DNA of 64,000 nt from Emiliania huxleyi CCMP1516 (GCF_000372725.1 NW_005201421.1:248001-312000), one strand, 5' to 3'. Shown: positions 1-64,000, numbered from the stretch's first letter. Translations and numbers: made by a program. The notes: a model not told the origin generated them from the letters alone.

Positions 1-350
1 CGCGCGGTCCACGTCTGTTGCGGGCCAGTCTCTCAATGCACAATAGCTTAGCCGGGGTGCGCGTTCGTTCACACTTTTCACGCCGAAATATGTATGTAAC
101 ACTAGTGAGAGGACTCAACTTTGGTGGGGAGAGCCGGTGTGTGTGGCCGTGGACGGCAAATCGTGGAGTTGCGAGTCACGCTCGGGCGGACAGCATCGAT
201 GCCGTCGCCGCGTCGCCGGACGCGGCGGCGAGGCACACGGGCGCCGGCGTGGCGCGTCGGCAGGCCCACCACGAGCGGATGCGCGACGAGCGCGCTCGGG
301 AAGCGGCCGCGGGCGACGCGGAGCTTCCGCCGGAGGACGACGCGGTCGAG

Positions 351-1675
351 ATGGCGAGCGCCGCCCACGTGCTGGACAGCGTGGCGGACGTGGGCCCGAT
401 AAAGCCGCTACCAATGAAAATCCCGGCGCCGTCGCGCCCACAGTACTCGCTCCCTCTCGCTCCACCGCCGCCGGCGAGCACAGACCCGCAGCCCGGGGCC
501 ACGCGGCCGGGCGCCACGGTGATGGCGGCCTCACGGCCGTTCATCGATCCCGACGAGGACATCGCGGCCCTCCTTGAGCGGGCGCACGTTTCTGCGCCCG
601 TCTCCGACAAGGTGGTGCCGCAGCTGCTGGCCCAGGATGTCGGCAACGTCGCAGCGCTGCTCGAGGCGGTCGCCGAGGACGGCCTCGAGGGGCTCGGCCT
701 CGGCAAGGTCGTGCAACGTCAGCTGTGCCGCTGCCTGCCGGCCCTGGGAAGCTGCGACGCGGCTGCGACAGCTTTGTCATCCTTTGCCTCCCTGTCTCCG
801 GTCGGGCCCCCGCTTGGGGCTGCGGCTGGCGGGCAGGCGGGCAGCAGGGCGATGGCCGGCGGCGATGGTGCTGCTGGCGAGCGCTGGCGGCGGCGGCGGT
901 ACGGACGCGGCCGAGGGTGCCGCGCATGCCGCAGACGGGCATGCGACTGCCGCAGCCGGGCTAAGCGGCCCCCGCGGCGGAGATGGGACGCGCTCCGCTA
1001 GCGAGGAGCACGACGGCGGGGCGGCGGCTGGCGGCGAGGGCCGCGGCGGCGCGCGGCCCCAAAGAGGCGGACAGCGGCGCCTGCAGTGCTTCGGATTCTA
1101 CATACAGCGGCGCGGACGCGGAGGAGGCGGTGGCAGGAGGGGGCTCTGGGGCGGCGGAGGCGAGCGCGGCGGCCACGGCCGAGGAGGACAAGCGCGTCCG
1201 GGCGCTGAGGATGGCCCTGCAGCACAAGACGCAGATGCCCGTGACGGACGAGGAGGCCCGGGCTATCCTCCAGGCGCGAGGGGGTCGCGAGATGCCAGTG
1301 ACGGAGGAGGAGTCGCGGGCCATCTTTCGGGCGCGGGGGCACGTCGGGCGCAGCAGGGCTTCCTTTCAGGCGCGGGCGCGCGGGCGGCGCGGCGGGCGCG
1401 CCACGGCATCGCCGGCGCTGGCGAGCAAGGGCGGCGAGAAGCTGTCGCGGCGTGGGAAGAAGGCGGTGGCGAAGGAGGCGGGCGAGGTGGCATCACGCGA
1501 GGAAGGCGAGGCGATTTATCGCGCGACGCTCGAGTCGCTGTTGGCGTCCACCGGGTGGACACCGGACGTGAATACGACGAAGGCGACGACGCTTTCGACG
1601 CGCTCTACGACGGGGGCTCGGGGTACGGGTGGGATTCCTCTTCGGGGGGCGGCGCCTTCTTCTAGGCGCCCTTGA
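351..1675 (+). CDS. Hypothetical protein, possible SAM-like helical segment; structure uncertain (overlapping ORFs, frameshifts or introns)
   Basis: ORFs 18..1001 and 983..1675 read as plausible protein (IAALLERAHVS...LEGLGLGKVVQRQL; MPVTDEEARAILQARG repeated twice); AATAAA near 1708. Confidence 0.3.
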
Positions 1676-2184
1676 CCCAACATAGAGGTAGCCTAGCTTT
1701 TGGTTGTAATAAAATCCTCATCCACACACATGCATGCATGCACACACGCGCGGCATTCCGCACAGCCTCTCGGCGTCGCCCGACTTGCCGGCCCGCGAGG
1801 CACGGACGAGAGCACGTGTGTGGGGTCGACGGTCGTCTCGGAAGCTGCTCCCCTCATGGGCCAAGTGGCACCAATGCCTACTTTCCCCCCCCTCTCGGCT
1901 TCAAGATTGATGTCAATCAACACAACCCCGGGCGGGCCCAAGACGCATAAGTAAGAGAGCTTCGAAGGGAGAGACAGCAATGCCTTCAACTCCGAAAAAA
2001 AGACGAGGTGGAAAATAAAAAAAGAAAAATCCCAACTCGATACGGGAGTTCCTATCCCCGGCTCTACCGGCTGATCGCGGCCACCCGCTTCCACAGCTGC
2101 TTGCCGTCGGGGTGCGGTCGTAGAGCCCGAGACCAGCTGCAGAGGAGCCGAGTGCCGGACAATCAGCACACAACAAGCGTTCCG

Positions 2185-5100
2185 ATGCTCAACTCCACTG
2201 CCGTGATCACCAACGAGACGGCGCCCTTGCTCAACGACACTTGCGAGGATGGGCTCCTCCTTGCCGGACCGCTCCGCACGCACCGCAACGCCCTGATCTA
2301 CATGGCGGCGTTGCTCTGGACGTTCCTCGGCGTCGCGATCGCAGCCGACGCCTTTATGCTTGGCATCGAAACGATCACGTCGCAGGAGCAGGCAAAGACC
2401 GTGGTCGTCGACGGGAGGAAGCGCGTCTACTCCCTCAAAATCTGGAATGCCACCGTCGCCAACCTCACCCTCATGGCTCTCGGCTCGAGCGCGCCAGAGA
2501 TCCTCCTCTCGCTCATCGAGATTGTCTCTTCGGGCTTCTACTCGGGAGAGCTCGGACCCTCGACCATCGTCGGCTCTGCCGCCTTCAACCTCTTCATCAT
2601 CGCCGCTGTATGCGTCGTCGCCGTCGCGGCACCAAAAAAGGTGGCAGACACGGGCGTTTTCTCCATCACCGCCGCCGCCTCGGTGTTTGCATATGTGTGG
2701 CTCGCCTACATCCTCCTCGTCTCGTCGCCAAACGTCATCGAGGTGTGGGAGGGTGCCGCCACGCTCGCCTTCTTCCCGCTCCTCGTCTGGCTCTCGCATA
2801 GATGCGGAATACGTGTCCCGCCTCCCACCCTCTCCGCCCAGCTGCGCACTATGTATAGGCGCTCCCTCGCCGACGTCGAACCCTTCTCGGACCCTTCTCG
2901 GGCCCTCTTCTAAGGTCCCCTCGGGCCCTCCCACAGGCTCGCCTACCTCGCCGACGTCGGGGCCTTCTCGTGCCCCGACAAGGCGCGGCCGGCGACGCAC
3001 GTGGTGGTCGCCTTCACCCGCGACGGAAAGCCGATCAGGCACCGCAGCTTCGCGCGCGAAGCTGCAACGCAATGGGCGTCTCTCTCCCGAGCCCTGTCGG
3101 AGTCCTCTCGCACAGGCGCGGCGACTTGGCGCGCGAGCTGCAGCGCATGGATCCCGACGCGGCAGACGGGACGAGCGACGCGCAGGGCCTCGCCTCGTAC
3201 CTCGCCTCCTCGCTAGGCACCCTCAGGTCTGAGAAGCACGCTTGAGAGGGATGAGAGTGGTGGTGATACTCGCTCGTTCGGCACCCTCCGGCCACCAGGT
3301 CCATCTCAAAACCCCCCAGCTACTCTGCCATGTGCGTGACATGTCCGTGCCACGCCCTCTCAGGTCGCGGGCCGCGTACCGGGTCGCCACGACGCGAGGG
3401 GCGACGGGAGTGGCAGCGCCGCAGGCGAGGGCGGCAGCGGAACAGGAGGTCGCACCGCCGCCGTCGGCGGCAGTCCTGTCGTTTGCGGTTAGCGGTGCGG
3501 CCTTCTCTGAGGGTGCCAAGGAGGCGAGCCTTGTGGTGGAGCGGTCCGGGGAGGAGCTCGCGAGGGTCTCGTCGAGCGGACTAGCTGGTCAGTGCTGATC
3601 GAGCCACTGCCTCTCATTGGCTCGCCAATAGGAGCTCGACTGGGAGGGGAGCGTCGAGTACGAGTCTCGGGACGGCACCGCGCACGCGGGCCAAGACTAC
3701 ACCGCCGTGTCTGGCCGCCTCTGCTTCGCGCGCGGGCAGCGTTCGGCCGTCCTCGCGGTGCCTCCCTCTCTTCGACGGCAGCCCTTCCCACGACCTTGTC
3801 CACCTTCTCCAGAGCCCTCTCTGCACCCGTCCAGGTGCCTCTGCTCGACGACGAGGTGGCGGAGGAGGACGAAACCTTCTTTGTCGACTTGGCGCCGCCC
3901 GCCACCCCTCCCCCTCCCCGCCTGCCTCTCGCCCTCCCCCTCCCCGCCTGCCTCTCGCCCTCCCCCTCCCCGCCTGCCTCTCGCCCTCCCCCTCACCTCC
4001 TCGAGATCACTTCGCCCTCCCCCCGGTGCTCCCGCCGTGCAGCACCGCCCCTCCGCCGGCGCACGGCTAGGGCGGCGGAGCACGATGGCGGTGACCATCA
4101 TCGACGACGACGGCCCGGGCGAGGTCACCTTCGCCGTCGCGGAGACGCGGGTGCGCGAGTCGCAGCGCGTGGCGGTGCTCGAGGTCGAGCGCAAGCGCGG
4201 CGTGCAGGGCGCCGTCTCCGTCGGCTGGCGCACCGCCGACGGCACCGCCCTCGCCTCGCGCGACTACGTCCCCGGCCGCGGGCGGCTCACCTTCGCGCCG
4301 GGCGTGACGCGCGCCGCGATCGAGGTGGAGATCATCGACGACGGCGCTTACGACCTCGCCGACGAGAGCTTCGCCGTCGTCCTCGACGAGCCGGGCGGCG
4401 GCGCCTCGCTCGGCGAGATCGGCCGCGCGGTGCGGTCGATTGTCGAGGGAGCGACCGCCTTCTCTGAGCCGCCTCTGCACTCCTCCGAACCTCTCCCTGC
4501 TCTAGGTGGTTGTCATCGAGAGCGACGACGAGCGGCGCGCGCTCGTCAAGCAGGTCGCCAGCCTCATGTCCCTCAACGTGGACGCGATGCAGCTCGCCGG
4601 CGCTTCGTGGCGCGAGCAGCTCGCAGAGGCCGTCACCTTCGAGCCGCCCCGCCAGGCCACCACCGCGCGCGCCCTCGACGGACCCCTCCTCGGCGGCGCC
4701 TCTCCGCCCGCCGCCTTGTCGCTCAGCTGCCCGTTCGCGTTTGCCGGCTTCGCGCTGGCCTTGCCGTGGCGCCTCCTCTTCGCGCTCACCCCTCCTCCGC
4801 GCGTGGCCGGCGGCTGGGCTTGTTTCTTCGTCGCGCTGGTCGGCATCGGAGTCATCACCGCGCTGGTCGGCGACCTCGCCGCGCACATGGGTTGCTGCCT
4901 CGGCATGAAGCCCGCCGTCACCGCCATCACCTTTGTCGCGCTCGGCACCTCCCTCCCCGACACCTTCGCATCGCGCACCGCCGCCGTCAAGGAGAGAGTC
5001 GGCGCCTGCTCGACCTGAGTGTCCGTCTCGCCCATATGCCCTCGCGCCCCTGTAGGAGCGGCACGCGGACTCGTCGATCGGCAACATCACCGGCTCCAAC

Positions 5101-5514
5101 TCGGTCAACGTCTTCCTCGGCCTCGGCCTGCCGTGGCTGGCGGCGGCGCTCTTCTGGGCCTCACCGCGAGGCGCCGCGCAGGAGGCGAGCTGGCGCGACC
5201 GCTACCGCGGCGAGGCGTGGTACTCGGAGGCGATGCCCGTCGCCTTTGTAGTGGCCAGCGGCGACCTCGGCTTCTCGGTCGCCGTCTTCACCGTGCTCGC
5301 CCTCGTCTGCCTCGCCGTGCTCGTGGCGCGCCGCGCTACCGTCGGAGGAGAGCTGGGCGGCGGGGCGGCCTCCAAGTACTCGACCGCCACCCTCTTCACG
5401 GCACTCTGGCTGGGGTACATCTGGCTCTCAATCGCAAAGACCGAGGGCGACCCGCGGCTCGCGCGCCTGCTGCAGCAGCTGCCGCCGCAGGCGCGGGCGC
5501 TGCTCGGCGCGTGA
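2185..5514 (+). CDS. NCX: Na+/Ca2+ exchanger (NCX family) with two Calx-beta domains, multi-exon
   Basis: alpha-1 motif WNATVANLTLMALGSSAPEILLS, GPSTIVGSAAFNLF; Calx-beta motifs (DGTAHAGQDY, TADGTALASRDY, IIDDD); alpha-2 motif ITFVALGTSLPDTFAS and ADSSIGNITGSNSVNVFLGLG; introns e.g. 2790-2936, 3039-3115, 3758-3834, 4430-4505. Confidence 0.95.
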
Positions 5515-5870
5515 GGAGGGGTGCGGGAGAGGGCAGGCGCGCACGGGCGGGGGCCGAGTCTCCCGGGAGGCGGGAGGCACACACTCCACACTAGAGCGTG
5601 AGGCACGTTAGGAGGTGTGGTTTAGTAGTTCGTCGCGGGAGTATTTTGTTGTGCACTATGCACTGTATACGTTACTGTGAGTATTGTTTATTGATATTGT
5701 GCGCTCATGTGAGAGAGATTTTAGAAAACTCATCTGCCGGTGTAGTACACACGTATGTCAGCCGTGGCCCGTGGTGCACGGTATCCGACCTTCCACGCCA
5801 AAGCGGCGGGAGAAGAAAGAAAGAAAGGCGCGGCCACAACCCAAGAGCTGGCTGTCACCTGCAATATATC

Positions 5871-5918
5871 TTGGAGCACTTGGAGTGCAGTCAGTAACCT
5901 CACATCCAGGGCCGGGGA
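5871..5918 (-). mobile_element. Dispersed terminal-like repeat GGCCCTGGATGTGAGGTT...CACTCCAAGTGCTCCAAG
   Basis: Reverse complement matches 28201-28252 and 46355-46392. Confidence 0.6.
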
Positions 5919-5979
5919 GCTGAGGAGCGCACCCAGCGGGCCGGATGATCGGTATCGGGCTACGGGCTAGAGAGCCCTG

Positions 5980-6290
5980 ACCCCTAGCTAGGGGGGGTGC
6001 GCATTCGCAGGGCCATAACACGTCTCCGAGGGATGGTTCTGCGCTGCCGGGTACTTGGGGGTTCCCCTTAGCTGCGGAACGCACCCTCTTCCTCGACCGT
6101 GGGGGGGTGCGCGGTCGCAGGGCCATAACACGGGTCTCCGAGGGTTAGCTCTGCGCTCCGGGTTTCCCCCAGCGGCGGAATTTTTCCCTCGCGCTGTGGG
6201 TCCCCCTAGCTGCGGAACGCCCCCTCTACTCGGAGCTAAAGAATACTCTCCGAGGGTTAGCCCCGCGTACCAGGTTTCCCCTTAACTGCA
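5980..6290. repeat. Degenerate ~110-bp tandem repeat
   Basis: Recurring GGGGGGGTGCGC..CGCAGGGCCATAACACG, CTCCGAGGG and CCCCTAGCTGCGGAACGC units. Confidence 0.7.
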
Positions 6291-6366
6291 GGACGAGATC
6301 TGGGCATCTCGCAGGTGTTTTTCTTCGGCCGCCCAACTCTGTCGGCGTCCCCTCGCGAGTTCACGT

Positions 6367-8796
6367 ATGGCCGCTGTGCGGTCGCCTCGTGCCACGCCTG
6401 GCACCAAGCCGCCAACGCCGAGCGGCGGCGGCTGGTTCGACGTGGGCGGCAAGGAGCGTATTGAGCTGGCTTCGCGCAACGAGGCCCTCGGCGAGGAGGT
6501 GCGGCTCAAGGAGGCGCAGCTCCGGATGCTCCGGGTCCTGCAAAAGACATCCGCGCGAGAGGGACGCATTGACCGCTGGCGGCTGCAGACGACGGCGCCG
6601 GTCTTCTCCGCCTGGCGACGCGCGGTCACCGCGTGGCGCGCCGAGCGGCAGCTCGAGGCGGAGCGGGCCGCGAGGGCGGCAGCCGTGTCGGCGGCCGAGG
6701 AGAAGGGAGGGCAGGTGGGGGCACTCGCCGACCGCGTGGCCCGCGTAAAGAGCAACGCGCAGGCCAAGCTCTCCGAGCTCTCCGCCGCCAACCAGCTGCT
6801 CGCCAAGGCGCTGCGAGGACCGCAGCCGCCAGCAGAGGCGGTCCCGCGCCCGACGGCCCGCGCCCGCCCGCCGCGCCTCTGCAGGCGCTCGAGGAGAAGG
6901 ACAAGGCGGCCGTCTCGCTGGAGGCGCGGGTGAAGCACCTGCAGCGCACCGCCGGCGCGCAGGGCGAGCGCGAGGTCGAGCTCTCCCTGAAGCTCGAGCA
7001 GCAGGCCGACGCACTTGCGCAGGGAGAGAGGGAGAGGCAGCGGCTCGAGGCCGCGGCCGCAGCGGCGCGGAGAGAGAGCGACGCGCAGAGGGAGGCCGGG
7101 TCGGCGGCGGTGGCCAACGAGGCGGCGGCGGCGATGGCGCTGCGGACCACGCTGGGCGCGCTGCGTGCCGCCGACTCGGAGCTCCAAGTCGCGAGAGGCG
7201 AGTGGCTGAGCAGGCAGAGGCGGCTGCTGGTGCGGCGCACGGCGCCTCTTCACGGCAGACGGGCTGTGAACAGGCGAGCTCGCCGCGGAGAGAGGGCTGA
7301 GTGTGCGGCTCGCGGCGCGCCGCGGAGGCGAGAGCCGAGGGGCCCGGCGCGTGGTCTCTGAGAGCGCGCCGGTGTGGTTTGTCCCGTAGGCTCGCGTGGA
7401 GGGGCTGGAGGCGGAGGGCGCCAGTCTCGAGGCGGAGGCGCCGAACCTTCCCGGAACCTTCTCGGAGCCTTGCTGCAGGCGGAGGCGGCGTGTCTCAAGG
7501 CGGAGGCGGCGGCGGCGCGCACACTCGCCGTGATCGACGAGGGCCCGCGCAGTGCGACTCCGCGGCGCATGCCGGCCTCGCGGCAGGCGGCGCGCGGGCA
7601 GGCGGGGTCGGCTGGGAGAGGGACGGCACGCAGCATGTCGCTGGGGGGGGCGGCGTCGGGCGGGAGGGGGGAGGGGAGGGGGGAGGCGACCGGCCCCTCC
7701 CCGCCCCTCTCGCCGAGGGGCGGCACTTTGGCTGCGCACACGCCCCTCGGCGGTTGCGGCGGAGGGTGGGGCTTGGGCGACAGCTGGCGGAGCGGGCGAG
7801 ACCGCCGCCGCGAGACGCGCACTTCTTTGACACACTCTGAAGGAGGAGGCGTGTGTGCGCGAGGAGTAGGCAGACGCTGCTCGAGCTCCACCTCGACAAG
7901 TGGCAGCGGGCGCTGCTCGCGACGTGCGTCCCGCGTGTGTGCACCGGTCCCGTCCACGGACACGTCCATGACGCGTCCACGGCACGTCCCCGCAGGTGCT
8001 TCTGGGGGTGGGCGGACCGCGTGGGGTGGCGGAAGCAGCTCGAGGCGCGGCGGGAGAGCGCGCGGAGGGTGCCCCCCCCCCCGACCCTTCTCTGGCCGGC
8101 GTGTGCTCCTCAGGCGGAGCGAGAGCCCGTCGCCGACGCCGAGGCGCGCGTGGAGGCGGTCTGGAGACCGCGCGAGGAGCGGCAGGTGGCGCACGTGGCG
8201 GCGCTCGCCGCGTCGCTGAGGGAGAGCGAGGCGGGGGCGGCAGAGCTGTCTGCGCACGCGAGTGAGCTTGCCGAGCGGCTGAGGGTCGAGACGGAGGCGC
8301 GGGAGAGCCTGGCGTCGCAGCTGTCTGCGACGGCGGCGGTGCGCACCCCTGTGGTGTGTGTGTGTGTGTGNNNNNNNNNNNNNNNNNNNNNNNNNNNNNN
8401 NNNNNNNNNNNNNNNNNNNNNNNNNNNNNNNNNNNNNNNNNNNNNNNNNNNNNNNNNNNNNNNNNNNNNNCCATGAAGACCCTGGCGACCCTCCCCCGCC
8501 CCCCCCACACACACACACCCCCACACACACCCCCCCACCCCCCGCCCCCTCTCCAGGCTCTCGCGGAGGATGAGGCGAGGACGCTCGCCTTGCTCGACCG
8601 CCAGCGAGCCGCCCGCGCCGCCATGCTCGGCAAGATGTCGGGCGGCGCCTCGTCGGCTGCCTCCTCGACGCCGCCCTCGCCCGGCGCCCTCGCCCCCGCG
8701 CCGCTCAGCTCGCCGTTCGGGCCCGCAGCGTCGCCCGCGGTCGCCGTGCCGCCTCCAGCCTCGCCGGCGGGCCAAGGGGACTCGCCGGCGACGTAG
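6367..8796 (+). CDS. Coiled-coil protein, multi-exon, spans an N gap
   Basis: Ala/Glu/Arg heptad-rich exons joined by GC/GT-AG introns (6808-6884, 7411-7478 and others); stop at 8796. Confidence 0.6.
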
Positions 8797-9440
8797 CGCG
8801 ACGGCGCCAGGCCCGCTGCGAGGAACGGTTATTGGGGTGGGCGGAGGCGCCCAGATATAGGCTGCCTTCGTGTGTACCCCCCAGTGATGAGATTCTGATC
8901 AGTCAGGTCCCCGCCGAAGGACGAAGGTGAGCCGGGGGCGCGAGCCGCGAGGCGCCGGGAGGACGGAGGAGTCGGGACACACGGCGACGACACGGCTCAC
9001 GGGAGAGGTCAGAGGAGCGAGTTTGGTATGTCCCATGTGCACCTCGCGCGTGTGTGAGTCTTCACACTTCAGAAGAGGAAATGTCCAAAACCCCCGCGCG
9101 CGGCGCGCGCCCGGGGACCGAGACGAATACACGAAGTTAGTTTGTAAGTTAGTACAATTCCCACTGCGCGGATACATCGCGCGCAGTAGATTACAAGAGC
9201 ACACATATATTGTGGGAGCAACACGGCATGTTTGTGGACACACAGCTGGCAGGGCGAGCGAGCGATAAGAGCATGTCGTGTCGCATGCGGCGCGCTCGCC
9301 CCGTGAGCGGAAAGCAACCGCTAGCCTCTGCGCTCGCGACACCACGGCGTGCGGTACGGAGGACGCCGCGGGGCTAGTCGACATCGGATCCCGCTCGTCA
9401 AGGGAGTTGGCGGGTCCGCAGCGCTCGGACCGCGACCGCC

Positions 9441-11342
9441 TTAGCGGCGGCGGGCGATCGAGACGCCGATGGAGAGGGCGGCGAGGCCGACGAGCACCGC
9501 GGAGAGCGCGAGGAGCGGGCGCGGCGTCGCCGCGCCCGCTCCGGCGCCGGTGCCCTCCTCGGCCGCGAGCGGGCTCGAGGGCGCCTCCGACGCCGCGTGC
9601 GAAGTGCCGTGGCTCGACGCCGTGGCGAGCAGGGGCGAGGCGAGGCCCTGGGAGCCGAGCTGCCAGCCGGCGGGCTCGTCGACCTCGACGCGGAAGGGGG
9701 CGTTCACGTCCACAAGCTCCTGCCTCGAGAGCGGCGCCCCGCCCTCCCCCACCACGTTGCCCGCCTCGTCGATCGCGCCCTGCACCGCCTCGACGAAGGA
9801 GACGAGGTCGAAGCCGAGCAGCGGCGACGAGGCGCCGAGCGGCGGCGCGGCGCCGGCGAAGGAGCGCTCGCGCTTCAGGCCGCTCTCGGGCCTCTGCGAC
9901 GGGTCGTCGAGGGTGGCGGCGGCGACGGTGGGGAGGGTGGGCGGGGCCTCGAACTGCGACGTGAAGAACTGCGACATGACGGGCACCGAGACCACCGCCG
10001 GCTGCTGGTGCGCGCCGTAGGCGGGCAGGGAAGGCGGCGAGGGAGCAGCGTGCGGGAGGCGGATCGAGACGGAGTTGTCGAGCGGCGAGGAACGCTGCTC
10101 GATCGACGAGGCGAGCTGCTCCGCCGCGACCCCGATCGGCGCGTCGAATGACTCGTCGACCACCGAGGCGGCCGCGAGGGGAGGGAGGCCGAGCGAGAAG
10201 CTGTTGGAGGGGACGACGGGGCCCGCGCCTCGGCGGCGGCTGGTGGCGGGGAGGGCGGAGAGGGGGATCTCGTTCCCGCTGTTCGCCGCCGCCGCGCGCA
10301 GCGTCGCCGCCTCCTTTTGCAGCCGCATCCACCGGTTGCGGACAGACGAGTCGGACCGGCCGGGCAGCGAGGCGGCAATCTGGCGCCACTTGAGGCCGAA
10401 GCGGCGGACGCCCTCCTCGATGAGCTGGTCCTCGTGGGCAGTCCACATGGCGCGGCCGTGGTCCGAGCCCTTGATGCACACCTGGGGCGGGCGGGGGGCG
10501 GGGGGCTGACGCGCGGAAGGATGCGCCAAGCTGGGGACGATCGCGACGGGGACGCGNNNNNNNNNNNNNNNNNNNNNNNNNNNNNNNNNNNNNNNNNNNN
10601 NNNNNNNNNNNNNNNNNNNNNNNNNNNNNNNNNNNNNNNNNNNNNNNNNNNNNNNNGGGGGGGGTGCGTGGCGCGCGCGCAAGGAAGCAGGCGCGAATCT
10701 GGTGGTTTTGGCGCGCGTTCGGGGGGTGCGGGGAAGGGGCGCGGCTCGCACCTCGTCGCCGGGGTAGGGGCCGCCGGCCTCGAGGTTGGGCGGTACCCAG
10801 TCCTTGTCGAAGCCGCACGCGATCAGCAGCGCGTCGAGGGCAGCGCGCCCCTCCTCAGTGTCGCCGAGCGAATGCGACTTTTGCAGCCGGTGCCACCGGT
10901 TGCGCACCGCGTCGGCGGTGCGGCCGGGCAGCTGGGCGGCGATGCGGTTCCACTGCGTGCCGAGGCGCCGCGCGGAGGCGAGGATCGCAAGGTCCTCCGT
11001 CGAGGTCCACCCCACCTTTCTCCGCCGCTTGTACGCCGTGTCGGGGTCTGTGGAGGAGCGCGACTCGGTGCGCGGCTCCGAGTGGATGGGCGAGTCGAGC
11101 ACGATCGCCTTGACGGGCGCGTGCGCGACCGGCTCGAAGCTGATGTCGGTCATGTCCGTGGTGGATCCGGTCTCGGACGAATCGCTGGCCTCGCCCATCG
11201 AGTGCTTCTGCGTCGACTCCTCGCGCTGGAGGTAGCCGCGCAGCCACTCGAACTCCGACTCCTTGATGTTCATCTGCTTGTAGCCACCGACGTAGCCGCC
11301 CCTGAGGGGCGGGACCGAATCGCTGGCGCCGGCGGCCGGCAT
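9441..11342 (-). CDS. Myb-family transcription factor with two Myb/SANT repeats and a hydrophobic C-terminus
   Basis: WTSTEDLAIL...GTQWNRIAAQLPGRTADAVRNRW and WTAHEDQLI...GLKWRQIAASLPGRSDSSVRNRW; one intron across the N gap. Confidence 0.9.
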   Translation of the reverse strand: MPAAGASDSVPPLRGGYVGGYKQMNIKESEFEWLRGYLQREESTQKHSMGEASDSSETGSTTDMTDISFEPVAHAPVKAIVLDSPIHSEPRTESRSSTDPDTAYKRRRKVGWTSTEDLAILASARRLGTQWNRIAAQLPGRTADAVRNRWHRLQKSHSLGDTEEGRAALDALLIACGFDKDWVPPNLEAGGPYPGDEVRAAPLPRTPRTRAKTTRFAPASLRARHAPPXXXXXXXXXXXXXXXXXXXXXXXXXXXXXXXXXXRVPVAIVPSLAHPSARQPPAPRPPQVCIKGSDHGRAMWTAHEDQLIEEGVRRFGLKWRQIAASLPGRSDSSVRNRWMRLQKEAATLRAAAANSGNEIPLSALPATSRRRGAGPVVPSNSFSLGLPPLAAASVVDESFDAPIGVAAEQLASSIEQRSSPLDNSVSIRLPHAAPSPPSLPAYGAHQQPAVVSVPVMSQFFTSQFEAPPTLPTVAAATLDDPSQRPESGLKRERSFAGAAPPLGASSPLLGFDLVSFVEAVQGAIDEAGNVVGEGGAPLSRQELVDVNAPFRVEVDEPAGWQLGSQGLASPLLATASSHGTSHAASEAPSSPLAAEEGTGAGAGAATPRPLLALSAVLVGLAALSIGVSIARRR

Positions 11343-11599
11343 TGGTCGCAAAAGGAGCTGGGCCGGCGAGCTGTCTCGGAAGCGCTTGCCAATCTAGGTC
11401 AAGCAAGGAAGAAAAGCATCAGTGACGGCGTGCCAACTACGGACGTACGGACACATGTGTAAGAGCGCGCACGAGTGGGTGTGCGAGCAATATCGAAAGA
11501 CAGTGAGGCCAGGATCGCACACGGCAGGGGTGGCGGGACGGTTGTGGAGCGAAGTGGCAGTAGCCAGCCTCAAGCATCGATGGGATAATTAACAAGAGC

Positions 11600-11697
11600 G
11601 CTGTAGAGCTCTATTCGGCGCGTGACGATGTGAGTCGCCTGTAGAGCGATGTAGAGCGCGATTTTGCTGTAGAGTTTGTTGTAGAGGCTCTACAGCC
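11600..11697. repeat. Cluster of TGTAGAG motifs
   Basis: Five TGTAGAG copies plus inverted CTCTACA; same motif clustered at 40636-40706. Confidence 0.6.
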
Positions 11698-11863
11698 AAA
11701 CCGCCGGGAAGGCAGTGACTCAAAGAGGTCGAGCCGCGCTAATGGGGTGTCTCCGAGCTTACTGGACGGCTCTGATGGACAGCCCTGACTACTGGGCTGG
11801 GTTTTTTAGGCATTGTGGGGTTGGCACTCCCATCGACCCTCATGACCTCCTGCGGTCTCTGAG

Positions 11864-12981
11864 ATGGACACCAGTGGGTGTGGGACCACAGCCGAGAAGG
11901 CCGCTGCAGCTAGCCTCGCGCTGAGTGAGCCGGCAACGCGATTCATGATCGAGAAAACACGGTCACTGGCGGTGCAATGGCGAGATAGGGCAGCGTCGAC
12001 CTTCCAGCAGGAGCAGGATTCGCAAGTGTGCGCCTTGCTGTCGTCTGCAGCATACTGCGACGATGTTCAGCCGCCGCCGATGCTATCTCCGAAGCTCGCC
12101 ACCCTTGCGTCAGTGCTTGCCGCCCCCAAAACAGTCGACATCGAGGCCAGTGACGCAGAGCTGCGGGAGTACGAGGCGCGCCTGGACAGGCTGAGAGAGA
12201 AGCGTCGCGCGTCAGAGCAGCGCACGGCAGAGAGGAAGGCGGGCATGCTGCCAGCCAGGGAGCCAGAGGCGGAGGCTGCGAGTCTCGAGTGCTATCTTCG
12301 CGAGCGAGAGGAGCGAGAGAAGCTTCGGGCGCTGTGCAGAGCAATCCAGGAGGGCGACGAGGCTACGGCGCGGGCGTGGCTGGACGGCGGCGGGCAGATC
12401 AACGCGATGTACGAGTACGAGCGGGACTCAAAGGGCCAGCCCATCTACAAGACACTGCTGGGGCTTGCAGCCAGAGGGAGCGGAAGCTGGTATGGCAGGG
12501 CCAAGCAAGAGGCGGTGCTGGTCCAGATGCTGCTGCAGCGCGGCGCTGAGATCAACCAGCAAGATGGGGGGGGCGAGACGGCGCTGATGCTCGCCGCTGA
12601 AGGCGGCAACGTGCTAGTGGTGGACATCTGCTGCGGCACGGCGCGGAAGTCAACTTGCGAGACAACCAAGGCTGGACTGCGCTCGTGTGCGCCTCCTTCT
12701 ACTGCATGCCTGACCCTGCTCGACACGCTACTCTGCTCCGGCTGCTGCAGGCAGGCGCAATTATGCCGACTGCAGTCTGGTACAAAAGCGCCCTCTGCAG
12801 TCTTAACGACCGGTACAACTACCTGCGAGAGGTGGCATCGGCATATCGCATGTCAACTGCGCCGAACGCCTCCTCAACGGACACTTCAACGGATACCTCC
12901 TCCTCGTCGTCCTTCCGCAAGCAACTCCCCGGCGAACCGCTAGACGACTACATCGCTGCCTTCCGCGCAGCGCAATCGTGA
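11864..12981 (+). pseudogene. Ankyrin-repeat gene with frameshift near 12625
   Basis: LLQRGAEINQQDGGGETALMLAAEGG continues in another frame as LLRHGAEVNLRDNQGWTAL; could also be a sequencing error. Confidence 0.7.
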
Positions 12982-13652
12982 TCGGGTATGCGTGCTCACA
13001 CAGGCTGTCGTAGACGCCCCCACCCCACAGGTACGCGCGAGGCTGCAAGAAGAAAAAGAACCTCACCATCTGGTGGCGTGGGCGAGGTCGGCGAGGCCGG
13101 GCTCGCTCACACCACCACAAGCCCTTGCAAACTAGGGCTGCGAGGAGGAAAGACGTCCCCCCACTATGTCCCCTCTGTAGAGCTGTTTCGAGTGCGAGTG
13201 CGAGCTCCGGTGGCGGCCGCGAGAGAGAGCGCCGCCCGACGAACGCAAGGAGAGCGACAGGTTTCATCTTCTCGTCTCTTTCCCGCCTGGGCGGGGCGGC
13301 GGGGTGCGGGTGTGGGGTGCGGTGTGAGTGTGCTTGCCAGAGAGTCCAGCCTAGAGAGAGCATGTTCTCCCCGTGTGCAATATGTCCCCTTCCAGTCTCT
13401 GCTGTGGCTGGGTGTGATGGCTCAGATGACGGTGCCGTGGCAGTCTCTGCCCGGCATGTCCTCGCGAGCCCCTCCCAGTCCAAGAGACTACTGGGAAAGT
13501 CCTGAGACAAGGGACGAGGTAGCGACTGCGACTTCACAGGCCTACAGCACAGCTGTGTGTGTATAGAATCCCAGTCAGTCCTCCTACGCCGCTTCGGGAA
13601 TGTAGGATTCCTAGCCGGGGAAAAAAAGAAAGAAGGCCCGCCAGATGATTGC

Positions 13653-14696
13653 ATGAGCGGCGCCAGCCCAGCCCTGCTGCCCGGGCTGGCAGTGGGCGAC
13701 CTGGGCTCGCTGCGCGCCGTCCTCTCCGGGTGGGGGACGCGCGGCACGTCGCTCACGGCCCAGCTCGACGCGCGGCTCGACACCGAGAAGCAAGACACGC
13801 TGCTCACCTGGGCCGCTCGGCACGGGCAGGCCGAGGCGGTGCGGCTGCTGCTCGAGGGCGGCGCGAGCGTCGGGGCAACGAATGGCGGCGGCGGATCTGC
13901 GCTGCTCATCGCGTGCCAGGATGGCCACCTTGAGTGCGTCCGGCTGTTACTCGAGGCCAGCGCGGCGATCAACCAAGCCAATGAGGACGGCGTCACGCCG
14001 CTGTTCAAGGCGTGCTGGCAGGGCCACCTCGAGATCGTCCGGCTGCTCCTCGAGGCTGGCGCGGCGAAGGACCAAGCCAGGGACAATGGCGCCACGCCGC
14101 TGCTCGTCGCGTGCTCGGAGGGCCACCTCAACATCGTCCGGCTGCTCCTCGAAGCTGGCGCGGCGGTCGGCCAAGCCATGAACGGCGGCTTCACGCCGCT
14201 GATCGTCGCGTGCCACTTCGGCCACGTCGAGGTCGCCAAGCTCCTCTCCTCCTACGGCGCCTCCCGCGCCGCAGTGCCGCCCTTTGGCACGCCCGAGGAG
14301 ATTGCGAACCGCCGCGGCCACGCCGACCTCGCCGCCTGGCTGGTCGCCAGCCGCGGCTGGACGCCGCTCGCGCACCTTGAGAGCCTCACCGCCGCCCGCG
14401 CTCTCTCCCTGCTGCGCAGCGGCGCAAGCCTGCACGAGGGCGAGCCGACGCCGCTGCAGCGCGCCGCGGGCGGCGAGGGCGAGGCGGCGGCGCTGATCCG
14501 GCGGGCGGCGGCGCCGTGGTCGCCGGCAAGCCACTCGCTCTTCCCCGCGGCGGCGCGCGAGTACGCGGTAACGGTCATGCGCATCGGCTACCAGATCGCG
14601 CTCTCTCCGCCCGACGACGCCGAGGCGCACCCGGACTGGAGCGCGCTGTCCGACGTGTGGCGCGAGCACGTGCTGCCGCACGCGGTGGCGCGCTGA
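13653..14696 (+). CDS. Ankyrin-repeat protein, intronless
   Basis: About five ankyrin repeats (GVTPLFKACWQGHLEIVRLLLEAGA etc.) and a C-terminal PWSPASHSLFP segment. Confidence 0.9.
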   Translation: MSGASPALLPGLAVGDLGSLRAVLSGWGTRGTSLTAQLDARLDTEKQDTLLTWAARHGQAEAVRLLLEGGASVGATNGGGGSALLIACQDGHLECVRLLLEASAAINQANEDGVTPLFKACWQGHLEIVRLLLEAGAAKDQARDNGATPLLVACSEGHLNIVRLLLEAGAAVGQAMNGGFTPLIVACHFGHVEVAKLLSSYGASRAAVPPFGTPEEIANRRGHADLAAWLVASRGWTPLAHLESLTAARALSLLRSGASLHEGEPTPLQRAAGGEGEAAALIRRAAAPWSPASHSLFPAAAREYAVTVMRIGYQIALSPPDDAEAHPDWSALSDVWREHVLPHAVAR

Positions 14697-14789
14697 GGCC
14701 GAGTGAGGACGCGAGTGCCACGCGGCGGCGCTGGTCCGGCGGGCGGCGGAGGCGGAGGCGGCGGAGGCGGAGGGGCAGGCAGTGTCGGA

Positions 14790-15000
14790 GCTCCGCGCTG
14801 CAGCGCCTCGCGCGGGCGAGATCGACGCCTTGGACGAGGAGCTGTCGGCGCTCGGCGCCTCGCCTCGCAGCGCTTGAGGTTGCCGAGGCGCCGGCGGCCG
14901 CTGCTCAGACGGCGGCAATGGCAGTGGGCGAGGCTGAACTACTCATGTGCGTCGTGTGCATGGCCGAGCCGATCACGTGCGGGCACCACTGCGTTTCCCG
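14790..15000 (+). pseudogene. Degenerate RING-finger gene fragment
   Basis: CVVCMAEPITCGHHCV resembles a deleted version of the RING at 61547-61700. Confidence 0.4.
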
Positions 15001-15903
15001 ACGCCACGTGGTCGCGCGGTCATCTCCCGATTTTCTAGCGACCTACCTCCAGCTTCTCACTGGCAGTCTCTCGCAACCACAGGCACACTGACACAGGGGT
15101 GAATGATTTTTTCTATTTTGACCGCGCAAGATAAAAGGGTGGCTAAGGGCTCTGCCCGCAAGGCGCCCGCGTCGCAGACGCGGTACCATTGACAAATCTG
15201 CGATATACCCCCACACGAGCAAATAGCAAAATCCGAATACCGTGCACGAACTGCGTGATGTCAGAGAGAGAGATTTTTATCCACCAACAAGAAATCACGA
15301 CTCTCACAGTGATTTGGGCTCGGCAGCTTGTTAGCCCTCAGCCGAAGCTGGGGCCGGTCCCGTAGCCGAGAGAGCCCGCGCCGATGAGTTCGACGCGGTC
15401 GGGGGGGCCTGCGGAGAGGCCAGCGAGGTGGCGATCGCTGTACTTCAAGGGGGTCATCAAGTGACCGCGGCTGACAAGCCAGAGGTCGATACTCTGGGCG
15501 ACCCATCGGATGCCACGAATGCCTGAAGGAGAGGGAGGCGAGGCCAGAGGCAGGCTCAGCTGCTCTCGGGTTATCTCGCTTTGGTGGCTGAAGGACCCGA
15601 TGGTCCTGTCACATTCGTTCGTGGGGTCGCGGGGGTAGAAGAAGCAAGCCTTCAGCTGGTGCCAACACGGATGGATTTGCCGACGGGCAAGCGTCTCATT
15701 GGCGCCCCCCCCCCCCCCCCTAAGCAGCCCGTCGATGCAGGTGGCCCGCGCGGCCACGGCCGCAACGACGCGTCGCCGGCGGCGCTCACTCGAGCCCGAG
15801 CCCTCCGCGACGGCAACGCCAGGTCGTCGCGTCCGCCCCGCCAGCCCTTGAGCACGCCTCCCGCATACCGATGACTGCACTCGGCGTCCACCGGCGGGGG
15901 ACC

Positions 15904-16520
15904 ATGGAGGAGCGGTCAGCAGTCTCGACTGCTCCACCGGCTCCTCCACAGGCTCTCGCCGTCGGCCCCGGCGCGCTGCGACGGCGCGCCGCCGGCTCCC
16001 ACCGCGGCGTCCGAGCTGGAGGGAAAGGTCGAGGAGCAGGCGGCGGCGGCGGAGGCGCACTCAGCGCAGCTGCAGCAGCTGAGCGCGGAGCACTCGACGC
16101 AGCTGCAGCAGGCGGCGGCCCTCCTGGAGGCGCAGGCGCGCGAGAAGTTTGAGACGGCGGTCGCGCACGAGAGGGTGATTGCGCGCGAGGCGCAGGAGCA
16201 GGCGGTGCTCGCAGAGAGGCTGGTGAGCGGAACCTCTCCCCTCCCGCCTCCCCGCCCGCCTTCCCTCCCGCCTCCCGCCTCGACTCCCCTGCCTCACTCC
16301 TCCCGACCCATTACTCACTCCTCACTCCGCCCGCCTCTCCTCTCCCCTCCCTCCTCCCCTCCTCCCCTCCCCCTCCCCTCTCCTCCTCCCCTCCCCCCCT
16401 CCCCATTCCCCCTTCCTCTCGCCTCGCGCCCAGCCCAGCCCCGCCACCTCACCGCCCTCCCAGGCGTATCTCTCCGCCCTCAAGCAGCTCGAGCTCGACG
16501 TCGACGTGCTCACACGCGTC
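15904..16520 (+). CDS. Small coiled-coil hypothetical protein or fragment
   Basis: ELEGKVEEQAAAAEAHSAQLQQL...AVLAERL, then a GT-AG pyrimidine-rich intron ~16223-16463; start uncertain. Confidence 0.35.
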
Positions 16521-17108
16521 CTGGCGCCTACTGTATACTTGATGCAGAGCTTTCCGACGTCATTGTGTTTGCCGCTCCGCGCTCGACGCCTGCCGCCGCG
16601 CGCGCCCGCGCCCCGCCCCTTTTGCGCAGCAACACCTTAAACTTCATGGCCCTCCAAATTCGGGTCGGAGCGTAGCGGAGTGGGCCCCGAGTTTGAAAAC
16701 GGCGACGGACGCTTGCGTCCTAGCCGCCAACAACGCCTCCCCGGCGCAGAGGGGCCCCCGGAGGGATGCTCAACCGCTCCACGCCACGCCGCTTGCGGCG
16801 GTCCTATTCCACGCTCGCGGGGGCGGTTTCTTATTTTCTCTCTCTCTTAGGCGGCTCCGGTGGTGAGCCTGTGTGTGTGCCAGTCCGCGCCAGTCCGCGC
16901 CCTTGTCGTGCCAGGGTGCTGTGAGAGAGGCTTGTATCTTAAGAATTCTCTCTCTCGTGCTTGCATTCTGAAGCCGACGTTTCGATACAAAGGTGTCATC
17001 CTTGGTGCCCTGCTTCTGCTTCCTGCCTGGTGCCTTGGTCCTCAGCGTTGGAGATAGCGAAGCACTGGAGGCCCAGCAGCTGCCCAGTTGTGGAGGCCAG
17101 CAGCGGTC

Positions 17109-18140
17109 ATGCCCACCGTCGTCGTCCCGCGTGCCTCCCTCCTTCCGCTCGGTCACCCTGGCCCTCTCCGCCGCAAGCCAAGCTCCTCCCGCAGCGACTT
17201 CACCGGCTTCCGCGAGCGCCAGATGAACACGTACGCTCGGATGCGTGCCGCCGCCACTCTCGAGTTCGACCCGAGCAGCCACGCGCTCCTCCTCGAGCAG
17301 CTCTCGAGGTACGTGCCGTCCCGCTACTCCTTCGGGGCCGCCGGTAGCAGCTTGGGCGGCGGCGTGGGTCCCGGCAGCGGCGCCGGAGGAGAGGCCGCCA
17401 AGGCCTGGCGGTCGCCGCTGTGGACGCGGCTCGGCTTCCAAGGCGACGACCCGACCACCGACTTTCGTGGCGCCGGCGTGATGGGCCTGTCGCACCTCGT
17501 CGCGCTCCTCTCGTCCGGCAAGTGGCCTCCCGTCACCGAGAGCGCCTGGGAGGAGGTGGCGCTCGCCGGCTTCCCTCTGGCGGTCGCCTCCATCAACGTG
17601 ACCGGCTTCCTGCAGTCGTACTTTGGCGTCAACCCGCGCGTCGCCTCGCCCGTGCACCAGCGCCACCGCTGCACCGAGCGCGCCCTCTTCGAGGTCCTCT
17701 CGCGAGGCGGCTTTGGCCCGCTCCAGTCGCTCCACGCCGACCTCGTCTGCCACGTGTACCGCTGCTGGGCTGAGGCGCCTCGCTCGCCGATGGACTTTCC
17801 AAAGGTGCTCGCGGAGGCGTGCGCCGACTTCCACGCCACGGTCTCCGCCATCTCCTCCTCCTCCGTCGGCGAGGCCGGCGCCGTCGGCTTGCACAACGTC
17901 GGCGACGCGCTCGCCGCCCGCCGGCCGCAGGGAATGCTCGCCTCGCTGGCGTGGCTCGACTCTTCGGCACTCAGGTGGCTCGACTCCCTCGCCACCGAGT
18001 GCTCGAGGCCGGCGCTGGCGGTCTCGTCGCTCGTCGACACCCTCGTTGAGCTCGTCGCGCCAGAGTGTGACTTCTGCTGGCCGGCGGTGGAGACCAGAGG
18101 CCGAGCCGCTCCGGGTGCGAGAACCAGCCCTCGGCGATGA
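17109..18140 (+). CDS. ELMO/CED-12 domain protein
   Basis: WTRLGFQGDDPTTDFRGAGVMGL and FPLAVASINVT signatures. Confidence 0.9.
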   Translation: MPTVVVPRASLLPLGHPGPLRRKPSSSRSDFTGFRERQMNTYARMRAAATLEFDPSSHALLLEQLSRYVPSRYSFGAAGSSLGGGVGPGSGAGGEAAKAWRSPLWTRLGFQGDDPTTDFRGAGVMGLSHLVALLSSGKWPPVTESAWEEVALAGFPLAVASINVTGFLQSYFGVNPRVASPVHQRHRCTERALFEVLSRGGFGPLQSLHADLVCHVYRCWAEAPRSPMDFPKVLAEACADFHATVSAISSSSVGEAGAVGLHNVGDALAARRPQGMLASLAWLDSSALRWLDSLATECSRPALAVSSLVDTLVELVAPECDFCWPAVETRGRAAPGARTSPRR

Positions 18141-18635
18141 GACATTTAGAGTTTTGTGATGAGTGAAATCGTGTTTTGTGACGCGCGGCGCGCGGCACGC
18201 GCGTGTGAGCCTGCCCGTGCGTGTGCCTGTGGGTGTGGCGCCGCCGGGCGCCGCCGGCGGCGCGCACAACGTTGCACACCGCGCATAGGACCGCTGTGTC
18301 TATCCAGTTGATACATACTCAAGCATCTGTTATCGTCTCTCTTCAAAAAGTTTCTCCAAAACTCTGACCACCTGCGATTCGGAGAACTCCACCCGCGCGC
18401 CCAGCGGAGGCAGCGCCGGCCACAACCACCTTCTCGTGATCGGGGCTCGACACAACCCGTCGCGCCACACCCCTCGCACGGTCTCGCAGAGCGTCAGGCA
18501 GAGCGTGTGCACCACAGGGGGTGAACGCGCCGCGCTATATAGCCGCGCGCGGATCAGCGAACAGGCCCAACACTCTGTGGGCCCCACCTCCCCCCTCTCA
18601 GCGTGCAGTGTGGCAAAACGCTCAGCCGCCCGAGC

Positions 18636-19940
18636 TTAGTCGAGCTGCAGCCACTCCGCCATCCGCCCCCCGTTGTTGCCGGCGTCCCCGATCCTCGACC
18701 CGTCGTCCGCCGCTAGCCGAGCGGACCTCTCCGCCCATGCCCACGCCCCGGGCGCGTCGTCATCGCGCGCCCCGATCTGCGCCGAGGTCTCCGAGGTCGC
18801 AGGCGGGCCGCTCGCGACAGCCTCTCTGGCGTAGTGGTGCTGCTGCCGCTCCCTACTCCGCTCCTCGCGCGCCACGTCCGTCGGGCCACGCATCGAGCCG
18901 CCGCACGAGGCGCCGCCCCCGGCCCCGCGCAAGTCAGCCGCAGCGCCGCCACCCCCGTTGGCAGCGCCGCCAAACCGCCCGCCGTCGCCGCCGCGAGGGC
19001 CAACGCCGCCGTCGGGAGGAGGGCGGGCCGGCGCCGGCACATGCGCGGCGCTCCTCTCCGCCTCGGCGTCGGCTGCGGCGGCGCCGGCCAGGATGGCGGC
19101 GGCGCCGGCGGCGAGGGCGGCGGTGGTCGCGTTTGTGTCGCTGGCGGCGTCGTCATCTCTCCCGGCGGCGCCGTTGCCTCGCCACCCTCCCAGCCCGACC
19201 GGCAGCCGGTCCAGCTGCTCGGTCGAGCCCTGCCGCACCGGCCGCGGCGGCTTGGGCCAGTCTGCAGCGGCGGGCAAGGGCGGCGCTGTCTGCATGCCGA
19301 CCGCCCTCGGCGCCCACAGCGCCGCCGACGGCTGCGCCGGCCCTGCATGCGATCCTGGAGGCGAGGACCCTTCCCACGAGTGGCGGCGCGTGAGCGACGG
19401 AGGGGCGGGGGCGCTGCTGCTGCTCACCCGCTTCGACGCCGGCACGCGCCGCCGCCCAAACGACTCGCGGTCGGTTGCGGCGAGGTCGCGCCGCTCGCGA
19501 AACTCGGGCCAGTTTTGCGGGTCCTTGCCCGCCTCCGCGGCGCGCGCGAGCGGCTGGCCCGTCTCGTCGGACCAGGAGAGGCTCCGCCGCAGCGGCGGCG
19601 GATCGACGCTCTCCTCGGAGCCAGACGAACGGATCGAGGCCGGGTCGCCCCACGAGTTGCGGCGCGAGAGCGCCGGCTTGGTCGGCGGCGTGGTGCGGGA
19701 GTGGCGGCGGTTGGGCATCGGCGTGATGGAGGCGGAGCGGCTGATGGTGCCTGGCGCCGTCCGCGCCCTGTGCCCTCGGCGGCGGCGGCCCTTCAAACCG
19801 CTCTCGCGCAGACTCTGAACCAAAAAGGCGAGCGCGAGGACGACGGTGAGCGCGGCGATGACGAGGAAGATGACCTCGTCCGCCGTGAGCTTTGTGTCGC
19901 CAAAGTAGGTGGCGCGCTGGAGAAGGCCTCCCTTGCCCAT
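18636..19940 (-). CDS. Single-pass membrane protein with a disordered Ser/Arg-rich tail
   Basis: Long ORF; TM segment VIFLVIAALTVVLALAFLV; repeated RRxSW motifs. Confidence 0.55.
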   Translation of the reverse strand: MGKGGLLQRATYFGDTKLTADEVIFLVIAALTVVLALAFLVQSLRESGLKGRRRRGHRARTAPGTISRSASITPMPNRRHSRTTPPTKPALSRRNSWGDPASIRSSGSEESVDPPPLRRSLSWSDETGQPLARAAEAGKDPQNWPEFRERRDLAATDRESFGRRRVPASKRVSSSSAPAPPSLTRRHSWEGSSPPGSHAGPAQPSAALWAPRAVGMQTAPPLPAAADWPKPPRPVRQGSTEQLDRLPVGLGGWRGNGAAGRDDDAASDTNATTAALAAGAAAILAGAAAADAEAERSAAHVPAPARPPPDGGVGPRGGDGGRFGGAANGGGGAAADLRGAGGGASCGGSMRGPTDVAREERSRERQQHHYAREAVASGPPATSETSAQIGARDDDAPGAWAWAERSARLAADDGSRIGDAGNNGGRMAEWLQLD

Positions 19941-20061
19941 TGGCGGGCGGCCCGGCCCGTTTGCGCGCCGCGGTTTGCGGGGCGGCTTGGGTGCTTTGTG
20001 CTTTGGTTCTCTGGTGTCGACGGTCAAGCAAGTGCCCGCGACGGCGCCTCAGGCGGGGAGA

Positions 20062-20063
<2 letters not shown>

Positions 20064-20136
<73 letters not shown>
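20064..20136. repeat. (TG)n microsatellite
   Basis: Seen directly. Confidence 0.98.
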
Positions 20137-20138
<2 letters not shown>

Positions 20139-20517
20139 CCCAAACATTAACACTATCTCACCGCCACCGCCCACCGCGGCGCGCGCGCCTTATCCGCGCA
20201 CGATATTAGCCCAAACTTGTCCTGCTCCTGGTTCTAGGTCTGGTTGTTTTGGATAACACGTATATACAGAACTTCTCAGCGCGATGCGGCGCATGCCATG
20301 GCTCCTCCTATGCATTTTGTGCATGGGCCCCTACAATGGCGGGACCGATATCAAGCGGCAGTGTGTTTACATCACCAACAGAGTATGAGATGACCTTACG
20401 CTACACCGACACAGCGATTCCCGTACTTTTTCGGCTGTGACGGACTGCCGCCCATGCTACAAGCAGGCTACAAGGCGCCAACACGATCGCACAATCGCAA
20501 CGCCCCCCCCCGCCATG

Positions 20518-23159
20518 TCAGCTGCAGCGCCACTCCCGGACGCTCTCGCCGCGCTCGTCGTCAAAGCTCTCGACGAGGCAAGCCTCCTCCTCGTCGTCGG
20601 CGTCCTCCACGGCGAGGTCGGCCTGGATCTCGGCTTGCACGGCGCGCACCTTGGTCGGGTCCCCCAAGTACCACCCCGCCCGAAGCGGCGGCTCGGCCCA
20701 CGGCGTGGCGACGGGCGTCAGCGCCGAATCGAGCTGGTAGACGAGCGGGACGGCGTACGGCACGTCGACGAGCGGGATCTGCTCCTGCGCGGCGAGGGAG
20801 GGGGCGGCAGAGGGGGTCGGGCTTCTCGCCTCGCGCAAGGCCCGCGCTGGGGCTCGCGCCTGGGTCATCCCCTCGATCTCCATCACCAGCCCGCGCAGCA
20901 CATTCTCCGACGCCACGACCAGCACCGTCGGGACCTCGTACTCGCCCCCGCCCGCCTCCGCGTCGGCGAGCGCCGCGTCCACCGCCGCACGCCTGAGAGG
21001 CCGAGTCACACTGGGCCTGTCAGGGACGTGTCGCTTGGACATGCCCCCCCGAACCTCCCCCGCCGCGCGCATGCTCTCGCCCAGCTCGCCGTACAGAAAG
21101 GGCCTCAGCCGCTGCTGGCAGTCCTCGAGCGACTCGGAGCGCGGGGGGAAGTCGCCGCCGCGGTAGAGGTCGTACCGCCGGTCGATCGTCTCGACCAGAG
21201 TCGCGTCGCTCCAGGGCGGAGGCCGGTCGCTGAAGCCGCGCCGCCAGCGCTGCACCTGCTTCAGCCCGTGCGCCTTGACGCAATCGGCCTGCGGGACATG
21301 CCAGGGACGTGTCACGGGCGTGTCCAGGAGACGCAAAGCAGCGCCTCGACGCCGCCCGCCTTGACTCGGCCCTGCAGCTCGCCGTAGTTTCGCTCGTTGA
21401 GCCTCCACGTGTTTTGCACCGGCGTCCACTGCAGGTCCATCTCGTCGAGGGCGAGCCACGCCTGGAGGGAGGGGGGCAGGGGGGGGGTCGGGGACAGGGA
21501 AGGGGGGGGGGCCTCCCCCCTCCGGGGAGGCCCTCGGGCAGGAGGCCGTCGGGCAGGGCAGCGGCGGTCGGGGTGGGGAGGCAGCTTCCTGCTCCTCGAG
21601 CCGCTCGGACTCCTGGAAGAAGTATGCCGGCGGCGTCTGCCGCACCGTGTACCCCTCGCCCTCGATCATCGAGAGCCGCTGCCGCGCCTCGGGCGCGGTG
21701 AAGGCGGTCTTGATCTCGCCGTCCTCGGTGGGCGCAGTCACCTTCAGGGAAGGGTCGAAGGAAGTGTCTCGGAAGGGTCCGTCCACCTCGCCGCCCTCTC
21801 GGCGGTCGCTCTCGCACCATCGAGTACGCGATGTCCTGCAGCACCTGCTGCCGCATCGCCTGCTGCGCCGCCCGCACGCGCGACTCGTCCACCTAGTCGT
21901 CACCCCGCCACACACCCCCGTGAGTGGCGCAGCTCTCCTCGCCGCTTCGCGCTCGCGAGGACAGCGCACACCAGGAAGCGGCCGTGCCGCGCCGCCCCCT
22001 CCCGCTCGCCCCACACGCCGTGCTCCCTCGCGTGGCGCAGCCCCGCCACGGGCGCCTCCGCGCCCGCGCCGTCCGCGTCAAACTCGTACAGCAGCGGCGT
22101 CGCCGTCGGCAGGTCGACGTGGTACACGTCCTCGGGCGCGAGGCCGTCTAGGTACGCGACGAGGGCGCGAAGCGTGTTTCCGTGCGTCACGACGAGGACC
22201 GTCCTCCCCTCCTGCAGCGCCGGCGCGATGGTGCCCTCCCACAGGCCGGCCACGCGCCGGGAGACGGCGGAGAGGCACTCGCGCGACGGCACCCGCGCGG
22301 CGTCGTACCTCGTCAAGGTCGGGGTTGGGGTTGGGTGTAGGGTCGTGGGGTTGGGGATAGGGTCGGGGTTGGGGTTGGGTCTAGGGTCGTGGGGTTGGGG
22401 TCAGGGTTGGGGATCATCTGGGTCTGGGTCTTTTGGTTCAGGGTGTAGGGTAGGGCTGGGGCTCGACGCGGCGGCGCCGCACCTCCTGTCGGTGGCGATG
22501 GCGCGCTGGATCGCCGAGTCGGCGGCTATCTCGGGAGGAGGGTCCTCAAAGTTGCGCCGCCACGCCATCACCTGATCGACGCCCCACTTTTGGGCGCACG
22601 AGACCTTGTTCTCGCCCGTCAGCAGGCCGGCGTGCTGCTCGTTGAGCTCGAGGTGCTTCCGCACCGGCAGCCAGCACTGGTTGAGCGTCGAGAGCATCAG
22701 CACCGCCGACCGGATGGCTCTCCGCATCAGCGAGGTGTGCACCTCGTCAATCTCGAGCCCGGCGGCCGCGAGCAGACGGCCAGCCTCGCGCGCCTCGAGG
22801 ATGCCCTGCTCCGTCAGGTCGACGTCCACCCAGCCGGTGAAACGGTTCGCCAGGTTCCACTCGCTCTGTCCGTGGCGGACCAGCACCAGCCTCGCGTGCG
22901 GCGCCTCCTCCTCCGCGGCCGCCCTCGCCGCCGTCTCCTTCCGTGCCGACGCCGCCTCGCGCGCAGCGGCGGCCTCGGCCAGCGCGATTTGGAGCTCTCT
23001 CTCGGCGGCCGCCAAGGCTGCGTCCGCATCGCCCGCCTCCTCGCTCAGCAGCACAGCGCCGCCAGGGCGCCGTGCCGCCGCAGCACGAGCTCCTGTTCTT
23101 CCGCCTGGCCGGACAGGCGACGACAGCGCCAGTGCCGTCACGGTGAGGAGGCTAAGCAT
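20518..23159 (-). CDS. gpmA: Cofactor-dependent phosphoglycerate mutase with a second degenerate PGM domain; N-terminal targeting peptide; multi-exon
   Basis: [41 protein letters not shown]; second domain [32 protein letters not shown]. Confidence 0.9.
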
Positions 23160-23565
23160 CTCCAGCACGAGGCAGCTGGCGGGCAGATGCGGGGAGAGCG
23201 GCTGTGGTCGAGGAGAGAGCTGTGCGTCGGGTCTGGCGATGTGCAGTGACTCACGCGCGTTTATCTTTTCTTTCTCGAGCGACAATTAATGCTGGACACC
23301 TCTCCGCATCGACCAGAGCAGGACTCCGCAGACAAAGAAAGCGATGGCCCTCTTCCCTCCCTTTGCCCGAAAACAAAAAAGCAGAGGCTGCGGCCTCCAA
23401 CGCCCCTCGCCGAGAAGGGGAGACGGAGGGAAAAGAAAATGAAAAAGACCTTCGGAAAAGTTGAGCTTTCAGCGCTCGCCGCTCCCGCTACTCGCCGCTC
23501 GCCGCTCCCGCTACTCGCCGCTCGCCGCTCGCCGCGCTACCCGCGTGTCCGCCCTAACATTCGCA

Positions 23566-25516
23566 ATGCTGGCGCCCGCGCCACAGAAGGCCAGCTCGCT
23601 GGAGTCTCGACCGCCTGTGTCAAAGAAGCTCGCATCGAGAGCCCTGATCGCTCTCGGCGTGCTGCTGCTCGTCGCAGCCGTCTCACACCTCCACGAGCTC
23701 GCCATCACTCTGGCGCACCCGCTCGAGCAGTCGGCCGCACGCCGGCCGGCGAACCAGCGCGACCGACGTGGGCAGCGGGCCGCCGCCGCCGCCACTGCCA
23801 GCGCCGCCGAATCCACCGCCGCCTCGCAGACTCCTGGCTCGGACGCTGCCTTGGGTGCGAGGCAGTCGGCCGCTTCGCCAGGCTCAGCGGCGGCCGCCCA
23901 AGCTCCAGCGTCAAACTCCTCCGCAGCCACAGGGAGGAGTCAGCCCGCGGCGGCCGCCGCCGCCGCGTCGCCGCCGCCTCCGGCTTGCGGCGCCGAGCGG
24001 CGGCCGTACCACGTGCTGCTGACCGCCGCGTCGGGCACGTACCAGGAGTGGCAGACGCGGATCGCATACCACTACTACCGCCAGCTCAAGGCGGCGCAGC
24101 CGTGCAGCGACCTCGGCGGCGTCGCGCGGCCACGTCCGCTGCCAGGCGGAGCCTTCCCGGAAGCGTCTCGGAACCTTCCTGCAGGCGGCTTCACGCGGCT
24201 GCTGTCCACGCCGGACGGGCGGCCGGACGGGCTGATGGGCGAGATCCCGACGGTGCTGACCAAGCAGCTGGGCGCGGGGCGGTGCGACGAGTGCTCGCAC
24301 GGCTTTGTGGTGACGAGCGGCGGTGGAGGAGCTGAACTCGGACCCTCGGACCCTTCCGAGAAGCTTCTCGGAGCCGTGCCCGTGTAGGTGATGAACCGGC
24401 CGTGGTCGCTCCGGCAGTACTTCGCCTCCAAGGAGGCGGCCTCCCTCGCCGAGGACTACCTCTTCGTGATCGAGACAGACCACCTGCTGCTGCGGCCGCC
24501 CCGCAACCGCGCGACCGAGGCGTCGCCGGTGGCGTTCGGCTTCTACTACATGACGTACAAGTACGACGCGCGCAAGCTCGGGCCGGTGATCCGGCGGTGG
24601 CACGACCCGGACGACGTCGACCCCGTCGGCCCGTCCCCGCTGATTGTGCACAAGGTGCGCTAGCCCCGGCGCGCCCGTTGCAGGCGACACGTCCGCGACA
24701 CGTCCGCGACACAGCCCGCGGCGTCTGCCCCAGGCGCAGCTGCGAGGCCTGATCGAACCGTGGTGGAGGCGAGCGGTAGCCGAGAGGTCGCAGAGAGGGG
24801 CCGAGAGCGGCGGCTGAGCGAGCCGTGGTGAAGGCGCCGCCCGGAGCCTTCTCGGAACCTTCCTGCGCAGGCTCTGCCTCGAGCTCAAGCGGGACCGCGA
24901 GGCGGACCAGGCGCTCGGGTGGGTGCTCGAGATGTGGGCGTACACCCTCGCCGCGGCGCGCACGGGCGTGCGGCACCAGGCGCACCTAGACTTTCCTCGC
25001 CCCTAGCCCTCTGGCCCTGACCCCATACTTCACTCTTCACTCTGACCTTCACTCTGACCTTGAGAAGCTTGACCCGAAAGCCATGGCCCTGGCGCCAGCC
25101 TTGGGCCAAGCACTAGCGCCCCCCCGATGCGTCCAGGTGCACAAGACCTTCCAGGCGGAGCCGGGCGGCGCGGGCATCTACAACCTGGACGACCACGACA
25201 TCTACCACTACACCTTTGACCTCGACCAGAGGGCGCGCCGCCTCCCTGGCCCGAGGGGGCGGCCCCCAGCCCGCGTACACATCTCGCTAGCCCCGGCCAG
25301 ATCAACAACCCGCCCCCCGGCCTCAACCCCTCTCTCGCTACCCCGTCATCGCAGGCCCAGGACTTCAGCTGGTCCAAGCGCCACTTCATGAGCCGCTACC
25401 CGCCACGACTGCCGGAGCCGCCACGGAGCGCAAAGCCGTCGACGCTGACCTTCATCAAGATGATGAACGGCGCGATCGACGCCTTTGGGGACCGGTGGGG
25501 GGTCGCCCGGGGATGA
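23566..25516 (+). CDS. Hydroxyproline O-arabinosyltransferase-like glycosyltransferase, multi-exon
   Basis: Type II TM anchor; YHVLLTAASGTYQEWQTRIAYHYY, GGFTRLL, VMNRPWS, ETDH, GPSP, GWVLEMWAY motifs of plant HPAT. Confidence 0.88.
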
Positions 25517-25839
25517 GAGCACGAGGCCGGCGGATCCGGCGGGTCCGCGTCCGGTCGCACCGCTGTCTCCCGCGCAGCCCACTGCGCACTGTGGCACTGC
25601 CACTGGCCACTGCCCAGGGCCAGGTGTGTTAGATAGCGGACGTGGATCAAGATTCTCTCGGGCATGTCTTTTTTCGCGAGACAACGCCGCCCACATGAGT
25701 CCATGTGACAAGTGAGTTCAAGTGATGGACATGGCACACATGCTGCATCATGCAGACATGCACAACACACATCTCACCAAACCGCCATCTGCAGCTTCAT
25801 TCGAGCTGAGACCGGATCACAATCACATGCATCATGGTT

Positions 25840-25932
25840 CCCCACCCGTCACCCATGCAACCCACCCGTCACCCCATGCAACCGCCACCCGCCACCCATG
25901 CAACCGCCACCCTCAATTCCCCATGCAACCAA
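25840..25932. repeat. Short tandem repeat CACCC(G)TCACCCCATGCAAC
   Basis: About four degenerate ~20-bp units. Confidence 0.7.
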
Positions 25933-26122
25933 TGAACCCCGAAGCTTGCGACGGCGCAAGCTGCAGCCGCGCTCTCCCTCGCCCGCCCGCCGCACGCGCC
26001 CTCACGCACTCAGCACCGCGCCCGTGGACGGCGTGCGAGTGACCGAGCGCACACCACGCCCGCCTACACACAAACCAAGTCCCCTCAGAAGGCGCAAGCG
26101 GCACGGCGCGGCAGAGCAAGGC

Positions 26123-28014
26123 CTACTCGCCGCATCCGTCCGACTCGCCCGACGAGCTCACAGAGTCGGTGTCGCCTAGAGGCTCAAGAGGCACGGCTTG
26201 CCCACTCGCCCTCGCGCCACGGTGCCGCACCGCGAGAGCGAGGTGCGAGCCATCCGCTGTGCGGTCCCCCTCGCCCGCGCCCTTGCGACCCGCGGCCCGC
26301 TGCGCCAGGCCGCGGGCGAGGAGCCGGCCCAAGTCTGCGATGGCCCGGCGCTGCGCCGCCGGAGCGACGCACAGCCACCCGTGCACGGTGAACATGCCGC
26401 GGCTCAGCTCCACCTCGAGCGGCGAATCGAGCCCGGCCTGCGCCCCGCCGTGCCGGAGCAGGTGCTCTTGCACGCGGCGGGGGTTGCAGACGGTGTCGGC
26501 CGCGGAGAGGTGCACGGCGGTCGGCGAAGGCAGCGACGCGGGGTGGAGCCAGTGCTGCGACCACCAAAACTCGCGCCGCAAGCAGTTCTGTACGGTCGGG
26601 TCGGAGGCGACGGCGACCCGCTGCAGCCAGTGGAACCAGGTTGCTGGGCGGAGGGGGGCGACCTGCGGCGGAGGAGGCGAGGCGTGGGCGTGAGAGAAGC
26701 TACACGGAGTTGGAGGCGGCTGGTGTCGGAGCCGGGCTCGCTCTAGGGGAGGGAGGCGCGCGCCTCGTACAAGAAGTTGTGCAGCACGTCCCTCTCGTGC
26801 AGCAGGAAGCAGATCGGGTCCGCGAAGAGCGACGCAGCGACCAAGCCGGGCGCGCGAGTCGCGACAGCGGCGTGATAGCCTAACATGACACACCCACACG
26901 GTGAGGAGAGCGCGGGCCGTGCCGCCGCCGTTCCTCGGAGCTGCGGAGGACCCGTCCCAAGCGAGTGCGACATGAACGCGGCGCTCGGCGCCCTCCCGTT
27001 CAGCGCGTGCCGGCGCACCATCACCTCGACGGCACCGACGAGCTCGGGCATCCGCATCGCCCTCGCGACGCAGCGGGAGGTTGGAAGCCGGTCGAGAGCG
27101 CCTGCGAGGCGGACGCGGACGAGTGAGACGGAGCCGCCTCCGCGCCTGGCGTGGCGGGCGGCGGCGCACCGTGCGGCAGGAGCGGCAGCAGCACCGGCCC
27201 CTCCCACCGAGAGGCCAGCTGCAGCAGCAGCAGCGGGTAAGGCAGCAGCCCGCCGATGCCGTGAAGGAAGACGAGCGGCGCGCTGGTGGCGCCGCCGCCG
27301 CGCCGGTCGGGCCGGTGGAGGTAGCGCAGCCTCCCCACGGAGCGCGAGCTGAAGCCGAGCAGCTGCAACATCCGCCGGATGGCGCCGTGCGCTGCGAAGC
27401 AGCAGAGGTAGACGGCCTGGCAAGGAGGAGGGAGGAGGGTGTGGCGCGCTGCTGCTGGGCGGAGTGGGACGAGGGCATGCGCGCGATCACACCAGAGGCC
27501 GGTGGCAGCGTCCGAGCGGCTCGCGGGTGTATGTCATCGCCACCAGCCGCTCCGCCCGGCCGGCAGGCAGTGGCCCAAGCACCACCTCGATCTGGTTCAT
27601 CACTCGGTCGACGGTGGAGGTCTGCTTTGGCTTCCGCTCGCCCGCGTCGCCGTAGAGGGTCCACGCGACAAATTCGCGGATGTTTCCGTAGCGAGGCTCC
27701 TGCCACGGCGAGGCAGGCTGCTCGAGAAACCAGCCGTGCAGAAATAACTTGAGGCCGTCGGCGTCTTCCTCGGCAAGGATCCGGTCGTAGAAGGCGAGCA
27801 CCGCGGCGGTATCGGCGCGCTCGTGCGTGTTGTGTGGTGCGCTCGACCGCCACTCTCGCCACGAGGCCGTGTGAAGGTAGAAGAGAGCCTCGAGCAGCGG
27901 AGCGGTGCACAAATAGAGCAGCGCCTGGACGAGCCAGGGCGCAGCCTCGAACGCGACGAAGAGCTTGTCGAGCAAGGGCCGGAGGCGGCCGGCGCGGCGC
28001 CGGGAGGGAGCCAT
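26123..28014 (-). CDS. Alpha/beta hydrolase fold protein, multi-exon
   Basis: PLVFLHGIGG oxyanion motif, SHSLG nucleophile elbow, ADPICFLL, late HG. Confidence 0.8.
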
Positions 28015-28200
28015 TGAGGCTGGGGCGTGGCGCCGAGGCGGCCTCGAGGAAGCCCGTGGCGGTCCTTCGCCCTTCGCCTTCCTTCCCGATGTTTAATTAA
28101 AAGAAATCGTCGGGACTCCCAATCCGCCCGTAGCCCTGTCCTTCTCCCACCCCTCGTTTGGCGTGTCCGTTGTATTTATTTATTTATTAGCGCTTCCTAA

Positions 28201-28259
28201 TCCCCGGCCCTGGGTGTGAGGTTGCCGACTGCGCACTCCAAGTGCTCCAAGTGCCCAAG
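28201..28259 (+). mobile_element. Terminal-like repeat, same family as 5871 and 46355
   Basis: CCCCGGCCCTGGGTGTGAGGTTGCCGACTGCGCACTCCAAGTGCTCCAAG. Confidence 0.6.
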
Positions 28260-28314
28260 CTGTTAGGCCTCGTAAAAGAGAGTGTCGTCTTGAGGGAGAG
28301 TTGACTTGAAGGGT

Positions 28315-28438
28315 AGACGCCCGAGGGTGGGCGACGGCTAACAGCTAACACCACACTTCTCCCCTAAAATCCCTGTGTGGTGGCGGCGTACCGTCCTCCC
28401 ATCCCTCCCTTGGGTTGTCTGTTTTCTTTCTTTCTTTC
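28315..28438 (+). mobile_element. Copy of the (TTTC)n-tailed dispersed repeat
   Basis: GGGTGGGCGACGGCTA...AAATCCCTGTGTGGTGGCGGCG...CTTGGGTTGTCTGTTTTCTTTC matches 59165-59280 and the reverse complement of 38603-38790. Confidence 0.8.
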
Positions 28439-28818
28439 TGAAGGGTGTTGATCCTTTACCCCTACGAGTGTCGTTGCACGTTGCTCGTGTCGTTGGGGCG
28501 GGGGATGGGGGCCGGGGCGGCCGGGGCGCCGGGGGTTGCGGTGGGGCCGCCACCCGCACCCCGCACACCCCTCACCCGCGCACCCCTGGTCGAGGCTCGA
28601 CGCTCGAGCGCAGAGGCAACAACGAACAGGCCTGGTCGGCTACCGTCCAGGTTTTCTCAGAGCTGCGGGGCGCGGTTTAACTCTCACGCTTGCTCACACA
28701 CATCAGACGAGCAAGCTCCGGCGCCGACGCGCCGGGCTTGTGCACATTGCCTCACACGGGTCTCTCACACAACCGCAGCGTGCCGCGATGACGCGGCGGG
28801 CGGGGCCGACACTCTCCG

Positions 28819-29556
28819 CTAGGACGGCCCTCCCTCTCCGCTCGCGCCGCCCGGCCCGGCTAGCCTGGCCCGCGCCTCGAGCGCCGGCGACACAAACAGC
28901 ACCGCCCGGTCTCTCGCCCCGCACGCGCGGAAATGGTAGACCAGGCTGCCTCCGCCCAGGCCTCCGGGCGGCTCGGTCAGGTCGCCGCGGAGCACCAGCG
29001 CGTCGCCCGCGTCGAGGCAGATCTCCGGCTCCGGCGGCGGCGCCTGGGCGGTCGAGCCGCAGGCCTCGACTGCGCCGTCCACCGAGTCGAAAAAGGCGAC
29101 GTGCGACGACGACGAGTACGGCGTCGGCGCCACGATGGTGGCGGGGTGGCCTCGCAGGGTGAGCGTCACCGGCTCGCGCGGGAGCACCACGACGCAGCTT
29201 CGCTTCGGCTCCTCCAAGAGGTGGGCATAGGCATAGTGGTCGTGCGCGTGCGTGAAGCCGGCGCCCCACTCCCCAACCGGGTCGCAGACGGCGTCGCAGC
29301 GGAGGAGCGCGCAGGCGAGCGAAGCGGCGAAGCGACACTCTCGCGCCGTCGTCGCAAACTCCTCAAGGGTGCACGGGCAGCCGAGGCGCTGCAGCGGTGC
29401 CGACGGCGCCGGGATGACTGAGCGCAAGGCGACCGCGCCGCTGCGGCCAAACTTCGCCGAGACGTCGCCAGAGACGCGGAAGGAGACGCGCTGAGCCTCG
29501 ATGACTGAGGTGGTGGACGCCTGGACCGACAGGCCGACAAGGAGCGCGGCGAGCAT
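28819..29556 (-). CDS. Signal-peptide protein of unknown function, possible cupin/2OG-oxygenase-like fold
   Basis: MLAALLVGLSVQA; HAHDH, GDALVLRGD...VYHF...RAVLF. Confidence 0.5.
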   Translation of the reverse strand: MLAALLVGLSVQASTTSVIEAQRVSFRVSGDVSAKFGRSGAVALRSVIPAPSAPLQRLGCPCTLEEFATTARECRFAASLACALLRCDAVCDPVGEWGAGFTHAHDHYAYAHLLEEPKRSCVVVLPREPVTLTLRGHPATIVAPTPYSSSSHVAFFDSVDGAVEACGSTAQAPPPEPEICLDAGDALVLRGDLTEPPGGLGGGSLVYHFRACGARDRAVLFVSPALEARARLAGPGGASGEGGPS

Positions 29557-29726
29557 CTGACTTATCGAAGCTTGGAAGGGTTGAGACGCTCGCCTCGGAA
29601 TGACACCGCCTGAGCACCGGGCGATTCTGGTTCGAATAAGTGGTGAGGAGCCATCTTTTGACTCCTCCTGAAAAAACAAAAGGCGGAGTGCCGCAGTGCC
29701 CCCTCCCCATACCCGCACCCACCAAT

Positions 29727-29757
<31 letters not shown>

Positions 29758-30022
29758 ACGTCTTCGGTCCCCGCGGGAAGCCCCGCGCATAGGACAACAA
29801 CGTCTGTCCCACACACACACAGACGCGCACATACATCATGCTCGGGCACACCCCACAGTGTAGTGGTTGCTCTCCGCACCCACCAATTTTCCAATTTTAA
29901 CCTTGCGGAGCAGCTTGGCGAACGATTCGTGTCCAGCAGATGGGCAGCAAAAGAATTCACGTTCCGACCTCGGCGACGTTCGCCGACGTTCAGGTCCTCC
30001 GTCGAGGGCCTTCGACGCGGAT

Positions 30023-32384
30023 ATGTTGCCCCTTCTCGGCGCGGCGGCCGGCGTTATCCACGTCTCGTCGCCGGCGTCGCGCGTCGCGCCGCCGCCCGTG
30101 CGGAGCGCCGTCCGGCTCGCGATCGTTGAGACGCCACCGCCAGCGGGCTTTGTGTGGGCAGACCTCGACGACGGCGCTGCTGCCACTCCGGCTGCCTCCG
30201 CACCGGCTGCCTCCGCACCGGCTGCCTCCGCACCGGCTGCCTCCGCACCGGCTGCCTCCGCACCGGCTGCCTCCGCACCGGCTGCCTCCGCGCCCGCCTC
30301 GGCGGCTGATTCCGCGCCCGCCTCGATCTCGCCCATCGGCACGCCCTTCTCCGTCGGGCCTCCGGGTCCGACCTGGAGCGGGCCCACGGGCACCTCGTTC
30401 CTTCCCGAGGAGACGGTTGTGCGCGCCGAGGACGGCAACCCGATCGAGAAGGCCAAGCTGGCCAAGGACGCGACGGCCGCCTTCAACGACGTCTACACCT
30501 TCGCCGCTGCCGTGCGCGCGGGCGAGATGGACTGGGAGGACGTCGAGAAGATGGACATGAACACGCGGCTCAAGTGGGTCGGGCTGGTGCACCGCGACAA
30601 GCGGACGCCCGGCCGCTTCATGATGCGGCTGCGGCTGCCCAACGGGGTGACGAACGCCGACTCGTTCCGCTTCTACGCGGACAGCGTCGAGCCGCACGGG
30701 CCCGACCTCGGCGTGATCGACATCACGACGCGGCAAAACATCCAGCTGCGCGGTGTGCAGCTCGAGCAGGCGGACGAGATCATCGACGGCCTGCACGCGC
30801 GCGGGCAGACGTCCTTCCACTCGGCGCTCGACAACGTGCGCAACATGGTCGGCTCGCCGCTCGCGGGCATCGACTGCCTCGAGATGGTGGGACACGCGCC
30901 GCTCCTGCCGCGTCCTTCCATCAACTGTCAATGAATGACCAGCGAACTCGCTCATAGGTGGACACGCGCCCGTTTTGCGAGGCGCTCAACGACCTGATCA
31001 CGCTCAACCAGGAGACGGGCGAGCGGGGCAACCCGGTCTGGAGCAACATGCCCCGCAAGTTCAACGTCGCCGTCTCGGGCAGCAGGGACGACTTTGCGCA
31101 CACGCACATCAACGACATCGGCTTCCAGCCCTGCGTCCACGCCACGAGCGGCGAGGTCGGCTTCAACATCGTGCTGGGCGGCTACATGTCGACCAAGCGG
31201 GTCGCCGAGTCGGTCGACATGGACCTGTGGATGCCGGCCGACGTGGCCACGGCCGTCGAGCTGACGACGGCGATTCTGCGCGTCTTCCGCGACGAGGGCG
31301 ACCGCAAGGACCGGCAGAAGGGGCGGCTCATGTGGCTCGTCGAGAGCTACGGCGAGGTGGCCGAGGTCGACGGCCACCCGCGCTGCCACCCGGCGTACCG
31401 CCAAAAGATCATCGACGAGATGCGCTCGTACGGGCGCGGGCTCGAGGCGAAGTGCGACGTGCAGCAGCCGCGGCCGACGGAGCCATTCGAGCGGGCGGCG
31501 GCGCCCGGCACCGCCTACCTCGGCGTGCACCCGCAGCCGCAGGAGGGGCTCAAGCGCGTGGGCATCCACGTGCCCGTCGGCCGGCTGTCGGTGGCAGAGG
31601 CGCGCGCCATCGCCGACTTGGCCGACAAGTACGTGCCCGATGGCGAGATCCGGCTGACGGTCGAGCAGAACGTGATCCTGCCAAACGTCAAGGAGGAGGA
31701 CGTGCCCGCCCTCCTCGCCGAGCCGGCCCTGCACGGCGACTCGCGGCTGCGCGTCTCTCCGGGCAACATCGTCGGCAACCTGGTGAGCTGCACCGGCGCG
31801 CAGTTCTGCGGGCTCGCGATGATCGAGACGAAGAACAACGCCGAGGCGATCGCCAAGGAGGTGCAGCAGCGCGTCGACGTCTCTCGCGACGTGCGCATCC
31901 ACTGGACGGGCTGCCCGAACTCGTGCGGCCAGGTCTATCTCCCGATATCTCCCCGCATCTCCCCACATTTTTTCACTGGACGGGCTGCCCGAACTCGTGC
32001 GGCCAGGTGCAGGCCGCCGACATCGGCCTGATGGGCGGGCCGGCCAAGAAGGCCGACCCGGAGACGGGCAAGCTCAAGGCGGTGCCGGGCGTCAAGGTCT
32101 TCCTCGGCGGCACCATCGGCGAGCACGGCGAGCTGCAGCTCGAGGCGGAGCCCGAGGGCATCCCGATCGAGGACCTCGTCCCGCACCTCGTCGAGACGGT
32201 GGTGGAGCGCTTCGGCGGCGAGGTCAGGCCCGAGTTTGCGGGCGAGCACGACGCTTGGCGAGAGGAGCAGGCGAGGGTCAAGGCGGAGGCGGCCGCGGCC
32301 GCGGCGGCCAAGGCGGCCAAGAAGGCGGCGGCCGCCGCCGCCAAGAAGGCGGAGGCGGAGGCGGCGGCGGCGGCGGCGGCCTAG
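30023..32384 (+). CDS. nirA: Ferredoxin-nitrite reductase, plastid-targeted; introns 30887-30957 and 31933-32006
   Basis: FMMRLRLPNG, DITTRQNIQLRG, DNVRN, MPRKFNVAV, siroheme/4Fe-4S cysteines SCTGAQFCG and HWTGCPNSCGQ|VQAADIG. Confidence 0.96.
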
Positions 32385-34315
32385 GCTCGACGGCGGGCGG
32401 CGCGGGCACGCGCCGCTGCGTCTTGCGGGCCCAGAGGTGTACAATGTGTTGCGATGTTGCCTTACCGGCATGGTGCAGGCGAGGGANNNNNNNNNNNNNN
32501 NNNNNNNNNNNNNNNNNNNNNNNNNNNNNNNNNNNNNNNNNNNNNNNNNNNNNNNNNNNNNNNNNNNNNNNNNNNNNNNNNNNNNNNNNNNNNNNNNNNN
32601 NNNNNNNNNNNNNNNNNNNNNNNNNNNNNNNNNNNNNNNNNNNNNNNNNNNNNNNNNNNNNNNNNNNNNNNNNNNNNNNNNNNNNNNNNNNNNNNNNNNN
32701 NNNNNNNNNNNNNNNNNNNNNNNNNNNNNNNNNNNNNNNNNNNNNNNNNNNNNNNNNNNNNNNNNNNNNNNNNNNNNNNNNNNNNNNNNNNGCATTTGCT
32801 CGTGACACGGGCCTCGCCCCATCTTGTGGGGGGGGGGGGGGGTCGAGCTATAGCGGCACTCGTCGGCGACGGCGACGATGGCGGCGACGGCGGCGACGCC
32901 GGGCGGCGGCGGGGGCGGCGAGCGGCGTCGCGCGGTGCGGTGGCCATTGTTCGAGGCCATTGTGTCGTCGGTGATGCGAAGGGCCGGGACCGGAGGCGGC
33001 AAGCCGTCGTCGCCCGGCGCTGCTAGCAGCACTGACCACTGTGCGACGCTGCGCCGACGGAGGAGGGCAGCCTGGCCCTGGTCTGGCTGGCCCTGCTCTT
33101 GCCTGTCACCTGTCTGTCTGTCTGTCTGAAGTCTGTCCTTGCTTGGCAAGACTTGAAGGGCCAGGGAGGTTAGAGTGTGCGGCGTTTCGGATATCGGCGC
33201 TAGAGGGGGGGGGGGTTGTCAGATGCGATCTACACACGAACCTCTTAGTCTAAGACGGGAGTGCCCGCCGCAGCCCGCCGTGAACTGAAATAGCTTTTCT
33301 TCCAAAAGCCTAACAACCACAACCCAAAACGATCCAGCAAACGATCCCGACATCGCGTGCACGCGCCCCCGGCCCACAGGGCGCTTTGTCTCAGGGAGCG
33401 GTATAGCACGCACGCTCAGTCTTCGAGGCTTCAGCTTCGCGCAGAGCGGGCGTTCGTGGGAAGGAGAGGGCCGGGAGTTGGATGCGGCGAAGCGCGCAGC
33501 TCAGCTGCACAGGACTCTGTGGCTCCATGGGCCACTCACCGAGACGACCGAGCGGTCCGCGTGCTGCTGTGCAGCATGGTCAAGGCCGAGGCATGACGAG
33601 ACTGCACTTTTGCAACCGCGCCCGTGAGACGCAGCGATCAGCATTGGGGGCAGCGAGATCGAGGCATATTACGTGTATAGCCCGAGCGAGATTAGGCGAC
33701 GCGCTGCGAAAGCTGCCGCGCCTGGTCAAGTCGAATGCGGTATCCTGACGCAGAGATCGAGAAGCTTCGGGCGGTTGCGGGTTACAAGGCGCAATCGGCG
33801 TCGCTCTCTTGCTTGTGGCGACGAGCGTGCAGCAAGGACAGAGCCGCTCCTTCCTGCTGTGGTGCCTGCTGCTGTGCGCGGTGGCGTGGACCGACGCAGG
33901 CGTGCATCATGAGCAGGCGGCGGTTCTGGGCACGGACTACCCTCTCTGCCTGCTGCGCTGGCGCCGCTGGCTCCTCTAGCTGGGCCTCCTAACCGGCTCG
34001 CTTTCACGCGCCACACACGCATTGCCTCTCCCTCCTCTCTGTACGCCCTGCGCCGCCCGATGGTGCGTCCACGCTGGACTCACTGGCGTGCTCTCGACTA
34101 GACGCCAGTGGATCCCGCCAGCTGGCGGGCGCTGGCGGGCGCTGGGTGGGCCGCGGAGCGAGAGTGTGCGGGTGGGAGGTCTCAAAAATGGCGGGATTCC
34201 GTCCCGCCTTTTGGGAAATGCACGATTTCTTTTACGAGCGTGATAAACTGCGGCATACAAGGGGGAGGCGTGTGTTTCGTGCGCAGAGCCCAGAGGCGGG
34301 CACTCCGCGGGCACT

Positions 34316-34777
34316 GGTGAACGGCATCCAGGAGCGCGTCACGTTGCTCGAGTGCAAGCTCAACGACATCTTCGCCGTCGGCGGTGCCTAGGCTGCGCCT
34401 CCACGCCTCTCTCAAGTCCTATCCCCGCCTCCATGGTCGGAACGGCGACCCTTCTCGAGGCGGCGGCATGTCTCTGAGAACTCTGATGGCGCCCTCCACG
34501 GCTCTCGCGCAGAGAAGGGGAATGGAAACACTAAATTCCTGGTCATTCTGTAATACGGGTCAGGACTCGTGTGGGGTCAGAGTCACATATGAACGACCCG
34601 AGTTGCTTGGGCGCAGTGGCCCTCGCCCTCTCCCCATCACCACGTGAATGTGAAATGAAACCGGCATCACCCTCGCCCCAAAAACACTTGTTACCAGTTG
34701 TTGGCTATCTAGTAGTAGTACTCCCCCCCCCCCCCCTCTTCAAGAGTGCGCCTCACGCCCCTGCGCGCTGTAACACA
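34316..34777 (+). repeat. ~460-bp direct repeat, copy 1 (5' truncated)
   Basis: Near-identical to 40927-41385. Confidence 0.95.
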
Positions 34778-35416
34778 GGCCCCAGGCCGTCCGTGCATCC
34801 GCTCGTCGCTTCACTCCGTCAATGTAGGATCGTACTCACCCCTGCGCCAGGCCCGAGGCGACTACGAATGCATGAGGCAGCACCTCTTGGGTATATGGCG
34901 CATGGCGCATGCCGCATGTGGGCCTCACCCTCGTGGGCCTGCCTCGTGGCTTGTGCCCAAAACGCCAAAACGGGGATGGGTGTAAGACATTCTGACATGT
35001 TTTGACATGTTTCATCGTAACGCCCTCGCCCTCGCTCGATCGCCCTCCGACCTGCATGCAAGGGCGACGCTCGACGGCCACACTGTCCTGCCCACCGGAT
35101 CGCGCCTTGAGATCTTCTGCGACCAGGGGAGCGGCGGTACCCTGCGGCCGTCATGGCGCGAGAGAAGGACGGGGCCGGCCGGATCGTGCACGAGGTCGAG
35201 ACGACGGCTACTCGGATCGGCGGTGACCGCGCAGACGGCCAGCAGGGTACCACCGCTCCCCCGCCGGCTGGTCGGAGAAGGACGGGGCCGGCTGCATGCG
35301 AGATGCCTCTTTTTGCAGCAAGATGCCTCATGTTGTGTAGTTGCTTACCCCGCCGGCTTTTTTCGGACTAGGTTTTTGTTTTTTCTGGCACGGCGTTTGG
35401 CAGGGAGTGGTATATG

Positions 35417-35800
35417 ATGTGCACTCCACCGGGACCACCGTTCGTCGTCACCCTCAACTGGGGCGGGAACAGCCTCGAGGAGCTGAACCGAATGGACCCC
35501 GCTGCGCTCAAGGGAGTACTCGCGAGATTGTTCCCTGTGGTCAAGTCAGAGGAAAAGCAGCCCAACGGCGCCAACAAGAGCAACAAGTATTTCTGCCGGA
35601 GCGAGATTCTCTTCGTCATCAAGGATGGCCCCTCGACCCTCGTCTGCGGCGCCGGCGCCGGCAAGCACTGTGGATTCGGTAGCCGTAATACAACTGTGGC
35701 CGAACACCGCGCTAATCAGAGGTGCCTGCCGGGTGTCTGCGCCGAGCTCGCGCTGCGCGCTGGCGCGGCGGCCGCAAGCGGCACCGAGGCCTCCCCCCAA
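35417..35800 (+). pseudogene. Truncated ORF with a Cys/His motif, possibly a transposase-type zinc finger
   Basis: LVCGAGAGKHCGFGSRNTTVAEHRANQRC, running into TGTTAC repeats. Confidence 0.25.
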
Positions 35801-35801
35801 G

Positions 35802-36060
35802 CTGTTACTGTTTGTTACTGTTGTTACTGTTGTTCAGTGGTCAGCAAGCAGAAAATGCCCCAAAACCCGGGTAAAACCCGAAAATACCTGGGTTTTTCCA
35901 GGTATTTTCGGGTATTACCCGCACTGGACGCTGGAGATCGTCGTGGGTCACTGCCAGGCCTTCCTTATTGTTGTTCAGCTGGCCTAACGTTAGCTACTGT
36001 TGTTGGGGAGCCCCACTGTTGTTCTGTTGTTACTGTTAACACTAGCAACACACTGTTCAG
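35802..36060. repeat. TGTTAC/TGTTGT repeats containing a hairpin with 24-bp arms
   Basis: Arms 35868-35891 and 35898-35921, one mismatch. Confidence 0.8.
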
Positions 36061-37785
36061 CTCTTAACGTTTGACAGCTCTAGCCGCACNNNNNNNNNNN
36101 NNNNNNNNNNNNNNNNNNNNNNNNNNNNNNNNNNNNNNNNNNNNNNNNNNNNNNNNNNNNNNNNNNNNNNNNNNNNNNNNNNNNNNNNNNNNNNNNNNNN
36201 NNNNNNNNNNNNNNNNNNNNNNNNNNNNNNNNNNNNNNNNNNNNNNNNNNNNNNNNNNNNNNNNNNNNNNNNNNNNNNNNNNNNNNNNNNNNNNNNNNNN
36301 NNNNNNNNNNNNNNNNNNNNNNNNNNNNNNNNNNNNNNNNNNNNNNNNNNNNNNNNNNNNNNNNNNNNNNNNNNNNNNNNNNNNNNNNNNNNNNNNNNNN
36401 NNNNNNNNNNNNNNNNNNNNNNNNNNNNNNNNNNNNNNNNNNNNNNNNNNNNNNNNNNNNNNNNNNNNNNNNNNNNNNNNNNNNNNNNNNNNNNNNNNNN
36501 NNNNNNNNNNNNNNNNNNNNNNNNNNNNNNNNNNNNNNNNNNNNNNNNNNNNNNNNNNNNNNNNNNNNNNNNNNNNNNNNNNNNNNNNNNNNNNNNNNNN
36601 NNNNNNNNNNNNNNNNNNNNNNNNNNNNNNNNNNNNNNNNNNNNNNNNNNNNNNNNNNNNNNNNNNNNNNNNNNNNNNNNNNNNNNNNNNNNNNNNNNNN
36701 NNNNNNNNNNNNNNNNNNNNNNNNNNNNNNNNNNNNNNNNNNNNNNNNNNNNNNNNNNNNNNNNNNNNNNNNNNNNNNNNNNNNNNNNNNNNNNNNNNNN
36801 NNNNNNNNNNNNNNNNNNNNNNNNNNGTGGTCCCGCCGCCCTACCGTGGGCAGAGTTTGTCGCGTACTACCGTGACGACGCGGCGGCGATGTGGAACCGC
36901 GCGCGCCCCTGGAACCGCGCGCGCCCCTTTGTCCCTCCAGAGGTGGCGGCGACGGTAGAGTATAGAGATCTCTCTGCGAGATATATCGGCTTGACCTCGG
37001 CTAGGTCTCGCCTCTCTCCTCGGCGTAGGACACGCTCCACATCCGGCCGGGCACACACACACGCTTCTCTTCTCCACACGTCTCGCCTTTGCGCTGCAGG
37101 CGCGGGGCGAGGCGGGCTCGTCCGGGGCCGTCGCGCCCGTCCCCGGCAGCTGCAGCTCGGGGGACCTCTCGGGCGGCCGCTCGGGCGGCGGCCACTTCGG
37201 CGCCGTCTCCTCGCATGCGCCGGCCAGAGATATCTAGATCTCATCGCCCAGCTCTCCCAGACCCTAGCTAGATCCGTACTTCCCACACACGCACTCACCG
37301 GACTGCCCACCGGACGATGGGCTCCAGACAACCCACCGTCCCTCTCCTCCACTCATCTCGCGTCATCAACCCCTTTGCGCTGCAGGCGCAGGGCGAGGCG
37401 CGGCCGGCCGCGCCGCCGGATGCACGGATGCCGCCGCTTTTGAACGGCGAGGAGGGGATGGCGCTGTCGGCGGAGGCAGCTCCCCCCCTGCGCACGCCCC
37501 GCCCCCACACACGCACCCGCTCCCGCACCCCACACCCCACCACACCCACGCGCGCGCACACTTCGCGCTGCAGGCGCAGCAGAGCGGCCCCGCCGGAGGC
37601 GAGAGGGGCGGCCCCGCCGGAGGCGACGAGCCGGGCCGCGGCTCCACCTCCACCGCCACCGCCGCCCCTCTCGCGCGCACCTCCGGCCGCGACGGTGCGG
37701 GCGACAAGTCGGCGTCGAGGCTGAGCTTGAGCTCGCGCCCCAAGATCTCGCTGGCGCCGACGGCCCCGGAACAGGAGGCGAGCTC

Positions 37786-37868
37786 GCGGCTAGCTCTCGG
37801 CTAGCTCTTGGTGAAATCTCGGCTAGCTCTCGGCTAGATCTCGGGTAGATCTCGGCTAGCTAGATCTC
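37786..37868. repeat. (CTAGATCTCGG)-type ~11-bp tandem repeat
   Basis: Seen directly; a related motif occurs at 58240-58258. Confidence 0.8.
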
Positions 37869-38602
37869 ACCGTCGCCCCTCCCGCCCGACCGCCCACAAC
37901 TGCAGAACACGCAAGTGCCGAACGTGCGCGGCACGGAGGAAGTCTCGGGCGTCCGGACCTCGCCGCCCGAAAAGCAGAAGAAGCAGCGGCACGGTTGCCC
38001 CCCCCGCCACCCCCCCACACACACCATGCTTGAGCGGCGCGCCCGAGTTGCAGTAAGGCCGATCGGCACTGATGAGACGTAGGCGAGGGGGGCGGTCGCT
38101 TGCTTGACCTCGAAGCTTCCGCCGAGGAACAAGAGACTACTGCCCGCGTTGTGGCAGACTTCTGGCGATGGGCCGACGAGCAGCTTCCGGCGCTTCGTAC
38201 GGCGCCTGTCCAGATGGTCGACAACGTGCTCGACGCATGGTGGCTGTGCCGCGGCGCATCAAAGCACGTCCCGGCGTGACGGATGGGGAGCCGCAGGTGC
38301 GGGACGGACACGGGTAGGCGGGGATCGGACCCCACTATTGCAGTGGCGGTCGTTTGTTTGTTGGAGAGAGAGGTGCGGTCGTGTAGGAGCGCGGGCGGGG
38401 GGGGGGGGGGGGAAGCCGGAAAGGGGGGGGGGGGCCCCGGGAAACTCCCGGGGGGAATTTCTCCCCGACCGCGGGGGTTCTTGGGAAAAAAAAACCCCGG
38501 GGGGGGGGGAAACCGCTTTTCCAAAAAAAAGGGGGTTTGACTTTTGGTGGTGCTTTGGCCCCCCCCCAAAAAAAAAAATCTCTCCCCCCCCCCTTTTTTG
38601 CA

Positions 38603-38857
38603 AAGAAAGAAAGAAAGAAAACAGACAACCCAAGGGAGGGATGGGAGGACGGCACGCTTTTTTGCAGAAAGAAAGAAAGAAAGAAAACACACAACCCAAG
38701 GGAGGGATGGGAGGACGGCACGCCGCCACCACACAGGGATTTTAAGGAGAGGTGTGTGGTGCGCTAGCCGTCGCCCACCCTAGGGAGTCTGCCTCTTCCT
38801 ATCTCTCTTCGCAGTCTCTCGCCGCTTCTCGCTGCAATCTTCATGCCACCTCGCGGC
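38603..38857 (-). mobile_element. (TTTC)n-tailed dispersed repeat with a reiterated end
   Basis: Reverse complement of 59096-59360; two stacked GAAA-ACAACCCAAGGGAGGGATGGGAGGACGGCACGC ends. Confidence 0.85.
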
Positions 38858-38928
38858 TTTTTTGCACGGGGACAGTCGGATGGGAACACGCTTTCTTTAG
38901 CTGCAGTCTCCATCCAGAAACGCGATAC

Positions 38929-39951
38929 ATGGCGGGGGCAGTCCCTGCCACCGTGCGAGACGGCGTCCGTGCTGGCGTGGCGACAGAGGAGGCTCGGCCG
39001 GCGGGAGCGCTTCGGCAGCTACCCGCTGGTGTGCAGCGCGCAGTGCGTCAGCAGGTGAATCAGTCTGGCCGATCGCCAGTGATCGGCACCACCACTGGGA
39101 ATCAGCCGGCGGCGGGCACGCCGTGCTGCACGCCCGCCGCGGCGAACGGCGGCCACCGCCGCAGCGGCCACAGCGTGAGTGACTCTACGGCCGCCGCGGC
39201 TGCCCCGCCCACGGCCACGCGTCAAGCGTCCTCCGAGCCCGACGCCTCGCCTGCGGCCGATCACGGCAATGGCATGGCCGCTTCCTTCTTCGCCGCGCCC
39301 ATCGCCGCGCACACCGCCGCGCACACCGCCGCGCCCACCACTGCCGCGCCTGCCGCCGCGCCGGGCGCCGCGCCGGCCGCCGCGCCCGCCGCCGCGCCGG
39401 CCGCGCCGGCCAGCATTCGCATGCAGCCGAACGAGGGGCCCCTTGCCGCCTGCTTCCGGAGGGCGGCGGAGGCGGCGCCAGCGCGAGCGCCCGGCCCGGC
39501 TGCTGCTGCTTCCGCTGGTGCCGCCGGCCGAGTGCGAGATCTCGCGCCGCCGGGACCGGTGGCAATGCGTGGGCGCCTGTGCGCGCTCAACCTCGACCTC
39601 ATCGAGCACATGAAGGCCAAGTTCCACAACCGCGAGATTGACGCCGGCGAGGTCACAAAGTGGTTCAAGGCCAACCCGGAGCAGCTCGAGGGCACCGGCC
39701 TCACCGTCGACGACGTGTCGACCGACCACATCTTGCCGCGCTCGGCGGGCGGTGCGCACCACGTCTTCAACTACTACATCATGTCCAAGTCGCACAACTC
39801 ACACTTCCAGAACAACTGGACTGCTGCGAAGCGCGCGTACGTCGGCAAGCAGGGAGTCAAAATCGCCCAGGGCTTCGCCGTGTGGTGCCGCGACAAATCG
39901 GATGTCCAGTATTTCAACTTCCGGCCCGCAAACTACATGCTCAGCGAGTGA
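38929..39951 (+). CDS. HNH endonuclease-domain protein with an Ala/Pro-rich N-terminus, intronless
   Basis: STDHILPRSAGGAHHVFNYYIMSKSHNSHF fits the DHxxPxSxGG...N...HN HNH motif. Confidence 0.8.
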   Translation: MAGAVPATVRDGVRAGVATEEARPAGALRQLPAGVQRAVRQQVNQSGRSPVIGTTTGNQPAAGTPCCTPAAANGGHRRSGHSVSDSTAAAAAPPTATRQASSEPDASPAADHGNGMAASFFAAPIAAHTAAHTAAPTTAAPAAAPGAAPAAAPAAAPAAPASIRMQPNEGPLAACFRRAAEAAPARAPGPAAAASAGAAGRVRDLAPPGPVAMRGRLCALNLDLIEHMKAKFHNREIDAGEVTKWFKANPEQLEGTGLTVDDVSTDHILPRSAGGAHHVFNYYIMSKSHNSHFQNNWTAAKRAYVGKQGVKIAQGFAVWCRDKSDVQYFNFRPANYMLSE

Positions 39952-40635
39952 TCGCGAGCGGCCCCCCTGTCGCTTGCCTCCCTCCTTGCTCTACTCCGGG
40001 AGTAACTTTCTGTTCCCCATCGGACTGATTTCTGTTCTCTCTCTCTTCGTGCCCAGTGAGCAGTGTTGCGCCAGGAAGTTGTGCTGGGAATGCTGATTTC
40101 TCTTTGTCCTGTGACCTGTGCGAGGGAGTTTCGTTGTAAAATTCTCTCACGCTCTGACAGCAGCTCTGTCCCTGCCAGTGGAGAGTGGTTTGCCATCACA
40201 CGCGGCCGCTCGCCAAGCCCTGCCCTGGTCAGATGGATAGTGCCCGAGAGCGAGGGATACGGAGGGGAGCACAAATAGGACGCCCAGCCCTGCCCTCGTG
40301 CCGCCGAGTGTGTATCCTATGCGAGAGAGATCCCCTGTGCCCTACTGTGCCCAGCCCTCTCCTCGTGGCGATGCGCCCTCCCCCCTCGCTTTTGCAAAAT
40401 CCTGCAAAGGTGGGGACGTGTCTGTCGAGATCCTCGCCGATTCTACCACACAGTCGGGCTTGGTTGAAGATGAAAGATTGAGATCACAGATTGTGGATCG
40501 TGTGGGCAGTTGCCAGGGTCAAAGGTGGAGATTGGAGATGGAGAACACATATTAATTAACATTGTACAGCCGTGTGTAAACGGCATGGTAAACGGGGACG
40601 TGTGCGGGACGTGTCAGCCGACCTGCTGAGGGAGG

Positions 40636-40706
40636 GTGTAGAGGATGTAGAGTGTAGAGCGCTGTAGAGCTGTAGAGGTGTAGAGCGCCCCGGAGTGCTG
40701 TAGAGG
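40636..40706. repeat. Cluster of TGTAGAG motifs
   Basis: About seven copies. Confidence 0.7.
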
Positions 40707-40926
40707 TCACTCTGACGGCACACAACACCCTATAACTGCGTCATGACCAGCCTGCCATGCGTCGCCGGCACGAGGTCACAAATAGCACAAATAGGACGTC
40801 GTGCCCTCGTGCCGAAGCATTGGGCCGAAGCATTGGGATAAGGCACTCGGAAGCCTTCCTGATGGCCGCCCTCGTCGACGCACAGCGCTCCCTCACGGCC
40901 GCCAACGCAGTGCTTACCAAGGAGGC

Positions 40927-41385
40927 GGTGAACGGCATCCAGGAGCGCGTCACGTTGCTCGAGTGCAAGCTCAACGACATCTTCGCCGTCGGCGGTGCCT
41001 AGGCTGCGCCTCCACGCCTCTCTCAAGTCCTATCCCCGCCTCCATGGTCGGAACGGCGACCCTTCTCGAGGCGGCGGCATGTCTCTGAGAACTCTGATGG
41101 CGCCCTCCACGGCTCTCGCGCAGAGAAGGGGAATGGAAACACTAAATTCCTGGTCATTCTGTAATACGGGTCAGGACTCGTGTGGGGTCAGAGTCACATA
41201 TGAACGACCCGAGTTGCTTGGGCGCAGTGGCCCTCGCCCTCTCCCCATCACCACGTGAATGTGAAATGAAACCGGCATCACCCTCGCCCCAAAAACACTT
41301 GTTACCAGTTGTTGGCTATCTAGTACTCCCCCCCCCCCCCCCCCTCTTCAAGAGTGCGCCGCACGCCCCTGCGCGCTGCAACACA
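40927..41385 (+). repeat. ~460-bp direct repeat, copy 2; contains the end of small ORF 40862-41002
   Basis: Near-identical to 34316-34777. Confidence 0.95.
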
Positions 41386-41491
41386 CACTGGTCACTGCTT
41401 CAGCAGCGAGCACCTCGATCCTGTATCTAGATACCGTGTTTGTTATGACCCCCCCAATGAACACACCAGTGAGGGAGGGCGAGACGATCGA

Positions 41492-41538
41492 GGGGTTCCG
41501 TACCATGCGGAATCGACCCTATCCAGTGCTCAAGTGCT
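41492..41538 (+). mobile_element. 47-bp inverted repeat, left arm
   Basis: 46/47 match to the reverse complement of 55296-55342. Confidence 0.8.
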
Positions 41539-41809
41539 CAAGTGCTCAAGGGTGTGAGAAAGAAGGGTGAGAAAGAAGGGTAAGAAAGAAGGGCAAGAAA
41601 TCGCAAACCCTGTCAGCAGTCCTCCTCCGGGAATGTACGTAAGAGCCACATAAAAAAAAAGAAAAAAGAAGGGTGAGAAAGAAGGGTGCGAGGGAGTTAA
41701 AGTTGTCGTGCGAGGGGGTTTTGTTGTAAAATTCCAGTGTCGTGCGAGGGATTTTCGTTGTAAAATTCTCGTTCTCCGAAACTTGCACCGTCGTCCGTTC
41801 ACGGCGTCG

Positions 41810-43015
41810 ATGGCGCCCAATCGCGAAGTGCAAACACCGCGCTCCCAGCACATGAATGCCAGCGCCACCCTCCAGCGGCTCCTCCTCCTCCACGCCGAGC
41901 TTTCGTTGTCGCCCACGCCCGTGCCCGGCGCCTGGCGCAGCCACCGCCCCTCCCAGCCGCCGTCCCGTCCCTGCGCCACCGTCTTCTTTCGCCACCTCCG
42001 CAAGACGGGTGGCACCAGCCTCCGCGCGCTCTTCGTTTCTGACCCTTCCTTTGAGGTGGTCATGCTGACGCCCTCGACGGACCTGGCGGCGGGGCGCATC
42101 TCGCAGGGCTTTGTGAACGCGCTCCTGACAAACGACACCCTCGCCGCGTCCCACCCCCGACTCTTCATCGAGTACCACTCGCCCTACTGGCTCAACGGAG
42201 GGCCATTCCTCACGCTCCTCAAAGACATGCCTGTCTGGCGAGCAGCGCAGGAGCGGCGCGGATGCAGAGCCGTGGCCTTGACTGTGCTGCGCGAGCCAGT
42301 GAGCAGACTCGTCTCCGACCACGGCTATTTCAGCACCAACATGCCACGCGTCTTCCCCTGGAACTTGCTGCAGCACGGACGAATCGAGTTTGAGGCGCAG
42401 CTGAGGCACCTGCTGCTGCCATTCAGCCCCGGCGATGTCGGCTTGCCGGCCAGCCAGAGGGGTGAGCGCAACGCGAGCGCACTGGCCGCGGCGGCTGACC
42501 TGCTGGTCGAGCAGGCGCAGCACTGGCACGGCGGATTGTTTCGCGACGCGGCCTCTGCGGTGGCATTGGCCAATCGCATCCTCGCACACTTCGACCTCGT
42601 CGGCGTGACGTCCCACCTCGACGAGCTGCAGGAGGTGTTGACCCGCGAGCTCGCGCTGCGAGATGCCTCTGGCGGCTGCGCCCGTCCACGTCACGCCAAC
42701 CTCGTCTCCAACAAGACGCAGGCCACGCTGGCCGCGCTGCTGCAGCAAGACGAGACCCTACAGGCGCTCTGCCGCGCGCTCGACTCCGCGGCAGCGCACG
42801 ACTGCCGAGAGCGCGTAGCGCGAGAGGCGTTGCGGGCACAGACGCCTGTGTCGGACAAGGTGTACCAGCATTGGAGAGATCGGTGGGAGGGAGCCGAATC
42901 GAACCGAAGATCGACCGGCACCAGGGAGTGCGCCGGCGCGGCCGCGGACGGAGCTGCAACTCGCAAGCCGGAACGCGGAAGCGGAACGCGGAAGACGGAT
43001 GCGAGAGAGGAGTAA
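41810..43015 (+). CDS. Golgi-type carbohydrate sulfotransferase, intronless
   Basis: 5'-PSB FFRHLRKTGGTSL, 3'-PB TVLREPVSRLVSDHGY, FDLVGVT. Confidence 0.88.
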   Translation: MAPNREVQTPRSQHMNASATLQRLLLLHAELSLSPTPVPGAWRSHRPSQPPSRPCATVFFRHLRKTGGTSLRALFVSDPSFEVVMLTPSTDLAAGRISQGFVNALLTNDTLAASHPRLFIEYHSPYWLNGGPFLTLLKDMPVWRAAQERRGCRAVALTVLREPVSRLVSDHGYFSTNMPRVFPWNLLQHGRIEFEAQLRHLLLPFSPGDVGLPASQRGERNASALAAAADLLVEQAQHWHGGLFRDAASAVALANRILAHFDLVGVTSHLDELQEVLTRELALRDASGGCARPRHANLVSNKTQATLAALLQQDETLQALCRALDSAAAHDCRERVAREALRAQTPVSDKVYQHWRDRWEGAESNRRSTGTRECAGAAADGAATRKPERGSGTRKTDAREE

Positions 43016-43204
43016 TGTAACACTCAAAAGTTTGTCTGATCTCACGAGGTGGGGCGACGCGCACGGCGCAAGCGACGAATGTCGTGTGCACAAAAGAGAA
43101 AAGATGTAGCAGCCAGCTGCCCACACCGCTTTGTGGCCCGGGCCCAATCGAAAGTCTCCTCCAAACACGACTATTGTGACAGAGACGCGGTGCCTGGCCG
43201 TGAC

Positions 43205-44482
43205 TCATATACTGAACGCCTCACGGTTCTGCTTGCAGTCGGGCCCGGAGCGGCGGCAGTCACCGGGCCGCGACAGGTCCCAGGAGGCGGCCTGGTCGCC
43301 GAAGCGGCGCATTCCCTCGGGCCACGGCAGCGGGCCGACCAGGCTCTTTGAGGCGGTGCTGCTGGCGGCCCCGGCCCACCGGCTTCCCCGCTTCGACAGG
43401 TTGCGGCAGTGCGTGCGACGGCTGCGGCCGCCCTCGAGCGGCGCGAGCCGCTTCCAGTAGCCGCGCGCCGCCGCCGCTCGCCACGGCTTCGACACGCCCC
43501 AAAAGTGCTCCACGCGCCACGGCAGCTCGCCGCGGTCGTACCGCGCCCAGGTGCCGAGGTCGTTCTTGAGGTAAAAGAGGTACCAGAGCAGGCCCTGGTC
43601 GAGGGCGCCGTTGACAAAGTCCCAGCTGTTGAGCTTGCCGTAGTGCGTCCCGTTGATCGTCCCCTCCACCTTGAACAGGCTCGCGTCGGAGCCCGCAGCC
43701 AGCAGGCCCGCCACCTCCCGCATCCGGCTCCGGGGGAAGGAGCGCGGCGCGCCGACGCCGTCGAAGCCCTCCGCGGCGCTCCAGCGGCCGCGCTCGAGCA
43801 GCTCCGCCGCCTGCGAGAAGACGTCGCACCGCGGCCTCACCAGCCACAGCCCGCCGTTGACGGGCGACGCGTGGTCGAAGAGCGAGACAAAGAGCGCCGA
43901 AGAGCGCAACAGCGCCTCCGCGCCGCTGCGCCAGGTGGCGGCGTCGAGCGGGCGAGCCATGAGGTCGATGTCGAGGTCGGCGTAGAGGAGCAGCTCGTAC
44001 GTCGATCCGAGCGAGAGGAAGGCGACCTTGAGCAGGTTGGACACCGCGAACGCGCCGCGCTGGCCAGAGTTGCGGCCGAGCCTGCCTTCGTGGCGGTGGA
44101 GGTAGCTCTGCGCCGCCTGGATCGTGCGAGCCGGCTGCAGGTAGCGCGCGCTCGGGCAGTCCTCGCTCACCTTTGGCGAGAGGATCAGCAGCTCTGCGTC
44201 GCCAACCACGCTGGCCAGCCGCGACGCTCCTTGGCACCACAGCGGGATGGCGCACGCGTAGCCGTGCCCGCCGTCCCACACTGTAGCGATCGCGACGCGG
44301 CCAGCCGGGCCGGGAGGCGGTAGCGTACGGCCCGCCACCGCCGAGAAGCACTCGCCGCAGCCCGTGTCGAGCTGCGAGGATCCGCAGGACGTCATATCGC
44401 CGGGCTGAGCCAACGTGTCGCCACCGCTGCGCAAAACCAAAAGAATTCGATCGTTGCTCCCCCTCGAGCACGAACTGCCCAT
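43205..44482 (-). CDS. GT-A fold glycosyltransferase, GT8-like, intronless; start uncertain
   Basis: LLKV, LLYADLD (DxD), VNGGLWLVRP, DQGLL, HFWGVSKPW. Confidence 0.82.
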   Translation of the reverse strand: MGSSCSRGSNDRILLVLRSGGDTLAQPGDMTSCGSSQLDTGCGECFSAVAGRTLPPPGPAGRVAIATVWDGGHGYACAIPLWCQGASRLASVVGDAELLILSPKVSEDCPSARYLQPARTIQAAQSYLHRHEGRLGRNSGQRGAFAVSNLLKVAFLSLGSTYELLLYADLDIDLMARPLDAATWRSGAEALLRSSALFVSLFDHASPVNGGLWLVRPRCDVFSQAAELLERGRWSAAEGFDGVGAPRSFPRSRMREVAGLLAAGSDASLFKVEGTINGTHYGKLNSWDFVNGALDQGLLWYLFYLKNDLGTWARYDRGELPWRVEHFWGVSKPWRAAAARGYWKRLAPLEGGRSRRTHCRNLSKRGSRWAGAASSTASKSLVGPLPWPEGMRRFGDQAASWDLSRPGDCRRSGPDCKQNREAFSI

Positions 44483-44669
44483 CAGACGTGCCGGAACCGT
44501 CGGAGTTCGAGCGGCGGTCCATGGGAGCGCGTGCTGCTTATCAATCAAGCAGATCTGCGTGTTCCATCATCCATGATGGCGCTCTCCCGGCTGTGGATGA
44601 TTTCACAACGAAACTCCCTCGCACAACACTCAAGAATTGCGTAAAGCGTGAGAACGCAACAGCAGCAGC

Positions 44670-44803
<134 letters not shown>

Positions 44804-44897
44804 TGGTGGTCTGGTGGTGGCGTGTGGTACGCGGTACGACGGCCCATAAGCCACAGGCATCGCCATCGACGCAAGCGACTCGCCACTCGAGCTCTTA

Positions 44898-45968
44898 CTA
44901 GCCCTCGGCGCCCACCACCTGCTCCGCACCTGGCTCGCCCTCGTAGTACCGCACAACGCCGTCGGGCGACTCCTTCCGCACCAGCCGCTCCGCACCTCGC
45001 TCGCCCTCGTAGTACTGCACGATGCCGTCGGCAAACTCCATGCGCACCAGCCGCTCCGCACCTTGCTCGCCCTCGTAGTACCGCACAGTGCCGTTGGCAA
45101 ACACCGTGCGCACGCCCCGCTCCGCGCCTTTCTCACCCTCGTAGTACCGCACAGTGCCGTCGGGCGACTCCTTCCGCACCAGCCGCTCCGCGCCTAGCTC
45201 GCCCTCGTAGTGCTCCATGGTGCCGTCGGCGAACTCCCTGCGCACAAACCGCCCCGCACCTCGCTCGCCCTCGTAGTGCTGCACCACGCCGTCGGCAAGC
45301 ACCACGCGCACAACCCACTCCGCGCCTGGCTCGCCCTCGTAGTACCGCACAATGCCGTTGGTAGACTCCTCGCGCGCCATCCGCTCGGCACCTCGCTCGC
45401 CCTCGAAGTGCAGCACGGCGCCGTGAGCAAACTCCAAGCGCACCATCCGCTCCGCGCCTCGCCCGCCCTCGAAGTGCCGCACCAGGCCACTCCTCAAGAA
45501 GCGCACCCGCAGATCAGCGCCCCGCTCTTCGCCGCGTCGCAGCGCCCACGCCTCGGCGCGTTGCTCGTCAGCGCCTTCGACCGTTGTCGAGAGGCAAAGC
45601 GCCGGGCTCACCTTCGCAAGCCACGGGAAGTGGTCGGCGGTGGCGCGGCGGTCGGCGGCGTAGGCGCGAAGGGTGGCCTCGCAAAGCGTCGGCCGTATGA
45701 TGGACGACCCGACGAACGATCCGGCAATCAAACGCTCGATGAGAAGCAGCCGCATCGCCACGGCGAAGAGAGGGTCCTTGAAGCGCGCCAGGCCGCTGCG
45801 TTGCGCGAGGAGGCCGAGGCGCGGCGACGCGAGGCTGAAGGCGGCGCAGTCGGAGAAGTCGTCGACGCCCTCGAGGATGCGGAGGTGCAGCTCCGGCGGC
45901 AGCTCGCCCAGCCAGTCCGTGGGCGGGGCGTCGTCGTCGTCGGTGCGTGCGCGAGGCGGAGACTCCAT
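44898..45968 (-). CDS. F-box-like protein with 23-aa MORN-variant-like repeats
   Basis: LGELPPELHLRILEGVDDFSDCAAFSLAS; about nine repeats of DGxVRYYEGExGAERLVRxE (69-bp period). Confidence 0.75.
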   Translation of the reverse strand: MESPPRARTDDDDAPPTDWLGELPPELHLRILEGVDDFSDCAAFSLASPRLGLLAQRSGLARFKDPLFAVAMRLLLIERLIAGSFVGSSIIRPTLCEATLRAYAADRRATADHFPWLAKVSPALCLSTTVEGADEQRAEAWALRRGEERGADLRVRFLRSGLVRHFEGGRGAERMVRLEFAHGAVLHFEGERGAERMAREESTNGIVRYYEGEPGAEWVVRVVLADGVVQHYEGERGAGRFVRREFADGTMEHYEGELGAERLVRKESPDGTVRYYEGEKGAERGVRTVFANGTVRYYEGEQGAERLVRMEFADGIVQYYEGERGAERLVRKESPDGVVRYYEGEPGAEQVVGAEG

Positions 45969-46354
45969 GGAGGCACGTCGGCGGCGCCTCACCTGAAAAG
46001 AATTTTACAGGCGCCACACGGGAACGGGACGAGTGCGCTGGGACGACTGGAAACAAGAAGACACGAGAGCCACCACAGGCGTCGTTGGCGCACACATACT
46101 GAGCAGCTGCGCTGGAAATAAGGAAGAGGCGGAGACTCCATAACAGAGATCTACATCCGGATTTGGCGCGTCGTGATCGCACTCCAAATCAGACTTTAAT
46201 GTATTACACTAACTAACACGGTTCGCCAGCAAGCGCACGTCCAGGTTAGCCCGCCTGCAAGTGCCGTGCCATAAGAGAAAGAATTTTCATGCCCTCCAAG
46301 TTTGAGAGAGTGTTTGTCAAGTTTGAGCGGTGCCCGCTGTGCGCTATAGCTACC

Positions 46355-46618
<264 letters not shown>

Positions 46619-47094
46619 TGGGCGCGCGCGCGGGAGGGGGGGGGGGGGGCGGATGCGGGTCCGATCGATTTCTTTCTCTGAGGCGCACGGCGCTTGCCGC
46701 GAGACTCGTGATCTTCCATGGAGTCTCCGTCTCGCGCACGCACTGGTGACAAGAGCGAAGAGGCCCGCCAAAGAAAGAGGCCGGCCTCGTGCGGCGGTCG
46801 GTGGCGGCGATCACGGTCGCGTTGTCCCCGAGCGAGTGCGCCGCCGCCCTGAATGCCTGAAAGCGCTCCGTGTCGAAATCGAAGAAGAGAGAGAAGAAAG
46901 AAACACACAATCGTTGTGTATAGGTAAACAAATTTCGCGGCCGATCAAGGATGTCAAATCGCGCGTCCCCGGAGTGACTTCGAAGGCAGGCGGGAGCGCG
47001 AGCCCCTTGTGCGTGCGTGTGCCCAGTGTGTGCGTGTGCGTGCAGCGTGCGTGGTGCGTTGGCGTGGAGTCGGATGGCCTCGTGCGGGGATTGG

Positions 47095-47325
47095 GAGGCA
47101 CACAGCTCGAGCCTGGCCGGCGCCCAAGAGCCATGCTTCCAAGAGGGAGCAGACGACGAGCAACGCGTGCTTGCGAATGCGCACGGGACGTCTTTGATGG
47201 ACTCGGAGGCGCGGAGCTCGAGCCTGCCCGGAACGCAATCGGGCAGCGTCCAAGAGGGAGCAGACGGCGACAGATTCATGGGTGCGAATGTGCGTTGGAT
47301 GCCTTCGCGCAGCTCGAGCCGCGTC
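47095..47325. repeat. Degenerate ~110-bp tandem duplication
   Basis: AGCTCGAGCCTG...CCAAGAGGGAGCAGACG...TGCGAATG twice plus a partial third. Confidence 0.65.
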
Positions 47326-48947
47326 GGAGGCGAGCGGGCCGGCTTTGAGGAAGATGGCGAGGAGTGGGTTCACCTGGTCTGGGCCGACGCCGACTTCCGG
47401 AACGGCGCCGCTCTTGAAGCCTTCGAAGCGGGGAGTGCGGTGGAGAGCGAGGTGCTGAAGCGAGAGCTGTCCACTCTCGAAGGACAGGCGCGTCCCTCGC
47501 CCTTTTCTGTGAGTCGCTGTCTCCTGACCTCGTCTCCGCCCGCTCCAGGTGCAATGCCTCCTGGAGGACCGCCGTCGAGCCGAGGCACAGCACGCTGCAC
47601 TCCTCCGCGCATCGCGCGAGATTGCGGCGCAAACAACGGCGAGGGCGAGGGACAGAGTCAGACATCAACGTCCCGCCACAGCACTCAGCCGTTGCTTCTC
47701 TCGTTGCGTAGGAGCTGCTCTTGCGTTCGCTCGCCTCCCTCTCCCAGCAGCCGAAAGGCGGACCCGTGCGCTTGGCCAGCATGGTGCGAGTATGACGTGT
47801 GTCTTGCGGAGGTTGGGGGCGGGAGACGACGGACGGTGGCACCCACACGGCGCGTGTCCGGTATGGTGGTTGGCAGGGCGGTGGCTGCGCCAGCGCCTTT
47901 CGCGGTCGCGGGCGACGACAAGCTCGGAGTGGAGGAGATGCGCTGAGCAGCTCTGGAGAGCCCATCGAGTCTGTTGGCTTGCACTGCGTGTTGTGTCGGC
48001 ATGTGTCTGTGTCGGTGGGACGTCCACGCGCGGAGGGGGGGCCTGGGTTTGGAGCTCACAATTCGAACAGTGGGAGGTAGGCAAAGAGAGGAAGGAGAAG
48101 GTGCTGAGTCAGGGGTGCGGCGTTCGAGATAAATGTACACTGGTCAACTACCGACACAATAACGAAAGACGCCACAGATACAATAGAGCTCACACCGCGG
48201 CGGCTCCCGCGCGACTGAGCGATTTCAACGCGCAAACGAGAATCAAACACGTGGATCACGTCTGACAGAAGGAAGAGTCCCTCATCGGCCTCAAAGATGT
48301 GCTTGCTTCGAGCCATACTGCCGCACGCTCATTTCGCAATGCTGCTCTCACAGCCAGCTGCACCATGGCGCCTTCCCACAGAATAGGCGATGCAAGCACT
48401 CGAGCCGGCAGCCACGAGGAGCACGGCGATAGCCGCCGCGCCGCTCCAATAGCGAGAGCGGTACCAGGCGTGGTCATCTTTGTTGTCTGGATTCGGGCAC
48501 GACAAGCGCTCGCTGTCGAATTCGCTCTGCCTTTCGACAAAACTCGGGCCTCGGTTGTCCTCACAGCACACGAGCAGCTCCTCCACCTTGGACAGCTCGA
48601 AGGTCACCGAGCGGGCCTGTGAGCCTGTGGTGCTGGCCCGCGTGATCGGCGGGAGCGAGGGCTCCATGTCGGCGGCAGGTCTGCCGGCTGCGGCACAATG
48701 AGCGGCCGGCGGCTCTCGTCGGGGCACCATCTCGGTGTTCCTTTTGGTTTGCCGCCGAATTGTCCTTGCGCGGCTTGATTGATTGTTCCCCCCTTCAGAA
48801 AGAAGAATTCGCGTCGGATTTCGGGGAAAAAGAAAGAAAGAAAACGGACAACCCAAGGGAGGTCAGGGGGAAGCGCGTGCAGGAATTCTTCTTCGCGCGA
48901 GAAGCTCATCGCACCCGCGAAGCCCCTCTCCTCGGTCGCCTGCCGCC

Positions 48948-49913
48948 ATGCCGCTGATCGCCGCGCTCTCGCTCGGCCTCGTCGTGCCTCGCACGCCTCC
49001 GCAGCCCACGTTTGCCCGCTGCTCGACCAGCATCAGCATGGTCGATGCCGAGGCCACTCGCGACGCGGCCACAGATGTCGGAGGTGCCGCGTCAATCGTG
49101 ACTGGCTGGCAGCAGGCGGCGCTCTCAAAGATCGCAGACCAGTGTGGCCTGACGCCCAAGGACTATGCGGACGACTTCACGGGCGTTTCGGGCTCTCCGG
49201 GCAAGATTGTCTCGTACGAGGGCCCTGGCGCGCCCAACGTGGCTTGGTGCTCCGGCCTGACTCTCTCGGGCGGCGAGGTCTCGCGAGGGGCGGTCGCCGC
49301 CTTCTGCGGCCCGCTGACGGATGTGCCGCACCTCGTCGTGAGCTGCGGCGTCTCGGACGGCGGCGTCGACCTGTACATCGACTACCGCCCGCGCGCCGAG
49401 TCTGGCTACGACCCTGCGCTCCCGACGCTGGCCGACTATCCTTCTCCAGAGACGCGGGAGGCATTCGCAGAGGGCGGCAACCGGAAGGACTTTGCGGAGG
49501 CGTACTTCACGGAGGAGGCGGAGGCGGCCAGGGCGGCGCTGCTGTCGATCGAAGGCGCCGTCGCGGCGCCGCCTCTCTCCAAGGAGGCGACTTCGGCCCT
49601 CTCCGCCGGCCCGCTGCTGGTCGACCTGAGGCTGCCGCTCACGGACCACGCGGCGAGCGCGGCGGCGGAGGCGTGCTCCGCCGCGGTGGACCGCTGGCTC
49701 GGGTGGATGGCCTCCGCCGAGGAGATGGGGCGCGGCCTCTCCGCCGGCATGCGCCAGACGGCGACCTACACGCGCGACACGAAGGTGCGCGCGAACCACT
49801 TTGGCTTCCTGCTCGGGCGGTACTCGGCCCTGTTCGGCGCCGAGGAGGGGAAGGCGCTCGCGTCGGCGGACGCGGGGCCTCTCGACGAGGCGTACGTCGG
49901 CGGCGGGAGCTAG
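48948..49913 (+). CDS. Red chlorophyll catabolite reductase-like (ferredoxin-dependent bilin reductase fold), probably plastid-targeted
   Basis: Signal/transit-like N-terminus; TDVPHL...LYIDYRPR and RDTKVR...LFGAE resemble RCCR motifs as recalled. Confidence 0.6.
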   Translation: MPLIAALSLGLVVPRTPPQPTFARCSTSISMVDAEATRDAATDVGGAASIVTGWQQAALSKIADQCGLTPKDYADDFTGVSGSPGKIVSYEGPGAPNVAWCSGLTLSGGEVSRGAVAAFCGPLTDVPHLVVSCGVSDGGVDLYIDYRPRAESGYDPALPTLADYPSPETREAFAEGGNRKDFAEAYFTEEAEAARAALLSIEGAVAAPPLSKEATSALSAGPLLVDLRLPLTDHAASAAAEACSAAVDRWLGWMASAEEMGRGLSAGMRQTATYTRDTKVRANHFGFLLGRYSALFGAEEGKALASADAGPLDEAYVGGGS

Positions 49914-50217
49914 TGGCGGGGCGCCCTTGAGCGCGAGTCGTCGCGCTCGTCCTCGCAAGCGGTCACCGCCGGCGCCGCCTTCAGCTTCTCGCCCTGGGCC
50001 AAAGGTGTGTTGAGGTCCTAGTTTCGCAGAGAATAAAGTCATAACTCGCTCTCACTCTCTCTTTCACTCTCGCCGCTGCTTTGAAAAGCGAGCACTGTCG
50101 AATCAGACCACCATGCGTGTACACCCAAACAGCCTCAGAACACACACTGCACGTGCGGCGAGACGTGTATACATCTACCGACAAGGAAGGCTGCCTCCCG
50201 CGGGGCCGCCAAGCCGG

Positions 50218-52097
50218 TCAGGCCCGGCCCGCCTGGCGGAGCGGCCGCGCGAGCCCTCCCCTCCGCGGCGCGTTCGGGAAGGCGAGCAGCAGCCAGATGA
50301 GCGCCAGCTCCGCGAAGGAGACGTCGATCGGGATCGCCATCGCCAGGCCGAGGTGGTCGTAGCAGACCTCGACCGCCTTGAGCTGCACCTGCTCCTCACC
50401 CGGAGTGAGTGAGCGGCGAGTGGCCGCACCACGCCTCGACCGCCTCGCGCCCGCGGCGCCTTTGGCAGGATGCGGCACGTGAAAGCGAGCAGCCGCTGCC
50501 TGTATAGGAAGCTTCCGAGAAGGGTCAGGGAAGGGTCAGCGAAGGGACGTGGCGGCGAGCTGCCGCTGCCGCAGCGCCGACGGCATCGCCCGCAGCTCCT
50601 TGTTGACCTCGGCTTGCCGGCCCGCAGCGACGCGCGGCCGCGGAGGCGGCGCGGCCGCGAGGTTGCCGCTGGTCGCGCGGCGGCTGAGCACCGCCGCCAG
50701 CTCGCGCACTTGCTTCCGGTCCACCGGCCGGCCCGCCGTCGCGCTCTCCGCCATCGTCACGCGGCGCGGCGGCCGGGCGGCGGCCGGGGCGGACGGGGGC
50801 GGAGGGGCGGCCGAGGGCGAGTCTGCAGCGCGGCGGAGCGGCACGCTGGAGGGCGCTGCAGCCTCCTGCGGCGCCGCCCTCCGCTTGGGCGGCGGCGTGA
50901 CGGGCCGCTGGCGCGCGTGGGTCTGGAAGGTCGTCCCCTTCTCGCGGACGACCCAGGAGCTCTTCCTGCGCATCCGGCGCGGCGGCGCGGGCAGGCCTCC
51001 GCCGCCGTCCGCCGCGTCGCCCGCGTCGCTCGTCGCGGCGGAGGAGGCCGCGCCGGCGGAGGAGGGAGGAGGGGACGCGTCTCCACTCGGCTGGTCAGTC
51101 GGCTCTCCCGCCCTGCCGAGGGCGGAGTAGAGCTGGTGCAGCACGATGGCGGCCCGCTCCTCCCTCTCCTCGAAGGGCGCCGCGCCGAGCTCCCCCATCT
51201 CCTACAGAAGACGGGCTGAACCCCGTCAGAGAGGCGCGGGCAAAGGCGGCACCGGCACCTCGGCCTCCGTCTCTCCTCGTCAGCGAGGACGAGGCGCAGC
51301 CGCGTGCAGCTCACCTGCACGTCTCCCCGCACCACCCGCACCTCGATCTTGTCCACCCGCGCCGACAGGATCCGCATCGGCAGCGGCACGCCGCACAGCA
51401 TCCGCTGCACCGCCCACTCCAGGAGCGGCGCGTCGAGCGAGACACGCTCGACCAGCATCTCTCCGCTCGGGCCGATGGTGGCGACGCCGCCCGTCAGCTT
51501 CTTGAGCACCCACGAGCCGAGGCCGTGCCACCACGCCGCCGCGGGAGGGAACGGCGCCGCCGGCGCCGGCAGCGCGCGAGCCAGCGGCAAGGAGGCTGAG
51601 GCAGCGGCCGAGGCGGTCGAGGCGAGCGACAGAGGCGGCGGCGCCGGTGTGGGGCCGTCGAGCGTCACGACGGCCGCAGCGCTGGGGCCCAGCCCCAGGA
51701 AGCCCGCCAGAAGCAGCGGCAGCCCGCTGCCGCCCGCCGAGCAGGCTGTGTCCACTGCGCGGCCCAGCGTGTCCTGCAGGTAGCCCTGCAGCATGAAGGA
51801 GCGGCGCTTTCGCCGCGACTTGGTGTGGAGCAGCAGCCGCGGGAGCGCAAACGGCGGGAGGCGCAGCGTGTGCGCGCAGAGGCTGTGCAGCGAACGGAAG
51901 TCGGAGAATCGCTTCCAAACCGTCCACTGCTCCTCGCCGACTGCCACGCTCACCTCGTACGCCACGACGCCGCCCTCGCGCCGCCACTTGCCGACCGTGA
52001 CGCGGAGCGGCGCGGAGGAGCTCGAGGGTCCCCGTGGCGGCTCCGGCGTGGGACTCCTGGGCAGACAGGCAGGGAGGGAGCCGAGCGAGCTCGCCAT
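50218..52097 (-). CDS. PX-domain protein, multi-exon
   Basis: VAYEVSV...WTVWKRFSDFRSLH...LPP...RR...LQGYLQ. Confidence 0.8.
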
Positions 52098-52189
52098 TCG
52101 CTGACGCTGGACGAGCAGGAAGGACCCACCGGTGCTTCGCTCATGCTTCGGTGTGAACAGGTTCTTGGGTGCAAAGAGCGCGGCCACAA

Positions 52190-52620
52190 GTCACAGGGCC
52201 CGCTCGTCCATGCGACCGGCAAAGGCTGGGTCAAAGAGCACAAGGGCGGCATCGCGCCGCCGACCAAGAGAATCATCCACAACTTCGCCAAAGAGGTCGG
52301 CAGCCCGAGCGCCGTCGACCGCACCGACTACGGCACAGCCTCCGGCAGCGCCCGGGGCTTTGTCCAGCACCACTCGCAACAGCTCTCGCGCGCCGCCGTC
52401 TGTGGCGACGCGCAAAACATCAACAACGCTGCTCGCAACATGCGTGTCGCGCACTCATTCATGACCGGTCTCAATGCCCCACCCCCCTGCGCGCGGGCCT
52501 TCTAGGCCCGCGGGTAGTCTCCCCCCATTCCCAGGGCCTCCAGGGCTCGCACCTCAACCTCTCACAGACCAGCGCACAGCGCCATAGGACGTATTTTCTT
52601 CTCAATAACAAGGCTGTGAA
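52190..52620 (+). mobile_element. 3' fragment of a putative CRE/RLE-type non-LTR retrotransposon
   Basis: FVQHHSQQLSRAAVCGDAQNI resembles the QRLSxAxxRGNA C-terminal motif; stop 52505; no RT domain present. Confidence 0.5.
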
Positions 52621-53956
52621 TCACGTGTGAACGGAGTTGCTCTTTGAGACCAAGTGCGCTAAATAGAGCATGAAAATCTTTCAGACGGTACCTTTCTGTC
52701 CTCCAGAGTCGAAGAACTCGACCGGTGGCCCCCTGGCCGCCAAAGTGGCTGGACGGCGCCGCGGCGCACACTGGTGGGCCGCGGAGCACACTGAGGGAGC
52801 TGTCCTCGGCGCCGTTCGGCTCCCGCGGCCTGGGTGGTGGCAGTGGCACTCCCTGAGCTCCCTGATTTTTTCTGGTATTTGTTGAGCACTCTCTGGTCAC
52901 CTTCGCCGGGCGAGCCTGGCTCTCGCTGCGCAGCGGCGCGACCTTCGGTGAGGCTGCCGATCGTCGAACTGGGCTTAGCTCTCAGTCAAGATATTGTGCT
53001 GGCCAAGAGCAGATGCGGAGCCGGCGGCGGCGGATGCCGAGGCCTATCTTGAAAAGGGCCCCGTGAGACCAGGCCTGCGGCATACTCACTCACGGCGAGT
53101 GTTGGGTGCGCAGGCCTGAGCAAGCAGCGACTGCACGCCCTCGAGCTCGAGCTTCATGGCACGCAACGCCTCTCGCAGCACGGCCGCTTCGCCACCACTC
53201 CTCTCCGCCGCAGCGAGTGCGGCGTCTCCACCTGCGACCGCAGCTGCGACACCTCTGCGGACACCGACGACGACGACTCTCGAGTTGACTCCACCGATCG
53301 CAGCTCTGCTATAGTGCGCGCTGCGATTCGGCGGTGCGCCGAAGCTTGCGCTCGCCATCGCAGATCTCGCAGGCGAGACACTGGACGCACGCGGCGACCT
53401 CCCACGAGTCCATACAGGGGGCTAGGGGCGGCAATAGGCCGCCACGGCGGTTCGGGGACGCACGTTTGGCGTTACAGATAAATCTCTCCCATCCTATTTT
53501 CGCGTTGGAGGTTTGTTGTTAGCAGATCAAGACACAGAGCTTACACAAAATCACAGCGGGAGGAAAGCGGCGAGTCGCAATTCCAGGAGTCTTTGTGGCG
53601 GGCGGGCCACCCTGTCCAGAGAGGCACAGGTGCCAATCTGGGGTCTTTCGACCGAGTCTATGAGCCCTGGCCGCCTCCCGATCATGGTGGTGGTAAGGAT
53701 CTGGCGCGCGCGCGTTGGGCGCCCATTCCGTTTGGCGGCTAGGTCGGCTCAGGGCCCCGCCCGTCCACTTCCTCCCACTTGGCGCGTGATGTGTGAATCG
53801 GGCTTCTCGAGATGTTCAAAATTCTTTCTTCCAATCTGTCCGCAGGCTGAATTCTTCATTCGCGCCCGCCATAATTTCGATCCGATGAACGCGGATGCGT
53901 AATATCGAGTTTGATGCGATGAAGAAGGCGATCGGTTCGCACGCGACAGACCGCCC

Positions 53957-54151
53957 ATGGCGGTCAGCTTGGCAGTCGGCTTGTACCTGCTTGCGCTAGG
54001 CCAGTCGGGAGGGGGCGCGGATGGTGGTGGCGGCGGCGGCGGCGCTGGTGGCGGGAGCAGCGACGAACCGGTGGCGACCATCCTACCACCGCCGCAGCCG
54101 CCGTCACTGCAGCAGCCACCCCCACCGGCAGCGGAGGGTGCTGGAGCCACG

Positions 54152-54182
<31 letters not shown>

Positions 54183-54795
54183 GCGCTGGTGGCGGGAGCA
54201 GCAACGAACCGGTGGCGACCATCCTACCACCGCCGCAGCCGCCGCCACTGCAGCAGCCACCCCCACCGGCAGCGGAGGGAGCCGCGGGCGGCGGCGGCGG
54301 TGGCGGCGGCGGCGGCGCTGGTGGCGGGAGCAGCAACGAACCGGTGGCGGCCATACAACCGCCGCAGCCGCCGCCACTGCAGCAGCCACCCCCGCCGGCA
54401 GCGGAGGGAGCCGCGGGCGGCGGCGGCGGTGGCGGCGGCGGCGGCGCTGGTGGCGGGAGCAGCAACGAACCGGTGGCGGCCATACTACCGCCGCAGCCGC
54501 CGCCACTGCAGCAGCCACCCCCGCCGGCAGCGGAGGGAGCCGCGGGCGGCGGCGGCGGTGGCGGCGGCGGCGGCGCTGGTGGTGGGAGCAGCAACGAACC
54601 AGTGGCGGCCATACAACCGCCGCAGCCGCCGCCACTGCAGCAGCCACCCCCGCTGGCAGCGGAGGGAGCCGCGAGCGGCGGTGGCGGTGGCGGCGGCGGC
54701 GGCGCTGGTGGTGGGAGCAGCGAACCGGTGGCGGCCATACTACCGCCGCAGCCGCCGCCACTGCAGCAGCCACCCCCGCTGGCAGCGGAGGGAGC

Positions 54796-54831
<36 letters not shown>

Positions 54832-55054
54832 TGGTGGTGGGAGCAGCGAACCGGTGGCGGCCATACTACCGCCGCAGCCGCCGCCACTGCAGCAGCCACC
54901 CCCGCTGGCAGCGGAGGGAGCCGCGAGCGGCGGCGGCGGTGGCGGCGGCGGTGGTGCGGGTGGCGGTGGCGGCGGGAGCAGCGACCAAACAGCTGTAGCA
55001 AAGCGAGTGGCCATATCATCGACGCCGAGAAGCGAGCCGAGCCTCCGGCGGTGA
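53957..55054 (+). CDS. Putative secreted Gly/Pro/Gln tandem-repeat protein
   Basis: Signal-like MAVSLAVGLYLLALGQS; seven ~126-141-bp units GGGGGAGGGSSNEPVAAILPPQPPPLQQPPPPAAEGAA; the opposite strand is also open. Confidence 0.5.
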
Positions 55055-55295
55055 TTCGAGCCAGGCCTCCAGCGGTGCAACCTTGCCTCCGCCAGCGCCC
55101 CATCCGTGCCGGCCGCTCTTGGCGCGGCACCCGCCGGCGCTGCTGCCGTCGGCGGCAGCACGGACGCGCGCATATGTGGCACTTGCAGACACGCCAAGTT
55201 TCTCAACCTCGATTGAGCGTTGAGTTTTTCCAGTGTCTCTCTCTCTCCAGTGTATGTAGCTTTTTGCCCTTCACGCACCCACCCAAAACGAATTC

Positions 55296-55342
55296 AGCAC
55301 TTGAGCACTGGATAGGGTCGATTCCGCATGGTACGGGACCCC
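55296..55342 (-). mobile_element. 47-bp inverted repeat, right arm
   Basis: Reverse complement of 41492-41538. Confidence 0.8.
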
Positions 55343-55751
55343 ATGAACACCCCAGTGCATGCCGTCCGCCACTTGGCTGCCATCGGCATACACGAGGAGG
55401 TATGTTGATTGATTGTTGTTAGCAGATCAAGACACAGAGCTCACAGTCTTATTTCTTGAGCTCACACACGAAGAAAGCGGCCCGAAAAGAGTGAAGAATT
55501 TTTAAGGACAACCCGCGTTTTCTTGTTGTCGCGTCAGCGTGCTGAGAGAGAGATTTGTCACTCCCTTTCTTCTCTTCTCATAAAATCGGAGGGTCGGCCC
55601 ACGGCGCAGCCTGAATTCTTCTCGGCAAGGAAACGAGGGTTGTGCGACGGCAAGGTCCGTCTGGTCTCCATTTGCTCCAAGTGCTCCAAGTCTGGTGACG
55701 GTTGTTTGCCAAGGCCAGGACAGGCTCGTCAAGCACTGCCCGAGCGCTTGC

Positions 55752-57458
55752 ATGCCGACTCCGCCTCTGTCGCCAGCCAACGAGTTAGGTGACATCGAAT
55801 CATCCGTGTCGGTGAACGCGTCCGAAGCGATGATCACAGAGGCTGCCGGCCGCAAGGTTTCACCATCCGAACCGACTCACACCCCGCCATCGACGCCAGC
55901 GACGAAACAGACGCTGGCTGTGCTGGGCGTGACGCTGGCGATGCTGCTTGCGCCAGCGCTGGTGGAGAGCGGGCGACCCGAGGTCGCGCGCGGCGCTGCG
56001 GTGCTGGGCGTCATGGCGTTGTGGTGGGTGACAGAGGTGCTGCCTCTGCCTATCACGTCGTTGCTGCCGATGGTCCTGTATCCGCTCCTCGGCGTTTGCT
56101 CCGCTTCCGAGCTGGCAAAGGTCTTCTTCGACGCCACGTCGATGCTTTTCGTGGCGGGTTTCCTGGTCGGACTGGCAGTGGAGCGGTGGGGCATGCATCG
56201 CCGCATCGCCTTCTCCGTCGTGGCTCTCGTGGGCGGCGGCGGCATGGCGGCGCTCATCGCGGGCTTCATGGGCTCGACGTGGCTGCTGTCAATGATGATC
56301 TCAAACACGGCCACCACCCTTGCTATGCTGCCTGTGGCGGATGCGTTTCTCGCCAGCCTGCCGCCCGGCACCGAGCGCTTCCAGTCGGGCTTCCTGCTGG
56401 CCATCGGCTACGCGGCGACGATCGGCGGCATCGCCACGCCCGTCGGCACCCCCACAAACGCCATCTTCCTCTCTCAGTACTCGCTCTTCTGGCCGGACGA
56501 GCCCGAGTTCTCCTTTGCGACCTTCACGCTGGCGGCGCTGCCGCTCTCCGGGTGCCTGCTCGTCGTCACGTGGCTCGCGATATGTGTACGCTTCGTCTGG
56601 CGCGCGCGCACGCCCCTCCAGGTCGACGACCTGCGGGCCTTCACGCGCTCGCGCGACGCGCTGGGCGCGTGGTCGTACGAGGAGTTGGTGCTTTGCGCAG
56701 ACCTCGGCGCCCTCATCTTGCTCTGGTTTACGGCGTCGTGGTGGAAGCCGTACGTCGCGCCCTCGCTCAACTCGGGTGCAATCGGGCTGGCAATGACGCT
56801 GCCGCTGTTTCTGGTGCCGTGCGGGCGCTCGCTGCCCGCGTCGCTGCGGCGCAGGGTGGGCGCGACGCGCTGCACGAGCGCCGCGGCGGCAGCTTACGAC
56901 AGCGTCCCAAAGGGTCTCGGGGCGGCGCCGCCGCCGCGCTGCATCCTCGATTGGGACGCGGTCAAGGCGAACTTTAAGTGGGAGATCCTCTTCATATTCG
57001 GCGGGGGGTACATGGTCGCGCATGGCACTGTGCGCTGCGGCTTAGCCGGTGTGATCGCTGACTGCCTGTGTAGTCTCGGCCTTGGCCACGCGGCGCTGCT
57101 CTTTGTCATCACGCTGGTCGTCTGCTTCGTCACTGAGGTGGTGTCCAACATGGCCACCGCAGCCATCTTTGGACCGATTGTGGTGGCAGCCGCTGCGAAG
57201 GCGGGATTCTCACCTGTGGTCATGCTGCTCTGCGTGGCGCTGTCGTCGTCGTTTGCCTTCATGCTCCCGATGGCGGGCGGGCCCAATATGACCGTCTTCT
57301 CCACCGGCCGAGTCTCCATCCGCTTCATGGCCGCGCAGGGTGTGGGGCTCAACTTGGTCGCCGTCTGCCTCGGCTGGATGTACTTCTACTACGTCATGCC
57401 CGCTCTGCTTGGCTCGGCATACACTGAGCTCAGCCTCGGATTCACCAGCACAGCGTGA
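55752..57458 (+). CDS. SLC13/DASS sodium:sulfate/dicarboxylate symporter, intronless
   Basis: WWVTEVLPLPITSLLP, ISNTAT, IGGIATPVGTPTN, TEVVSNMAT, AFMLPMAGGPN. Confidence 0.93.
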   Translation: MPTPPLSPANELGDIESSVSVNASEAMITEAAGRKVSPSEPTHTPPSTPATKQTLAVLGVTLAMLLAPALVESGRPEVARGAAVLGVMALWWVTEVLPLPITSLLPMVLYPLLGVCSASELAKVFFDATSMLFVAGFLVGLAVERWGMHRRIAFSVVALVGGGGMAALIAGFMGSTWLLSMMISNTATTLAMLPVADAFLASLPPGTERFQSGFLLAIGYAATIGGIATPVGTPTNAIFLSQYSLFWPDEPEFSFATFTLAALPLSGCLLVVTWLAICVRFVWRARTPLQVDDLRAFTRSRDALGAWSYEELVLCADLGALILLWFTASWWKPYVAPSLNSGAIGLAMTLPLFLVPCGRSLPASLRRRVGATRCTSAAAAAYDSVPKGLGAAPPPRCILDWDAVKANFKWEILFIFGGGYMVAHGTVRCGLAGVIADCLCSLGLGHAALLFVITLVVCFVTEVVSNMATAAIFGPIVVAAAAKAGFSPVVMLLCVALSSSFAFMLPMAGGPNMTVFSTGRVSIRFMAAQGVGLNLVAVCLGWMYFYYVMPALLGSAYTELSLGFTSTA

Positions 57459-57868
57459 CTAAATCTTGCTTACCTGACCGAAGAATCTGGGGCACATCTC
57501 CACACGGAGGGCACACATACACGTATGTGCACCACAAAACGAGAAAAAAGAAAAAGAAATGTGGCGCCCGCCGCCGCCGAAAAACCCCGCGCCAAGCGCC
57601 GCCCCGCCCTCGTCCCTAGAGGGCCTAGAGAGAGAGCCGTATCTAGTTTCTAGAGGGGCTTCCATGGGGGCTTCCTTCCGTCCTGGCTTGGCGTCCCCTG
57701 GCTCCTGCCGAGACTCTGTGGGCGTGCACCAGCCACCACGTGTGCCCTCCTGTCGTCGTCTAGAGAGGTGGAGACGCAAGGGTCGCCCCCCTCCGCCCAA
57801 GTGTGTGGAGAAGTTTACCTTACCTTACCTTGCCTGCCCTCCGACTCACCGACGTTCGCTCCTCGCTG

Positions 57869-58913
57869 CTAGCCGCCCAACGCAGCCATCTCTCGCTCGC
57901 AACGGGTGCAGAGGCACCAGAAGCCGAGCTCGCGCTCGAGGCGCTCGCGCCGCTGCCGCACGGCCGCCGCCGCCAGCCACGCCTCGTCGAGGTAGGAGAA
58001 CGAGATCGCCTCGCCCGCTTCGATCGGCCGCCTCGCCACTACCTCGAGGGCCGCGCCGCCGCCGGCGCGGCGGACGCACACGCTCGCGTTGGGCGCGCAA
58101 GAGTGCTCGAGCAGGCAGGCGGCGCTGTAGATGCCGACGCTGCGCTCGTCGATCGTGAAGAGGTTCGTCTGCAGCCGCAGCAGCAGCTGTGAGCAGCGCG
58201 GGGCGTGAGGACGGCCGCGTGTGCGAAGGTAGGACCCCGGACGAGATTAGCCGAGATAAACCTCCGCCACGACGCCCTCGGCCAGCGGCACGTGCCGCGC
58301 AAACAGCCGCGCAAAGTCGCGCGTGCTACGGGAGAGCGCCTCCTCCTCCTCGCCCGCCTCCTGCACCTCGCCGCCGCAGCTCGCCGCCGGCTCGAGGTGC
58401 GATAGCAGCCAACGGCAAAGTGATGGGGCGGCGGCAGCCTAAGGAGCGTGCGCCGCACGTGTCTGTGTGCGTGGCCCGCCGGCGTACGCGGCGGCGGCCT
58501 CGGTGGCCGGCCGCCACCTGCGCAACCATGGCGAAGAGGCTGCACACGCGCACTCCATTCTCCCTCTCGCCGCCCCGCATCGTCGCCGCCTTCGCACTCG
58601 CACCGCGGTGCCACTCCCTCGCCGCCGCGGGCACGGCCGGCCAGCGGCACCCGGACGGCTCTCCTGAGCAGCCTCCAGTGCGTTCGCCGCAGCCTGGGCA
58701 GCGGTCGACAGCACAGCCGCCTCGCAGCACCGGTGCCTCTGTTAGGACTATTTCGCCAGCGCGAAGATGCCGAGTGGCTAGTGTCCTGCGGCCGACTGTG
58801 CCGCCGTCCGTCACGCACACTGGCGTGCAGCAGTAGGATGCGTGGCGTCGGCGCCAGAAGCTGCGGGCGTTACGGGTGCGGTGAACCGAGGCCGGGGAGC
58901 CACCTGCTGCCAT
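57869..58913 (-). CDS. SET-domain (SMYD-like) lysine methyltransferase, multi-exon
   Basis: GRRTLATRHLRAGEIVLTEAP; LLEHSCAPNA; RPIEAGEAISFSYL; post-SET FWCLCTRC. Confidence 0.85.
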
Positions 58914-59095
58914 CGATCGCGGACAGACAGAAAAGAATTTTCCAAATCACAAAACTTCTCCAAACCCTGCGCCGAAAGGCGAAAGAAGCCGAGAGAACAA
59001 GGGAACGGCAGGCGGCGGCGGCGCAGGACGAGGCAGAAGAGAATGACGCGACAGAGGAGGAAGTGACAAGGGAGAGAACGACGAGAGTGGGACGG

Positions 59096-59360
59096 CCGCG
59101 AGGTGGCATGAAGGTTGCAGCGAGAATCGGCGAGAGACTGCGAAAAGAGATAGGAAGAGGCAGACTCCCTAGGGTGGGCGACGGCTAGCGCATCACACTC
59201 CTCTCCTTAAAATCCCTGTGTGGTGGCGGCGTGCCGTCCTCCCATCCCTCCCTTGGGTTGTCTGTTTTCTTTCTTTCTTTAGCCCTTGGGTTGTCTGTTT
59301 TCTTTCTTTCTTTCTTTCTCCCATCCCTCCCTTGGGTTGTCTGCTTTCTTTCTTTCTTTT
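59096..59360 (+). mobile_element. (TTTC)n-tailed dispersed repeat with three stacked ends
   Basis: CCCTTGGGTTGTCTG(T/C)TTTCTTTC occurs three times; matches the reverse complement of 38603-38857. Confidence 0.85.
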
Positions 59361-59884
59361 TACACTGGGCACGGGACAAGAGAGATCGCTTGAATGCCGG
59401 CATAAAAGCGCGACAGTGCTAGCCGCCTCCGCGATGCTGAGCGGTGCATGAAGGGCGGCGAGCCGCTGACCTTCATCAGCTCGCTGAGATGGGACACGCC
59501 CAGCACATCGACGCGGCCACCGTCCGGTTCACCATGCACATCGACGGCAGCCTCGACGGGCAGATCAACTTGAAGTCCGAGTACACACGGGAGCTGGAGC
59601 GCGCGGAGCGCGAGCGAGCGGGCACGTGCGCCACCGCCGCGCCAGCCGCCGCGCCCGCCGCCGCGCCCGCCGCCGCGCCCGCCGCCGTGCCCGCCGCCGC
59701 GCCTGCGGCTCAGTCGTACGCAGCCGCGGCTGCACAGCCGCCTGCCGGCAGCCTCACAATCCGGCCGGCCAAGCGCGGCCGGCGCAAGGCTGCGCCCCGC
59801 GTCGACAGGAACGCGCTCTCCGCGCGCGGCGACGGTGTGCCGCCGCGGCGTTCGCGCTCCTCGTCGCCTGACGCGCCGCCTGCG

Positions 59885-61346
59885 AGCGCGTCTGTGCAGC
59901 CACGCCCGCCATCGCATACGCCCACACCGTGTTGGCCAGCGCCTGAGGGTTGAAGCCAGCCAGCTCGCCTCGCACCGCCGCCTCCGCCACCACCGCGTAC
60001 AGCGCGTCTGCAGCCACGCCCGCCGTCGCATACGCCCACATTATGTTGGCCACGTTCTGAGGGCTGAAGCCAGCCAGCCCGCTGCGCACCGCCGCCTCCG
60101 CCACCGCTGCGAACAGCGAGCTTACCATACTCGCTGGCAGCCGGCATTTGGCAACACCGTGAGCTATGTTCGCCAGTTCTCGCGCCTCGCACGACGAAAC
60201 GAGGTCGAGCGTACGCTGCACCAGCTGCTCAAGCTGCTCCTCGTGCCGCCGCTCAATGTTCTGCTTGCCGAGCTTGTTCCACAAATTTCCTGCGTGGATG
60301 TGATCGCTCGTGCTGTGGGCAGCAAAGAGCGTGAGCAGCTCTTCGGTGCCGCTGGCAGCAGAGATGCGGTTGTTGAGCTGCTTAGCATTGAGCTGACCAC
60401 CGGCAGCGCTACGGCTGGGCTCGACGCAGATGCGCACATCGCTGCTCTGTTGCTCGTCGCGCCGCCAGCTGCTGTGGTCGAGCGACTCGACGCGGGGTCG
60501 CTTGCTACCGCCCGCCAGACCACCGCCCGGAGGCCTCGACAGCGGGTGGGGCGGCGGTGGGTGCGGGCTCAGGTGCGGGTAGGCGTGCGACTGCGGCGGA
60601 TAGGCCTGAGGGTGTGGTAATCGGTACTGTGGCCGTGGCTGCGTCACTTGCGGCGGCGGCGGCCAAGTGTGCCTGCGACCCACTCCTGCGCCGCTGTGCC
60701 GAGGCAGCAACATGAGCTCGGGCGGAAGGGAGTACTGCAGCTGCTGGTGCGTTCCGTGCGGCGGCGGATAGGAGTGGCGAGGCATCAAAGAACGCGGCAC
60801 ACACTGCGGGTGCGGCGGGTGCGGCAGGTGCGGCGGGTGCAGTGGGTGCGGCGGGTGCGGCGGGTGCGGCGAGTGCGGCGGGCGCAGGTGCTGGTAGGCG
60901 TGCGGCTGCTGCGGATAGGCCTGAGGTTGCGGCTGTCGGTTCTGTGGCCACGGCTGCGGCACTTGCGGCGGCGGCGGCCTATGCCTGCGATCCACTCCTG
61001 CGCCGCTGTGCTGTGGCAGCGGCATGAGCTCGGGCGGAAGAATTGAGCGGCTGCTGGTGCGGCGGACGATGATAGGAGTGGCGAGGCAACGAAGGCACAC
61101 ACTGTGGATGCTGCTGCGGATACAGAGCGGGAGTTTATCCGTTCGCATTCACTTCCGACAGGCTCGCCGCCGCCCCGAGCTCGTGCAGCACTCGAAGGCA
61201 GCTCTCGTGGCCGTTGCCAGCAGCGAGATGAGCTGGACTGGAGGCGTCAGCGTCTGCTCCTTGAAGCGACACATCCTGCTCGTGCAGCGCGCGTAGTGCA
61301 ACAACATTGCCGTCGCGCGCGGCGCATGATGCCCGGATCATTATGA
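59885..61346 (-). pseudogene. Chimeric or truncated gene: ankyrin fragment, Pro/His/Gln duplication, 38-aa OPR/FASTK-RAP-type repeats
   Basis: SPAHLAAGNGHESCLRVLHELG; frame break near 61140; ARELANIAHG, FSPQNVANIMWAYATAG, FNPQALANTVWAYAMAG, then an abrupt end. Confidence 0.65.
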
Positions 61347-61546
61347 TGTCTTTTGGCGGGACGACCGCGGCGCTCGGCCGTCGGCGGGCACGTCTTTTTT
61401 GCTGGCGAAGGTTTTCTTTTTCGAGGCGTGTGCGGAGTGAACCTAGGAGTGAACCTGATAGGAACCTCGCCGCTAAAGTATGATCGATCGTGCGAAGCCT
61501 TTCTGAAAAAATTGAAAGAGATCGTTCGGTGAGCTGCCTCCTCACG

Positions 61547-63778
61547 TCAGACAACGCGAACCTCCAACCACTGTCTGACAGGCGTGCGGCAGTAGGGGCA
61601 TTGCTGCATCCTCTCAGAGCAGGGCCCGCAAGCGCACTGGTGCCCGCACGGGAAGGCGAGGTGCGACTTCGGCCGGGTGAAGCAGACAATACACGTCGTA
61701 TCGCCGCCCATGCTCGACTCGGGCACGGCCGGGCGGCCCGTGTCGAAGCTTGCGTCGGCGAGCGAGACGGTGGCAGGCGGCGGCGGCTCGCCTGGGGGAG
61801 GCGCGGCCTCGGACGCCCGGTATGCCTCGCCGACCTCGGGGACAAGCGTCTGCTCCTCCGCCTTGCGTCGCGTCTCCTCCAGCCTCGCGCTTTCCTCGAG
61901 CGCCGCCGCCAGCGCCGCCTCCTCCGCCGCCGCCACCGCCTCCTCCTCCACCGCCTCCTCCGCCGGCGCCTCGGGCTCTTGGGACGGCCCAGCGCCTCCC
62001 CCGCCGCCCTTCTTCTTCTTCTTCTTCTTGCCCTTCTTGCTCTCCTTGGCGCGCTCCGCCTCCTTCTCCGCCGCCTCCTCCGCCAGCAGCGCCTCGGCAT
62101 GCCGCGTCGCCTCCGCCTCCGCCGCCGCTCTCTCCGCCTCCCTCGCCGCTGCCTTCGCCGCCGCCTCCGCTGCCGCCTCCGCCGCCGCGTGCTCCTCGAG
62201 GGCGCGCACGCACCCGGCGTGGCCTTTCTCCTTGGCCATCTGCAGCGCCGTCCTGCCGCTCGCAGAGCACAACGCCGCGTCTGCGCCCGCCCGCAACAGG
62301 TGGAGGACGACGGCGGAGTGGTCGGAGAAGCCGGCGGCGTACATCAGCGCGGTGAAGCCGAGGTCGTTCTGCAGATTGGTCTCCGCCCTGTGCTGCAACA
62401 GCAGATCGACCACCCGCTCGTGGCCCTCCTGGGCGGCGTACATCAGCGGGACGTAGCCGTCGTTGTCCTGCTTGTTGATCTCCGCCCCGCGCTGCAGCAG
62501 CAAGTCGACCACCCGCTCGTGGCCGTTGCCGGCGGCGCACATCAGCGCGGTGTCGCCTCTGCTGTTCTGCAAGTCGATCTCTGCGCCGCGCTGCAGCAGC
62601 ATGTCGACCACCCCCTCTTGGCCCTTCTGGGCGGCAAGCATCAGCGCGGTGAGGCCGCTTACATTGTCTACCCCGCAAGTCGCGTTGACCCGCCCGCCGC
62701 TATCAAGCCACGCCAGCAGCGCCGCCTCTTCGCCTCGCGCAGCCGCTTGCCTGACGTCCATGGCAAGGCTGCCCGGTGAGCCGGAAGAGGCCGCGGCCCT
62801 CGCTCCCGCCGCTGCCTCGCCCGAGGGAGCGCCACCCGCGCCGTCCGCCGCCTCGCGCTGGCTCGCAGTCACCTCCTCGATGTGCTGCCGGAAGGCGCCG
62901 ACGCACGCTGCGTGACCCTCCTCCTTGGCATACTGCAGCGCGGACTTGCCGTCTTCAGAGCGCAGCGCCGCGTCTGCGCCCGACCGCAGCAGGCGGAGCA
63001 CGATGGCGGGGCAGCCTTCGCTAGCGGCGCACATCAGCGCGGTTTCGCCGTCGACGTCCTGAAAGTCGATCTCCGCGCCGCGCTGCAGCAGCAGCTCGAC
63101 CACCCGCTCGTGGGCTTGGCCGGCGGCGCCCATCAGCGCGGTGCCGCCGTTGCCGTCATGCAAGTCGACCTCTGCGCCGTGCAGAAGCAGCAACTCGACC
63201 ACCCGCTCGTCGCCGGAGCTGGCGGCGACCATCAGCGCGGTGTTGCCAAAGTCGTTCTGCACGTTGATCTCCGCGCCGCGCTGCAACACGAGATCGACCA
63301 CCCGCTCGCGGCCGTTGCCGGCGGCGACCCACAGCGCGGTGCTGCCGTTGCCGTCCTGCTTGTTGATCTCCGCCCCGCGCTGCAGCAGCAAGTCGACCAC
63401 CCGCTCGTGGCCGTTGCCGGCGGCGCACGTCAGCGCGGTGACGCCTCTGCTGTTCTGCAAGTCGATCTCTGCGCCGCGCTGCAGCAGCAGCTCGACCGAC
63501 GGCTCGCGGCCGTTGCCGGCGGCGAACATCAGCACGGTGTGGCCGTCGCCGCTCTGCAAGTGACGCCACTCATCTCGCCGCTCTGCAAGTGACGCCACAG
63601 TGACGCCACTCATCTCGCCCTCCCCGCAAGTCGCGTTGACCCGCCCGCCGCAATCAAGCCACGCCAGCACCGCCGCCTCGTCGCCTCGTCCAGCCACCAA
63701 CGCCTCTACGACGCGCGCCAGCGCCGTCTCTGGCACCTCCGGCGGCGACGCGTCATGATTTGCGGCAAAAGGCATCAT
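61547..63778 (-). CDS. Ankyrin-repeat protein with coiled coil, poly-Lys and C-terminal RING finger
   Basis: About ten ankyrin repeats in two blocks; CIVCFTRPKSHLAFPCGHQCACGPCSERMQQCPYCR. Confidence 0.92.
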   Translation of the reverse strand: MMPFAANHDASPPEVPETALARVVEALVAGRGDEAAVLAWLDCGGRVNATCGEGEMSGVTVASLAERRDEWRHLQSGDGHTVLMFAAGNGREPSVELLLQRGAEIDLQNSRGVTALTCAAGNGHERVVDLLLQRGAEINKQDGNGSTALWVAAGNGRERVVDLVLQRGAEINVQNDFGNTALMVAASSGDERVVELLLLHGAEVDLHDGNGGTALMGAAGQAHERVVELLLQRGAEIDFQDVDGETALMCAASEGCPAIVLRLLRSGADAALRSEDGKSALQYAKEEGHAACVGAFRQHIEEVTASQREAADGAGGAPSGEAAAGARAAASSGSPGSLAMDVRQAAARGEEAALLAWLDSGGRVNATCGVDNVSGLTALMLAAQKGQEGVVDMLLQRGAEIDLQNSRGDTALMCAAGNGHERVVDLLLQRGAEINKQDNDGYVPLMYAAQEGHERVVDLLLQHRAETNLQNDLGFTALMYAAGFSDHSAVVLHLLRAGADAALCSASGRTALQMAKEKGHAGCVRALEEHAAAEAAAEAAAKAAAREAERAAAEAEATRHAEALLAEEAAEKEAERAKESKKGKKKKKKKGGGGGAGPSQEPEAPAEEAVEEEAVAAAEEAALAAALEESARLEETRRKAEEQTLVPEVGEAYRASEAAPPPGEPPPPATVSLADASFDTGRPAVPESSMGGDTTCIVCFTRPKSHLAFPCGHQCACGPCSERMQQCPYCRTPVRQWLEVRVV

Positions 63779-64000
63779 TTGATACCAGGGACGACAGGGC
63801 ACGGCGGCGCGCAGGTTTTCTTTTTCGAGGCTAAGTATGATGAACACATCTCATGCACTGGCTGGACATCAGTTCCGAGCACCACTTTACCTCAGTCAAA
63901 GTGCGGGTTGCACAAAAGAGCGCAAGACGCCGCGCGGGGGGTACGTGGATCCCACCACCCCATGAATCATGCAGTACATTGGACACAAAACGGCCACTAC

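What the first reader, a model, noticed from the sequence alone, without database searches (positions are those of the whole stretch)
2790..32008. 'Exon-echo' introns: introns open with a degenerate copy of the next exon's first 15-40 nt
Seen in five unrelated genes (intron start vs next exon start). NCX 3039 gcaccgcagcttcgcgcgcgaagctgcaacgcaatgg vs 3116 gcgcggcgacttggcgcgcgagctgcagcgcatgg; 3758 gtgcctccctctcttcgacggcag vs 3835 gtgcctctgctcgacgacgag. Coiled-coil gene 7411 gcggagggcgccagtctcgaggcggaggcgcc vs 7479 gcggaggcggcgtgtctcaaggcggaggcggc; 6808 gcgctgcgagga vs 6885 gcgctcgagga. HPAT 24116 gcggcgtcgcgcggccacgtcc vs 24185 gcggcttcacgcggctgctgtcc; 24310 gtgacgagcggcggtgg vs 24388 gtgatgaaccggccgtgg; 24980 gcgcacctagactttcc vs 25137 gtgcacaagaccttcc. 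NiR 30887 gtgggacacgcgccgct vs 30958 gtggacacgcgcccgt. PGM (minus) 22482 gtgcggcgccgccgcg vs 22308 gtacgacgccgcgcg. Many are 68-78 nt long. Inference: introns are born as a long target-site duplication plus a short filler ending in AG, with the donor supplied by the duplicated exon. That would explain the many GC donors and differs from TIR-type Introner elements. I do not recall this being described.
Basis: partly seen in the sequence, partly recalled or inferred. Interest (0 to 1): 0.9.

Follow-up and report, generated by a model that had tools for sequence, protein, structure and literature searches.

The report
Algal introns echo the next exon
In this marine alga (Emiliania huxleyi or a very close relative) about half of the introns examined begin with a worn copy of the start of the next exon, likely a birthmark left when a short repeat was inserted at a staggered DNA break, which would make the origin of many of its introns directly readable.

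Summary
Confirmed. All nine quoted pairs are exact. I fixed 22 introns without using the echo: 12 from spliced proteins, 10 by homology. New here: the donor dinucleotide equals the exon's first two bases in 18 of 22, including two GA donors. Mismatches ignore codon position and run AT to GC. Fillers fall into shared, sense-only 11-mer families or telomere-like (CCCTAA)n. Three of 5 introns in two other species' contigs echo too; in one the copy runs straight into telomeric repeats. All six HPAT introns are absent from three intronless genomic orthologues. Best reading: insertion with a long (11-35 nt) target-site duplication, donor co-opted, branch point and acceptor region from the filler. 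The geometry is known (Daphnia 4-12 bp; Introners 3-9 bp; one 5-copy E. huxleyi family with 10-bp repeats); the length, prevalence and filler were not found in print. The enzyme is inferred. There was no genome-wide test, no reads and no empty allele. The scan's notes held no earlier report of this.

The parts
2790..2936 (+). NCX intron 1, GC-AG, weak echo, 11-mer family A filler
   Evidence: gapless homologue alignment; echo top 8% of local null; filler
3039..3115 (+). NCX intron 2, GC-AG, strong 35-nt echo (78%)
   Evidence: (loose region)
3227..3363 (+). NCX intron 3, GT-AG, no echo; 5-nt match to upstream exon end
3551..3631 (+). NCX intron 4, inferred GA-AG, next exon starts GA; intermediate echo
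   Evidence: GA donor gives the homologue spacing; the in-frame GT would add 5 residues
3758..3834 (+). NCX intron 5, GT-AG, 19-nt echo
3892..4042 (+). NCX intron 6, GC-AG, short echo, 26-nt tandem filler
4430..4505 (+). NCX intron 7, GT-AG, intermediate echo (not cited by reader)
   Evidence: (loose region)
4992..5055 (+). NCX intron 8, inferred GA-AG, next exon starts GA; echo not significant
   Evidence: GA donor aligns without a gap to 17 of 17 homologues
6808..6884 (+). coiled-coil gene intron, GC-AG, 11-nt echo; junction unconfirmed
7411..7478 (+). coiled-coil gene intron, GC-AG, 33-nt echo (82%) followed directly by family A filler; junction unconfirmed
20785..20859 (-). PGM intron (PGM7), GC-AG, weak echo
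   Evidence: spliced protein P0148
20993..21070 (-). PGM intron (PGM6), GC-AG, 15-nt echo (87%), family B filler; upstream exon ends AT
21289..21359 (-). PGM intron (PGM5), GC-AG, 19-nt echo, family B filler
21742..21817 (-). PGM intron (PGM3), GT-AG, gapped 29-nt echo, family A filler
21893..21971 (-). PGM intron (PGM2), GT-AG, echo not significant under the log-odds score
22309..22482 (-). PGM intron 1, GT-AG, 18-nt echo then degenerate telomere-like C-strand repeats
24116..24184 (+). HPAT intron 1, GC-AG, 34-nt echo then family A filler
   Evidence: spliced protein P0142
24310..24387 (+). HPAT intron 2, GT-AG, 18-nt echo, family A filler
24655..24733 (+). HPAT intron 3, GT-AG, weak echo, family B filler
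24769..24870 (+). HPAT intron 4, GC-AG, no echo, family A filler
24980..25136 (+). HPAT intron 5, GC-AG, 16-nt echo, weakly telomere-like filler
25233..25354 (+). HPAT intron 6, GC-AG, no significant echo
   Evidence: one residue differs from the spliced protein
30887..30957 (+). nitrite reductase intron 1, GT-AG, 13 of 14 echo with one inserted G
31933..32006 (+). nitrite reductase intron 2: mirror case, a perfect 35-nt duplication (33 nt of upstream exon + GT) at the intron's 3' end, 10-mer repeat filler

Best explanation
These introns begin with a decayed copy of the next exon's first 11-35 bases and continue in short tandem-repeat filler; they were likely born as insertions at staggered breaks or nick pairs in exons, whose repair would duplicate the stretch between the cuts and place templated repeats (telomerase-type in some, shared 11-mer families in others) between the two copies. 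Only events in which the duplicate starts at or just after a donor-like site (G|GT, G|GC, G|GA) and the filler lies next to the acceptor would be spliced cleanly and survive. That would explain the 5' position of the copy, the many GC and some GA donors and the sense-only filler; the C-strand of the telomere repeat is a tandem array of CTAAC, the branch-point consensus (recalled). After fixation the intronic copy would decay free of codon constraint with an AT-to-GC bias, and its first bases would drift toward the donor consensus. Shown: echo, donor match, filler families and strand, divergence pattern, absence of six introns in three genomic orthologues. Inferred: birth at a break, the enzyme, the selection filter.
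For: Echo peaks at offset 0 on both donor and acceptor scans. Donor = exon start in 18 of 22, p=2e-5, both GA donors precede GA-starting exons. Upstream exon ends in AG in only 10 of 22 but in G in 21 of 22, and at HPAT2 and PGM2 the last residue is a conserved V/I or L whose codons cannot end in AG, so the acceptor came with the insert. Mismatches by codon position 15/90, 18/87, 16/85; A/T sites changed 20 of 59 vs G/C sites 24 of 155, p=0.004. Filler pairs above the 99% shuffle line: 12 of 276 (2.4 expected), antisense 0. Telomere-like fillers score on the C-strand only. In L146 (minus, 612-468) a 14 of 15 echo runs directly into telomeric repeats, in register. L146/L148: 3 of 5 introns exceed their null maximum, p<5e-6. 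HPAT introns absent from L125, L128 and L129-131 in the same clade. Precedents: staggered-break introns in Daphnia; telomeric insertions with target duplication at mammalian breaks; pervasive interstitial TTAGGG in the coccolithophore Calcidiscus.
Against: No presence/absence polymorphism: the one conspecific allele (L127) has all six introns. 5 of 21 introns have no echo, and a clear telomere-like filler is in only 1-2 of 22 window introns. The source of the 11-mer families is unknown and they could have spread after birth. The +5 G gain (10 vs 3) and the third-position excess at G/C sites (14/67 vs 10/88) are not significant (p=0.09, 0.12). The orthologue scan kept the best 80 of 126 loci, which favours intronless genes, and those lineages may have lost introns. 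Blind scans and an ad hoc gene finder found no further signal. 11-35 nt is long for end-joining duplications (Daphnia 4-12 bp).
Confidence: 0.6

Rival explanations
1. A short mobile acceptor cassette (SINE-like RNA, or the 5'-truncated 3' end of an excised intron) is copied into genes by a non-LTR retrotransposon's target-primed reverse transcription, which makes variable long duplications; i.e. a retro-Introner that carries its 3' splice site.
For: Family A fillers are alike up to the acceptor in unrelated genes, with the core 21-35 nt before it in 5 of 6 introns; non-LTR Introners exist, and one in Pavlovales co-opts the 5' site; variable duplication length fits target-primed insertion (recalled).
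Against: At least three unrelated filler types plus telomeric ones; no poly(A) tail or element body seen; of the filler-motif matches listed, those in annotated genes are intronic and sense, and the three near 40.4-40.6 kb were not resolved.
Confidence: 0.15
2. Plain tandem duplication of 65-80 nt of exon around AG|GY (Rogers model), with the 3' half later overwritten by repeat expansion.
For: NiR2 and the short upstream matches (p=0.012) show duplications spanning the junction; many introns are 64-81 nt; mechanism shown in vivo.
Against: 12 of 22 upstream exons do not end in AG; no 3' mirror signal once NiR2 is removed (p=0.11); echo and filler meet abruptly in L146.
Confidence: 0.1
3. Old introns whose 5' ends were overwritten by spliced cDNA or mRNA-templated repair (aborted intron loss).
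For: Exon 1 plus echo equals the mRNA junction sequence; donor matching the exon start is also predicted.
Against: Positions are not shared with three genomic orthologues or with paralogues; conversion should also leave 3' mirrors where exon 1 ends in AG, seen in 1 of 10.
Confidence: 0.07
4. The resemblance is kept by selection for a splicing function (a factor or RNA reading donor and next exon alike).
For: Similar degree of decay (67-92%) in many introns and in more than one species.
Against: Changes are GC-biased, codon-blind and include indels; window vs L127 has 4 substitutions in 150 nt of intron starts against 6 in 1344 exon nt, so no sign of constraint; no Rfam RNA in the window.
Confidence: 0.04
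5. Chance similarity in 70% GC sequence plus a shared splice consensus, or template-switch artefacts in cDNA.
For: Single-intron p-values are often modest; five introns show nothing.
Against: Permutation and local-offset nulls keep composition and consensus and are exceeded; junctions use GT/GC/GA-AG, remove stops or frameshifts and match distant homologues.
Confidence: 0.02

Closest known systems
Intron gain by repair of staggered double-strand breaks in Daphnia pulex (Li et al. 2014, PMC4202315; passages read; reviewed in PMC3443670, passages)
   Same: Insert flanked by a direct repeat of the adjacent exon's terminal bases; new introns at lineage-specific sites.
   Different: Daphnia repeats are 4-12 bp (33 cases among 90 new introns) and the inserts AT-rich. 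Here copies are 11-35 nt, nearly always at the 5' end, still visible in about half of fixed introns, and the filler is shared repeat families.
Introners that co-opt the 5' splice site from the target-site duplication (Symbiodinium; Gozashti 2022, PMC9860276, passages; Gozashti 2025, PMC12130899, passages and supplementary file 8)
   Same: Same geometry: carry 3', co-opt 5'. File 8 lists an E. huxleyi family of 5 copies, about 70 nt, with '10bp terminal direct repeats', co-opt 5' carry 3'.
   Different: Duplications there are 3-9 bp, often with terminal inverted repeats and end-to-end similar copies; only 3 small E. huxleyi families (5, 6 and 45 copies) were called. Here up to half of each intron is locus-specific, which a whole-intron similarity search would likely miss.
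Tandem genomic duplication model (Rogers; Hellsten), as reviewed in PMC3443670 (passages)
   Same: Exon sequence duplicated; splice sites taken from the copies; fits NiR2 except for its filler.
   Different: Needs AG|GT inside the duplicate and no foreign filler; 12 of 22 upstream exons lack AG.
Short interstitial telomeric sequences inserted at breaks (Nergadze 2007, PMC2246262; passages)
   Same: Telomeric repeats inserted at a break, in register with flanking bases, some with target duplication.
   Different: Duplication in only 6 of 130 rodent and 4 of 25 primate loci; the passages read do not describe them as becoming introns.

Membership tests
Introner (TIR/MITE type) | terminal inverted repeats | tested here: inconclusive
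   None visible in the 22 printed introns; no formal inverted-repeat search was run.
Introner (TIR/MITE type) | short fixed-length duplication (3-9 bp) | tested here: not met
   11-35 nt, variable.
Introner (any) | end-to-end similarity among introns at unrelated sites | tested here: not met
   Only the 3' fillers are shared (12 of 276 pairs); 5' parts are locus-specific.
Introner (any) | autonomous partner or copies outside introns | not testable with these tools
   No genome held.
Staggered-break (DSBR) intron gain | direct repeat of adjacent exon terminus at the opposite intron end | tested here: met
Staggered-break (DSBR) intron gain | intron position absent from relatives | tested here: met
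   6 of 6 HPAT positions absent from three genomic orthologue sequences; biased sample; one gene only.
Staggered-break (DSBR) intron gain | empty allele in the species or a sister species | tested here: inconclusive
   One conspecific allele (L127) has all six introns; no reads available.
Tandem genomic duplication (Rogers model) | AG|GY inside the duplicate, intron made only of exon copy | tested here: not met
   Upstream exon ends AG in 10 of 22; no 3' mirror apart from NiR2; foreign filler present.
Telomerase-mediated insertion at breaks | telomeric repeats at the junction, in register with flanking bases | tested here: inconclusive
   Clear in L146 612-468; telomere-like filler in 3 of 5 foreign and 1-2 of 22 window introns; register not tested on a set.
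non-LTR retrotransposon (TPRT) insertion | poly(A) or repeat tail of a known element, endonuclease target motif | not tested
   No element library for eukaryotic repeats among the tools.

The most novel reading that the evidence does not exclude
Haptophyte algae have a general, element-free intron factory: staggered breaks are healed with telomerase-type repeat addition, whose C-strand is a ready-made array of branch points, and the long duplication lends the donor. This pathway made most introns of Emiliania and of other intron-rich haptophytes independently, set their odd GC/GA donor spectrum, and left a datable clock in each intron.
Probability: 0.3. Interest if true: 0.88.

Novelty: new variant of a known kind. 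Interest (0 to 1): 0.68.

Why it matters
How introns arise is a long-standing open question, because most introns have lost any trace of origin (e.g. the negative result in a mite, 10.1101/051292, whole text read). Here the trace survives in about half of the introns tested, so each can in principle be dated against its own exon and the mechanism tested genome-wide with public data. It would give a mutational reason for the unusual GC and GA donors, offer a non-transposon route to mass intron gain (against the view that only Introners explain bursts) and link interstitial telomeric repeats in coccolithophores to introns. In practice the echo looks like coding sequence, and the reference models of this HPAT gene read into it at up to three of six donors (P0123, P0144, P0145 vs spliced P0142).

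Tried and rejected
No whole genome was held and no sequencing reads could be laid, so junctions rest on spliced proteins and homology. A filler pattern gave 3 hits in viral contigs, none in an intron-like context, and 120 in prokaryote genomes, of which the 80 listed titles are prokaryotic. A blind acceptor-anchored echo scan showed no enrichment of YAG over control trinucleotides in the window, 19 other loci or 12 bacterial loci: too many candidates, no power. An ad hoc gene finder recovered its training introns but made many false calls; after filters it kept 3 and 4, then 4 and 6 introns with partly misplaced donors and no echo signal (p=0.25-0.65); these are null results. The NCX search returned no conspecific protein. 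The representative-protein search for the coiled-coil gene never ran, so its two junctions stay unconfirmed. Atlas gave no useful taxon for L146. No Rfam match. The HPAT tree is the quick version only. Homopolymer-type insertion bias (an error-prone polymerase idea) was not supported: 2 of 10 inserted bases. Literature: ten searches found no description of long 5' exon copies or telomeric intron fillers in haptophytes; the library holds only open-licence papers. Read et al. 2013 was not held; its remarks on GC donors and 10-11 bp repeats are recalled only, and its supplement, bioRxiv supplements and files 13-14 of PMC12130899 were not seen. One search opened an unrelated paper. Kao 2024, Skeffington 2023 and Rogozin 2012 were seen as passages only and do not mention the echo in them.


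Full report
Source. The window is 60-73% GC over most of its length. An exon of the HPAT gene is 99% identical to a named protein of Emiliania huxleyi CCMP1516, so the DNA is E. huxleyi or a very close relative. No whole genome was held and no reads could be laid.

Junctions fixed without the echo. Spliced proteins from short contigs (inferred transcript assemblies: P0142, 1.1 kb; P0148, 2.4 kb, with an MMETSP member) define six HPAT and six PGM introns; 11 match exactly across the junction and HPAT6 differs by one residue. Eight NCX introns were placed against 17 homologues: six in well aligned regions, two (3039, 4430) in loose ones. Two need a GA donor: 4992 aligns without a gap to all 17, and 3551 gives the homologue spacing. 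Two nitrite reductase introns follow from colinearity with solved structures. That gives 22 introns: 10 GT, 10 GC and 2 GA donors (position table).

The echo is real. The nine quoted pairs are exact. With a composition-weighted score, the first two bases skipped and the same exon at offsets 12-60 as null, the signal peaks at offset 0 on both sides (6.3 vs 1.65 bits, p<5e-6; 14 uncited p=0.001). It is uneven: 11 of 21 are in the top 5% of their own null, 5 intermediate, 5 blank. The 12 best copies (of 23 scored) span 11-35 nt, one weakly to 43, at 67-92%.

What the anatomy adds. The donor dinucleotide equals the first two bases of the next exon in 18 of 22 (GT/GT 9, GC/GC 7, GA/GA 2; p=2e-5). 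The upstream exon ends in G in 21 of 22 but in AG in only 10. At HPAT2 and PGM2 the last residue is V/I or L in homologues, so the acceptor AG was not copied from the exon. Where the exon does end in AG the match extends slightly further than chance (37 vs 31 bases over 12 introns including three foreign ones, p=0.012), but there is no general 3' mirror (p=0.11 without NiR2). NiR2 is the exception: a perfect 35-nt duplication, 33 nt of it at the intron's 3' end; it may be very young or an assembly artefact. Mismatches are spread evenly over codon positions (15/90, 18/87, 16/85), insertions in the intron copy outnumber deletions 10 to 3 bases, and A>G and T>C lead; A/T sites changed in 20 of 59 and G/C sites in 24 of 155 (p=0.004). 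This fits a non-coding copy ageing under GC bias; these counts come from alignments chosen for a high score. A G at +5 is gained in 10 and lost in 3 (p=0.09), a hint of donor tuning.

The filler. The 3' parts of unrelated introns resemble each other (12 of 276 pairs above the 99% shuffle line, 2.4 expected, none antisense): an 11-mer family A in six introns, an 11-mer family B in three, and a further pair. Tandem Repeats Finder sees these as 11-base units. PGM1 has degenerate telomere-like repeats on the C-strand, HPAT5 weakly; the shuffle used is liberal for C-rich DNA. TTAGGG is the telomere repeat in this group.

Other species and age. A scan with the HPAT alignment kept 80 of 126 loci. L127 is a conspecific allele with all six introns and the same echoes. 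None of the other 79 shows an insertion at the six positions, but many are transcripts; the informative ones in the same clade (support 97, quick tree) are L125 (8.5 kb), L128 (7.5 kb) and L129-131 (one protein, contigs 38-75 kb), all intronless. The ranking favours intronless genes, so loss is not excluded. Two contigs of other species, L146 and L148 (taxon not established; haptophyte is my inference), hold five complete introns found by homology or by their filler; I had seen their echoes by eye before testing. Three exceed their null maximum (set p<5e-6), one is weak, one blank. In L146 612-468 (minus) a 14 of 15 copy runs directly into telomeric repeats; three of the five have such filler. 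Predicted introns in L141 and L161 have ordinary donors and no echo, so the trait is not universal.

Mechanism. An insertion with a target-site duplication reads exon 1, copy, filler, copy, rest. Removing one copy plus the filler restores the mRNA exactly if the donor lies at the start of the first copy and the acceptor at the filler's end, or both a few bases in. Events with the sites deep in the duplicate would put exon sequence before the acceptor and likely splice badly, which would explain why long 3' mirrors are rare. I take staggered-break repair with templated repeat filler as most likely (0.6). Retrotransposition of a short acceptor cassette gives the same anatomy (0.15). Pure tandem duplication (0.1), cDNA overwriting of old introns (0.07), selection for mimicry (0.04) and chance (0.02) fit less well. 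The break, the enzyme and the filter are inferred, not shown.

Comparison. Daphnia introns carry 4-12 bp repeats of the adjacent exon. Introners with 3-9 bp duplications can co-opt the donor from the duplicate, and a supplementary table lists one 5-copy E. huxleyi family with 10-bp terminal direct repeats and that geometry. Telomeric insertions with occasional target duplication are known at mammalian breaks. Ten searches of an open-licence library found no report of long 5' exon copies in a large share of a genome's introns, of donors dictated by the exon start, or of telomeric fillers in introns. The scan's own notes gave one unrelated finding and three empty answers. Verdict: real; a new variant of a known kind of intron gain, with a sharp genome-wide test at hand.

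Noticed in passing
window 21461-21588 (minus, PGM): About 89 codons of the spliced protein P0148 (residues 380-468) have no match in the window; the stretch is G-run rich and looks like an assembly collapse or a deletion.
   Followed up: partly
window 3551 and 4992: Two likely GA-AG introns in the NCX gene, supported by homologue spacing, not by transcripts.
   Followed up: partly
window 25355-25357: Three spliced proteins read G just after HPAT intron 6 where the window, L127 and the reference models give A; unexplained, possibly a strain difference.
   Followed up: partly
P0123, P0144, P0145: Reference gene models extend exons into the intron start at up to three donors, retain an intron or trim the exon before intron 5, compared with spliced P0142.
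   Followed up: partly
window 7924/7996 and 8045/8114 (+); about 50570/50495 and 50476/50388 (-); about 26950/26880 and 26763/26661 (-): Further probable introns with echoes seen by eye; junctions unconfirmed, not counted.
   Followed up: no
window about 34317-34760 and 40929-41370: Two near-identical copies of a roughly 430-nt segment, seen by eye.
   Followed up: no
window about 39420-39950 (+): ORF with a D-H-x-x-P...G-G...N motif recalled as HNH-endonuclease-like, in a repeat-rich region.
   Followed up: no
window about 28330-28445, 38600-38780, 48820-48865, 59170-59360: A dispersed intergenic element with (CTTT)n runs recurs at least four times, on both strands, seen by eye.
   Followed up: no
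window 40400-40620 (minus): Family B filler motifs ending in an acceptor-like site outside any gene I annotated; either an unannotated intron or a non-genic copy, which would matter for the mechanism.
   Followed up: no
L161 936-1079 (+); L141 689-565 (-): Predicted introns with ordinary GTRAG donors and no echo in other species.
   Followed up: partly
window 13650-14700 (+), 62000-63780 (-), 54020-54980: Apparent ankyrin-repeat genes (99-nt period at 13900-14213) and a long Pro/Gly-rich tandem array; labels by eye.
   Followed up: no
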